From: Haliotis rufescens
Lineage: Eukaryota
DNA: 64,000 nucleotides
NCBI RefSeq assembly: GCF_023055435.1
Contig: NW_025963780.1
Coordinates: 10,416,001-10,480,000, forward strand
Direction of reading: 5' to 3'
The position numbers were made by a program, and so were the translations under genes. Below, piece by piece: positions 1-64,000 of the stretch (within the stretch, counting starts at the first letter, position 1; the number at the start of each line of letters is the position of its first letter). The notes beneath the pieces were generated by a model, which had not been told where the DNA came from, made no database searches, and was given only the letters and a program-made list of their open reading frames with translations.

Positions 1-144
1 ATCCAAGTCAATGATATATTAAAATATGTTAAATTTCAAACATAATTTTTGAATAAAGCCAATCCATTACAAGATGACACATACAGCCCATGTAGCTGAC
101 ATCATTCAGACAAATTTGGTGCACATGATGACAGCTTCCAAGCT

Positions 145-3100
145 CATCTATATAGTATGGATTAGTCATTAACCATATCATCCATGTAGGATGGATTAGT
201 CATTAGCCATATCATCCATGTAGTATGGATTAGTCATTAAACATATCATCCATGTAGTATGGCTTAGTCATTAAACATATCATCCATGTAGGATGGATTA
301 GTCATAAAACATATCATTCATGTAGGATGGACTAGTCATTAACCAAATCATCCATGAAGTATGGATAAGTCATTAACCATATCATCCATGTAAGATGGAT
401 TAGTCATAAAACATATCATCCATGTAGGATGGATAAGTCATTAAACATATCATCCATGTAAGATGGATTAGTCATAAAACATATCATCCATGTAGGATGG
501 ATTAGTCATTAAACATATCATCCATGTAGTATGGATTAGTCATTAAACATATCATCCAAGTAGTATGGATTAGTCATTAACCACATCATCCATGTAGGAT
601 GGATTAGTCATTAACCATATCATTCATGTAGTATGGATTAGTCATTATCCATATCATCCATGAAGTATCGATTAGTCATTAACCATATCATCCATGTAGG
701 ATGGATTAGCCATTAGCCATATCATCCATGTAAGATGGATTAGTCATTAACCATATCATCCATGTAGGATGGATTAGTCATAAAACATATCATCCATGTA
801 GGATGGATGAGTCATTAACCATATCATCCATGTAGGATGGATTAGTCATAAACCATATCATCCATGTAGGATGGATGAGTCATTAACCAAATCATCCATG
901 AAGTATGGATAAGTCATTAACCATATCATCCATGTAAGATGGATTAGTCATAAAACATATCATCCATGTAGGATGGATGAGTCATTAACCATATCATCCA
1001 TGAAGTATGGATAAGTCATTAACCATATCATCCATGTAAGATGGATTAGTCATAAAACATATCATCCATGTAGGATGGATTAGTCATTAAACATATCATC
1101 CATGTAAGATGGATTAGTCATAAAACATATCATCCATGTAGGATGGATTAGTCATTAACCAAATCATCCATGTAGGATGGATTAGCCATTAACCATATCA
1201 TCCATGTAGTATGGATTAGTCATTATCCATATCATCCATGAAGTATCGATTAGTCATTAACCATATCATCCATGTAGGATGGATTAGCCATTAGCCATAT
1301 CATCCATGTAAGATGGATTAGTCATTAACCATATCATCCATGTAGGATGGATTAGTCATAAAACATATCATCCATGTAGGATGGATGAGTCATTAACCAT
1401 ATCATCCATGAAGTATCGATTAGTCATTAACCATATCATCCATGTAGGATGGATTAGCCATTAGCCATATCATCCATGTAAGATGGATTAGTCATTAACC
1501 ATATCATCCATGTAGGATGGATTAGTCATAAAACATATCATCCATGTAGGATGGATGAGTCATTAACCATATCATCCATGTAGGATGGATGAGTCATTAA
1601 CCATATCATCCATGTAGGATGGATTAGTCATTAACCATATCATCCATGTAGGATGGATTAGTCATTAACCATATCATCCATGAAGTATGGATAAGTCATT
1701 AACCATATCATCCATGTAAGATGGATTAGTCATAAAACATATCATCCATGTAGGATGGATTAGTCATTAACCAAATCATCCATGTAGGATGGATGAGTCA
1801 TTAACCATATCATCCATGTAGGATGGATTAGTCATAAACCATATCATCCATGTAGGATGGATTAGTCATTAACCATATCATCCATGAAGTATGGATAAGT
1901 CATTAACCATATCATCCATGTAAGATGGATTAGTCATAAAACATATCATCCATGTAGGATGGATTAGTCATTAACCAAATCATCCATGTAGTATGGATTA
2001 GTCATTAACCATATCATCCATGTAGTATGGATTAGTCATTAAACATATCATCCAAGTAGTATGGATTAGTCATTAACCAAATCATCCATGAAGTATGGAT
2101 AAGTCATTAACCATATCATCCATGTAAGATGGATTAGTCATAAAACATATCATCCATGTAGGATGGATTAGTCATTAAACATATCATCCATGTAGTATGG
2201 ATTAGTCATTAAACATATCATCCAAGTAGTATGGATTAGTCATTAACCACATCATCCATGTAGGATGGATTAGTCATTAACCATATCATTCATGTAGTAT
2301 GGATTAGTCATTATCCATATCATCCATGAAGTATCGATTAGTCATTAACCATATCATCCATGTAGGATGGATTAGCCATTAGCCATATCATCCATGTAAG
2401 ATGGATTAGTCATTAACCATATCATCCATGTAGGATGGATTAGTCATAAAACATATCATCCATGTAGGATGGATGAGTCATTAACCATATCATCCATGAA
2501 GTATCGATTAGTCATTAACCATATCATCCATGTAGGATGGATTAGCCATTAGCCATATCATCCATGTAAGATGGATTAGTCATTAACCATATCATCCATG
2601 TAGGATGGATTAGTCATAAAACATATCATCCATGTAGGATGGATGAGTCATTAACCATATCATCCATGTAGGATGGATGAGTCATTAACCATATCATCCA
2701 TGTAGGATGGATTAGTCATTAACCATATCATCCATGTAGGATGGATTAGTCATTAACCATATCATCCATGAAGTATGGATAAGTCATTAACCATATCATC
2801 CATGTAAGATGGATTAGTCATAAAACATATCATCCATGTAGGATGGATTAGTCATTAACCAAATCATCCATGTAGGATGGATGAGTCATTAACCATATCA
2901 TCCATGTAGGATGGATTAGTCATAAACCATATCATCCATGTAGGATGGATTAGTCATTAACCATATCATCCATGAAGTATGGATAAGTCATTAACCATAT
3001 CATCCATGTAAGATGGATTAGTCATAAAACATATCATCCATGTAGGATGGATTAGTCATTAACCAAATCATCCATGTAGTATGGATTAGTCATTAACCAT

Positions 3101-3309
3101 ATCATCCATGTAGTATGGATTAGTCATTAAACATATCATCCAAGTAGTATGGATTAGTCATTAACCAAATCATCCATGAAGTATGGATAAGTCATTAACC
3201 ATATCATCCATGTAAGATGGATTAGTCATAAAACATATCATCCATGTAGGATGGATTAGTCATTAACCACATCATCCATGTAGTATGGATTAGTCATTAA
3301 ACATATCAT
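145..3309. repeat. 34-bp minisatellite, about 93 copies
   Basis: unit GGATTAGTCATTAACCATATCATCCATGTAGGAT. Confidence 0.97.
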
Positions 3310-3310
3310 G

Positions 3311-4704
3311 TCAGACCCACCCATGCCCTAGTCCTACAAGCTGTACAATCTCAGACCACTGACCCTACAATGCCCTCGCCCTACAAGCTGTACCATCTCA
3401 GACCACTGACCCACCCATGTCCTCGTCCTACACGCTGTACCATCTCAGACCACTGAGCCACCCATGCCCTAGTTCTACAAGCTGTACCATCTCAGACCAC
3501 TGACCCTACCATGCCCTCGCCCTACAAGCTGTACCATCTCAGACCACTGACCCTACCATGCCCTCGCCCTACAAGCTGTACCATCTCAGACCACTCACCC
3601 ACCCATGCCCTAGTTCTACAAGCTGTACCATCTCAGACCACTGACCCACCCATGCCCTAGTCCTACAAGCTGTACAATCTCAGACCACTGACCCTACCAT
3701 GCCCTAGTTCTACAAGCTGTACCATCTCAGACCACTGACCCTACCATGCCCTCGCCCTAAAAGCTGTACCATCTCAGACCACTGACCCACCCATGCCCTC
3801 GTCCTACAAGCTGTACCATCTCAGACCACTGACCCTACCATGCCCTCGTCCTACAAGCTGTACCATCTCAGACCACTGACCCTACCATGCCCTCGTCCTA
3901 CAAGCTGTACAATCTCAGACCACTGACCCTACCATGCCTTCGTCCTACAAGCTGTACCATCTCAGACCACTGACCCACCCATGCCCTCGTCCTACAAGCT
4001 GTACCATCTCAGACCACTGACCCACCCATGCCCTCGTCCTACAAGCTGTACCATCTCAGACCACTGACCCTACTATGCCCTCGTCCTACAAGCTGTACCA
4101 TCTCAGACCACTGACTCACCCATGCCCTCGTCCTACAAGCTGTACCATCTCAGACCACTGACCCTACCATGCCCTCGTCCTACAAGCTGTACCATCTCAG
4201 ACCACTGACCCACCCATGCCCTAGTCCTACAAGCTGTACAATCTCAGACCACTGACCCACCCATGCCCTAGTTCTGCAAGCTGTACCATCTCAGACCACT
4301 GACCCTACCATGCCCTCGCCCTACAAGCTGTACCATCTAAGACCACTGACCCACCCATGCCCTCGTCCTACAAGCTGTACCATCTCAGACTACTGACCCA
4401 CCCATGCCCTCGTCCTACAAGCTGTACAATCTCAAACCACTGACCCACCCATGCCTTTGTCCTACAAGCTGTACCATCTCAGACCACTGACCCTACCATG
4501 CCCTCGTCCTACAAGCTGTACCATCTCAGACCACTGACCTACCCATGCCCTAGTTCTACAAGCTGTACCATCTCAGACCACTGACCCACCCATGCCCTCG
4601 TCCTACAAGCTGTACCATCTCAGACCACTGACCCACCCATGCCCTCGTCCTACAAGCTGTACCATCTCAGACCACTGACCCACCCATGCCCTAGTCCTAC
4701 AAGC
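3311..4704. repeat. 47-bp minisatellite, about 30 copies
   Basis: unit TCAGACCACTGACCCTACCATGCCCTCGTCCTACAAGCTGTACCATC. Confidence 0.97.
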
Positions 4705-5699
4705 AAATTTTTTTTTGGGCCAGAGTGAATATTTTTCTCAAAGCATCACAACACTTGAAAGCAGCAATAATTTGGCCCTGAAAATGTCCCCGTTGTGAAG
4801 GGTGGAGGGATACATCATGTTATCTTACAAGTGTCACAGTGGTACAAGAAACACCTACTGCTCAGTCCCAGATCTTGTCACAACAACAATAAAAACACTT
4901 CCCCATCTAGATCGGAAGTTCCACAACATAGGGCAGCCTATCTGGAACATCAGCCTGTGTTTATACACCACAAATCAAGTTGAGATAAGTATGGTGTAAA
5001 GAAAACAATCTGTTGATGGCAGATCTGGTATCACCTCTTGTCATCCACTGATGGCAGATCTGTTATCACCTCTTGGCATCAAGTGAAGGCTGATGCTGCC
5101 AGCAGGTCCTGCACACCGGCTCCTGGCCTACAGGAGTGAACCACTTTACTCCCTTTCAATTTCCAGGAATGAAAACAATGATTGCAGAAGGTAGGAAACA
5201 CCAAGTGTGTCTTAAAATCATGCCTATTAACTGTGTATTGCACACTTCAAGCTCCTGACTTTCTGTTCAGTGACATGGTAATGACTGAGGCTTGGGTGTA
5301 TGGCGGTGATGGATGTCAACGGCTTGCTGACCCCGTTTACCCATATCCTGGTATTACAGACTGGATCTAGTTGAGACCAAAACATTATAAATGGTTGAGG
5401 TATCTTTAACACTAGTAGATGTTACTTCGAATATCAACTCATCTGTGGCATCACGAGGACTAGTGAGTGAAATGATTGAGTTTCTATTTTGTCAGATATT
5501 GTCTAGATGCAAAAGTGGTGAAGCAGTTTGTTTTGATAAAAAAAACATGCAGATATTACACAGTTGAACAACTGTCTATATTTTTCATTTCCATTCCCAA
5601 AATATGTCTTTCCATCCTCTGCAAGACTTGCATGTTTCTTCTTTCCTGTCATGGATAAACTTCAGACACATGTCTCACTTATACTCACTGTTATACAAC

Positions 5700-6091
5700 A
5701 TTTTTATTTATTACCTATGAGGGCAAACATATCAGGGTTTATAAAGATCATATGTGCCCTAGGGTCATATCACATTACGAGATGTGTATTGTTTCCTTCA
5801 TCCGGATGGCATTGTTGACGTCATTCGAATCATATTGTGACGTGAGGTCGGAATGACGTCACACTAGAAACGACGTCATAGCTGAAGATCTTTTATTTCA
5901 TTCGATAATTTATGGTTTTGCTGCTGTTGCGACTTGCTGTCCTTATATAGGTAAACACTAAAATTCGTCTCTGTATGTAGACATCTCCTTCGGTAATAAA
6001 TAGAACATTATATGATTGTTCATGTCATACTGTTTAAGACACTCATGTTGTAAACATAGTATGACATGAACACTCATTTAATATCTTCTAT
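5700..6091 (+). mobile_element. Non-autonomous Helentron/HINE-like element
   Basis: Sub-terminal inverted repeat TTTATTACC (about 5707) / GGTAATAAA (about 5992), then a hairpin with about 20-bp arms at 6017-6072; internal TGACGTCA motifs. Confidence 0.45.
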
Positions 6092-7200
6092 TCAACATGC
6101 AAAAGAAAATGATATGTATATAATTGTACCACAATGGCCTTGCAGTGCTCAAGAAGGTAAAACAAGTCAGGAATGACATGGCAAACTATAATCACAGGAA
6201 GTGTTTTACTCGCTGAAGGATGGTTTTAAACTATGACTGATATTTAAAATGCCAAGGACAATTTCTGCATAGCATTCATGCTTTTAGTAGAGATTGTACA
6301 TTAGCTCTTAACTGTTTGATTGGCATTCTAGAAGTCGGTGAGCAGGTAAGAAAACGTACAGCTTTATGGATAACAGCTTCTGGTTTATTGCATATAGCGA
6401 CATTTAGCTGGAGTGATAACATTTGCTTTTTTTGACATCATATACCTTCTAAAAGATGCCGCCAATGTTCATAAGGATTTTACTGTAGCTTCAAAATATT
6501 TCTACTCTATGCATGGTCCAAGGGGGGTAATCTATCGTGGCTAAATAAAACCATTTCCCAACATCATATCAATATCGTCCTTAAATACCTCAACTGTTGT
6601 CAGTAAACAAATTGATTAAATTTATAAAAGTAAAATAGGCAAACTGAAAAATAAATGTTTCTAAATACATTCTTACCTTGATCTTCACGGGGAGAATGTG
6701 GGATGTGATATGGGAGGTGACAGAGAACAACAGGGCTCATAATTAAATAAATTTATACTGCTCTTGGCATAAAAGGTGGATATAAATCAACGCTTCGTAT
6801 TGCTGGGATCTTAACACAAAATGAACAGTGAATTGGCTGAATCCAAAGTTCATTGATTCAGGAAAATGCTTTTCTCTGGTCAGCTATACACTTAGAACAT
6901 GGTATGCTAATTTGTTTCAAAGTTCCAACTTCTAAGCTGGTAACCAAACCAAATGTTTAAATTGAAAATGAAATTTTATAAGATTTCTTTAGTATGAATA
7001 GAGTTTACCTCAAAACTAGTTCAGAGATAGTTGGTAGTGAAGAGTAGTCTGTTGAAACGCTAACAGGTTTTATAGTCTGACGACAGCCAGTATGGACATT
7101 TACAGCTATGATGTAAGAGAGGTAGGGTATTCAATGCAATTAGGAATCATATTATTTCTCAAGGACAACAATGGATTCTTGATCATTATAGCAGCCCTAC

Positions 7201-7753
7201 CTGAACTTGAAGGTGGAACTTGTTGATATCTTTGAACTGCTTCCTGGCATAAGTCTGTAGGACCGCATCAAGGAATCGGTCTGGACGCAGGAAGTGAGAC
7301 AGGTTGCACATTGCAGGAGTCTTCTTCAGATACGCCACTACACCTGCCATCCGCACAGGAAGCTCCCGCAGCCACTGCTTCAGACTGGAGCATGATGGGA
7401 AGGTTTCCTTCAGCCAGGCAGAAGGTACCCGATCGTTACAGACATCATCAAACAACTGTGTGACTTGTTCTGTCAAGGCCACCTCGCCTCGAGCTTTCTT
7501 CAGCAACAGATTGAGGTCCGACTGGACTTGGGAGACCAGATCCCGGAAGCCTGTAATCTCATAGTGTAGGAATATGTCTATGGGGTAGATCTGCTCCCTG
7601 CTGGTCTCTGGGAGGGTGGGACAGTTCTGTGTGAGGGCAATGAGCTGTGGGATGAGAGGGTCGGTGGACACGGTGGTGGACTTGGGGGGGTGGAGCACCT
7701 GCAGGAGCAGCTCGGGGGCCCCGGTCGCCTGCACCATGTCCTTCCCTATGATC
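7201..7753 (-). CDS. Dynein HC exon (C-terminal domain)
   Basis: FLHYEITGF...VPSAW...SLKQWL...NLSHFLRPDRFLDAVLQTYARK. Confidence 0.93.
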
Positions 7754-10700
7754 CTGGAACACAACAACAGCATGGAGTGAGTGAGTGAGTGAGTGAGTGA
7801 GTGAGTGAGTGAGTGAGTGAGTGAGTGAGTGAGTGAGTGAGTGAGTGAGTGAATCAGTCAGTCAACCAGTCAGTCAATCAGTCAGTGAGAGTGAGTGAGT
7901 ATGTGAGTCTCCCGCTGCTTGGAACAGTTTCAGTTAAATTACATCACATGTCAGTTCAGAGCAAGACTATGCTACTTGTTCTAGTGCCCACCCAACTCCG
8001 TGCCTTGTGCCCTGCTGGAGCTCCATCTCAGTTTATAAAGTGGTATCTGGGCCAAGCAAACCATCCTAGCATCAACAACGATCAAAGTTGTTGGAATGTG
8101 ATGACAAATTATTAGTAAGGTCACACATTGTAACCACCAAATCCTTGCTTTAATCACCATTAGGGGAAATAGTGTCACAATTTTCCTATTCACTCAATGA
8201 GAACCTTCAGATGATGGCCAACTGTGCCTCATCAACCGGTACACTACAACAAATTTGTGCACCAGCAGCAGACATCCAACAACATGTGATGGCAATATTC
8301 AGGCATAATGTAAACTGCTACAGACAGGACTTGATATTTCTTCTGAAGGTAAAGATTGTGCAATTAAATATCCCCAATTCACAAAAATCACATTTGTTCT
8401 GAATATATCCCATTTGCATGATATATAAGCACACATCATATTGCCCGTCAGTCACAATAACTCCTGACACTTGTGGCTATGATAAACGCTACAAAGGAAA
8501 ATCCCTGTCATTTGCAGCAGCAGTTGCATGGAAAAAGTTACCATTTGAACTCCTAACTTGTCCTGTCTATGCTTTGTTCAAAGTACTTATCAAGATGTCT
8601 TTCTTCCACCAAGCATATCTCCAGAAACCTTCCAGTGTGAGCTCTGAGCACATCATAGTGCATGGAGATTACCATGTTAAAAATGAATTATTATTGTGTC
8701 TGTTGTTGTTGCTGTTGTTGTTGCTGTTGTTGTTGTTGTTATCATGTGAAGTGTTGCAGCCCCCACCTGCTCTTGCCAGCGAGGAGATGCTGCTCTGCTG
8801 CGTGACTGAGACTGAATGTCCGGGCTGAGTGGTCCTCGATGGCATCCAGAGCCTTCTTGAGACTGGGTGGGTCATCTCTACTGGCCAGGAGCTTGTGTAG
8901 CAGTGACACAACGCCCTTCCCATTGGCTGTCTCCTTCTCTGCCTACACACAACAGGACAACATGGGCAAACATTGGCATACATATATCACCCAAATCACT
9001 TCTCATGTTCTTATTCATGTAAGGATTGACTTTGGATTTTTTTTGGTTCATTGAGGTATGAACCGAAAAACCGATGTGCAAACTGTATGAATCCACACTC
9101 AATCCTATTGATTAAATTTGACAATGAAAACATGTGCAATCTACAAACGTTTAACCAAAAAGTTGTATATTTCAAAGTAGACAAAAATGACGAGATTGAT
9201 AAACACTCTTTGTGTAGGAAAAAGTACTGTGGTGCGACATGAATCAGGTGATTGTTTAATTTATGCACATAACTTGACATGCCCACAAAGTCAGTAGCCA
9301 ATCAACGGAGAGTAGGATCAAAACAAATTTCATAGGACCTGTCAATCAAGGCAAGAGGCGAGTCTGACTGCAACAGTCAGACTGTAACAAACCAGAACAA
9401 ATATGTCTGGGAGAAGTTGGCTGTTTCAAACAACATGGTCAGATACTGCCAGATTCAAACATTAGTTCACTGAGAACGCGAAGACACAGTTGGAAAAATG
9501 TTGGTTAGAAATGAAACCCAAAGACATAAACTTTTGTTTCAAAGGGTAGTTTAGACAATGAATATGCATGAGTTTTGCTAAATGTCCTGTGCATGACAAT
9601 ACTTGTGAGCAGAATGGGAATTCCCTTGACTGTAATATTGGGATTGCCTGACATTCTAGAGTAATAAAAGTCTGCTTCAGTGGGCGTGGCTTAATATATT
9701 ACATTCATTGGGAAATGAATGCAATAACACGTGACCAATTCAGCTAATCAGAATGCAGGAATTTCATTGAACACAATTAAAATGTAATTATCATACTGTG
9801 AATATATAAAAGTGCATATTTCAAAATTCCTCTTGGTTTCTTTGTGGTTTTAAAGAGTACTTTTTGGCCTACTGCTGAAGATGGACCTGATAGGCTTTCG
9901 AAAACATCACATTGAATTGAGCATCAATATATCACTTTGTGATCGAACATTCTATTGTTCAAATATCCAGATATATAGATGTTATTATTAATAATAATAT
10001 AATGACTCCTCACCCGCTTCCCATCACTGGCATATTTGGCAAGACAAGAGACCAGCTCTTGTACAAGTTGGGAATCACACATATCGGTACAGTGATCGGA
10101 ATACACTCGACCAATCAGATCCTTGGCATGGGCGGAGCTGCTGGTGCGATGAACCAGCCTCTTGAAGATGTCCACCGCCATGGCTAGGTCCATAAGGTTC
10201 CAACTGTGATGGTTGACAAATGCATGGTTGCCATAGTAACTGTGTTGTAACAACAACGAGTGCATAAGGGCAAGCGGCATTGTCCGTCCAAACTTCTCTT
10301 CAGCCTGAAAACAGAACTATGTATTCAGTCATGTGTTCATTTAGTACAAGAGTGTGAATGTTGGGTTATATGGTAGCAGCATCCCCGTTGGAACTATAGA
10401 TGTTGGGGACATGGCTGGCAGAGGTAATACAAGATTTTACCTTAGGTAGGAAACCAGGTCCAATTCCGAAATATGTACCTCTAAATCAAAGTCTTGCCCC
10501 CTTTAAGATCCTCAAGGTCATAGCGGTAAATTACTGTAAATCTGGAAATTAATGCATCTCCAAATTAATGTGACTGTTGACCCCTACCCCAAAAGCGACT
10601 CAACATCAATGCGACTCCCCCCACCCCACCACATCCCCAGTGTATGATACATATCCTTACTTTAATCCAATCAAAGAGCATATAGTGCCGCTTATTAGCA

Positions 10701-13700
10701 CTGAATAAAGCACTTCCGTAAAAATAATAAACAGTGTATTCCCCCAAACAACACACGGTTCATATGTTCCTTCTGTTGACTGGCATTAAGGATGTTCAAA
10801 GGCAATAAAATAATTGAACCAACAACAGTTTACTGATTGGTATGCGAAGGTGTCAACAAGCTTGACACGAGTGGGTAGAACTCTTGACGCCAGCAGTGAT
10901 AACTCACTGGGTGCCCATTGTGTAATCCCTATTCTTTGAATGACATTGGTATATACTTATTACAACTGCTGCTCAATAAACCTTGTTTGTGTTTATGTTC
11001 AAGTTGGTATTTCCGCTATCCAACGTGTGCAGTGAGGCCATCTTATTGTTGATAGTCATTTGGAGACATAAATGCGAAGTTAATTAATGCGAGCAAAGAC
11101 ATTTCATTCACGCTTGCGTTAATTACAAGATTTACAGTATATGTTAGGGTGAGCCACAAGTTATTTCCTTTACCATATAGCAACAAGTCAATACAAGATG
11201 CAGTGTTACTCCACATCTCTGCTGTGTTGGTGTCAGTTTATACTCACATCGTCCTCAGCTCGGTGCCAGTGCTTCAGAAGGAAGGCAACAGATCTGTATG
11301 ACTTCTGGAGACAACTGCGGAAATTGGCCTTGGCCTCACACGTCACCCTCAACCCATGCTGGATCAGAACCCCTGCAACACAAGCAGACAGTCAGCCAGT
11401 GATTAGCCACGACAAGCATGGACAGACTACAGGAAACNNNNNNNNNNNNNNNNNNNNNNNNNNNNNNNNNNNNNNNNNNNNNNNNNNNNNNNNNNNNNNN
11501 NNNNNNNNNNNNNNNNNNNNNNNNNNNNNNNNNNNNNNNNNNNNNNNNNNNNNNNNNNNNNNNNNNNNNNNNNNNNNNNNNNNNNNNNNNNNNNNNNNNN
11601 NNNNNATCCAAGTTTACTAGCCCATACTGATTCTTGGTAACATTTACAAAGATACCCCACCCACTCAGACACATTATACAAACTGGCCAGTCCTTGTTGT
11701 ATCCCCTTATGCTGCACACCAGGCAGTCTAACAACAGGTACCAACTTGTGATGAGGCCAATCCACCCACATTCCACGTTCCAGGCAGATGCTCTATCCAC
11801 AACACCATGGAGGCAGTTTAAGTCACGTGGACATTTTTCTGCACAGTTCTTTCCTGACATCAGTAGAAGTTATATTCCCATCTGAACTACCAGAATAAAG
11901 GAAGCTTGCAAGCATAGTATTACCAGGTATGACACGTGGGCCGTCTGCCAGAGTTGTGATCCATAAGCGGAATTGCGGGTGTATTTTCTGGTCATGTATC
12001 TGAGTGGATGGCCTTGATCTTGCTATCAGACTGCGACCTTCATCACTGATGTCTGTGTTCTCCCGCTGTCTGTCCTCGGCAATCCACTTACTGTAGATGA
12101 TGTCCTGTGTGAAAACAATTGCCTCCATTTCCATCATACTCAACATGTCAACAAATATTTGCTTAAAGTAGCTGCCTAAATGAACTTTGGAGGGAGTGTT
12201 TCATTCCACAGCCGGCACTATTAGAGCTGCAGCACAGTAACCATACATGAGAGAAACTGGACCAGCCAACCACACAATGCTCATTGTAGACAGCTCATAT
12301 GGAAAACATGGCGTATAAGGGCCCAGAAGTCACTATGGGGAGACAAGCATGGATACTAGGCCCAGAAGTTACTATGGGGAGACAAGCATGGATACTAAGC
12401 CCAAAGTCACTATGGGGAGACAAGCATGGATACTAGGCCCAGAAGTTACTATGGGGAGACAAGCATGGATACTAGGCCCAGAAGTCACAATGGGGAGACA
12501 AGCATGGATACTAGGCCCAGAAGTCACTATGGGGAGACAAGCATGGATACTAGGCCCAGAAGTCACAATGGGGAGACAAGCATGGATACTAGGCCCAGAA
12601 GTCACTATGGGGAGACAAGCATGGATACTAGGCCCAGAAGTTACTATGGGGAGACAAGCATGGATACTAAGCCCAAAGTCACTATGGGGAGACAAGCATG
12701 GATACTAGGCCCAGAAGTTACTATGGGGAGACAAGCATGGATACTAGGCCCAGAAGTCACAATGGGGAGACAAGCATGGATACTAGGCCCAGAAGTCACT
12801 ATGGGGAGACAAGCATGGATACTAGGCCCAGAAGTCACAATGGGGAGACAAGCATGGATACTAGGCCCAGAAGTCACTATGGGGAGACAAGCATGGATAC
12901 TAAGCCCAGAAGTTACTATGGGGAGACAAGCATGGATACTAGGCCCAGAAGTCACTATGGGAAGACAAGCATGGATACTCGTGCCCAGAAGTTACAATGG
13001 GGAGACAAGCATGGATACTAGGCCCAGAAGTTACTATGGGGAGACAAGCATGGATACTAGGCCCAGAAGTCACTATGGGAAGACAAGCATGGATACTCGA
13101 GCCCAGAAGTTACTATGGGGAGACAAGCATGGATACTAGGCCCAGAAGTCACTATGGGGAGACAAGCATGGATACTAGGCCCACAAGTTACTATGGGGAG
13201 ACAAGCATGGATACTAGGCCCAGAAGTCACTATGGGGAGACAAGCATGGATACTAGGCCCAGAAGTTACTATGGGGAGACAAGCATGGATACTAGGCCCA
13301 GAAGTTACTATGGGGAGACAAGCATGGATACTAGGCCCAGAAGTTACTATGGGGAGACAAGCATGGATACTAGGCCCAGAAGTTACTATGATGAGACAAG
13401 CATGGATACTAGGCCCAAAGTCACTATCGGGAGACAAGCATAGATACTAGGCCCAGAAGTCACTACGGGGAGACAAGCATGGATACTAAGCCCAAGTCAC
13501 TATGGGAAGACAAGCATGGATACTAGGCCCAGAAGTTACTATGGGGAGACAAGCATGGATACTAAGCCCAAAGTCACTATCGGGAGACAAGCATGGATAC
13601 TAGGCCCAGAAGTTACTATGAGGAGACAAGCATGGATACTAGGCCCAGAAGTCACTATGGGGAGACAAGCATGGATACTCGTCCCCAGAAGTCACTATGG

Positions 13701-16700
13701 GGAGACAAGCATGGATACTAGGCCTAGAAGTTACTATGGGGAGACAAGCATGGATACTAAGCCCAAGTCACTATGGGAAGACAAGCATGGATACTAGGCC
13801 CAGAAGTTACTATGGGGAGACAAGCATGGATACTAGGCCCAGAAGTTACTATGGGGAGACAAGCATGGATACTAGGCCCACAAGTTACTATGGGGAGACA
13901 AGCATGGATACTAGGCCCAGAAGTCACTATGGGGAGACAAGCATGGATACTAGGCCCAGAAGTTACTATGGGGAGACAAGCATGGATACTAGGCCCAGAA
14001 GTTACTATGGGGAGACAAGCATGGATACTAGGCCCAGAAGTTACTATGGGGAGACAAGCATGGATACTAGGCCCAGAAGTCACTATGGGGAGACAAGCAT
14101 GGATACTCGTCCCCAGAAGTCACTATGGGGAGACAAGCATGGATACTAGGCCCAGAAATTACTATGGGGAGACAAGCATGGATACTAAGCCGTAAGGCAC
14201 TTTCGGGAGACAAGCATGGATACTAGGCCCAGAAGTTACTATGAGGAGACAAGCATGGATACTAGGCCCAGAACTTACTATGGGGAGATAAGCATGGATA
14301 CTAGGCCCAGAAGTTACTATGGGGAGACAAGCATGGATACAAGGCCCAGAAGTTACTATGGGGAGACAAGCATGGATACTAGGCCCAGAAGTCACTATGG
14401 GGAGACAAGCATGGATACTAGGCCCAGAAGTCACTATGGGGAGACAAGCATGGATATGAGGCCCTAAGTCACTATGGGGAGACAAGCATGGATACTAGGC
14501 CCAGAAGTCACTTTGGGGAGACAAGCATGGATACTAGGCCCAGAAGTCACTATTGGGAGACAAGCATGGATACTAGGCCCAGAAGTCACTATGGGGAGAC
14601 AAGCATGGATACTAGGCCCAGAAGTCACTATGGGAAGACAAGCATGGATACTAGGCCCAGAAGTCACTATGGGGAGACAAGCATGGATACTAGGCCCAGA
14701 AGTCACTATGGGGAGACAAGCATGGGTACTAGGCCCAGAAGTTACTATGAGGAGACAGGCATGGATACTAGGCCCAGACGTCACTATGGGAAGACAAGCA
14801 TGGGTACTAGGCCCAGAAGTTACTACGAGGAGACTGGCATGGATACAAGGCCCAGAAGTCACTATGGGGAGACAAGCATGGATACTAGGCCCAGAAGTCA
14901 CTATGGGGAGACAAGCATGGATACTAGGCCCAGAAGTCACTATTGGGAGACAAGCATGGATACTAGGCCCAGAAGTCACTATGGGGAGACAAGCATGAAT
15001 ACTAGGCCCAGAAGTCACTATGGGAAGACAAGCATGGATACTAGGCCCAGAAGTCACTATGGGGAGACAAGCATGGGTACAAGGCCCAAAGTCACTATGG
15101 GGAGACAAGCATGGATACTAGGCCCAGAAGTCACTATGGGAAGACAAGCATGGATACTAGGCCCAAAGTCACTATGGGAAGACAAGCATGGATACTAAGC
15201 CCAGAAGTCACTATGGGAAGACAAGCATGGATACTAGGCCCAGAAGTCACTATGGGGAGACAAGCATGGGTACTAGGCCCAGAAGTTACTACGAGGAGAC
15301 TAGCATGGATACTAGGCCCAGAAGTCACTATGGGAAGACAAGCATGGATACTAGGCCCAGAAGTTACTATGGGAAGACAAGCATGGGTACTAGGCCCAGA
15401 AGTTACTACGAGGAGACAAGCATGGATACTAGGCCCAGAAGTCACTATGGGGAGACAAGCATGGATACTAGGCCCAGAAGTCACTATGGGGAGACAAGCA
15501 TGGATACTAGGCCCAGAAGTCACTATGGGGAGACAAGCATGGATACGAGGCCCTAAGTCACTATGGGGAGACAAGCATGGATACTAGGCCCAGAAGTCAC
15601 TATTGGGAGACAAGCATGGATACTAGGCCCAGAAGTCACTATGGGGAGACAAGCATGAATACTAGGCCCAGAAGTCACTATGGGAAGACAAGCATGGATA
15701 CTAGGCCCAGAAGTCACTATGGGGAGACAAGCATGAATACTAGGCCCAGAAGTCACTATGGGAAGACAAGCATGGATACAAGGCCCAGAAGTCACTATGG
15801 GGAGACAAGCATGGGTACTAGGCCCAGAAGTTACTACGAAGAGACTAGCATGGATATTAGGCCCAGAAGTCACTATGGGGAGACAAGCATGGATACTAGG
15901 CCCAGAAGTCACAATGGGGAGACAAGCATGGATACTAGGCCCAGAAGTCACTATGGGGAGACAAGCATGGATACAAGGCCCTAAGACACTATGGGGAGAC
16001 AAGCATGGATACTAGGCCCAGAAGTCACTATTTGGAGACAAGCATGGATACTAGGCCCAGAAGTCACTATGGGGAGACAAGCATGAATACTAGGCCCAGA
16101 AGTCACTATGGGAAGACAAGCATGGATACTAGGCCCAGAAGTCACTATGGGAAGACAAGCATGGATACTAGGCCCAGAAGTCACTATGGGGAGACAAGCA
16201 TGGGTACTAGGCCCAGAAGTTACTACGAGGAGACAAGCATGGATACTAGACCCAGAAGTCACTATGGGAAGACAAGCATGGATACTAGGCCCAGAAGTTA
16301 CTATGAGAAGACAAGCATGGGTACTAGGCCCAGAAGTTACTACGAGGAGACTAGCATGGATACTAGGCCCAGAAGTCACTATGGGAAGACAAGCATGGAT
16401 ACTAGGCCCAGAAGTTAGTATGGGAAGACAAGCATGGATACTAGGCCCAAAGTCACTATGGGGAGACAAGCATGGGGTACTGAGGAAATTTTCTTCACTT
16501 GAATGCCTAACAATCGTACCTTGAGGAGAGAGAAGAAGTGTGAGTCAGGGTCACCAGCCAGGTGGTAGTTCTGCAGCAGCAGCCAGTACCCGGATTGGAG
16601 GCAGTCTTCAATGGCATGCTTCACCTCTGTTATCTGGGACTCCACCCCGAAGTTCATCACCCTCAGCTTGCCATCCATCCCCACCTCCCGTGCCAGACGC

Positions 16701-19700
16701 TTGACTTCATGAGCTGGGCTGACGTACGGGTAACCTGTGTAGCATGGAACAGGCAGAGAGTAAAGGTTTGTAATATAATATAATATAATGAAGAACTGTG
16801 TTCTCCTATTCTGTTAAACAGGGCTGATGTTAAGACTTATACAGAAGTTGCATCAAAGCATGGTTGAAGAGGCCATTGTTGGCATCCTAGCCAAAAACAG
16901 AATACAAAACAGTACTACCCTGGGATGAGTTCATTCTACATTGCAGTCCCCTGACTCTGAACATGGAAGATTTACTTCAGGTTCTGGATGAGAAGTGTCA
17001 TACTGCTGTATGAGATGCATTCAAGAGTGCTATATAAACAACAAGCATACACTGTGACGTACGTACAGTACTCCAGGTTCTGCCATGCACAACATTGCAC
17101 TGGTAATCAGGCGAACTGGAACTACAACATGAACTGGACTCGTCCACCATCTAGGGTACTGGGTACTACCGGTATTCTCTGTTTTTGGCTAGGGTACATT
17201 ACTGTGTACTGGGGTACATTACTGTGTACTAGGGTACATTACAGTGTACTGGGGTACATTACTGTGTACTAGGGTACATGTCTGTGTACTGGGGTACATT
17301 ACTGTGTACTAGGGTACATTACAGTGTACTGGGGTACATTACTGTGTACTAGGGTACATGTCTGTGTACTGGGGTACATTACTGTGTACTAGGGTACATT
17401 ACTGTGTACTGGGGTACATTACTGTGTACTGGGGTACATGTCTGTGTACTGGGGTACATTACTGTGTACTAGGGTACATGTCTGTGTACTGGGGTACATT
17501 ACTGTGTACTGGGGTACATGTCTGTGTACTAGGGTACATAACAGTGTACTGGGGTACATTACTGTGTACTAGGGTACATTACTGTGTACTAGGGTACATG
17601 TCTGTGTACTGGGGTACATGTCTGTGTACTGGGGTACATTACTGTGTACTAGGGTACATGTCTGTGTACAAGGGTACATTACAGTGTACTGGGGTACATT
17701 ACTGTGTACTAAGGTACATTACTGTGTACTAGGGTACATGTCTGTGTGCTGGGGTACATGTCTGTGTACTGGGGTACATGTCTGTGTACTGGGGTACATG
17801 TCTGTGTACTGGGGTACATTACTGTGTACTGGGGTACATGTCTACGTACTGGGGTACATTACTGTGTACTGGGGTACATGTCTGTGTACTAGGGTACATG
17901 TCTGTGTACTAGGGTACATGTCTGCGTACTGGGGTACATTACCGGGTACTGGGGAACATGTCTGTGTAATGGGGTGCATGTCTGTGCACTGGGGTACATT
18001 ACTGTGTACTGGGGTACATTACTGTGTACTGGGGTACATGTCTGTGTACTAGGGTACATTACTGGGTACTGGGGTACATGTCTGTGTAATGGGGTACATG
18101 TCTGTGTACTGGGGTACATTACTGTGTACTGGGGTACATTACTGTGTACTGGGGTACATGTCTGTGTACTGGGGTACATGTCTGTGTACTGGGGCACATT
18201 ACTGTGTACTGGGGTACAATACTGTGTACTGGGGTACATGTCTGTGTACTAGGGTACATTACTGTGTACTGGGGTACATTACTGTGTACTGGGGTACATT
18301 ACTGGGTACTAGGGTACATTACTGGGTACTGGGGTACATGTCTGTGTAATGGGGTACATGTCTGTGTACTGGGGTACATTACTGTGTACTTGGTTACATG
18401 TCTGTGTACTGGGGTACATGTCTGTGTACTGGGGTACATGTCTGTGTACTGGGGTACATAACTGTGTACTGGGGTACATGTCTGTGTACTAGGGTACATG
18501 TCTGTGTACTGGGGTACATTACTGTGTACTGGGGTACATGTCTGTGTACTAGGGTACATGTCTGTGTACTAGGGTACATGTCTGCGTACTGGGGGTACAT
18601 TACTGTGTACTTGGGTACATTACTGTGTACTGGGGTACATGTCTGTGTACTAGGGTACATGTCTGTGTACTAGGGTACATGTCTGTGTACTAGGGTATAT
18701 TACAGTGTACTGGGGTACATTACTGTGTACTAAGGTACATTACTGTGTACTAGGGTACATGTCTGTGTGCTGGGGTACATGTCTGTGTACTAGGGTACAT
18801 GTCTGCGTACTGGGGTACATTACCGGGTACTGGGGAACATGTCTGTGTAATGGGGTGCATGTCTGTGCACTGGGGTACATTACTGTGTACTGGGGTACAT
18901 GTCTGTGTACTAGGGTACATGTCTGTGTACTGGGGTACATTACTGTGTACTGGGGTACATGTCTGTGTACTAGGGTACATGTCTGTGTACTAGGGTACAT
19001 GTCTGCGTACTGGGGGTACATTACTGTGTACTTGGGTACATTACTGTGTACTGGGGTACATGTCTGTGTACTAGGGTACATGTCTGTGTACTAGGGTACA
19101 TGTCTGTGTACTAGGGTACATTACAGTGTACTGGGGTACATGTCTGTGTACTGGGGTACATTACTGTGTACTGGGGTACATGTCTGTGTGCTGGGGTACA
19201 TGTCTGTGTACTGGGGTACATAACTGTGTACTGGGGTACATGTCTGTTTACTGGGGTACATGTCTGTGTACTAGGGTACATGTCTGTGTACTGGGGTACA
19301 TGTCTGTGTACTGGGGTACATGTCTGTGTACTGGGGTACATGTCTGTGTGCAGACAATGACCCCTCCTGCCAAAGCAGAAGCAGGTATCAGTGAGCATGT
19401 ACAATCCCCATCACTGATGAAGCTTGTACTCACCTCCTGTGCCCTCCCACTCGGGGATCTTGGGTGTTGTTGGCAGGAGGAAGACAGTGGGGGTGAACTG
19501 ATTGGTGAGGTTGTACACATCGCGGATGTTGTAGTGGTCAGCAGACCCCACCACGCTGCCCAGCTCGTACGTAACAACAGCTCGCGACAGCTCTGCTATC
19601 TGGGAGGGAACAACATACAGCTTGTCCATCAGGCAGAAAATACAATCCAAAGCTTGGAACATCACAAACTGTTACATGTAAGGCACAACAAAATGTTCTT

Positions 19701-22700
19701 CCTTTCTGCAGTCAAAGCATGGATAAAGAATATTTTCAGAAATAAAATAAACATTCTCGATGTTAAAATTACTCTTTAAGTAGATTATTATATATTGACA
19801 TATTTCACAACAAATGTGAGAAGGATTGAAATTTTATGCCAGTGTTTGTTCAAGAATGAACCCATGTGGGGAATTAAACCTGGTCTTTGGTGTGATGAGT
19901 AAATGCTTCATCCACTTGACTAACATACTACTCTGAAAATACAAGAGTGAGCGGTGAACAATCTAACCCTGTGGGGACAACAGAACTTCCACAGCAGACA
20001 CTTCTGGAAGAGGGAGAGCTCCTGTAGTGTGCGGCCCGGCACAGGGTTCACCAGGGAGATCGGCAGCTGCAAATCACAGAATGTGGTTGTATGCTTCAGA
20101 CTGCAATGTTCCAGCTACAGAGGTCTGTTTCTATTGTGCCTCAATAAGGTACATAGCAGTATGAGGACACACAATGTACCAGTCCCACATTGTAACCATA
20201 CAATCCCCATGCTGGTCTGGGGATCTATAACTGGAGGGGAAGATTAACACTAATGCTTAGTCAATAAATATATAAGCATGAAAATATACAACTTGGATAG
20301 TAACAAATAACACCATTTAAATTAAAAAGGAGCCTCATACCAGTGAAATGTGAGATTCAGATATAGACTTACTTCATTCAGGGCTTTTGTATAAACAGGA
20401 AGGGCTGGGCCAAAGGAAAAGTACTATGGTTGAGGGACTGTGAGATTGACTAGGGAAGGTTGAACATACATGTGTAAGTCAATTAAGAGCAACAGTTAGA
20501 TATAGCACTTAACTTCAACTCTTTTATTCAAAAGTAATTACACAAAATAAACAAATCAACACCATACTGTTCAATGTTAATATTATAAAGGCTTATCTTG
20601 AGCCAGACATATCTTTTGGGGATTGAAGATGAAGATGTTAGGGTTAGCAAATACAAAAACTGCAGTGATTTCTGGAACTCAGTTTCTTAAAGTCTACATA
20701 ATGTACATCTCTATGGGGTTTTGCTGAAATGGCACTCCCCAACAACAGAAGCAGTGGTACATACAGTGATGTGTTTTACACAAGGAAACTCTAAAGTGCA
20801 CAAAGTCCTCAAGCAGACAGAAGGGGCCTAGTTTAGGAAGACACTACATCAGCATCGATTGTAGCCATGGGATCCCATTTATTGTTACATCTATGTCAAG
20901 CATCAGTTAATGTCAGAAATATTCTCAGTGAACTTCATGCCGGTCACTCAGCTGTGTACTTACAGTGAAATACTCCTCCCACTGGCTGGGGTTGTCTAGG
21001 AGGGAGTGACACAGGCCGTGGAATGGGTGATGCAGAGATTCCAAGACATTGCAGTCTACCCAACTCTGAAATAGTCAGTCATAAAGTATGTCTATCACCA
21101 ATACTGAGACCACGGATGTCAAAACTTGGGGAATTAAGAGAGCAAAATGCAAAAGAAAATCACAACATTTTACAGAAAAATAAAAAAATCTTGCAAAACA
21201 TCAAGACAAAAGCAGTCTTGATGGCATTAGTGACAAACCTTATCAGCAATCCAAGATGGTTTCTGTGCAGCCAGACTGTGTTCATCCAAGCCAAACTTTT
21301 CAAATCCGTTGATGAAGAGACTGATCTCCTTGCTCGAGGCTTTCCTTGCCCGCAGCATCCTCTCCAGAGACACCAGCAGGCACAGCAGGTTGTAGTGCTG
21401 CTCAAACATCATCATGGATGCGTGGTGAAATATCTCAGACATCGTCGCATTTGACAGCTCCAGTGCTCGAACTCTCGGATCACCTGAAACAGAAGAGATT
21501 TATGGGTTCACAGAGGGACCTTAGCCCTATGAGTTTTGTAAATTCCACATCTTAACATAGTTTCATGGCATTTGTAGCACAACAGTAGAGTCCTGGGTCT
21601 CAGTACATGAACACATTTGAAAGGTGGACTGGACTACTGTTGGACTCACAGTACAGAGTTTAATTTGATTTTCCTCGAAGAGAAAATGTAAAACATCCAC
21701 ATTTCACATAGGGTTTCCATCAGGAGGTGACGACCTATTTGTCATAGAGACAGTGAGTCTTTGATCTTTTCCACTGTCCTTGTTTCAATATTTTCAGAAC
21801 CTGCATGCATTAGCAGGCATAACCATCACACATCTCCCTCACATACGGACTCCCTGCAGCCTGGAGAGGGAAGACGTATGTCCATACCGTGACTGCCCTT
21901 CCCGCGGTCCCGGCTCCTGATCATCGAGGAGAAGATGTCCACGAACTTGTAGAAGGGGATGTAGTAGCAGGAGTGGAGGACGCTCATCTTCTGCAGGGTG
22001 TTGTAGATCATCGTCGACTGACGCATCATCGGGATGTACTCGGCAAACTTGCCCTCCAGGTGGTCTCCCATGTAGCGGGTTTCCTCCAGGATGATCCTGT
22101 TCTTCTCCACGTTACTCTGGCAGGCCAGGAGGGAATCCAGCATAGTCTTGTCTTCCAGCAGGGGGCCATCTAGGTTCAATGTCTTCTCTCGTATAGCTTC
22201 CTGTCAGGATGAGAGTGTAAACCATTGATTAGTGGAAACAACAGGAATGTGGGGATGTTAATAAATATCTTGTCAGCCATCTTGAACCAATTTCAAGGGG
22301 GACAACTACACCTAATTTGTTTTAATTTGGCAACACCGAGTCACCTTATGTCAAATTCTTTGTCATATATATTATTAAGTCAACAAAATTAGGATAATTT
22401 GGTGGGTACTTCTAAAGAAAATGATCCCTGTGAAACTCACATGTTCCTTGGCCAGCTGCTGTCTGTGCAGAATGATGTCATTTTCATTGGAGCGCTTCTG
22501 GCCTTCATACTCCTTGCGTTCTATCTTCATGGTCTCAAACAAGAGACGATTGATAATGGCTTCATCACTGACGGCCATGTTGATGCAGCACAGACGATGG
22601 ACTGGGAAGCTGTGCAGGCCATCCCCTTCAACACAAGGAAATGTTTACAACATGGATTTCAAACAAGAAATGGCTTTGCTTTACTTAGCTTACCACAGAA

Positions 22701-25700
22701 ACACTTGTCACATGGACCAATTTTTGTGAAACAAATGTCATGCCTGGAATTAGTATTTAGGGAATAAACTATCACCTAGGAGAAACTACAGAATATCTGT
22801 CCCCAGGGAATTAATGTTGTAAGTCTTTTAGCCCTGGTGAATTGTTTTTAAGGTTCAGGCACTTGGGACAGATATTTCGTAATTCATAGGTTGCAAGTGG
22901 AGACACAGACTGTTGTTCGAAAAGGTTCACATAAAACTGTTTATAACATCATAAACAATGGATGATGTCATCTTTAATTATTTTCAACATTCTGTTCACG
23001 TGGTGTCACATTGCTATGGGCCTCTTCACAAACAATGGAACAATGACCAGTGAACACAACGGAACGACAAGTGAACACAATGGAACAATGGCCAGCAAAC
23101 ACAATGGAACAATGGCCAGTGAACACAATGGAACAACCAGTGAACACAATGGAACAATGGCCAGCAAACACAATGGAACAATGGCCAGTAAACACAATGG
23201 AACAATTGGAACAAAGCTTAGTAGAGTGTGTCCATTGAGATTTACTTAAACAATTTCACCAATATCATTGATAGATTAAAATTGATTGATTATTGAGTAA
23301 AATTCTGATATTAGCATTCTATTTTACCCAATCATTCATTCTCAGAAGGAAAGCCAAAAGGGATACAAGTCTGACCTTCGGAGAGGTTTATAGTGTTGAC
23401 AAACCAAGATTTATTATCAGGGTGAAATCTGGGTTTCTTAGGACTCTTGGATGACATTGGGATGCAGCTCAGCACAAACAAATTGTTGCACATCCGACAA
23501 CCAGGTCACTTGTGCCCCCTAGGGTTCAATGAAATGAGCCTACCTTTCAGGAAAAGAGGAACAGTTGTACTGAGATACAGACAGAAGTTTGGATGGTAGT
23601 TGAAGATCATGTCGCCCACACGGACCACCTTGTTGCCATCCTTGTCCACATAGAAGTGTTTGAGCAGCAGTCCACGGAACAGAGGGTCAAGTGGCTTCCT
23701 CTCCAGGTGGGTCACCAGCACAGTCACGCCTGTCAAACAGATAGCATGGTGTCATGCAACACAATCTCACTGAGGGAGAAGAAGGAAATTAAAGGTTGAC
23801 ATTAAAGGTAAACTTGGAAGCAGGGCTGGCAGGGATAAGAAACAGCGACTGCTAAGCCATATACCATGGTCGTATTCCCTGACATCTGATATTCACAATG
23901 CCTCATCAACAATATTCCCATCTCAGATGTTTAAATTGCCTTAGTGGACCTCAAGGGAACACCTTGAAATTACTTGTAACAGGGCTGTTTGGGGGGCCAT
24001 AGTAGATCATTTTTCTAGATCAGATGACATCATTATTCCTGTCTATAGGTCACAGTACAGCAGCCTGCCCTAGGTCCTCTACTCACCATGCACAATAGCA
24101 TTGATGAGTCGACTGTTGAGGTGAGGGTCATCCGCTTCGATGATCCACAGATTGTGTTCAGGATGGTCGATGGAGTTGTCGGCCTGTAGACTGAATGTCT
24201 CCCAGCTGTTGGTGACCGAGGTGACCGGGCGGAGTTCCTCGCTGTCGCCCGTCCCGTGTGACTGCCATCCCGCACTGCCAACAACACAACAGGCATCCTC
24301 ACAGTCAATCAGTAATATCAGTCCTACCCTTCACAGATAACAATAGACTGATCCACACATGTAAGCCAATCAGAGCAATGTTTCTCATGTGCGACCTTGA
24401 CTGGGGGATCTAGATTATGTACAAAATGTATCTGTGTGTGACGACTATGTTGATCCAAATCTCACCAAATAATACCAAATGAAAATACCTGTTCTGAGTC
24501 CTTGCTGTGTAGACAGTGGACGTGTCAGGTAGTGTGAACTCTGTGACATCAGAGAAGGTCAAGGCTGTCCCTCGACTCGGTGGTGGCTCCATCTGTCCGC
24601 TGGAGTCCTCTGAAGTGTCTGCAGCTGACTCAAATGCTGCTTCTATGGGCATACCTGTCACAGACAAATACACACCTAATGGATGCTGGAATCAGATAAA
24701 CACAATCACACTTCCCATCAGGCTGTACCATGGTACAAATCAGGTTTTAAAAGAAGCACAGCAGTTTATTCTGAAATTGTTCATTGAACCAAACAGATAG
24801 TGTAGCAATATTTCCATCAGGTTAAAACATCCCCTACATACCCCCATGGAAGTATGTGAAAATAATACCTCTGGTATTGAAATACACACAGATTCAGAAG
24901 TATTCATAAATTGATGCCATCTTGTTAAAAATCCTGGATCTGCCCCTGTATTTGTATTAATAAACATCTGTGTCCTATCTGGCTTTGAATGGCTTGTCAG
25001 TCATGGTTATATTCCTAAGTCATTTAATAGGGCTGTATCAAAGGCAACTGACCATCCATGTAGTTGTCTCCCTCGACCGAGTCCGCCTCCCCGAACAACA
25101 TCCTGGTCCTCTGCAGCACCTTGACCCACATCTCGGCCTGGTTGTCGGGATCCACCAGCAGTGGCCAGCAGTGCTTGCGCTTGTAGCAACTGACCCTCAT
25201 GAGGAGGGCGTTCTGCACGCTGTGCAGGTCTGTTGGCAGGTTTGTCATTCGCCACCCACTCAACTCATCAAAGTCACTGAGGATGTCTTGCAGCGTGTAG
25301 CTGGACCTGGTCAACAGGGGGCTCTGTTCCTCCTCATCATCAGAATCATCAAACTCAATGTTAGGAACCACAGACTCCATAGTGTCCTGTTTCTTGAGTT
25401 CTGACTTGTAGTACTTGCTACTGTCATACACGGCTGGCATGTATTTGAACGTCCGCACCTGTGGTGTTGTAGTGAAGGTGGCAGTGATGTCACTGCTGAT
25501 GCTGTCTGAGTCTGAGAAGTCGCTGAGACTGCTGACATGGCGGATGTTGTGACTTGACTGGAGAAGGAACTCCAGACGTGCTGTGACAGAGTATGGATCG
25601 CGATCATGGAAGGATGTGGCATCAAACGTTCCCTGACGACACCGACTCAGCCAGTCCTCCATCAGCTCAGAGCGGTACTTGTCATCTAGGGGGCCATGGT

Positions 25701-28700
25701 AGCACACACAGGCAGCAGTAATCAGGGCATCCCCTGGAGCAGAGCGCACATGTCGCTTTGCCTTCTTCAGCTCAGATCGCCACAGGAAGTGCTGCATAGA
25801 CATGTTCTCCATCAGGTTGCTGGCTCGGGCTATCTTCTTCTCTATACCCTGGGGAGGAAACAGTCGGCATTGATAAGTCTGTCCTGTCACTGGTACTTTG
25901 AAAAACATCATTATAAACAGTCATTAATCAAAGTAATGTGCAATGAACATTAAATGTTTTTTCTGCCTATTATTACTGAACATGTAGACATTGCTTATGT
26001 CAAATTGTTTGCACATTGAAAGTCCTCAACAACAGATGTCTAAATGGAGCTGAAGTTGTTAGTGCCACGTCCAAGCTCACCATGATGTGTTTCTCGATGG
26101 TCTTGGCCTTCTTGAGGGCAGCTCTGTGCAGCGTGATCTTCCTCTCCAGGCCTGACTTGATTCTGTTGGCCTCCACACGCAGATGGCCCAGTCGAGCTTG
26201 GGCCTGAAACAGTTCATACCATGAACAGCTACTCTCAACTCATGGACTGTATCTCAATGATAGGCTACTGAAACTTCTGCTCCAGGACAGAATATGTTTC
26301 AGCAACATTTAAACAGGCATTCTCGTATGTGCTCTAATGACATTTGTGGATTCTAGGACAGAATGTGTCCACTTCAACATTCACTCGGGCATACTTCTTT
26401 ATTTTAATCTGGTAACAATTTTAAATCCAGATAGATGGTATGGATCACTGTGAATTTTCAATTGGCAATGAACATGTAATTGATTGGAAAGGTGTTGATA
26501 AAAACATTTTGCCTTCCAATACATATTGGAGGTATCTGCCAGAATGTTCGTTTGTTTAGGCCTTGAACATGCAAAACATTTATCAATATTGACCGCCACA
26601 CTAACCTTTGTAAAGCGCTCTTCAGCAACATGGAGGTTATGGAGATGAGGTTGCATGCTGCGATGAATGGCCGAGTAACGATACACAGCATGTACCCACA
26701 AGCAAATGGATTCACCAGCTTTGCTCACTTTTGTCACATTTACTGGCACAAACAAGGGGTGCTCGATGAAGAAGCGCAGATCTTTGAAAATGTCATCTGG
26801 GACATGGTCCTTGTCATAAAAGATGAGCTCCTGCAGGAAGTTGTCTCGGATCAGCAGCAGCTTGCCCTCCTCCCAGCTGCAACAGGCAGGTCTATGTTTC
26901 ACAATACGGTAGTACTAGCCAGTGAGAAGTAGGGTTTAACAATAACCCAGCCATTCCCTGCTGGGGAAGAGCAAGAATATCCCATGTCTTTAAGAATACC
27001 CAGTCTTTAATGACCCAACACTTTAACCACTAGGCTATCCATCCCACTGACATAAAAAGGATACTTAGGGCAACCGAGTTTCCTTTTTGTTTTCCAAATG
27101 TTCCTTGGCAATATACCAAATTAAAAAATGTTGTCAGGGTAAGGCTAATTTAAAAAACAACAACTCTTTACTAAAATTTCTGCTCAATTCTGGTTGGATC
27201 CAAGACATGACATTGGTCTGAACTAAGAAGACGTTGTGTTTGACACAATTCTAGGAGCAACAAGCTGATTTACCTGCCATCATATCATAGCAGACATTTG
27301 TCATTTACTTTGTCTACACGTTCTGGTCAGTGATTACTAAAATGCACATGTGAAGACAACAAGAACACAATATGTCTCCTATGTCTGTATCAACGCTAAC
27401 AAGGCTAGCTACCAAAGCTACTCGACCCGTGAAGATTCCGGGGTAGAATAGGTCTTCAGCAACCCATGCTTACCGTAAAAGACAACTATGCTTGTCGTAA
27501 TAGGTGACTAACGGGATCGGGTGGTCAGGCTTGCTGACTCTGTTGATGCATGTCATTGATCCCAATTGCGTGGATCGATGCTCATGATATTAATCACTGG
27601 ATTGTCTGGTCCAGACTCGATTATTTACAGACTGCCGTCATACAGCTGGAATATTGCTGAGTGTGGTGTTAAACAACAAACCAACCAACCAAAGCTACTC
27701 ACTCGTGTTTTTTCCTAAAGAGCAGGCAGAGTGCGTTGATGACAAACTTGATGACATCAGGTGGTTCCCGATAACTCTTGAGTTCATCAATGTCATTCTT
27801 GCTGAGGGCACACAGAGCAGCCTGGGCCGCCTGGTAGCTGGGGTTCACCTGTAGCATACACACACATATACAACACTAAACGACCTCCCATGTAATACCA
27901 ATTAAAGAAACAAATGAATAATTCGGGTATCTGACGAGCAAGATTCACGAGGTTCATAAAATTGGTATAGAAGAGTAGTGAGTTTAGTATTTTATTTATT
28001 ACTTGCCGTTAATAACTTGTTTCAGAATTTCACTGACATATGTGAATAGGCAGACTACAATGCAATCCATAGCATAATACAATTGAGTAATATTTCAAAC
28101 CCATCAAAAGTTGACACTTTTAATATTTTAGTATTAATACAATACCATACAAGGGCCCAGCTTCAGAATACAGGGATCCGTTCCACAAAGCTATTGTAGT
28201 ACTACGGTTATTCATAATTCCTATATATACATAGATGTACGAGTGTCGATGCGCTACGATCGCCTTGTGAAACGGGACCCAACACCACAAAGTTTACAAT
28301 CATGTCACAATACCCTTTGACATATTTTGCGGAATTTTGTTACAAGATCCATCAGTGAAACAATGCCATGTGACGTCAGCCGTCAGCAACAGGGTTGTTG
28401 GGGGTCATCGAGTGTGCATAAGCTCCTCTCAGTGATCTATCATGTCTATAAGCAATGTCTTGAATTAGCCCAGCGATGTTGAGAGTTTTAAATATCTGTT
28501 AATGAAACTTGTTCCCGCAGTACATAAGCACATGCTTTGGTATTATACGATGTGAATTACAGCTGTATGTTTATTAAACAAGTGATCTCTTCATTTCAAC
28601 ACATGCATGTGTAAAAGTCAGGCTACAATGTGTTCAGGAAGCATTTTGTTAATACTTGAACATGAGCAAGTCTTTGACACAGGGATAAGGAAATGCTCAC

Positions 28701-31700
28701 AGATTTTCTCTTGAAGTTGGTAAAATCATGCTTTGTTTGCACATTTTAGTGATTCCTGTGAACTTCAAACATGTGAGAAGTAAAATAACTTGTAAGCGTG
28801 AGAAGGAAACATGGCTAGTAGCGACCACTGGAACATGACAGTTTGACATTCGAGCCTGCTTATCCTACCTCCTCTTGTCTCCCTCGGTGTGGCATGGGAG
28901 GGAACTGACCTTGTCAAACTCTGTCTGTGCGGACCTCCTCATGGTCTCCAGCGGGCCCTGCAGTGACATGATCTCCTCCTCCTGCTCCTTGCACTTGTCC
29001 AGGGACTGCAACATCGTCAGCGTCACACAATCAAGACATGCTGTACTGTACACTCAGTGATAAATGTCATAGAAGTTACTTTTGTCAAATTGTAGTATCT
29101 CAATGATCCTCAATTAGAAACATGACGTTTAAGATTCTTAAGATAATCGATATGAACTATGGAATGATATCCTCTAGGTAATGAATGTGTATTTATATTG
29201 ACATATCATTACAATAGTAACTTGGATAGGGTCACCTTGTATTTGATCTAATGATGTTTGCATGGTTCATCACCGTAAAATCTGTCAATCTGATCGGCGA
29301 ATTACTGTAAAATTATATACAAGATGGCTTGTACTGAGTGAGTTGGTTTTAACACCACTTTGAACAATATTTCAGCAAAATCATAGCATGAATGGAAGGA
29401 GAGCACAAATCAACTCAGATGTTTACCACTTTGCAGTATACACAGCAAATTGTGGTGCCTTGACAATTGTGTCCTATGCTCGGACTATTTGGTACCACGT
29501 GACCTATGTCCACTGCTGGTACTACCCACCTGTATGTACCATCCACCCACCTGTATGTACCCTCCACCTACCTGTATGTACCATCCACCCACCTGTATGT
29601 ACCCTCCATCTACCTGTATGTACCCTCAACCCACCTGTATGTACCCTCCAACCACCTGTATGTACCTTCCAACCACCTGTATGTACCCTCCACCTACCTG
29701 TATGTACCCTCCATCTACCTGTATGTACCCTCCAACCACCTGTATGTACCCTCCACCTACCTGTAAGCACCCTCCACCCACCTGTATGTACCCTCGCCCC
29801 ACCTGTATGTACCCTCCATCTACCTGGATGTACCCTCAACCAACCTGGATGTACCCTCACTACACCTGTATGTACCCTCCACCTACCTGTAAGTACCCTC
29901 CAACCACCTGTATGTACCTTCCAACCACCTGTATGTACCCTCCACCTACCTGTATGTACCCTCCATCTACCTGTATGTACCCTCAACCAACTTGGATGTA
30001 CCCTCACTACACCTGTATGTACCCTCCACCTACCTGTATGTACCCTCCACCTACCTGTATGTACCTTCCACCTACCTGTATGTACCTTCCACTCACCTGT
30101 ATGTACCCTCACCCCCCCTGTATGTACCCTCCACCCACCTGTATGTACCCTCCACCTACCTGGATGTACCCTCCACCCACCTGTAAGTACCCTCCACCCA
30201 CCTGTAAGTACCCTCCACTCACCTGTATGTACCATCCACCGACCTGTATGTACCCTCCACTCACCTGTATGTACCATCCACCGACCTGTATGTACCCTCA
30301 CCACACCTGGATATACCCTCACCCAACCTGTATGTACCCTCACCCAACCCGTATGTACCCTCCACCCACCTGTAAGTACCCTCCACCCTCCTGGATGTAC
30401 CCTCCACCTACCTGTATGTACCCTCCATCTACCTGTATGTACCTGTATGTACCCTCCATCTACCTGTATGTACCTGTATGTACCCTCCATCTACCTGTAT
30501 GTACCCTCCACCCACTTGTATGTACCCTCCACCCTCCTGGATGTACCCTCCACCCACCTGTATGTACCCTCCATCTACCTGTATGTACCTGTATGTACCC
30601 TCCATCTACCTGTAAGTACCCTCCACCCACTTGTATGTACCCTCCACCCACCTGTATGTATCCTCCACCCACCTGTATGTATCCTCCACCCACCTGTATG
30701 TACCCTCCATCTACCTGTATGTACCCTCCATCTACCGGTATGTACCCTCCATCTACCTGTAAGTACCCTCCACCCACTTGTATGTACCCTCCACCCACCT
30801 GTATGTATCCTCCACCCACCTGTATGTATCCTCCACCCACCTGTATGTATCCTCCACCCACCTGTATGTACCCTCCACCCACCTGTATGTACCCTCCACC
30901 CACCTGTATGTATCCTCCACCCACCTGTATGTATCCTCCACCCACCTGTATGTACCCTCCACCCACCTGTATGTACCCTCCACCCACCTGTATGTATCCT
31001 CCACCCACCTGTATGTACCCTCCACCCACTTGTATGTACCCTCCACCCACCTGTATGTACCCTCCACCCACCTGTATGTATCCTCCACCCACCTGTATGT
31101 ACCCTCCACCCACTTGTATGTACCCTCCACCCACCTGTATGTATCCTCCACCCACCTGTATGTATCCTCCACCCACCTGTATGTACCCTCCACCCACTTG
31201 TATGTACCCTCCACCCACCTGTATGTACCCTCCACCCACCTGTATGTATCCTCCACCCACCTGTATGTATCCTCCACCCACCTGTATGTATCCTCCACCC
31301 ACCTGTATGTATCCTCCACCCACTTGTATGTATCCTCCACCCACCTGTATGTACCCTCCACCCACCTGTATGTATCCTCCACCCACCTGTATGTATCCTC
31401 CACCCACCTGTATGTACCCTCCACTCACCTGTATGTACCATCCACCGACCTGTATGTACCCTCCACCCACCTGTATGTATCCTCCACCCACCTGTATGTA
31501 TCCTCCACCCACCTGTATGTACCCTCCACCCACCTGTATGTACCCTCCACCCACCTGTATGTATCCTCCACCCACCTGTAAGTACCCTCCACCCACCTGT
31601 ATGTATCCTCCACCCACCTGTATGTATCCTCCACCCACCTGTATGTATCCTCCACCCACCTGTATGTATCCTCCACCCACCTGTATGTATTCCTCCTTGT

Positions 31701-34700
31701 GCTGTTCCACCTGCTCCACCAACTCACGGATGGTCTCCATAGACAACTTGTGTTGTGGTGTGAGGTCCGACACTTCACGCTTGTACTCTGCGATGCTGCC
31801 AAACGCCTCGTCTATCTTCCCCAGGGCCTTCTCATACTTTACAATATTCACCTGAAACACACAACTACTATGTTCAAGACAACACCTCATGAACGACCAC
31901 ATGAACAACTGAAAAGTCCACAGCACAATAGGCAGCCTCAAAGGGAATGACATCATTACTCTGGTCCTTGGTATTCTTTGTTCACTGGGAAGCATATTCA
32001 CCACCCACAAGTTTTTGGCATGACATTACAATTTCAGCGTTCCTTTGGGTACCCACCCGCTCTCGTTTGACGACATAAGCTGCAACAACCTTGAAGAGAT
32101 GAACAAACTCCATGAAGGTGAGCGGCGTGTAGAACCTGAGTGGCTCCCTCTGGTGACAGAAGTGTCTTTCCACCGCTGACTTGGCCGAGAGGTGGATGTA
32201 GGCCATGGCATTACTTGCCATTGTAATTTGCTCCTCGCGTCGAGCTGGGTTCCATGGAATGACGATCTGAGAGAAAATATGTTGTATTGTAACCAAACTT
32301 TTACACAGCCACCTTAATGATTTTCTGAAACTTCAGCTTATTTTGCAATGTATTAATGGGTTCACTTCCTAAATTCATCGAGGTTTTCAGGGAGTGAAAA
32401 TCTAAAAAATGATTATTTTTATTTTAACATAACTCCTACCATCAGTTACAATAAAAAGATAATTCCTAACATGCCTAGGAAAGAAGACACGGTTGGATGA
32501 CCACATAGAACAAAAAGCACAGAGATCATTTACATCTCAGTTACACCATTTCTAAATAACAAATCTTTATTTTCAGCGAAACAATAGCTTCAATTTCCAA
32601 AGACCTCCATACAGAGCCTATGTCTTGATGCTGCTTGGAGTCACAAAGTAAATGACTACCACAAGGTCAATGATGTCTACACCAAAGGTCAATGGTTACC
32701 ACAAGGTCAAGGACTATTCATTGACCACCACAAGGTCAAGGATGACCACAATGTCAAAGACTACCACAAAGTTAATGACTACCCTAAGGTCAAAGAATAT
32801 TCAATGACTACCTACCACAAGGTCAGTGACTAGCATAAGGTCAAAGACTATCTTATGGTCAAGGACCACCACAAGGTCAAGGACTATCACAAGGTCAATG
32901 AGTACTGGTCACAAGTTACCTTTGATTTCTCGTCCTCCAGCCACGACCAGGCGACGGTTGTGAAGGCTTGGTAGGACCAGGGGAGGAACAGGTCGATACT
33001 GACACAGTGCTTCAGGAGCCCCGGGTACCTGTTCACTTTCTCATGCAGGGAGTGGAAGTCAGTGGAGTAGCTGTTCCCTAGAGGCGCATGGAGAATCATG
33101 TTGAGTGAGTGAGTGAGGTTTAACGCCGCTTTTAGCAATATTCCAGCAATATCACAGCGGGGGACACCAGAAATGGCCTTCACACATTGTACCCATCGAA
33201 CCCGGGTCTTCCCACCGCCCCTAGAATCATGTTGAAGTTAATGCTGTATGAGACTGGTTTACGATGGATGTCATGTTTGGAAAATGGATGGTTTGTTTTT
33301 ACACCACAGTGAGGAATTTTCAGGCATTATCACTGATAATATTGACAGAAATATGTGCTCAAAACGTCATATTCAGCATTTGATTGGAGTAAAGTTAAGA
33401 GTTTGTTTTGAATGTTTAATGCTGCATTCAGCAATATTCCAGCTATATGACAACAGACAATCCAGTGATTGATTATATGAGCAAAGATCCATGGGGTTGA
33501 GGTACGTTGATCTGCTGTCAACCAAATCACCAATCCATTTAGTCTCTAAATAGGACAAGCATAGCCGTTTGGGAATCAATACATAACATGAAATATGTGA
33601 TAAGTCTGACCCAGCAATTTACAAAATACAGCCACAAGGCTTTGCAGTTCACTTGAATTATGAAGAAATAATGGCGGCCATGTCAAAATTTAGATTTGAC
33701 TTTTTAGTTAAATGCTTAGAGACACCACAACTGGGATCTTTCTTACAAAGTTTCAAAGAACTTTCAGTTTCCGTTGTTTCAGAGCTGATGTCAAAACATG
33801 ACAGTGACACCAGAAAATGGGGTTAGGTGAAGGTCAGGGGAAAACATATGGCTGCCTTGTTTGGAGTCGGATCAGAATTCTGTGAGCACTTTTTAGAGAT
33901 ATCATTTGTACACAGTTTCAGCTACGTAGGCCTTGTAGTTTCAGCGGAGTCATCAACAATGTATAAAGTTCACTTGATTTTCAGTCAGGTGAGAGAGAAA
34001 GTGGTATTGACCACAAAATTGATTGCCAAATTTAGTCCATTCTTCAGTGAAGCTATACAGAGCGCCTTATCTCACCCTTGTAGTTGAGACAGACAATGAT
34101 GTGTAGATTCTGTTTGATCCTCTTGATGTAGCGATCAAACGCCTGCTCAATCTTATCGACCCTCTTGGTCTGTACACCCCCCGGCATCATCTGGCTGACT
34201 ATCTTCTGAACCTCAGCATCTGAGTACAGTCCCGGAGATGTTCCTGGCACACACAACACTTCGGTTAGTCTGATATAGTAAATAGAACATCAGATAATCA
34301 AGCATAATTACCCTACACATCATGCTGGATAACAAGCTAACATCAAATATCGCCATTCAACTATGATAAATATTCAAGACCCATACCTTCATTAGAAAAG
34401 TGACATCAGTCTCTTACATAATATACGCCTGTAATTTAATTGGACAGCAATTTTTAGGGTTACATGTCATTTTTAACAGGCTCAAATTGAAACATTCCTA
34501 ATGAACAGGTCTTCGGTATTCGTCATAGGACACTCAAGGATGAGTGACAATGCAATGTTCAGAAAGAGACAGGAACTCCTGCTGACACCGTGGCCCACCT
34601 TCTGCCATGAGGGTGCTGATGTCCTGGAGACAGGCGGTGCCCAGATCCTCGTGGATCAGCAGCACTGCAGGTTTCCCCACCACCCCGGCGTGCTGGCAGG

Positions 34701-37700
34701 AGCGCTTGATGTGCTCCCTCACGATGGTCAGGTTGTACCCCCGGTCTGTCTGGGGCTTCGGCTCGTACACCTGGGAAGTCACATGATGATGTTCAACACA
34801 TGTCTTACTGCATTATCTTTGCCAAACCATCTCGTACTACTGCTGGAATGTGTTATAACCTGATTGAATATATGAAAATTTGAACTGTTTGATAAAAAAG
34901 TTTTTGGTCAACAAAACCAGGACAATTACTGGTCCGAAAAGAAATTCAGGAGACAACAAACTTTGCTATTTAATCAGAAACACTTTCATAATTCAACTAA
35001 TTTGCCATCGTTTTGCCATTTGTTCAGGTAAAGAAAATCAGGAGATTGACATTGCATATTTCTTCACAGTAGATGTGTGGTGTTGGGGTGAACAATCAAC
35101 CGGGTTCAAGTCTTGGTCAGAGTACCATGGAGTGTAAGCAGCCACTTGATGACATGGCCTTGTGTCTGGTACGTCAAACTCATACTCAATACAGAACTGT
35201 CTCCACCTGTTGTCTCTAATAATAAACATAACAAGGTAAAAGGAATCCAACATACAATACATCAGTGCCTGTTTAATCATCCTTACCTTGCAGTGTGCAA
35301 TGTAGGCAGCCAGTCTGGCCAGTGTGGCTCTCCCAGTACAGTAGCTCATGCCTAGCAGTAGGCCGTGGCCGCCAGGGTGCGCCTGAAAGTACATTAACAT
35401 GGATTCATAAAAGAACCATAATGTGAGTAATGGAATTTTATGTTAGGTCTCACTATGAAATATTACAACAAATACTTGGCCTCTATTCTGAATGAAAGGA
35501 GACATCGGCATGAAGTTGTGACACTCTCTGTATGACATCAACCCCATGGAGAGTCACAGTGGACCCTATCACCCCATTCTTTCTGACAGCTGTCATCCTA
35601 ATCAATGGCATGGATTGTTCATGCTACTAATCACTGACTTGCCTGATGACCTACACAGGTCACCATGATATAGCTGCAATATTATACTATATATCTGTAG
35701 GGTAATGAATGTTCTCACCAGTATCCGGCTGAGTCTGGCAGCATGGTTGATGGCCTCAGTGAAGAACACCACCTCGAGTCTCTGCCAAGTTCCTGTGTTG
35801 TACTCCGCCAGACAGGTGGCCAGGGCCTCTCTCAGACCCTCTTCTGTACTCTCCATATACCCTGCACATATACAGCAACAGCGTTCATTGAGCATGGGAC
35901 ATTGGCTTGTACACATCAACAGCTTTCATGGAGCATGGGACATGCGCTTGTACACAGCAACAGCTTTCATGGAGCATGGGACATTGGCTTGTACACATCA
36001 ACAGCTTTCATGGAGCATGGGACATGCTCTTGTACACAGCAACAGCTTTCATGGAGCATGGGACATGCGCTTGTACACATCAACAGCTTTCATGGAGCAT
36101 GGGACATGCACTTGTACACAGCAACAGCTTTCATGGAGCATGGGACATTGGCTTGTACACAGCAACAGCTTTCATGGAGCATGGGACATACACTTGTACA
36201 CAGCAACAGCTTTCATGGAGCATGGGACATACACTTGTACACATCAACAGCTTTCATGGAGCATGGGACATGCTCTTGTACACAGCAACAGCTTTCATGG
36301 AGCATGGGACATGCGCTTGTACACATCAACAGCTTTCATGGAGCATGGGACATTGGCTTGTACACATCAACAGCTTTCATGGAGCATGGGACATGCGCTT
36401 GTACACAGCAACAGCTTTCATGGAGCATGGGACATGCGCTTGTACACAGCAACAGATTTCATGGAGCATGGGACATGCTCTTGTACACAGCAACAGCTTT
36501 CATGGAGCATGGGACATGCTCTTGTACACAGCAACAGCTTTCATGGAGCATGGGACATGCGCTTGTACACATCAACAGCTTTCATGGAGCATGGGACATG
36601 CGCTTGTACACAGCAACAGCTTTCATGGAGCATGGGACATGCGCTTGTACACATCAACAGCTTTCATGGAGCATGGGACATGCTCTTGTACACAGCAACA
36701 GCTTTCATGGAGCATGGGACATGCGCTTGTACACATCAACAGCTTTCATGGAGCATGGGACATGCACTTGTACACAGCAACAGCTTTCATGGAGCATGGG
36801 ACATGCACTTGTTTCAGACACAGGGGAACTATAGGCTTGCATAAATTACACAAACTGTTTCAGACACAGGGGAACTATAGGCTTGTACAAATCAGACAAA
36901 CTGTTTCAGATACAGGGGAACTATAGGCTTGTACAAATCAGACAAACTGTTTCAGACACAGGGGAACTATAGGCTTGTACAAATCAGACAAACTGTTTCA
37001 GACACAGGGGAACTATAGGCATGTACAAATCAGACAAAATGTTTCAGACACAGGGGAACTATAGGCTTGTACAAATCAGACAAACTGTTTCAGACACAGG
37101 GGAACTATAGGCTTGCACATATCAAGTTTTGACCAAAACTAAAACAATATCTGTCTACAGAATATGACAGCTGACAGAAAGGCTGATTACACTGAGCTGA
37201 ATATGTAACCTATTTGAGTTAAACAACGATGTGCCAATAACTATGAAACATTTTTTGTTTGCTATTTTGATTGAAGTAAAACATAATAGATCAAGTCCTG
37301 TACCTTTCTCCACAGGCTGGCCCTGAGCTTCTGTGTGACACGACATGAAGAACTTGCTGAAGATGAAATCGGTGACGTTGCTGCAGCCGCCCTTAATCTG
37401 AAACATGTCACATGAAACAATACTAATAGAATTTCTACTTATTTACATTACTCTCAAAGATTGTCAGGTTCTTTTTGCTATTACATCAGTAGAAGAATAA
37501 ATCGGCTCTGATAATTTAGGCCATGGCTTTAAGATGGTGTGGTCATTAATAGGAATTAATTCTGGTTCGACCGTGCCTTAGAATTTGTCGTTAAAGAGTG
37601 ACTGACTGCTGTATTAACATACACATCATTTTCGCAGTCAAACCAAAGTGGGTTTTGAAAGTCTTGACTGCCCATTCCCCAAGTCTAGCCCTATTCACAA

Positions 37701-40700
37701 CACTCACCTCCTCCAGGGACATGAGAGCCCCATAGAATGCTTCATATTCCTTGTCTGCAATGAGCCCCGCCTTAAAGGTGACCCCTCTCTTGGTGATGCC
37801 AGTCCGGGACACCTGCCTCCGGAGACTTGGCGTGCGGCCCCCTGTCACACTGCCTGCTTAGATGAAAGAAGGACTGGGAGATCAGATCTTCATTAATAAC
37901 TCACTAAAAAACAGGCACAGTTTCAGGCCAACATTTCTTTCCATCTTCTAAAACTGCTACAAACTTTCTCTTTAAAACAGAAATTCATTGTGAAAGTCTC
38001 CTAGAAATCAGGTACAACTGGACTACCTGACAGTCCAGGTGACGGAGAATATGCAATATCGGAATGTGAACAGAATTAGTGGTGAACATTCATACAGTGA
38101 GTGACAGTGCAACCTACCAACGCTGGACCTCCCGGAGGTCACCTGTCCCATGGGATCACTTCTTGTTTCCGGCTGGGGTGCAGGGCCATCTGGGTGCTCG
38201 TGATCCGGGCTGATCCTACCCAGTTCTAGCAGAGACAAGGTGGGTGCAAAACACAACATCTTAGTTAGGTGAACTCACACTACAGGAGGCTGAACCAGGC
38301 AAATGTCTCCTTGTTCCAAATTTGTCCACATTATTGCTTGACAGTTGTATGCTAATCATACACAAAACATATATTCCAACCATCTGACATGTACCGGAAC
38401 TTTGTAATATGTTAAGCCCCCAATCCCTATCAACAGCAACTCTCTGTAGCCGGGCTCCCAGTGTCGTCTAGATCCTTGCAATATGTCTCCATGGAATGTG
38501 AGATCACATAATGTGTGGTTTCAACAAGGTTAGTAAATGCAACACAAATTTGAGATGTTGTTTAGTGCACAACTCTAAAATAATCTGTAACACTAGCATA
38601 TTATAAACTCTGACTCAGTTTGACTGAAATTAATTAAGTTTATAGTCACATGACATAGTCAACAGTTTACAACAACAAAACAAATTACAAAGGTGCAATA
38701 ACAGCTATACTGTCAGACTGTTTGATTAAAAAGAAAGATCCATAACTATGCAAGTCTAACCCAAGAATATGATACAAAACCCCAAACAAGAGTGAAATAA
38801 CCAGAAGAGAAAGCACTCATGAGAGAAGAGCAACAGCGACAACTAAGCTTCACTTTGTCAAAAACATGAATTGCTGCTATTCTGGATCTGACTGTGATTC
38901 CAGAGAAGCAACCCATCCTGTATGAGCAGAGTTTGCACAGGAGGTAGTGAGTGAAGGAGTGGCTACTCACCTGGAGGCTGCTGCTGCCTGTCCTGCGCTG
39001 TGTGGGCAAGTCAGGTGGTTAGATACTGTGGCATGCAGTTAATAACATCTATGGTGCTATAAGGGATGGGGGCTTTGTTCACTGCCTCCTCAGTGGAATC
39101 TTTACAAGATCTTCTTGTCTATTTATTCAGGACTTTTTAATGGATATGCTTTGCCAGCCACAGGAGGCAAATATTGAAACAGTTGTCAGGCTTGACTTGA
39201 GAATAATGTCATGAACCATCAACTCGAAATAAAAGTGTTAACTAAAAATATGAGCTTGATCTTTATTTATGAAGAATGTTGCTCCGGCCCATGTTCATAC
39301 AAGTGTATGTATATCTATCATGCAAACTGCTTTAGAAAGATCCATGTTGACTGCTTATATATATTGTCATATGTACTTTATGCTGACTGACCACCAGTAT
39401 AAAATACAAACTAAAGGTATATTAGGAATATTTTCATAAGAGCATTCTTAGATATTTGTTTTTTACTTTATTCATTTATACTTAAATCAGTCAACAGCCT
39501 CTCATGGATTTGTTACACTCTGAGGTTTTATATTTTTGGAAATTTACTACTGGAAACAATTGCTGCTATCTTTACAAGATTTGACACCACTGTACACTCC
39601 TACAAAGTTAACGTTTCTGTGATTCCTGGGGACACACATGTGATTGAGTTAGTGCTGAGGCTGGATACACAGTGTTAGAGGTACATGTTGAGATACAGGT
39701 ACACAATATCACATGATCACGTACCTGATGTGAAGGACGACTCTCTGCTGGCCCGTCGCTGAGCTGCTGTCAGTCTCAGACCCGGAACTTTGCCCTTCGA
39801 CACCAGTTCCCCAACATCTGTAGATGGACAAACAGTAACAGTTAGATAGATACAGGAGCACTCCTCCTACACTGAACATGTCAAAACATCTCACTTATCT
39901 AGCTATGAAAGAGGGACTATGAAAGGACAGAATGGAAGCTACACTCCGAAGCATTCGACATGATCTGTCAGCAGATCGAGTCCTCCAACATAGACCTATT
40001 TGCCACCAGCCAGAACTTTCGACTGCGGACCTACATCTCCCTGGTTCCAGATCCTCAAACAGTAGCTGTCAATGCCCTCAGCGTTCCCTCGGAAGGACTA
40101 AAAACGTACGCTTTTACGCCGCCAGTTCTCCTTCTCTGGGTTCTCCAAATGGTCAAGCACACTCGGAACCTAATTCTGATTTTGGTTGCACCCTGGTGGC
40201 CAGCGAGGAGTTGGTTTGTCGACTTCAGAGATCTAGCAAGAAACGAGCTTCCGGGTTGGTCAAAAATAATGCTCTACCCACCTCAGGTCACCCTGCCTGG
40301 CTCCCCAACAGATAACATTTGCATGCTTGGTACATCTGCAGAGAGCTCTCGGCACCAAGGGCCACTCATCATGGGCTGCCAAGGCCATAGCATTGGCTCA
40401 TTGACCGTCCACGAGGGGTCTTTACCATGACAAATGGCAATCCTTTCAATCCTTCTGCATGGACAAGCGGCAGGATCCCACATCTACTTCCCCTCAATTC
40501 TTGGCTGAATATTTACTCTTCCTCCACTGTAATTGTCGCCTCAAGGATTCAACAATATCATCAATTCCATCAATTCCGTACTAGCCATTCCAGAAGACTG
40601 CAGAGTGACAAACACTGGAATTACAAGCTTTGCTGCGTTCTTTTCGATAAGAAGATCAGAAAGCCAAGGTCAGTTCCCCGGTCTGGGATCTGAATGTGCT

Positions 40701-43700
40701 TATACACAGGTACTCTGGAAGGCTCCGTTTGAGCCCCTACATTCATCATCATTTTATGACCTTACTAAGAAAATGGTTTTCCTCTTGGCACTGGCTACAA
40801 CGGTGTGGGTCAGCAAACTCAATGCCTTAGAAGTCACTCAGGTCTGTTTTGAGCATGACGCTCTTGGAGCTGTTCACTTTGAACTGCGGTGGAATTTCAT
40901 TGCCAAGAATCAACTCCCAGGACAGTTTTTCAATTAATCAATTATTCTTCAGGCGGCCGCCAGTTTAGACCCTCCCAAGGCCAACAACACACCTGAAATT
41001 AGAGCGGTTGCGTCGACTATGGCTCTTCATAGCAACTGCTCCCTCAAGTCTATTATAGAAGGGTGTTTCTGGCGTTCCAATACCATTTTCATCAGTCATT
41101 ATTTCAGGCTGTGGCATTGGAGGATGTCGCTGGTGTTCATAGTTTCAGTCCGATGGTTTCAGTGCCCTCCTATCGCAGTGCTACCTCCTCATGAGGTCTT
41201 CAGATGTTATGTTCCAAAGCAGTAATGTGCTTTTATATGACGTCACCTCATATGTGAGTTAGGAGTCAAAGTGGTGTTTGAATGACAAGCTCGGAGTGCC
41301 AATTGACCAGGGCCGAGCGACACTTCAGCAACAGTCCTGTACACTGACCTGATGGCGTGCCATATGTGCTAGTCTCATCTGACATGTCCGACTCCTCAGT
41401 GCTGTCTTCCGTGTTGTCGGAGTCGTCTGTCACCTCGTCATGCTCCGCGCTGCCGTGATCAACCTCACCTGCTGTCTCTGTCTCAGTTACCTCCCCTGCA
41501 ACAAGCCGGTGGAATACAACACTACTTCCTGCAATATTGATAAGTTATAAACATGAAAAACAACAACATACAAATATAGCAGTAAATTGCTGTGGCAAGT
41601 ATCCCTGTATGTCACAAACTGTACAGTTACACTGACATTAGGACTTACTTGGTTCACTTTTTCTGCCTCCAGCCAACATTTAGAAAACAAGAAAATCACT
41701 GTGGAGTTGTGGACTGCACATTGTATGCTACAAGGTTGTATTTGCTGGGGGGAATGAAGTCCATTAAACACAGTGATGTACGATACGCAAGACAATATGA
41801 TACTGAGATGTTTTCTCCAATATGGCATATTCATAAATATTACAGATCTATTAGATGTGTTTAAACATATTTATCTTACCACCATCTGTGTGTGTTTGTG
41901 TTGTCTCGAGTTCAGTTGTCACATCCATGGATGTGTCACGCGCAGAGGAGTTTGTCTGGCTGGTAGAGTCCGTCTGGGGGGACTCGGACGACTGGCCTTG
42001 ACCTTGGTATCCTCGTGATGGTGACTCGGAGGATGACTGCTGCTGCACCTGACTGCCTAGGCTCATGCTGGTCATTGATATCCCATCTTCCCCAGTGTTG
42101 TCCACACCCATCATCACCTTATCTCCAGACTCATCGTCATAGGGGTCAAGGTCATCATCAATGTCAGAAGGCGTTCCAGGTGGAGGTGTGCAGTGAGGAC
42201 CTCTTTTTGTCGGAGTAGATCGCCCCTGGAGTGGTGAATACTACCGCTATTACTACTACTGGAGTAGATCGCCCCTGGTGTGATGAATACTACCACTATT
42301 ACTACTACTTGAGTAGATCGCCCCTGGAGTGGTGAATACTACCACTATTATTACTACTGGAGTAGATCGCTACTGGAGTGGTGAATACTACCACTATTAC
42401 TACTACTGGAGTAGATCGCTACTGGAGTGGTGAATACTACCGCTATTACTACTACTGGAGTAGATCGCCCCCAGAGTGGTGAATACTACCACTATTATTA
42501 CTACTGGAGTAGATCGCTACTGGAGTGGTGAATACTACTGCTATTACTACTACTGGAGTAGATCACTACTGGAGTGGTGAATACTACCACTATTACTACT
42601 ACTGGTAATGATAGAGATAACTGACAGATTTTGTCTACTTGTTTCTGACACTTGCATGTGGAATTTGACATTTTGAAATCAACAAAACAAAAATTAAAAA
42701 TGTTCCATACACATATACAGACTTGTTACATTTATAGAGTGTTTAAGAATATAAGGAAGTGAATGTTGTTTTGGGCCACAGTCAGCAATATTCCAGCTTT
42801 AACATGGCTACCTTTATATAACCAGGCTTCAAAGTTGCGACTAAAACGGTAGCCAATGCGACCTAAATTTCAGTTTGTCTACTGTCTAAAATTCAGAGGT
42901 AGAAAAATATCTTGACTAAATTCTATTGCTACACATCTGTAGACACAAAAATAAATAACAGCTGATATTGGAAAATATGTTTGCTAATAATTGTACTCGC
43001 AAATAATTCCTTCTAAAGTCGACAATGAACCAAAATACATAAATATTAATGTAATTAGTACTTTATTTTAGTTGACAATGCTCATTGGATGAGCAAGGAT
43101 ATACCTATATAATCTAGTAACATAAACTGCATCATTGTTCGAGTCACAAATAACAAAAATCAAGTAGTTTCCACTGATATACAATTTCATGACTATTGCT
43201 GTAACTTGTACATATTATGATAGTTAGTTGATAAAGATAATTTCAAATGCTTTTGGCTACCTACAATATAGGCTTGACTTTTTTATTTTACCACTGGCTA
43301 ACTGGAAAAAAATACTTGTAGCCATATGGCTACTTGGTAAAAATTTAAACTTTGAGGCCTGATAACTTAGTGAAGACCAGGCTCGTAACAGGAAACATGA
43401 GCAGTGATCCACAGCATTGTGATGACACGCAATCAGTCCAAGCACAGAGCCGGACATCTCACGGCAAGCCACTCGTGCTGGAAGGCTGTTCAACAGTCAT
43501 GATATTCTGGCACTCACAAACTGAGACTGGGTTTCCTCTGTGATGGCTGCCATCTCAGTGGCAGGGCTGTCCCGGGGGCTACAGAAGTGCTTCACCACCG
43601 CCTCCTCCAGGGTCCTGGAGAACCACAGCTGGTCTGGCACACACATAACATGGGATTACTCAACAAGGTTGGGTAAAGGAAAAGGGACAAAAGTTAACAT

Positions 43701-46700
43701 CAAACATGTGCACTCCTCAATTTAATAAAGGGAGCGTACGTTACAAAACTGTTTACATCTCTACTGCCACACAATTTTAGGATCGGCAACATAACAGATG
43801 TCAATATGATTCTCATACACATCACAACCACCTACCCTCTGATGATATAAGTCTGTCAGAAAATGTGCGACAACATTCATGACACCAGAGCTGTGTGATG
43901 ACCTTCATCATGGGGGCAGCGGGGGTGAGTGTGGCAATCTGTTCCCCCCGTCCACCACCGGCCAGGCTGCTTTGGCTGACAGTGTACGACTGGCTGGAAT
44001 CAAATGATGTCTGCCGACCTGCAGCAGTCTTCGACTCTGAAATCATCATGTTTCAGTATCAGACGAGTTTCAACATTTGAGAGATAAACTGAGACCACCT
44101 AAAACTGAGCTGTGTATCAGAAGGAACACGAACAAGATGAGGATGTTGGCGATTGTTGGGTTGCAACTTCATTGTAAGCATTAGTACAAACAGCAGAGGA
44201 CATAGGACACATAACACACTAGTTTGTCAGGGTTAGCATAAAACATTTTTTTTTTCACATCCTCATCTCTTAGTGACAGTTAACCTACTACAGTGTTGCA
44301 CACTATGTTCACTTGTTCATGGTTAACATCCTACATTGTTACACACTATGTTCTCTGTTTCATGGTTAACATCCTACATTGTTACACACTATGTTCTCTG
44401 TTTCATGGTTAACTTCCTACATTATTACACACTATGTTCTCTGTTTCATGGTTAACATCCTACATTGTTACACATTATGTTCTCTGGGTCATTGTTAACA
44501 TCCTACATTGTTACACACTATGTTCTCTGTTTCATGGTTAACATCCTACATTGTTACACACTATGTTCTCTGGGCCATTGATTACATGCTACATTGTTAC
44601 ACACTATGTTCTCTGGGCCATGGTTAACATCCTACATTGTTACACACCATGTTCCCTATTACATGGTTAACATGCTCCATTGTTACACACTATGTTCTCT
44701 GGGTCATGGTTAACATCCTACATAGTTACACATTATGTTCTCTGGGCCATTGTTAACATGCTACATTGTTACACACTATGTTCTCTGTTTCATGGTTAAC
44801 ATCCTACATTCTTACACACTATGTTCTTTGTTTCATGGTTAACATCCTACATTGTTACACACTATGTTCTCTGTTTCATGGTTAACATCCTACATTGTTA
44901 CACACTATGTTCTCTGGGTCATGGTTAACATCCTACATTGTTACACATTATGTTCTCTTGGTCATGGTTAACATCCTACATTGTTACACACTATGTTCTC
45001 TGGGTCATGGTTAACATCCTACATTGTTACACACTATGTTCTCTGTTTCACGGTTAACATCCTACATTGTTACACACCATGTTCTCTGTTTCATGGTTAA
45101 CATGCTCCATTGTTACACACTTTGTTCTCTGGGTCATGGTTAACATCCTACATTGTTACACACTAAGTTCTCTGTTTCATGGTTAACATGCTACATTGTT
45201 ACACACTATGTTCTCTGTTTCATGGTTAACATCCTACATTGTTACACACTATGTTCTCTGGGTCATTGTTAACATGCTACATTGTTACACACTATGTTCC
45301 CTATTACATGGTTAACATCCTACATTGTTACACATTATGTTCTCTGGGTCATTGTTAACATCCTACATTGTTACACACTATGTTCTCTGTTTCATGGTTA
45401 ACATCCTACATTGTTACACACTATGTTCTCTGTTTCATTGTTAACATGCTACATTGTTACACACTATGTTCCCTATTACATGGTTAACATCCTACATTGT
45501 ATACACTATGTTCTCTTGGTCATTGTTAACATGCTACATCGTTACACACTACGTATTCTGGGTCATGGTTAACATGCAATATTTTGAAACCTACTGCTTT
45601 CTTCCTTGTCCTTCTTCTTGGTGCGAAGTTTCCTGATCCGTGACCTGGGTGACATAAGCAGGATGCCCTGCACGACACGCGAAATGTCGTGAAGAGAGAA
45701 GACGTAGTGGGCATGTGCAGGAGTCGGTCGAAGCTTGTCTCGGACTGATTGATACAGCTCCACCAGACCAACAATCATTGCCTGGGGAAAGTCAAATAAT
45801 CTTACAGCAGAAGAAGAAGAAGGATTCAGTCAGCAATATTAAGCCATCACACATCATCCTCTAACTAATCTGTGCCAGTCAAACTAGTGGTTCATAACAT
45901 GCTCAAGGACCCACCCTGTCAGCCAAAGTACAGACACCATCAACCCCATTTTAGTCAGCTCTAGCATTGAGTCCCCACAACATCACTAACCCACTGAGTG
46001 ATACATCTGACCTACCTGTCCGAACTCATAGTGGTGCTCCACAGTATAGGTCGGGAACTCCTCTAGCCAGGGCTGTAACTGCCGAGAGTAGATCGTAACT
46101 AGGTTCTCCATCGATGGACAAAACACGCACAGGTTGATGAACAGTCGCGTCAATCGAGATGACATCACATGACATGCATGTCCCAGACCTGTACCTGAGG
46201 TTTAACACAGACAGATGGTCAAACATGTACGTATACAGGAAGTATGTCTCATGAGTCTGTACTGGCAGTGGAGAACAGAAACCAAAAGCTAACTGGGAAC
46301 TTCTGGAATGTGCACATGTACAGTGTAACCGCAAGTGAATCACATTCGTGAGGACAGTCAAAAATATACCAACACTTAAGACTAGACAAGAGGAGTGCCT
46401 TGACCTCGAGTTGAAATCTGCCTTGACCATATAATCATCTTCAAAAGATTGACTTTCCTCTTTCACTGTATCTTCCATGCATTTTCATTAAAAGTAGGCA
46501 CATGTATAACGAATCCGTCTTAACTTGATGATAAAGCTAACACACCATGTAAGAAAGGTTCTCTGCAAAGACCAAAAGATATTTGTGTGTGAAAGAGTGT
46601 AATTGTATCATAGTTATGCACAAAAGCTGAAATAAGCAAATAAATATAAGCCAAGAGATATTATATCTGATGTACACTCAAAAAGTCCAGAGAATACTTG

Positions 46701-49700
46701 TGTTAATGCTATACTTTAGGTTTATGGATCTGCATAAGCTACTTAAAAAAAGTGACAAGAACTAATTCTGAAAAGATATATTTTCTTATTCTGCCAAATA
46801 TGTGTAGACCAAGTAAACATAAATGACGACTTTACAAACAATTAATTAAACACATGGCAATATTATTAGTTATGGTGTCTTTAGTTGCCATATATGGTGT
46901 CATATAAGCAGAAAGATATAGGGCGAGGCATATGCAAAAAAGTTTACACTATTTGGTATCTTTGTCAGACATGTTATGTCAAAATGAAAACTTGACACTT
47001 ACAACCGGTATAAACGACAGGACCAGTATATATGTACCCCATATACAACACTTTATCAGAAAAATAAACGTCATCAAGGGAATATATAATGCACTAAATG
47101 TGAATGTTTAAAAGTATTATATCCAAAATGGATAGAATTATCATAAAAATGCCCGCATGTTAACAGAAATCTGCGGGTCACTGTTACTTGACAGCAGTCC
47201 ACTTCCCCTAACGAGAGGCTGCTGTCTATTCTATTGCTATGTGACGTCATTTACGTTTCTTGTTTGTGACATCATCCTATATCATGTTCTATGACGTTGC
47301 TATTTGTAACTCCATGACCTCCATTGAAAGCTTTTTTTCTCTATAATTTTTATCAATAAAGTCATGAACTAGGTTTCTTTCATAAATAATGTCTTTGCTC
47401 ATCACGATTAATGATATTAAAACACAAAGCTGTCAAATAACAAATTTCTGTACCAGAATTTCTATGTGAAATTTGTGAGGTGGGAGTTGGAAAATCCAAA
47501 ATGGCTGTTATTGACAGTATACGGTCTCATATTAGGTCAGTAACAACCATCTTGGATTTTTACTGATGTATACGGGCTCATGTGGTGTTAGTAGTTCTGC
47601 TCTCTGATTGGTCAATCTCACTTTGAGACATAATAAATTCAGATACATTTTTGAATAACAGAAAAAAGATCTGAAATGACTTTCTATTCTTTGACACACA
47701 AATCTGTAAACCAAGAAATAAGTCTATGAAAGCAGAAGCAACAGAAGCTATATTTTTGTTAGGCCTTACCGGGAGATGAGGGTGTGGTGCAGGCTGCCAC
47801 GAATGTCGCCTCCTCCATGCCCTGGAAGCGCTGTCTCTGTCTGTCGTACACACCGCCAGTTGTCAGGATCTGTCGCAGCACCTCAAGTGGGGGCTGGTAG
47901 GCTGTTCACAACAACAGTTACCATGGTGACAAGAATAGCGGTCAAATGGGAGCATGTTATCTTGTGTAATAAATAATGTTTAAGTTAACTAGCAACCTGA
48001 GTCTATTGTATGTAACAGATGTCAAAAGGAACAGTGCAAAATATATAGTATTGGTGACGTAGGTATGTAGAGTCATTCACAACAGTATGAAAAATCAAAT
48101 CAATGATAGGCATGGCAAGAGCGAGACTTTTTCCCACAAACATCCATTCCAATAACCACCATTCATTCCCGTACCCTTCATTCACGAAGAACAGGTAATC
48201 CTTACTGGTAAGAATTGAACTGATAAGCTGGGTGATGCTCTACTTAGAGTGGAGAAGGGCTACAATATTGTGACAACACAATGAACCTACAGCCTATCCT
48301 CTGTGCCATGTTGAGAAGGGCTACAATATTGTGACAACACAATGAACCTACAGCCTATCCTCTGTGCCATGTTAAGAAGGGCTACAATATTGTGACAACA
48401 CAATGAACCTACAGCCTATCCTCTGTGCCATGTTAAGAAGGGCTACAATATTGTGACAACACAATGAACCTACAGCCTATCCTCTGTGCCATGTTGAGAA
48501 GGGCTACAATATTTTTCTGTAACACAATGAACCTACAGCCTATCCTCTGTGGCATGTTGGGAAGGGCTACAATATTGTGACAACACAATGAACCTACAGC
48601 CTATCCTCTGTGCCATGTTGAGAAGGGCTACAATATTGTGACAACACAATGAACCTACAGCCTATCCTCTGTGGCATGTTCAGAAGGGCTACAATATTGT
48701 GACAACACAATGAACCTACAGCCTATCCTCTGTGGCATGTTGAGAAGGGCTACAATATTGTGACAACACAATGAACCTACAGCCTATCCTCTGTGCCATG
48801 TTGAGAAGGGCTACAATATTGTGACAACACAATGAACCTACAGCCTATCCTCTGTGGCATGTTCAGAAGGGCTACAATATTGTGACAACACAATGAACCT
48901 ACAGCCTATCCTCTGTGCCATGTTAAGAAGGGCTACAATATTGTGACAACACAATGAACCTACAGCCTATCCTCTGTGGCATGTTCAGAAGGGCTACAAT
49001 ATTGTGACAACACAATGAACCTACAGCCTATCCTCTGTGGCATGTTCAGAAGGGCTACAATATTGTGACAACACAATGAACCTACAGCCTATCCTCTGTG
49101 CCATGTTGAGAAGGGCTACAATATTGTGACAACACAATGAACCTACAGCCTATCCTCTGTGCCATGTTGAGAAGGGCTACAATATTGTGACAACACAATG
49201 AACCTACAGCCTATCCTCTGCGCCATGTTGAGAAGGGCTACAATATTGTGACAACACAATGAACCTACAGGCTATCCTCTGTGCCATGTTAAGAAGGGCT
49301 ACAATATTGTGACAACACAATGAACCTACAGCCTATCCTCTGCGCCATGTTCAGAAGGGCTACAATATTGTGACAACACAATGAACCTACAGCCTATCCT
49401 CTGTGCCATGTTCAGAAGGGCTACAATATTGTGACAACGCAATGAACCTACAGCCTATCCTCTGTGCCATGTTGAGAAGGGCTACAATATTGTGACAACA
49501 CAATGAACCTACAGCCTATCCTCTGTGCCATGTTAAGAAGGGCTACAATATTGTGACAACACAATGAACCTACAGCCTATCCTCTGCGCCATGTTGAGAA
49601 GGGCTACAATATTGTGACAACAAAATGAACCTACAGCCTATCCTCTGTGCCATGTTGAGGTCATCTACAAAGAAGAGATGCCTCTGCCTGTCCGCGGCCT

Positions 49701-52700
49701 GCAGTGACCCAGGTGCCCCCACAACATCCATGGCCTTGTTCTTCAGCTGCACGATGTGGTCCACCATCATGTCCTGGAAGATGGCAGACGTCATCCCACG
49801 CGACATCATGGCCGTCGTTGACGTCTGCTTCGGCAGAACCAGGTGCTGCAAAAATTATTAATACTTGTGATTCGCAAGAAGATCCACAAAAGTGTAGAAA
49901 CCCTTATGTATCGGCATATATAATAATTGCTACATCAGTGCACTGTTAAACTCGTCTGCCAGTCATTGTATGGTTTCTTCATTCAGTCTTCCCAACAATA
50001 GGGTCCACAATGAGAAACAAACACAGGTTTCAACATTTATATGGCAAATCTAATCTGCAAACCAAGTAATCAGAAAAAGAGGTCTTAATTTCCACCAACA
50101 ACGAGTCCAAAATGAGCTGTAGAGTAGTCATCTCACACTCACTGAGCCTGTCCAACACAGGAGACAGGTGCAGACAATCTGTGTAACTGACTTCACTCCA
50201 TACCTTGATGAGTGCTGTCTTGCCCACTCCGGCAGCACCAGTCAGCAGGACGGGGAGGTGGGCCGACACGAACAGCTCCAGGAGGTAGTTGTAGCGATCC
50301 ACCTAACACAGACAGCTTTATGACACTCACAACTATGATCAGAGGCAAGGAATTACATATTAGAAGTATTAACTATTGACATTTTGTAATCAATGTATTC
50401 CGCAATTGTGCCATCGGGCACATCAGATTCACTTAGTGTGCATATATGTAAGTGCACATCAGATTTACCTAGTGTGCATATGTAAGTGCACATCAGATTT
50501 ACCTAGTGTGCATATGTGAGTGCACGTCAGATTTACCTAGTGTGCATATGTAAGTGCACATCAGATTCACTTAGTGTGCATATGTAAGTGCACATCAGAT
50601 TTACCTAGTGTGCATATGTAAGTGCACGTCAGATTTACCTAGTGTGCATATGTAAGTGCACATGAATGTCCACATCAGATTCACTTAGTGTGCATATATG
50701 TAAGTGCACATCAGATTTACCTAGTGTGCATATGTAAGTGCACATCAGATTTACCTAGTGTGCATATGTAAGTGCACATCAGATTTACCTAGTGTGCATA
50801 TGTAAGTGCACATCAGATTCACTTAGTGTGCATATGTATGTGCACATCAGATTCACTTAGTGTGGATATATGTAAGTGCACATCAGATTCACTCAATACA
50901 ACCAGTGCAGATTATGAGTTTCATTAATCATTGACACATGACTAGACACATTACAGCAAGTTTTCAACAGCCGTTACAAATACAGTTGAGTTACATTCCT
51001 TGATACAAGCAGGATGTGCTATGGACCAAAGTGTCCAGACCTCCGTCTGCACCAAGTTGCAATGTCTTCAACAAATAAAGCAGTGGAGGGTTCACTGTAA
51101 TATTCAACCATAGACAGATTATTACTGTCCAGCCTTGTGAGGCTTTACTACCATTTGTTTGTCTTATCTGAGGTAAATAAAAACACTATCACATGTCCCA
51201 CTGTTGACAAAGTACAAATATTTCTTCAGAGGTACTGACCTCTGGTGTGAAGACGAACCCTCCCAGGCTCCGAACCTTCTCCTGCTGTCTCTGCCCCCAG
51301 CGTGTAAAGGTCCCACTTGTCTCGTCCAGACAGTAGTCAAACACCTGACCCCACACAGGCAATCGGATTGGGTGGGAAGCTCGGTAAAGCACATCATGGG
51401 CAAACTTGCTGAATCGTTCTCGGAATCTAAACAGGACAAGAGAGGGAACATAACCTCCTTAGTATTCCCTTTAATGCACCTGACTACAACACATGTATTC
51501 AATGCCCATGATTCAGACAGAAAGAGCTACTAGACCTACCTATCATGCAGAGATCCCCCAAAAGACCAGATGTAGGCAAAGGCGAACATGCCCTTGACGA
51601 TGGTGGTGTAGCCAGGGATGAGGACCTCGATGTGGGAGCTGGTGGTCATCCGACTTGCCATCTGCCGGGATGGAGCGCCACCTAGTGAGCTCTTGCTGCC
51701 GCCCTGTTGCTCTGCATATACGCACCCAAAATGTATAATACTGAACAGGTACAAGAGTCTGTCACGGTGTAGCACTGTAACAATCTCTGATTAATGACCA
51801 ACAATTTAGGTCTGCCAATTGGAAGAGAATAATTATGACCATATTTGGAATATGATGTGAGTAGAACATGTACATAATAGGTGTCATAAGAATATTGTTT
51901 CTAAACGGTACCCGGCTATATTACAGTGTAGATTTAAGACAGAGACTATTGGAAGTCAATGTCTAGGTATGGAAGTTGTGATAGTACTAGAGCTCTGGTG
52001 CCGTTGTACAAAGCAATCTTTGCGCAAAAGGGATCGTAACTCTCTTACCTTCACATAGACTTACGACATATGTAGCGCTAAGATTGTTTTGTACAACAAC
52101 ACCCATATCACTGAGGGAGTGAGCTTGAAGAGTGAGACCTAGCAGTGATGCCGCACATACCATCCTCTTCCTTTAGTTCTGCCTGGACGCGGCGGTCCAG
52201 CTCTTCTCGGAGGAACATCTTGTCAAACAGCGCTTTCAGCATGTTGAGGAACATGGTGACTTCCTGGACACCGGGCACCACCTGATTGGCTCGCACCTTC
52301 TCCACCCCGACGTCAGTAAGCAGGGCAGGACAGCACTCACTGGCCAGGAACTTCACAGTGGGTGGGAACACATCCTTCACAAGGTCATCAAGGATTTTCA
52401 TGCTGTAGAGAAGAAGCAATAATTTGTAACATGACAGCTAAATAAACATTTACAGAACAGGGTCTATTCATTAAACGTGAGAAAAATGTGTACAAATCAA
52501 ATAAATTGTTTATACTGGCTGAGTCACTATCTTGATATTTTTGTTTATTGATTCAAGAGCATGGAGCCAAAAGCCACTTTCAGAAAATATATTGTCGGAT
52601 CATATGTTTTGTGACTTCATACATTTTCGAATGGCCATGTTTATCGTGAGTACTCCCACTATAACGAGGGGGGAGGAACACAGGCATTGTAAATACTCAC

Positions 52701-55700
52701 ATAATGGCCTGGTTGTTTTAGATAAAGTTGTCTTTTATAAGAGAACGAGATGTTTTACGGTTGTTCTTGTGACTAACAAGAAAACTATGTATGTTCCTTT
52801 AGCGTCGGAAAACCCATAACACAGGGATAATATGAATAGTTTTCTGAACCCCTCCATAATTGATGCTGTAGACAAATAAATGGATACAACTAAAAATTAA
52901 TACAAAATCAAAGTAACAATTAACTTTTAAAGTAGTAATTGATCAAATGTGTTGTATGTAGTCTCAGGCCACTGCAACCTTACATACACATACACATTAA
53001 GAATACAAGGCATTCTACACATCAAGTATCAGTAATTATTTTTGCCCTCTAAGCGGACCTAAACAAACTTCATGGCAAATTAAATAAAACAATATTGAGG
53101 TACACAAATATATTTATATTTCAACCTATCCAAGATAAAATATATAAACCATAAAATATAAATATTCATATGAGCCAATGTAACACTTTACACAAGACCT
53201 AGAACTGATCTGATTTCAGGATGTAGCATCTGATGACACTGTACACACAGAGCCCTGCATCAGCACAAGACATGTTTCCCAGATACAGGTAAAACTAACA
53301 TGACATTTAACTCACCATGCTGATGTGAGAACCCATTTAGTTTTGGCCGTCTGCTTCCACTGGTGTATGAGACCCTCCCAGGACACAGTGACAGGGGCAC
53401 AATGAACAACTGTGCACCTAGCAATCGCTCCAGGAGATGCCTCTACCAGGCTTGGGCTCTCGAAGATGAAAGCAGTTGTGTCTGAAGTTGTACAAAGAAG
53501 TTGTATTAAGGGCTTACAACATACAAGATAAACTTTTAAATGAGATTGACCCTTATGTCCAGCCATGGAAGCAACATGATTTACCAATCTTTCCCTGCTC
53601 TGGAGTTGTTGTTTACAATTTACTGTTAAGAAATTTGATTAATACACCTGTGTCAAGTAAAGCTGCAACATTTATTAATATCATTTATAAATACAATATC
53701 TTCATTTGACATGGACATGTTTTCCCCCAAACAGGAAAAGCAGGGTCCCACAGAAGGGTTCCCAATAATGAAATGTTCAGTTACAGTGACAAGAATACAT
53801 ATACATGAATATTCCCCCATATTGCTGCAACCCGTCTTGGGCAGGCAAACCAGTTGTTGATACAAGCAAGGATGAACACCATCAGGGTACAATGTCATCC
53901 AACCCAACCCGTCTTGGGCAGGCAAACCAGTTGTTGATACAAGCAAGGATGAACACCATCAGGGTACAATGTCATCCAACCCAACCCGTCTTGGGCAGGC
54001 AAACCAGTTGTTGATACAAGCAAGGATGAACACCATCAGGGTACAATGTCATCCAACCCAACCCGTCTTGGGTAGGCAAACCAGTTGTTAATACAAACAA
54101 GGATGAACACCATCAGGGTACAATGTCACCCAACCCAACCCGTCCTGGGCAGGCAAACCAGTTGTTAATACAAACAAGGATGAACACCATCAGGGTACAA
54201 TGTCACCCAACCCAACCCGTCTTGGGCAGGCAAACCAGTTGTTGATACAAGCAAGGATGAACACCATCAGGGTACAATGTCATCCAACCCAACCCGTCTT
54301 TGGCAGGCAAACCAGTTGTTGATACAAGCAAGGATGAACACCATCAGGGTACAATGTCATCGAACCCAACCCGTCTTTGGCAGGCAAACCAGTTGTTGAT
54401 ACAAGCAAGGATGAACACCATCAGGGTACAATGTCATCCAACCCAACCCGTCTTGGGTAGGCAAACCAGTTGTTAATACAAACAAGGATGAACACCATCA
54501 GGGTACAATGTCACCCAACCCAACCCGTCTTGGGTAGGCAAACCAGTTGTTAATACAAACAAGGATGAACACCATCAGGGTACAATGTCACCCAACCCAA
54601 CCCGTCTTGGGCAGGCAAACCAGTTGTTGATACAAGCAAGGATGAACACCATCAGGGTACAATGTCATCCAACCCAACCCGTCTTGGGCAGGCAAACCAG
54701 TTGTTGATACAAGCAAGGATGAACACCATCAGGGTACAATGTCATCCAACCCAACCCGTCTTGGGCAGGCAAACCAGTTGTTAATACAAACAAGGATGAA
54801 CACCATCAGGGTACAATGTCACCCAACCCAACCCGTCTTGGGCAGGCAAACCAGTTGTTGATACAAGCAAGGATGAACACCATCAGGGTACAATGTCACC
54901 CAACCCAACCCGTCTTGGGCAGGCAAACCAGTTGTTGATACAAGCAAGGATGAACACCATCAGGATACAATGACACCCAATACTCTGCATTGTAACCACT
55001 CATTCCTCAGGTGGGTCGGCTGCTACCTGCATTAAGTACAATCCATTCTGTCACAGAATCCCAATGGCGGATGCCAGCTACTCACCTCTCAACTTGACCT
55101 GCTCTCCGTTGGCCACAGACAGTTTGTGTTCCTCGTCCAGTAGAGTCTTGAGTCCGTCTGCCCACACAGCATCCAGGTCCCCATCCATCACCAACCAGCG
55201 CAGCAGAACAGACGGCAACTCTGTCTGATGCCGATTACGCTTCTCCGCCACCTTCTGGGCATCGATGTAGGCTCGCACAGCCAGCGACATGGCGTACGAG
55301 TCACTGGCAATCTTGGACATGATGCCCCCATGCCACAGGCCATTCTCAAAATGTCCAAACATCTGGAAGAGAACAAGCTTTTAAAAACCTGACAAATGAT
55401 GCACAGGAGAACCTTACATATCAGATCAAAGTGACTTGCTAAATCCAAACCATCTTGATAAACAACTTTCAAGAGTAGCAACAATACCTTTGAGATATTG
55501 TGAAATAAACAGTTTCCTGATAAAAGATTAATTGCATGCCTTTCAATGGTGATTCCCAGCTATGTGTTTGTTAGCTGGAAGGACATGTACAAGAAAACAG
55601 TATTTGTAGAAACATAGCACAGGAACAAGTGGGTAGAATAACATTAAACATCTTAATCCATTCATTGATAGTGGCCACAGGCCTAGTTTCTCATTTAACA

Positions 55701-58700
55701 CAACTGGCTGCTGGTTGTACCCTAACTGCAAGGTAGACAGAGGCAACAAGCTTGACTCCAAGTGGCAGCCTAGTTTCTCATTTAACACAACTGACTGCTG
55801 GTTGTACTACAAGGTAGACAGAGGCAACAAGCTTGACTCCAAGTGGCAGCCTAGTTTCTCATTTAACACAACTGGCTGCTGGTTGTACCCTAACTGCAAG
55901 GTAGACAGAGGCAACAAGCTTGACTCCAAGTGGCAGCCTTGTTTCTCATTTAACACAACTGGCTGCTGGTTGTACAGCAAGGTGGACAGTGGCAACAAGT
56001 TTGACAAGAGAGAACCTGTTAGAAAGTGTGTTCACCAGTATATGGTATAGCAATGAAGTAGTAATGGGAACATGACTATTAGCTTTTAGGGCCTGCATAC
56101 TGGCTGCAGCTGTTGAATACCCCAGGGAGAGAAGAGAGATCTAAATCTGTATCCAAGCCATGACCAAGTTGAAATGCAGCCCAGTGCTACTGGGCAGAGC
56201 CAGCAGTGGTGTCAGGTGGATGCCTCATGGCTGGAGAGTTGCTGATTCCATCTCACCTCACTAGGCGGCATGACAGTCGGGAGAAGGCGGATGAGGTCCA
56301 CTTTGGGGAACTTGGCACAGTCCATCATCTTCTCCTTCTCCTCTTGGTTGACTCGCTTCACATCGTCAAAGATTTCTTTGGTGGCCAACAGGTTCATATG
56401 AAGCAGTCGCATCTTATGGGAACCCTTGGTCTTCTTCTGCTTGAGATCCTCATCAATGTTCTGGAGAAACTGTAAGTTTGATGGTTAGAGGAGATTAAAC
56501 ACTCACTTCAACAGTTACATTATTTGATTCAAACCACATGACACATGATCAAATTGCATGTCTTGATTTAGTGTTGAACAGTGTCATGTCAGTGTCTGAT
56601 AGTCACAAGTCCCATACCAGTGTCTGACAGTCACATGTCCCATACCGGTGTCCGACAGTCACATGTCCCATACCGGTGTCCGACAGTCACATGTCCCATA
56701 CCAGTGTCTGACAGTCACATGTCCCATACCGGTGTCCGACAGTCACATGTCCCATACCAGTGTCTGACAGTCACATGTCCCATACCAGTGTCCGACAGTC
56801 ACATGTCCCATACCAGTGTCCGACAGTCACATGTCCCATACCGGTGTCTGACAGTCACATGTCCCATACCGGTGTCCGACAGTCACATGTCCCATACCGG
56901 TGTCCGACAGTCACATGTCCCATACCAGTGTCTGACAGTCACATGTCCCATACCAGTGTCCGACAGTCACATGTCCCATACCAGTGTCCGACAGTCACAT
57001 GTCCCATACCAGTGTCTGACAGTCACATGTCCTATAGCAGTGTCTGACAGTCACATGTCCCATACCAGTGTCTGACAGTCACATGTCCCATACCAGTGTC
57101 TGACAGTCACATGTCCCATACCAGTGTCTGACAGTCAAATGTCCCATACCAGTGTCCGACAGTCACATGTCCCATACCAGTGTCCGACAGTCACATGTCC
57201 CATACCAGTGTCCGACAGTCACATGTCCCATAGCAGTGTCTGACAGTCACATGTCCCATACCAGTGTCTGACAGTCACATGTCCCATACCAGTGTCTGAC
57301 AGTCACATGTCCCATACCAGTGTCAGACAGTCACATGTCCCATACCAGTGTCTGACAGTCACATGTCCCATACCAGTGTCAGACAGTCACATGTCCCATA
57401 CCAGTGTCTGACAGTCACATGTCCCATACCAGTGTCTGACAGTCATATGTCCCATACCAGTGTCAGACAGTCACATGTCCCATACCAGTGTCTGACAGTC
57501 ACATGTCCCATAGCAGTGTCCGACAGCCACATGTTCCATACCAGTGTCCGACAGTCATATGTCCCATAGCAGTGTCTGACAGTCACATGTCCCATACCAG
57601 TGTCTGACAGTCATATGTCCCATTCCAGTGTCTGACAGTCACATGTCCCATACCAGTGTCCGACAGTCACATGTCCCATACCAGTGTCCGACAGTCACAT
57701 GTCCCATACCAGTGTCCGACAGTCACATGTCCCATAGCAGTGTCTGACAGTCACATGTCCCATACCAGTGTCTGACAGTCACATGTCCCATACCAGTGTC
57801 TGACAGTCACATGTCCCATAGCAGTGTCCGACAGTCACATGTCCCATACCAGTGTCCGACAGTCACATGTCCCATACCAGTGTCCGACAGTCACATGTCC
57901 CATACCAGTGTCTGACAGTCACATGTCCCATACCAGTGTCTGACAGTCATATGTCCCATACCAGTGTCAGACAGTCACATGTCCCATACCAGTGTCTGAC
58001 AGTCACATGTCCCATAGCAGTGTCCGACAGCCACATGTTCCATACCAGTGTCCGACAGTCATATGTCCCATAGCAGTGTCTGACAGTCACATGTCCCATA
58101 CCAGTGTCTGACAGTCATATGTCCCATTCCAGTGTCTGACAGTCACATGTCCCATAGCAGTGTCCGACAGCCACATGTTCCATACCAGTGTCTGACAGTC
58201 ACATGTCCCATACCAGTGTCTGACAGTCACATGTCCCATAGCAGTGTCTGACAGTCACATGTCCCATACCAGTGTCTGACAGTCACATGTCCCATACCAG
58301 TGTCTGACAGTCACATGGCAGTGTCATGTAGTCATGGGTTTTGGTAAAACAATCAAATGATAAAGTTGAGCCATCACATCCTGGTTCAACCGTCACATGA
58401 CTTGACTCACAACACAATCAAGTTACAAAACTTATATCTTATATCAAGATTAATATCGTTTTATTTATACACAGCAATATCCAGAGAGATGATTGTCATG
58501 ATCATAACATAACAGCTTGTGTTCATTTCAAATTCTGAAAAAAAATGAAAAAATCAGTGGAAAAGAGTTACAACAGATGGATATGTGGACATGTGTTGGA
58601 TATGCCCCACAAGATTACAGACACACCAGTTTTATCTTGCATGAACAAAAGCAGAAACAGCAAAATATATCGTAAAACAAAACAAGCAAAATATACTGAA

Positions 58701-61700
58701 GCAAAACTAAACATCTAGGCTATATGTTAGGGAGGCAGTACTAGTTTAATATAGGATATATATCATACACTATGTTAATGATAGGTCATTCATTTTCTCT
58801 TGAAACAATGACAATAAACTGTACTGGTAAAATCAAGTTCCCCAAATGCCCTGTCAATCTGTGTTTAATGTTAGGGCCTGGTCATTCTTTATAAGGGCTG
58901 GATGGGTGAGGAACATAGATGAGGGCAAAACACACAGGCCCCTTAAAACATGGACAATGGTTCTGATAGAAGACTGTACCCAAATCCTAAACATACCATG
59001 CTAAAGTCTCCTTTGAACTGCATGTATGACACTGGACACTGACTCTAGCTTGGAAGCATAACAAACTCTTGCATTTGTATGACACCTTGTGCTTGAACTT
59101 GATATAAAATATTCTAAATATAAGAAAAGAAATATGAAAATAGGCCAAGTGTATGGATGACTCCACTGACATGTAACAACCTTTTGCTGGAGGGAAGTGC
59201 AGACCTATCAACAAGTCATGATATATACCGTATTCCACATAATAAGCACCCAGGGTGCTCTCCAAATTAGAAATAAGGGGCTCTTATTAGAACATTATTT
59301 TGGTGAAAAAAAAACAGAGTTGAAAGATCGTAAATTTTGGGGTTTATGCTGACAGCCTGAAATGTTTATATGAGACAGATATATTTTTCCAGAATTTAAT
59401 TGCCCATAAATAAGGGTGCATATAACACACAAGTGCATATTATACATGAATAAATAAGTCCTGTGTACATGGATCAATTGGAAGGGTGCTAATTGGGATT
59501 GTTTACTGGCTAATATATTAGCAAATATCGCTGTGGGCGCTTATTAGAGCAGGGCGCTTATTACGTTGAATACGGAATGTATTTAAGGGAGTGCAATCTT
59601 ATGTCAATCAGACCAAACGCTTTGTCTTATTTATCTCTTTTCTTCTGTATTTGTTTCTTTCTATTCTCATGATGATCATTCCTTATTCTCTTGTCTTCCA
59701 ACGTCATCTTTTGTACATATGTAAATAATATATGGAAATACCAAGGAGAGGGTGTCCTAAGTCCGATAATTTGCTCCTAATCCTTTTCAATTTGTGAATG
59801 AAATATATTTTAACTAAACTACAACCTGGTATAACAGACTGACATACAAAAACACTTGACACTACAGACAATATCCACATCAGCCTCTACTGCATGCTAG
59901 CCTACAATGTTGACAACACAACATACTGATACTGATATTGAGACAACAAACATGAGGGGAATAACCAGAGGAACTTTCATCAATCACAGCTTGGAAAAGT
60001 GTACTTCTTAAAGCACCGTTTCTCATCACTCAAGGACACCACAACATGTTATTGAGAAACGTATTCCTACAAACACTAAAGAGGTGAATATCGATCTCAT
60101 CTGTTACAAATGTAAATGTGTCGTTGAAGGATTCCAGAACAAAGTAACCATGGTAACTGTATATCCTGTAAATGGTTTAGTCAGTTTACAGATTTACAGT
60201 GCACTTGAAATTTATGACAAACAACATGGTATTTTTCTTGAAATGCTGACCCCAAATCACTATTGTGTTTCTGGCGTCCCCCTGGGCCACTGTGCCTTCC
60301 TCACACATCAGGAATTTCCCTCCATAATGTTGTGTTGTGTGCACTGATTTTGCTTGAGTCGGCCATCTTGTAGACATTCCAGAATATTCTTTTTTCAATT
60401 TATAAAGTTTGAATCGCGAAATTTGTCAGATTATTTTCCAAAGCGTAGTCTGGAATGGCAGACACCAATTTGAAATTAGTGTCGTAGAGCTCCAGAAATC
60501 TGCTTTCTGATTGGCTACTATTGACAAAAGGTCATTCTGATGTGATGGGATGACCTCAGATCTTTGTGCAGTGGGAGCAAGAACTAAATAGATCACTCTG
60601 GTATACAGGGAAAAGTCAAAAATAAATATTAAAAAAGTGTTTGTTTCTGTTGTTGAAAAAGTTATGAGACCACATTGCCATGAGTGTTGTGTTTGTCAAG
60701 ACGGTCTTGTAGGACTTGTAATTTACTGTATTGCACGCACAATATTATGGGGTCAAAACGTGAATTGTCATTCAGCAGCACAAAACAACATAGCTTTTCA
60801 CATATTTCTTTTCACTTTTCATTGTTTAAGTTTGGTGGATCTGTAAACCCACTTAATGTTTATCCTTAAGTCGATGTTGAAGTCATTGAGGCTAGACAGT
60901 TTTGTGGAACAGCTATGAAGGACTGAGTCTACCATGGCTGTGTGTGGATATTAATCTACCGGTCTATATACTAGATAGTAGGACACTACCTAATACGCAA
61001 TCTGGGGTTATATTACAACCACCATAACAGTTCAAGCAGTGACCACAACAAATACTTACTTCCTCTTCCAGTTCATCGACCTCCTCACCATCCTAGATAG
61101 AGAGTTAGTTGTAGTAGGTAAGCAGTGTCATACTTCAGGTACCACACACAGACCTCACACAACCTTTCATCATTTCCAAAATCATTCAGGTTCAGAACTG
61201 ATCTTCTACAATCCAGGCTGGCCATAAGATGCTACTAACAGGATTGGGTGGTCAGACTCGGTTGATGCATGTTATTGCATCCCAATTGCATAGGTCGATG
61301 CTGATGATGTCAACCCATTATTTACAGCCCACTGTCATATAGCTGCTATATTGCTGAGTGCGGCGTTAAATAACAAACATATAATCTATTACATACCATG
61401 ACATCCCTCTGTTCCCATGACATTTTACCCTTATGGCATAGATGGTTGTTCATACTATCAACCACTGGTTTGCCACTAATATATTATCTGCAGACTGCCA
61501 TTGCTGAACATTCACTCTGTCACCCTGCTCCTGACAAGACTTTACCTGCAGCTTCTGGGTCTTGTACTGGAAGACGAGATCTCTGTCAGTGGTGAGCTCA
61601 TCCTTGGAGTGGTCAGGGGCAAACAGCTTGTAGTTGAGGAAGTTGATGGCCCGGGCCAGCATGGTGGAACATGTGGACTTTCCGCTTCCAGCCTGTCCAG

Positions 61701-61749
61701 TGAGAATCACAGGTTGCTTCAGCTCCAGGGCTGTGTGGAGCTGCAGGAT
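7201..61749 (-). CDS. DNHD1: Divergent axonemal dynein heavy chain (DNHD1-like), partial multi-exon gene: 49 exons, AAA2 to C-terminal domain; start and stop not seen in window
   Basis: Exons splice in frame with matching phases. Motifs: AAA2 GQAGSGKS and WLVMDGDLDAVWAD; AAA3 GAAGVGKT, FFVDDLN, QPPLEVLRQ; AAA4 region HAARLSRIL..GHGLLLG; stalk YTPLTFMEFV; MTBD LSKNDIDELKSYREPP; AAA5 WPLLVDPDNQA; AAA6 GYWLLLQNYHL and HPQFRLWIT. Dynein heavy chain family is secure; DNHD1 orthology is inferred from divergence (about 0.5). Confidence 0.9.
7775..7880. repeat. (GAGT)n/(CAGT)n microsatellite
   Basis: direct reading. Confidence 0.95.
8700..8740. repeat. (TGT)n microsatellite
   Basis: direct reading. 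Confidence 0.9.
8767..8942 (-). CDS. Dynein HC exon
   Basis: AEKETANG...ARTFSLSHAAEQHLLAGKS; phase 0-2. Confidence 0.8.
10014..10304 (-). CDS. Dynein HC exon (AAA6 lid)
   Basis: PLALMHSLLLQHSYYG...WNLMDL...LIGRVYSDHCTDMCD. Confidence 0.9.
10532..11139. mobile_element. TA-flanked MITE (Tc1/mariner/pogo-like)
   Basis: Ends TACTGTAAATCTGGAAATTAATGCA / TGCGTTAATTACAAGATTTACAGTA form an imperfect 25-bp inverted repeat. Confidence 0.7.
11248..11372 (-). CDS. Dynein HC exon
   Basis: VLIQHGLRVTCEAKANFRSCLQKSY. Confidence 0.88.
11438..11605. other. Assembly gap (168 N) within an intron
   Basis: N run; flanking exon phases match, so no exon needs to lie in it. Confidence 0.99.
11924..12104 (-). CDS. 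Dynein HC exon (AAA6)
   Basis: IHPQFRLWITT...VIP. Confidence 0.92.
12319..16476. repeat. 39-bp minisatellite, about 107 copies
   Basis: unit GGCCCAGAAGTCACTATGGGGAGACAAGCATGGATACTA. Confidence 0.98.
16520..16734 (-). CDS. Dynein HC exon (AAA6)
   Basis: AIEDCLQSGYWLLLQNYHLA (dynein G.WvlLqNcHL motif). Confidence 0.93.
17189..19349. repeat. 20-bp minisatellite, about 108 copies
   Basis: unit (G/A)GGGTACAT(GT/TA)CTGTGTACT. Confidence 0.98.
19434..19599 (-). CDS. Dynein HC exon (AAA6)
   Basis: IAELSRAVVTYELG...TNQFTPTVFLLP. Confidence 0.9.
19968..20066 (-). CDS. Dynein HC exon
   Basis: ...ELSLFQKCLLWKFCCPHR (dynein lt.fqkLll.r.lRPDR motif). Confidence 0.88.
20964..21065 (-). CDS. Dynein HC exon
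   Basis: SWVDCNVLESLHHPFHGLCHSLLDNPSQWEEYFT|gtaagt. Confidence 0.88.
21239..21483 (-). CDS. Dynein HC exon
   Basis: RALELSN...MMFEQHYNLL...QKPSWIADK. Confidence 0.9.
21888..22200 (-). CDS. Dynein HC exon
   Basis: GPLLEDKTMLDSL...YIPMMRQSTMIYNTL...YYIPFYKFVDIF. Confidence 0.92.
22441..22625 (-). CDS. Dynein HC exon
   Basis: CCINMAVSDEAIINRLL...ERKEYE. Confidence 0.9.
23030..23205. repeat. 21/24-bp short tandem repeat
   Basis: AACACAATGGAACAATGGCCAGTG variants. Confidence 0.9.
23544..23729 (-). CDS. Dynein HC exon (AAA5)
   Basis: LDPLFRGLL...VRVGDMIFNYHPNFCLYLST. Confidence 0.94.
24087..24274 (-). CDS. Dynein HC exon (AAA5)
   Basis: ...NLWIIEADDPHLNSRLINAIVH; phase 2-1. Confidence 0.88.
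24489..24654 (-). CDS. Dynein HC exon (insert)
   Basis: MPIEAAFESAAD...ARTQN; phase 1-2. Confidence 0.78.
25053..25848 (-). CDS. Dynein HC exon (AAA5 with Ser/Asp-rich insert)
   Basis: GDALITAACVCYHGP...WRMTNLPTDLHSVQNALL...WPLLVDPDNQAEMWVK. Confidence 0.94.
26081..26203 (-). CDS. Dynein HC exon (stalk CC2)
   Basis: AQARLGHLRVEANRIK...IEKHIM|gtgagc. Confidence 0.88.
26606..26876 (-). CDS. Dynein HC exon (MTBD/CC2)
   Basis: WEEGKLLLIRDNFLQELIFYDKD...VSKAGESICLWVHAV. Confidence 0.94.
27424..27687 (+). mobile_element. SINE-like retroposon (family B) with 13-bp TSD
   Basis: ACCAAAGCTACTC at 27411-27423 and 27688-27700; tail GCTGGAATATTGCTGAGTGTGGTGTTAAAC(AACC)n; related copies at about 61200-61380 (+), about 33410-33530 (-) and about 42760-43440 (-, interrupted). 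Confidence 0.8.
27703..27848 (-). CDS. Dynein HC exon (microtubule-binding domain)
   Basis: VNPSYQAAQAALCALSKNDIDELKSYREPPDVIKFVINALCLLF. Confidence 0.94.
28173..28280. mobile_element. About 108-bp fold-back MITE
   Basis: GGGATCCGTTCCACAAAGC ... GCCTTGTGAAACGGGACCC; related copy at 51996-52105. Confidence 0.65.
28910..29005 (-). CDS. Dynein HC exon (stalk CC1)
   Basis: SLDKCKEQEEEI...AQTEFDK|gtcagt. Confidence 0.88.
29525..31690 (-). repeat. 21-bp minisatellite (about 100 copies) built from the exon 31681 donor junction
   Basis: gene-strand unit GTACATACAG|GTGGGTGGAGG. Confidence 0.97.
31681..31851 (-). CDS. Dynein HC exon (stalk CC1)
   Basis: VNIVKYEKALGKIDEA...HKEEYIQ|gtgggt. Confidence 0.9.
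32057..32266 (-). CDS. Dynein HC exon
   Basis: MAYIHLSA...RFYTPLTFMEFVHLF. Confidence 0.92.
32650..32900. repeat. Degenerate about 18-bp repeat
   Basis: GACTACCACAAGGTCAA variants. Confidence 0.8.
32920..33077 (-). CDS. Dynein HC exon
   Basis: RYPGLLKHCVSIDLFLPWSYQAFTTVA. Confidence 0.92.
33105..33222 (-). mobile_element. tRNA-derived SINE (internally deleted) with (ACTC)n tail and 13-bp TSD
   Basis: AGAATCATGTTGA at 33092-33104 and 33223-33235; B-box-like GGTTCGAT; 3' tail shared with family B. Confidence 0.8.
34076..34243 (-). CDS. Dynein HC exon (AAA4)
   Basis: TSPGLYSDAE...YIKRIKQNLHIIVCLN. Confidence 0.93.
34599..34770 (-). CDS. Dynein HC exon (AAA4)
   Basis: VYEPKPQTDRGYN...AGVVGKPAVLLIHED...LQDISTLMAE. 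Confidence 0.92.
35287..35382 (-). CDS. Dynein HC exon (degenerate AAA4 P-loop)
   Basis: AHPGGHGLLLGMSYCTGRATLARLAAYIAHCK. Confidence 0.92.
35719..35861 (-). CDS. Dynein HC exon (start of AAA4)
   Basis: CLAEYNTGTWQRLEVVFFTEAINHAARLSRIL. Confidence 0.93.
35870..36810. repeat. 41-bp minisatellite, about 23 copies
   Basis: unit TACACAGCAACAGCTTTCATGGAGCATGGGACATGCGCTTG. Confidence 0.97.
36809..37115. repeat. 46-bp minisatellite, about 7 copies
   Basis: unit CTGTTTCAGACACAGGGGAACTATAGGCTTGTACAAATCAGACAAA. Confidence 0.95.
37304..37397 (-). CDS. Dynein HC exon
   Basis: IKGGCSNVTDFIFSKF...VEK; phase 0-1. Confidence 0.82.
37708..37853 (-). CDS. Dynein HC exon
   Basis: SVTGGRTPSLRRQ...ALMSLEE|gtgagt; phase 1-0. 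Confidence 0.8.
38118..38225 (-). CDS. Dynein HC exon (insert)
   Basis: LGRISPDHEHPDG...GRSSV|gtaggt; 108 nt, phase 1-1. Confidence 0.7.
38971..38997 (-). CDS. Dynein HC candidate 27-nt micro-exon
   Basis: cacacag|(A)QDRQQQPP|gtgagt; phase 1-1. Confidence 0.55.
39725..39817 (-). CDS. Dynein HC exon (insert)
   Basis: VGELVSKGKVPGLRL...SSFTS|gtacgt; 93 nt, phase 1-1. Confidence 0.7.
39950..41150 (+). mobile_element. Decayed DIRS1-type tyrosine-recombinase retrotransposon fragment
   Basis: IDLFATSQN...YAFTPP...ILVAPWWPARSWF (DIRS methyltransferase-like domain); APFEPL...LTKKMVFLLALAT..VSKLNAL and EIRAVASTMA...FWRSNTIFISHY (tyrosine recombinase); frameshifted and deleted. Confidence 0.85.
41349..41495 (-). 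CDS. Dynein HC exon (acidic insert)
   Basis: EVTETETAGEVDH...STYGTPS|gtcagt; phase 1-1. Confidence 0.75.
41880..42225 (-). CDS. Dynein HC exon (low-complexity insert)
   Basis: actccag|GRSTPTKRG...THTDG|gtaaga; phase 0-1; S/T/D rich. Confidence 0.78.
42212..42605 (-). repeat. 49-bp minisatellite (about 8 copies) built from the exon 42225 acceptor junction
   Basis: gene-strand unit AGTAGTAGTAATAGTGGTAGTATTCACCACTCCAG|GGGCGATCTACTCC. Confidence 0.95.
42823..43361. mobile_element. Non-autonomous TIR DNA transposon nested in a SINE-like remnant
   Basis: CAGGCTTCAAAGTT / AACTTTGAGGCCTG inverted ends; ATAAC on both flanks. Confidence 0.7.
43518..43633 (-). CDS. Dynein HC exon
   Basis: QLWFSRTLEEAVVKHF...QSQF|gtgagt. 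Confidence 0.85.
43836..44036 (-). CDS. Dynein HC exon
   Basis: ...QLWCHECCRTFSDRLISSE (dynein LW.HE..RvF.DRL motif); acceptor position less certain. Confidence 0.88.
44296..45577. repeat. 43-bp minisatellite, about 30 copies
   Basis: unit ACACACTATGTTCTCTGTTTCATGGTTAACATCCTACATTGTT. Confidence 0.97.
45595..45781 (-). CDS. Dynein HC exon (AAA3 lid)
   Basis: LRPTPAHAHYVFSLHDISRVVQGI (dynein PTP.k.HY.Fnlrd motif). Confidence 0.92.
46016..46188 (-). CDS. Dynein HC exon
   Basis: LGHACHVMSSRLTRLFINL...EFGQ; an alternative in-frame acceptor 6 nt upstream (46194) is possible. Confidence 0.88.
47770..47901 (-). CDS. Dynein HC exon
   Basis: YQPPLEVLRQILTTGGVYDR; phase 1-1. Confidence 0.93.
48253..49659 (-). 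repeat. 61-bp minisatellite (about 23 copies) built from the exon 49635 donor junction
   Basis: gene-strand unit TCAACATGGCACAGAGGATAGGCT|GTAGGTTCATTGTGTTGTCACAATATTGTAG|CCCTTC. Confidence 0.97.
49635..49845 (-). CDS. Dynein HC exon (AAA3 Walker B)
   Basis: HLVLPK...LFFVDDLNMAQRIG T|gtaggt; phase 0-1. Confidence 0.88.
50204..50302 (-). CDS. Dynein HC exon (AAA3 Walker A)
   Basis: VDRYNYLLELFVSAHLPVLLTGAAGVGKTALIK. Confidence 0.95.
50419..50893. repeat. 34-bp minisatellite, about 14 copies
   Basis: unit GTGCACATCAGATTTACCTAGTGTGCATATGTAA. Confidence 0.95.
51240..51426 (-). CDS. Dynein HC exon
   Basis: FRERFSKF...GQVFDYCLDETSGTFTRW...FTPE; phase 2-0. Confidence 0.92.
51540..51711 (-). CDS. 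Dynein HC exon
   Basis: ...FAFAYIWSFGGSLHD (dynein lid motif); phase 1-2. Confidence 0.92.
51996..52105. mobile_element. Fold-back MITE, probably related to 28173-28280
   Basis: GTTGTACAAAGCAATCTT ... AAGATTGTTTTGTACAAC. Confidence 0.55.
52161..52402 (-). CDS. Dynein HC exon
   Basis: MKILDDLVKDVFPPT...ELKEED; phase 2-1. Confidence 0.88.
53316..53481 (-). CDS. Dynein HC exon
   Basis: FIFESPSLVEASPGAIARC (matches the dynein FE..dL..ASPATvSRC motif); phase 1-2. Confidence 0.92.
53828..54979. repeat. 77-bp minisatellite, about 15 copies
   Basis: unit CAACCCGTCTTGGGCAGGCAAACCAGTTGTTGATACAAGCAAGGATGAACACCATCAGGGTACAATGTCATCCAACC. Confidence 0.97.
55086..55362 (-). CDS. Dynein HC exon (AAA2 Walker B)
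   Basis: MFGHFENGLWHGG...WLVMDGDLDAVWADGLKTLLDEEHKLSVANGEQVKL; AG/GT borders. Confidence 0.93.
55680..56002. repeat. 81-87-bp tandem repeat, about 4 copies
   Basis: GCCTAGTTTCTCATTTAACACAACTGGCTGCTGGTTGTAC... repeated. Confidence 0.93.
56257..56469 (-). CDS. Dynein HC exon (AAA2 insert)
   Basis: cttacag|FLQNIDED...LLPTVMPPSE|gtgaga; 213 nt. Confidence 0.85.
56591..58317. repeat. 28-bp minisatellite, about 62 copies
   Basis: unit GTGTCTGACAGTCACATGTCCCATACCA. Confidence 0.98.
59228..59575. mobile_element. MITE with CCGTATT termini
   Basis: CCGTATTCCACATAATAAGCACCC / GGGCGCTTATTACGTTGAATACGG. Confidence 0.7.
61060..61092 (-). CDS. Dynein HC 33-nt acidic micro-exon
   Basis: ctatctag|DGEEVDELEEE|gtaagt; phase 0-0. 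Confidence 0.7.
61200..61380 (+). mobile_element. Diverged copy of SINE-like family B
   Basis: Similar to 27424-27687 (GGGTGGTCAG, CCCAATTGC, ATATTGCTGAGTGCGGCGTTAAA). Confidence 0.7.
61546..61749 (-). CDS. Dynein HC exon 1 in window (AAA2 Walker A)
   Basis: ctcctcag|ILQLHTALELKQPVILTGQAGSGKST...KLQ|gtaaag; 204 nt, phase 0-0. Confidence 0.9.
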
Positions 61750-64000
61750 CTGAGGAGTAGGACAGATCTCATGAACAGGGGAATGTATTCAACTCCAGGG
61801 CTGTGTGGAGGGGCAGGATCTGGGGAGTCGGACAGATCTCATGAACAGGGGAATGTATTCAGCTCCAGGGCTGTGTTGAGCTGCATGATCTGGGGAGTAG
61901 GACAGATCTCATGAACAGGATGTATATTCAGCTCCAGGGCTGTGTGGAGCTGCATGATCTGGGGAGTCGGACAGATCTCATGAACAGGGGAATGTATTCA
62001 GCTTCAGGGCTGTGTGGAGCTGCAGGATCTGGGGAGTAGGACAGATCTCATGAACAGGGGAATGTATTCAGCTCCAGGGCTGTGTGGAGGGGCAGGATCT
62101 GGGGAGTCGGACAGATCTCATGAACAGGGGGATGCATTCAGCTCCAGGGCTGTGTGGAGCTGCAGGATCTGGGGAGTAGGACAGATCTCATGAACAGGGG
62201 AATGTATTCAGCTACAGGGCTGTGGGGAGCTGCAGGATCTGGGGAGTAAGACAGATCTCATGAACAGGGGAATGTATTTAGCTCCAGGGCTGTGTGGAGG
62301 AGCAGGATCTGGGGAGTAGGACTGATCTCATGAACAGGGTGTATATTCAGCTCCAGGGCAGTGGGGAGCTGCAGGATCTGGGGAGTAGGACAGATCTCAT
62401 GAACAGGGTGTATATTCAGCTCCAGGGCTGTGTGGAGCTGCAGGATCTGGGGAGTAGGACAGATCTCATGAACAGGGGAATGTATTCAGCTCCAGGGCTG
62501 TGTGGAGCTGCAGGATCTGGGGAGTCGGACAGATCTCATGAACAGGGGAATGTATTCAGCTTCAGGGCTGTGTGGAGCTACACCATCTGGGGAGTAGGAC
62601 AGATCTTATGAACAGGGGGATGCATTCAGCTCCAGGGCTGTGTGGAGGGGCAGGATCTGGGGAGTAGGACAGATCTCATGAACAGGGGAATGTATTCAGC
62701 TCCAGGGCTGTGTGGAGCTGCACGATCTGGAGAGTAGGACAGATCTCATGAACAGGGGGATGCATTCAGCTCCAGGGCTGTGTGGAGGGGCAGGATCTGG
62801 GGAGTCGGACAGATCTCATGAACAGGGGGATGCATTCAGCTACAGGGCTGTGTGGAGCTGCAGGATCTGGGGAGTAGGACAGATCTCATGAACAGGGGAA
62901 TGTATTCAGCTACAGGGCTGTGGGGAGCTGCAGGATCTGGGGAGTAAGACAGATCTCATGAACAGGGGAATGTATTTAGCTCCAGGGCTGTGTGGAGGAG
63001 CAGGATCTGGGGAGTAGGACTGATCTCATGAACAGGGTGTATATTCAGCTCCAGGGCAGTGGGGAGCTGCAGGATCTGGGGAGTAGGACAGATCTCATGA
63101 ACAGGGTGTATATTCAGCTCCAGGGCTGTGTGGAGCTGCAGGATCTGGAGTGTAGGACAGATCTCATGAACAGGGGAATGTATTCAGCTCCAGGGCTGTG
63201 TGGAGCTGCAGGATCTGGGGAGTCGGACAGATCTCATGAACAGGGGAATGTATTCAGCTTCAGGGCTGTGTGGAGCTGCACTATCTGGGGAGTAGGACAG
63301 ATCTTATGAACAGGGGGATGCATTCAGCTCCAGGGCTGTGTGGAGGGGCAGGATCTGGGGAGTAGGACAGATCTCATGAACAGGGGAATGTATTCAGCTC
63401 CAGGGCTGTGTGGAGCTGCACGATCTGGAGAGTAGAACAGATCTCATGAACAGGGGGATGCATTCAGCTCCAGGGCTGTGTGGAGCTGCAGGATCTGGGG
63501 AGTAGGACAGATCTCATGAACAGGGGAATGTATTCAGCTCCAGGGCTGTGTTGAGCTGCATGATCTGGGGAGTAGGACAGATCTCATGAACAGGATGTAT
63601 ATTCAGCTCCAGGGCTGTGTGGAGCTGCATGATCTGGGGAGTCGGACAGATCTCATGAACAGGGGAATGTATTCAGCTTCAGGGCTGTGTGGAGCTGCAG
63701 GATCTGGGGAGTAGGACAGATCTCATGAACAGGGGAATGTATTCAGCTTCAGGGCTGTGTGGAGGGGCAGGATCTGGGGAGTAGGACAGATCTCATGAAC
63801 AGGGGGATGCATTCAGCTCCAGGGCTGTGTGGAGCTGCAGGATCTGGGGAGTAGGACAGATCTCATGAACAGGGGAATGTATTCAGCTACATGGCTGTGG
63901 GGAGCTGCAGGATCTGGGGAGTAAGACAGATCTCATGAACAGGGGAATGTATTTAGCTCCAGGGCTGTGTGGAGGAGCAGGATCTGGGGAGTAGGACTGA
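61718..64000 (-). repeat. 69-70-bp minisatellite (32 or more copies, runs off the window) built from the exon 61749 acceptor junction
   Basis: gene-strand unit TACATTCCCCTGTTCATGAGATCTGTCCTACTCCCCAG|ATCCTGCAGCTCCACACAGCCCTGGAGCTGAA. Confidence 0.97.

Follow-up and report, generated by a model that had tools for sequence, protein, structure and literature searches.

The 3' end of a coding exon in a putative dynein heavy chain gene of the abalone Haliotis rufescens was found to be reiterated, together with its 5' splice site, as a 21-nt intronic minisatellite. We consider it quite probable that this minisatellite was born locally, with a unit spanning the exon end and the donor, and that the first donor is the one used, the roughly 100 copies being mostly silent. 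The abalone array is a large example of the known junction-spanning minisatellites of the F7 IVS7 or 'mirage' type. The following features lie in the window, i.e. the whole 64,000-nt stretch analysed (a slash marks a splice junction):

31681..31851, minus strand: 171-nt coding exon, phase 0/0, of the putative DNHD1-like dynein heavy chain, N-terminal part of CC1 (tblastn, and Pfam on homologue P0001)
31675..31683, minus strand: authentic splice donor CAG/GTGGGT (site 0), colinear with acceptor 29005 in 9/9 mollusc homologues
29524..31689, minus strand: junction-spanning minisatellite, 21-nt unit, about 103 copies, 104 pseudo-donors (TRF, site listing, exact-match search)
30589..31680, minus strand: proximal, homogenised part of the array, 52 units in frame without a stop, which would read (VGGGYIQ)n if retained
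31423..31431, minus strand: site 12, CAG/GTGAGT, the sole in-frame pseudo-donor that outscores site 0 (matrix score 12.1 vs 11.3)
29524..30588, minus strand: distal, more diverged part of the array, with three 10-nt deletion units, frameshifts and stops (unit comparison)
29006..29523, minus strand: remainder of the 2,675-nt intron, unique sequence (518 nt) with its own acceptor (..TGTTGCAG)
28910..29005, minus strand: next coding exon, SLDKCK...EFDK (tblastn; spliced into contigs of 3/3 RNA-type runs)

In the window, TRF reported a repeat at 29524-31689 with a period of 21, 102.7 copies and 88% matches; a 21-nt array of this kind is far beyond chance. Read on the minus strand, the unit was GTGGGT followed by GGAGG[A/G]TACATACAG, and the 3' end of the 31681..31851 exon read GGAGGAATACATACAG, terminating in GAG GAA TAC ATA CAG. 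The 21-nt unit corresponded to the last 16 exon bases minus one, together with the first 6 intron bases. The array edge at 31689 was located inside the coding exon and the donor at 31681/31680, so that the first monomer spanned the exon-intron boundary; unique intron sequence restarted directly after the final GTGGGT of the array. On the minus strand, 105 junction-like sites were observed, made up of the real donor, with 31681 as its final exon base, plus 104 copies that extend as far as 29529/29530. GT was kept in 102 and AG/GT in 92 of the 105 sites, and the 9-mer CAG/GTGGGT of the real donor was found unchanged in 49 of the 104 copies. The unit length was 21 nt throughout the array, with the exception of three units of 10 nt.

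According to tblastn, the minus-strand exons matched mollusc proteins from AAA2 to the C-terminal domain. The nearest named matches were DNHD1-like proteins from gastropods and bivalves, and another close match was annotated as inner-arm I1 beta-like. Judged by these closest named homologues, which are mollusc proteins with AAA, stalk and C-terminal domains, the host gene appears to encode a DNHD1-like dynein heavy chain; the homologues retrieved by the protein searches all came from other genera. The array-bearing exon showed 53-69% identity to its mollusc homologues. In P0001, Pfam placed the end of the AAA4 profile at residue 246 and the stalk profile at 295-590, with the array junction at 314/315. 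This junction lies within the stalk profile and about 34 residues ahead of the proline preceding the microtubule-binding domain, and therefore falls within CC1; in the alignment to a solved axonemal dynein, there was no gap at this position. These results agreed with the preliminary description, which had assigned the exon to CC1, the stalk coiled coil whose heptad registry couples ATPase state to microtubule affinity. In a clam homologue (P0006), a 20-residue insert (residues ~3852-3871) was observed at the next exon junction (EFDK/VNP), also within CC1, which could reflect either a wrongly modelled gene or a genuine additional exon. Human DNHD1 (dynein heavy chain domain-containing protein 1) is linked to sperm flagellum defects in the report PMC9916431.

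In the 1.33-Gb genome, at least 33 exact matches to the unit pattern were found, and all 33 of those listed were located within this array; a dispersed repeat as the origin of the unit was rejected on this basis. The unit would instead have arisen by a single short tandem duplication across the junction, followed by amplification through slippage and unequal exchange, and the block adjoining the exon would be the younger, homogenised one. The proximal units carried 0.23-0.58 mismatches per unit, with 6-7 distinct units per 26, whereas the distal units carried about 1.8 mismatches per unit, with 13-18 distinct units per 24-25, and look older than the proximal 52 by this comparison. Duplicated sub-blocks were present within the array, and the homogenised proximal block beside a diverged distal one is the pattern of concerted evolution. 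At unit position 12, the exon-like A was confined to the proximal 49 units and G was present in all distal units; this split is polarised turnover anchored at the exon end. Exon-to-array conversion was considered from the same position and set aside, since a single site does not tell conversion apart from ancestry. In a related organism, a DNA contig (X15) matched through 29544, and its 4 listed differences were all outside the array. In the X15-matched stretch at 29544, the unit and the exon end differed at 5 of 15 positions, and the match therefore indicated that the related organism also has at least the final duplicated unit. Long near-perfect repeats may be mis-sized in an assembly, but the X15 match and the structured variation along the array argue against the array being an assembly artefact, an explanation to which we give next to no weight.

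The preliminary description had counted about 100 tandem donors, the first 50 or so in frame, and had proposed that their use would insert (VGGGYIQ)n and leave the mRNA free of a premature stop. Both statements held at the sequence level: sites 1-52 of the 104 copies were in frame and free of stops, GT was present in 52/52, and the 9-mer was the same as that of the real donor in 39 of them. After unit 52, the frame was shifted by a 10-nt unit; the first in-frame stop was at 30462, and the stop-to-stop ORF in the exon frame covered 30460..32025. The unit lacks one base relative to a simple 22-nt copy, and this brings it into frame. The consensus unit was free of stop codons in all six frames, an in-frame stop was created by just 4 of its 63 single-base changes, and two antisense frames were open longer (792 and 822 codons). 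The open frame is thus not a sign of selection, and selection on it was rejected; we infer that both the open frame and the in-frame length follow from the unit sequence as by-products. Two observations weigh against the by-product reading. Within the exon frame, the proximal 52 units had zero stops and the distal units 61-103 had 11, although the proximal block contains few independent variants. In addition, the unit owes its in-frame length to the lost base. An in-frame bias among the junction-spanning arrays of the gene was likewise rejected, as the 21-nt array alone among the four has a unit divisible by 3. The correspondence of the unit to exactly one heptad, to which the preliminary description had drawn attention, is best read as chance, because the other three junction-spanning arrays have units of 49, 61 and 70 nt.

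To score the splice sites, a donor matrix was derived from 34 other donors of the same gene and an acceptor matrix from 42 of its acceptors, all picked automatically near alignment ends. Site 0 scored 11.3, above every leave-one-out score of the 34 other donors, and 53 of the 104 pseudo-donors scored equal to or above site 0. An insert at the array junction was absent in 9/9 mollusc homologues, a count that leaves out the vertebrate matches P0008 and P0036, for which there was no exon-by-exon mapping. The pattern GG[GW]Y[IL]Q was found in 0 of 69 fetched proteins, none of which is from this genus. In each of the three RNA-type runs, which come from 3 studies, the spliced contigs used acceptor 29005; the run type 'RNA' is a guess, and the contigs of those runs are spliced. 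In X1 and X5, the exon at 28910-29005 was joined, with introns removed, to the two exons that follow it, and in X9 to the one that follows. Upstream of acceptor 29005, the contigs were unbroken for 1,190 nt in X1 and 1,472 nt in X9, and the X5 contig began just 27 nt upstream of it. Units retained in a transcript were computed to give repeated 31-mers (1 at n=2 and 22 at n=3). With an assembly word size of 31, which we take to apply to these contigs, a transcript that keeps more than one unit would be expected to leave a broken or collapsed contig; the unbroken X1 and X9 contigs thus suggest that the dominant transcript likely carries zero or at most one retained unit. These results did not bear out the expectation that the array donors are used to a meaningful degree, as 9/9 mollusc homologues were insert-free and the contigs were unbroken in 2/3 runs. 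Nor did the array resemble a coding VNTR, which is kept in mRNA and protein: a frameshift and a stop follow unit 52, the nine homologues lack the insert and the contigs run through unbroken.

By analogy with experiments on human F7, and in line with the contig continuity, the most upstream donor would win, and the 57-residue exon would be joined to 29005 from donor 0 rather than donor 1. A small share of splicing might leak to the one or two copies that come next. Assembled contigs lose rare variants and may collapse loops, which leaves room for a possible minor ladder of array donors. Several points nevertheless stand against first-donor use: 39 in-frame copies are the same as the real donor and site 12 is stronger, the homologue set is without this genus, the F7 mechanism comes from mammalian cells only, and human 6-16 and CBS, as reported in PMC1557585, also use two pseudo-sites.

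In an alternative reading, the in-frame copies serve as genuine alternative donors and yield, at a meaningful or regulated level, a 21-nt ladder of NMD-resistant mRNAs with a (VGGGYIQ)n stalk. Its support comes from the 52 in-frame stop-free sites with their identical and stronger donors, from the one missing base that places the unit in frame, and from the pseudo-site use described for human 6-16 and CBS (PMC1557585). We regard such a ladder as unlikely: besides the insert-free homologues and the unbroken contigs of two runs, the unit is open in six frames, the proximal unit variants comprise 4 synonymous and 5 non-synonymous types, and an insert so rich in Gly would be expected to disrupt the CC1 helix. 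Still less likely, in our estimate, is a tunable ladder in the dynein stalk, in which the lost base brought the unit into frame, VGGGYIQ heptads are added to CC1 without NMD, the surplus GT..CAG units are re-spliced so that the donor array corrects itself, and allele length sets the share of disabled motors.

Re-splicing was also evaluated in its own right. If the CAG/GT copies were recursive or re-splicing sites, removal of a kept GT..CAG stretch of 21n nt would restore the normal mRNA exactly and the array would in this way correct itself; since the exon itself ends in CAG, an array-internal splice would be invisible in the mature mRNA. The preliminary description had pointed to CAG/GT as a proto-splice or ratchet motif, and this stood as far as the juxtaposed AG/GT is concerned, which was present in most units (92 of 105 sites). 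Of the 94 array AGs, 24 were above the 10th percentile of the real acceptors, the best one (5.6) beat 18 of the 42, and 3' recursive events are known in dystrophin according to PMC4829307. The part that did not stand was a functional 3' site with a pyrimidine tract and a branch point. The pyrimidine share before the AG was 0.31 in the array vs 0.62 in the real acceptors, the median acceptor score was 1.6 vs 6.3, 0/94 array AGs reached the real median, and a branch-like motif was observed in 7/94 array AGs vs 25/42 real acceptors. In the re-splicing context, the median score was -1.5, and the intron measures merely 2.7 kb. Because the CAG/GT copies score poorly as acceptors, recursive splicing is very unlikely.

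A further explanation takes the array for an intron that is still being gained, through tandem duplication of an AGGT proto-splice site. AGGT is present in most units, the model is documented in PMC3443670, and mirages have been proposed as a path to new introns in PMC3087553. The model as given in PMC3443670, however, requires that an exonic AGGT segment be duplicated, and here the duplicated AGGT is the existing junction: the unit holds 6 intron bases, and the 518 nt of unique intron were kept with their own used acceptor, 29005, outside the array. We consider this explanation hardly credible.

The abalone minisatellite, with its probable use of the first donor, has close relatives in human genes. 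Intron 7 of human F7 (IVS7) contains a 37-bp VNTR with 5-9 copies, out of frame, in which use of the first site was shown by minigenes in mammalian cells, as described by Borensztajn et al. 2006 (PMC1557585). According to the same source, its first monomer spans the exon-intron boundary and identical donors follow, as in the abalone array, and the intronic hexamer (UGG/gugggu) is shared. The two differ in that the abalone array has about 103 copies of 21 nt, 52 of them in frame, and that first-site use is only inferred here. PMC1557585 also lists human 6-16 (25 pseudo-sites), CBS IVS13, LMNB2 and PDGF intron 4 as donor-reiterating intronic minisatellites of 10-25 copies. Donor reiteration is common to all of these and the present array; by that account, 6-16 and CBS use two pseudo-sites in addition, and LMNB2 and PDGF use the authentic site only. 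Among invertebrates, PMC3087553 describes amphioxus 'mirage' minisatellites in Adh3 and in the globins BflGb6 and BflGb9, which carry tandem copies of a donor or acceptor boundary, evolve in concert within a cluster and reportedly leave normal splicing undisturbed. The globin arrays reported there consist of 3-6 units of about 150 bp in another phylum, whereas four such arrays were found here in one gene. The features shared with the mirage type are the boundary-spanning first monomer, the reiterated splice site, the local origin and the concerted evolution. Our literature searches on abalone minisatellites returned nothing relevant, and no paper on this locus was found. As it stands, the array is a curiosity, and its value lies in a natural experiment on how 5' splice sites are chosen in non-mammals: it provides 52 in-frame, NMD-proof decoys, of which 39 match the real donor exactly and one is stronger, so that RNA reads would allow mis-splicing to be counted directly. 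Should a ladder reach the protein, it would amount to repeat-length control on the dynein stalk; nothing that we found points there.

Arrays occupied 19.2 of the 56.8 kb gene span. In the array-junction statistics, for which 11 of the 88 junctions were placed by visual inspection, 4 of 15 arrays spanned a junction vs 1.8 expected by chance (P ~0.09, not significant), and 8 of 15 were within 50 nt of a junction vs 3.8 expected (P ~0.02, with the cut-off set post hoc). The arrays as a group may therefore lie nearer to exon edges than chance would place them. A donor-spanning array in the same gene (48252-49659, minus strand) has a 61-nt unit that includes 25 exon nt (AAA3 region, DDLNMAQ) and GCT/GTAGGT; it is out of frame, and GT was kept in 22/22. 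An acceptor-spanning array (61718-63997, minus strand) has a 70-nt unit, 32 nt of which are exonic and precede the AAA2 P-loop, and AG was kept in 32/32; its real site reads TCAG/ and every copy CCAG/, and it reaches the window edge. The acceptor-spanning 49-nt array (42212-42605, minus strand) has 8 copies and two in-phase candidate acceptors (42240 and 42225), and the splice dinucleotide was kept in 7/7. The arrays at 12320-16475, 32642-32905, 35872-36812 and 44279-45575 do not span a junction, and their edges are 11-45 nt from a splice site. At 144-4704, downstream of the last mapped exon, two minisatellites abut each other (34 nt x 93 and 47 nt x 30), and a similar abutting pair was present at 35872-37124. 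At ~27420-27690, a very high-copy dispersed SINE-like repeat was found, with matches in thousands of contigs from all four runs.

Follow-up and report, generated by a model that had tools for sequence, protein, structure and literature searches.

Splice-junction-spanning minisatellites in a red abalone DNHD1-like gene as probable 'mirage'-type local tandem duplications

The window analysed here is a stretch of 64,000 nucleotides of red abalone (Haliotis rufescens) DNA that carries on its minus strand a DNHD1-like gene, the protein of which (XP_048242736.1; P0156) maps to the genome in exact blocks with 100% identity. Exons were matched singly against XP_048242736.1, and at every junction the split codon alone was checked. 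A search of the 47 kb that follow exon 95 gave no exons for the last 113 residues of the protein, and a query with the C-terminal half from Elysia also gave no match. An assembly gap is present as a run of N at 11438-11605 of the window. The exons and splice junctions on which the following analysis centers are listed below (a slash marks the exon-intron boundary, here and throughout).

31681..31851, minus strand: exon 75, 171 nt, ending ...HKEEYIQ (exact XP_048242736.1 mapping)
49635..49845, minus strand: exon 56, 211 nt, ending ...FFVDDLNMAQRIG, with a split codon at 49635 (XP_048242736.1 mapping)
41880..42225, minus strand: exon 62, 346 nt, beginning GRSTPTKRGPH..., a low-complexity insert region (exact mapping across TQSQF/GRSTP)
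61546..61749, minus strand: exon 46 in the corrected numbering, 204 nt, beginning ILQLHTALELKQPVILTGQAGSGKST..., the P-loop of an AAA module (XP_048242736.1 mapping)
Last exon base 31681, minus strand: donor ATACAG/gtgggt (XP_048242736.1 mapping)
Last exon base 49635, minus strand: donor TAGGCT/gtaggt (XP_048242736.1 mapping)
First exon base 42225, minus strand: acceptor ccag/GGGCGA (XP_048242736.1 mapping)
First exon base 61749, minus strand: acceptor ctcag/ATCCTG (XP_048242736.1 mapping)

Exact mapping of XP_048242736.1 identifies all four junctions as annotated ones with canonical GT-AG sites. The exon 75 junction reads EEYIQ/SLDKCK in the protein, with residues kept across molluscs, and downstream of exon 56 the protein continues as RIG/SYQPPLEV into the following exon at 47901. 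The exon upstream of intron 45 ends with ...ELITK at L002:1466 and has AAG/GTGAGC as its donor. No match from more distant orthologues was obtained for the low-complexity region of exon 62.

The initial annotation had described four tandem arrays with unrelated units that straddle real splice sites of this gene, two at donors and two at acceptors, and each of them indeed lies on one of the annotated junctions above. Tandem Repeats Finder (TRF) recovered all four where they had first been noticed, with periods of 21, 49, 61 and 70, 8-103 copies and 88-96% matches.

29524..31689, minus strand: 21-bp array of about 103 copies in intron 74 (TRF)
48252..49659, minus strand: 61-bp array of 23 copies in intron 55, with a unit made of 25 nt of exon tail and the donor GCT/GTAGGT (TRF)
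42212..42605, minus strand: 49-bp array of 8 copies at the 3' end of intron 60, with a unit made of the acceptor and 14 nt of exon head (TRF)
61718..65454 (L002:1454), minus strand: 70-bp array of 54 copies in all in intron 45, running beyond the window end (TRF on the extended sequence)

Each array contains a splice site together with 9-32 nt of exon and has grown into the intron side only. The overlap with the exon is 9 nt at donor 31681 (15-16 nt with one indel), 25 nt at 49635, 14 nt at 42225 and 32 nt at 61749. The terminal copy had been proposed to be the functional junction; exact mapping places the annotated junction in it, and extension into the intron alone was likewise confirmed at all four junctions. 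On the gene strand, the 21-bp unit reads GTGGGTGGAGGGTACATACAG, representing intron start and exon tail, and its first copy consists of the final 15-16 nt of exon 75 and the donor. Intron 74 then contains 80 copies of CAG/GTGGGT with at most one mismatch, 49 of them exact, at a spacing of 21 nt. In the same manner, the 9-mer donor GCT/GTAGGT recurs exactly in 21 intronic copies of intron 55 with 61-nt spacing, the near-identical decoys there numbering 22. The first monomer thus crosses the exon-intron boundary in both donor-side arrays (introns 74 and 55) and is followed by identical pseudo-donors. On the acceptor side, six decoy acceptors (with at most two mismatches) are spaced by 49 nt in the 49-bp array, while the 70-bp unit, composed of 38 nt of intron tail and 32 nt of exon head, fills the 3716 nt of intron 45 throughout save 11-18 nt at the donor and provides 47 decoy acceptors, 30 of which are within the window. 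Decoys near-identical to the authentic site at unit spacing therefore number 80, 22, 6 and 47 in the four full arrays. The window total is 80 + 22 + 6 + 30 = 138, rising to about 160 when all copies are included, and an earlier estimate of well over 150 extra splice-site copies was roughly right.

A genome-wide search found the 61-bp and the 70-bp units at a single locus each in the 1.33-Gb genome. The residues encoded by the exonic parts of the units are conserved not only among molluscs but also beyond them, so the arrays come from exon edges. A reading of the 61-bp array as a series of micro-exons parted by 31-nt mini-introns was considered and found no support. A spliceosomal intron of only 31 nt is improbable.

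The census was extended to the whole DNHD1-like gene, in which 44 arrays are spread over 33 of the 93 introns, account for 50% of the intron DNA and reach a copy number of 131. Seven further arrays outside the window set span a junction, bringing the total to 11 of the 44, and near-identical decoy sites number about 434 gene-wide. Those of introns 25 and 34 include perfect-consensus donors, AAG/GTGAGT. In annotated XP_048242736.1 the exon-proximal site is used at 11 of 11 straddled junctions, and the DNHD1 proteins of H. rufescens, H. cracherodii, H. rubra and H. asinina are free of indels at all of these positions; protein identity is 98.6% for H. cracherodii. These observations fit the earlier proposal that such duplications are tolerated via choice of the exon-proximal site. 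Eleven non-straddling arrays in the window served as a comparison set, the following four among them.

44279..45575, minus strand: 43-bp array in intron 58, non-straddling, beginning 19 nt past the donor (intron table)
35872..36812, minus strand: 41-bp array in intron 67, non-straddling, stopping 10 nt short of the acceptor (intron table)
12320..16475, minus strand: 39-bp array of 107 copies in intron 89, non-straddling, 44 nt from the donor (intron table)
17192..19349, minus strand: 20-bp array of 108 copies in intron 88, non-straddling, 84 nt from the donor (intron table)

We modeled seeding with a probability of straddling of P = 2(u-1)/(R+2u-1) for each array-bearing intron. When seeding is confined to an array's own intron, this model, which takes post-event intron lengths and is in part circular, predicts 9.7 straddlers compared with the 11 observed (P = 0.36; one gene), or 4.08 versus 4 in the window and 5.62 versus 7 outside it. 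The value for intron 45 is as high as P = 0.92 because almost only array remains there. Stricter or whole-gene versions of seeding lower the expectation to 7.4 (P about 0.09-0.10). Junction-spanning arrays are thus about as frequent as random duplication gives, and no special mechanism is needed. By contrast, the initial annotation had raised a bias of duplication toward exon edges. On such a reading, tandem duplication would be mechanically drawn to exon-intron junctions, for example by transcription- or splicing-linked breaks or by template switching, and the junctions themselves would seed arrays. The surplus of 11 over the strict expectation of 7.4 is in line with such a bias, as are the non-straddling arrays of introns 5, 15, 20, 58 and 67, each 10-25 nt away from a splice site. 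However, the own-intron model predicts 9.7 straddlers and matches the count in the window, and non-straddling arrays show a uniform distribution of intronic positions (KS p = 0.34; folded p = 0.60). Furthermore, the exonic fraction of the units ranges from 0.23 to 0.82 with a mean of 0.42, a spread that argues against a preferred breakpoint at the junction. We therefore regard a mechanical bias as unlikely, although, with 11 straddlers against 7.4-9.7 expected, edges may be favored slightly, by a factor of about 1.5 at most. Once arrays are subtracted, array-bearing introns have a median length of 466 nt, no different from the 430 nt of array-free introns (Mann-Whitney p = 0.91).

A selected role for the repeated splice sites was weighed against the same arrays. 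They could be maintained as sinks for U1 or U2 snRNPs, tune nonsense-mediated decay (NMD) through use of distal copies, support recursive splicing of long introns or supply in-frame variants, and the first three of these had been suggested before. GT or AG is retained in most copies, with a core dinucleotide mismatch of 0-0.7% in most arrays, but such retention is expected anyway of young, homogenised arrays. By contrast, about 43% of the copies in a 69-bp array are off consensus at the core dinucleotide and the consensus itself reads GC instead of GT, indicating that no site is maintained there. Since the 21-bp unit keeps the frame and contains no stop, use of a distal donor would insert VGGGYIQ repeats, yet array-derived residues are absent from the annotated proteins of the four Haliotis species. 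Use of a decoy acceptor in the 70-bp array would lead to a stop after 16 codons, as judged from its open reading frames, and the 28-bp unit of intron 31 resembles a recursive site in having a pyrimidine tract followed by CAG/GTAGGT; the 21-bp unit lacks a pyrimidine tract before its AG and would make a poor recursive site. Site positions are conserved no better than the remaining unit (Wilcoxon p = 0.56 and 1.0), and the number of straddlers equals the neutral prediction. With decoy positions mutating like the rest of the unit and no positive evidence for any of the proposed roles, selected function is rejected for now and appears improbable. Another possibility is that some introns were born or shifted via arrays, above all intron 45 as a new intron made from duplicated exon sequence. 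The 70-bp array runs from 11-18 nt past the donor through the acceptor into the exon, what remains of the intron without it (about 50-56 nt) is shorter than the shortest array-free intron of the gene (113 nt), and intron gain by way of mirage repeats has been proposed (PMC3087553). However, the 70-bp unit contains neither the donor AAG/GTGAGC nor the upstream exon tail, and its AG is followed by AT and not by GT. The splice sites of intron 45 hence do not come from a single duplicated AGGT proto-splice site, the common AGGT segment from which donor and acceptor both derive in the Rogers model. Array turnover that deletes flanking unique sequence accounts for the small remainder equally well, and introns 32, 25 and 28 are similar, with non-array remainders of 59, 73 and 128 nt; an array-born intron is accordingly given little credence. 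Least probable of all is an origin of the arrays, or of their lengths, in faulty assembly. Long minisatellites are difficult to assemble, and one mirage was misassembled in the amphioxus draft genome (PMC3087553). Against this, copies diverge by 3-12% with structured variants instead of being perfectly identical, 44 independent arrays with unrelated units occur within one gene, junction copies are in register with protein-confirmed exon sequence, and in another abalone, H. discus hannai, cloning and PCR typing have documented intronic minisatellites that vary in copy number (27-bp unit, up to 62 copies; PMC6905558).

We consider it likely, instead, that the arrays are 'mirage'-type minisatellites, that is, local tandem duplications whose unit chances to cross an exon-intron boundary, with the junction-spanning ones most likely a neutral by-product. 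Under this explanation, minisatellites of local origin would build up very rapidly in red abalone introns. A seed duplication lying wholly within an exon would alter the protein and presumably be purged, one lying wholly within an intron would be neutral, and one crossing a junction would leave the exon unchanged and place the additional copies in the intron, where slippage or unequal exchange could expand them. With units of 20-180 bp and short introns, whose median is about 430 nt when arrays are absent, about one fifth to one quarter of the arrays are expected to span a junction, and that is the fraction observed. Judged from RefSeq annotation and protein conservation, the decoys appear to be silent. 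Decoy donors may be passed over because the first donor past the exon gets chosen, as experiments on human F7 showed, and decoy acceptors may be ignored because the last acceptor alone precedes a real exon with a downstream donor, as exon definition would have it.

Selection in red abalone apparently does not act against a splice site being duplicated tens to a hundred-fold beside the real one, and such arrays are as frequent as geometry would make purely intronic ones. Since multiplied splice sites are apparently tolerated, the abalone genome represents a rich natural data set on the selection of the authentic site from among identical copies, a question examined earlier in individual human genes, F7 for example. 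Junctions in such arrays can easily be misplaced by gene predictors and read mappers, and caution is needed in annotating abalone and similar genomes. It is possible, although we advance this only tentatively, that the pattern reflects a genome-wide regime in red abalone, in which about half of intron DNA consists of local minisatellites, those spanning junctions are kept at the neutral rate and perfect decoy donors and acceptors, tens to hundreds per gene in thousands of genes, are ignored by the spliceosome. If so, nature would have put the 'first donor, last acceptor' rules to the test in a massively parallel way, and introns would have a permanent source of sliding or expansion, as intron 45, which is almost all array, may illustrate.

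The initial annotation had taken the architecture to be possibly undescribed. It is already known, however, from the amphioxus 'mirages' (PMC3087553, PMC3902484) and from human genes (PMC1557585), and the abalone arrays reveal no new mechanism and no new class of element. A partial parallel exists with the Rogers model of intron gain by duplication of an AGGT proto-splice site (Zhuo et al. 2007 via PMC3087553; PMC3265369; PMC4974935), in that a duplicated exon edge turns intronic and intron 45 consists almost wholly of duplicates. Unlike in that model, the abalone arrays appear to sit within ordinary introns of ordinary non-array length. Boundary-spanning minisatellites are found in human F7, the interferon-inducible 6-16, CBS, LAMIN B2 (LMNB2) and PDGF (PMC1557585). 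The most upstream site alone is used in F7, LAMIN B2 and PDGF, and the two nearest pseudo-sites are used as well in 6-16 and CBS (PMC1557585). For the 37-bp VNTR in F7 IVS7, pseudo-sites are functional yet never preferred over the most upstream site, and perfect-consensus donors were the one class that did compete in F7 minigenes (PMC1557585). Like F7 IVS7, abalone donors 31681 and 49635 are followed by identical pseudo-donors after a first monomer that crosses the boundary; unlike F7 IVS7, some abalone decoys are perfect-consensus donors. The human minisatellites are also single arrays with 5-25 pseudo-sites on the donor side only, in contrast to the abalone gene. The closest counterparts are the mirage minisatellites reported for amphioxus Adh3, the globins BflGb6 and BflGb9, troponin C and PGBD5 (Cañestro et al. 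2002 via PMC3087553; PMC3902484), which occur at both 5' and 3' boundaries with regular splicing reported to be undisturbed (PMC3087553, PMC3902484). The abalone arrays share with them the unit size (10-160 bp in the amphioxus mirages), a unit content of exon plus intron and repeated AG and GT signals. Both systems have boundary-spanning units, affect both sides of introns, mostly keep AG and GT and carry the authentic site in the edge copy. The abalone case differs in coming from a mollusc, in reaching up to 131 copies per array compared with 3-6 in the amphioxus globins, and in assembling 11 such arrays in one gene.

A stop-free minus-strand stretch of the window, which derives from contig C2 of the 1.33-Gb genome, matched DNHD1-like dynein proteins in a protein search, and a second search recovered mollusc orthologues, among them XP_048242736.1 (here P0156; 5471 aa), recorded as 'dynein heavy chain domain-containing protein 1-like [Haliotis rufescens]'. 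Because protein-to-genome mapping aligned residues 1-5358 of P0156 as exact minus-strand blocks, P0156 is the product annotated at this locus. Within the 64-kb window plus 200 kb of flanks (window coordinates -39999 to 224000; 264,000 bases), 94 exons with canonical splice sites were derived from P0156, running from 153883 down to 7198. Each exon was checked singly against P0156 by a local script, with only the split codon checked at junctions. A search of the 47 kb that follow the end of exon 95 at 7198 found no exon for the last 113 residues (5359-5471), so the arrays at 144-3309 and 3314-4704 belong either to a last intron of great length or to sequence outside the mapped part of the gene. 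Intron 90, between the exon ending at 11924 and that starting at 11372, holds a 168-nt run of N (11438-11605). Several long plus-strand open frames (95-134 aa) lie opposite the gene strand at 40391-41222 within intron 62 and may be a mobile-element remnant.

Tandem Repeats Finder (TRF) recovered arrays with periods of 21, 49, 61 and 70 at the positions reported by the initial annotation, and on the extended sequence the 70-bp array ran past the window end to coordinate 65454. Combined with P0156 exon mapping, these results bore out, for all four arrays, the proposal that the repeat units straddle real splice sites of the dynein gene.

Junction-spanning arrays in the window
31681, minus strand, donor, 21-bp unit (intron 74): ATACAG/gtgggt, protein EEYIQ/SLDKCK, 9 exon nt in array (15-16 with one indel)
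49635, minus strand, donor, 61-bp unit (intron 55): TAGGCT/gtaggt, protein RIG/SYQPP, 25 exon nt in array
42225, minus strand, acceptor, 49-bp unit (intron 60): ccag/GGGCGA, protein TQSQF/GRSTP, 14 exon nt in array
61749, minus strand, acceptor, 70-bp unit (intron 45): ctcag/ATCCTG, protein ELITK/ILQLH, 32 exon nt in array

Within the window, near-identical extra copies of the splice sites (decoys) number 80, 22, 6 and 30 in these arrays, respectively (138 in total). Exons 62-63 (41326-42225) encode a low-complexity, acidic, serine-rich insert that can be aligned only to Haliotis proteins and not to distant DNHD1 orthologues; the acceptor at 42225 falls in this poorly conserved insert, and its call rests on the annotation of H. 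rufescens itself.

The pattern is real and stronger than initially claimed, with eleven such arrays gene-wide against four, since seven more were found in the part of the gene outside the window.

Further junction-spanning arrays of the minus-strand gene, in flanking pieces (L) that continue the window coordinates
L010:2943-4128, donor side, intron 3, 182-bp unit
L006:9263 to L007:5065 (window coordinates 113263-119065), donor side, intron 23, 69-bp unit, 85 copies
L006:1173-2028, donor side, intron 25, 85-bp unit
L004:6924-8279 (window coordinates 90924-92279), donor side, intron 31, 28-bp unit
L003:7569-8154, donor side, intron 34, 83-bp unit
L005:3113-8968, acceptor side, intron 28, 44-bp unit, 131 copies
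L004:8368 to L005:2120, acceptor side, intron 30, 72-bp unit, 52 copies

Junction-spanning arrays therefore make up 11 of the 44 arrays across the 93 introns of the gene, and near-identical decoys number about 434 gene-wide. Counting arrays of 150 bp or more, each with its own unit (17-431 bp), minisatellites occupy 100,653 of the 264,000 bases (38%) of window and flanks and account for 50% of the gene's intronic sequence. Intron 32 (2399 nt; L004:4123-6521, window coordinates 88123-90521) is taken up by 106 copies of a 22-bp unit except for 38 nt on the donor side and 21 nt on the acceptor side.

Two explanations had been offered for this arrangement: a bias of tandem duplication towards exon edges, or toleration of such duplications through choice of the exon-proximal site. 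Median intron length was 430 nt for array-free introns and 466 nt for array-bearing introns once the arrays were subtracted (Mann-Whitney p = 0.91), and because of this match array-bearing introns are ordinary introns plus an array. As a null model, we let a seed duplication of length u fall at random over positions touching an intron of non-array length R, where the probability of spanning a junction is about 2(u-1)/(R+2u-1). For all 44 arrays together, this null predicted 9.7 spanning arrays against the 11 observed (P = 0.36), divided into 4.08 against 4 in the window and 5.62 against 7 outside it. A stricter version, in which a unit had to include no fewer than 9 exonic and 6 intronic nt, gave 7.4 (P = 0.09), as did seeding across the whole collapsed gene (7.4; P = 0.10). 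The positions of non-spanning arrays within introns were uniformly distributed (KS p = 0.34; folded p = 0.60), and the exonic fraction of spanning units ranged from 0.23 to 0.82. Given counts near the null (11 against 7.4-9.7), uniform placement and this wide range, the data do not call for any preference for exon edges, and that half of the proposal is not supported, although a slight bias, no more than about 1.5-fold, may exist.

Indirect support for toleration comes from the annotated protein, in which every one of the 11 array junctions is formed with the proximal site, and from an alignment of DNHD1 proteins from H. rufescens, H. cracherodii, H. rubra and H. asinina, which showed no indel at any of the 11. 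In the 21-bp array, use of a distal copy would lengthen the protein by 7 in-frame residues for each unit; in the 49-, 61- and 70-bp arrays (each length 1 modulo 3) it would cause a frameshift, and a used 70-bp decoy acceptor would lead to a stop after 16 codons. Splice-site positions departed from the unit consensus in 6.8% of cases against 4.2% at other positions (Wilcoxon p = 0.56), and core dinucleotides in 8.9% (p = 1.0). The departure was largest in the 69-bp array of intron 23, where the core dinucleotide of the decoy donor was off consensus in about 43% of copies and the decoy consensus reads CAG/GCAGGC rather than CAG/GTAGGC (GC in place of GT), followed by the 6-copy array of intron 3 (33%). 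Decoy variation is that of neutral, recently homogenised repeats and argues for neither purging nor maintenance. The functional roles suggested for the extra splice sites are left unsupported; site positions vary like the rest of the unit. The 28-bp unit of intron 31 (...CTGTCTCTCATACACACACAG/GTAGGT, about 35-50 repeats), a pyrimidine-rich tract followed by AG/GT, resembles a recursive splice site in its sequence.

Residues encoded by the exonic portions of the units are shared by abalone, bivalves, a nemertean and a crinoid as conserved stretches (for example EYIQ, DDLNM...G, GRSTP, ILQLH, DWMRVV and DSRIS), so the arrays were copied from exon edges and not exon edges from arrays. A genome search found no other site for the 61-bp and 70-bp units in the 1.33 Gb. 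Arrays similar to the 21-bp unit (67-81% identity) occur on at least 10 other contigs, including C112:75.49 Mb, C223:62.58 Mb, C135:13.44 Mb, C346:3.12 Mb and C1:0.30 Mb, and may resemble it only by chance, short-unit arrays being very numerous.

Intron 45 (3716 nt; window coordinates 61750-64000 plus L002:1-1465) is the extreme case of a junction-spanning array, which fills it from about 11-18 nt past the donor to the acceptor: 18 nt after the donor (GTGAGCACAGATCCCAAG) are followed by 53-54 copies of a 70-bp unit (32 nt of exon head and 38 nt of intron tail) and then the exon. Its remainder of about 50-56 nt is below every array-free intron of the gene. A Rogers-type new intron was rejected because the donor lies outside the 70-bp unit.

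We propose that tandem duplications arise locally and that their copies then multiply by slippage or unequal exchange, with selection presumably purging only duplications that disturb coding sequence. On the donor side, junction-spanning duplications would persist because splicing takes whichever donor comes first after the exon, for which human F7 offers a precedent: its pseudo-sites were shown experimentally to be functional, yet only a perfect match to the consensus lets them compete (PMC1557585). Among the acceptors, the last one alone would lead into a genuine exon that has a donor downstream, as expected under exon definition. Taken together, the initial observation is confirmed and extended, and its interpretation is partly supported.

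The suggestion that the architecture is new does not hold, since boundary-spanning minisatellites have been described in amphioxus and human (PMC3087553, PMC3902484, PMC1557585). Intronic minisatellites of variable copy number are documented in H. discus hannai (PMC6905558), and in the literature searched boundary-spanning arrays were not described for any mollusc, nor was any single gene described with eleven. The main interest lies in scale, which offers a natural setting for studying how splice sites are chosen. In human F7, 6-16, CBS, LAMIN B2 and PDGF, the first monomer of a minisatellite spans the donor (PMC1557585). 'Mirages' is the name given to boundary-spanning tandem repeats in amphioxus Adh3, and the amphioxus globin, troponin C and PGBD5 genes also carry them, at 5' and 3' boundaries and without aberrant mRNAs (PMC3087553, PMC3902484). 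The abalone arrays are like these mirages in having tandem units across the exon-intron boundary, with donor and acceptor sides both affected.
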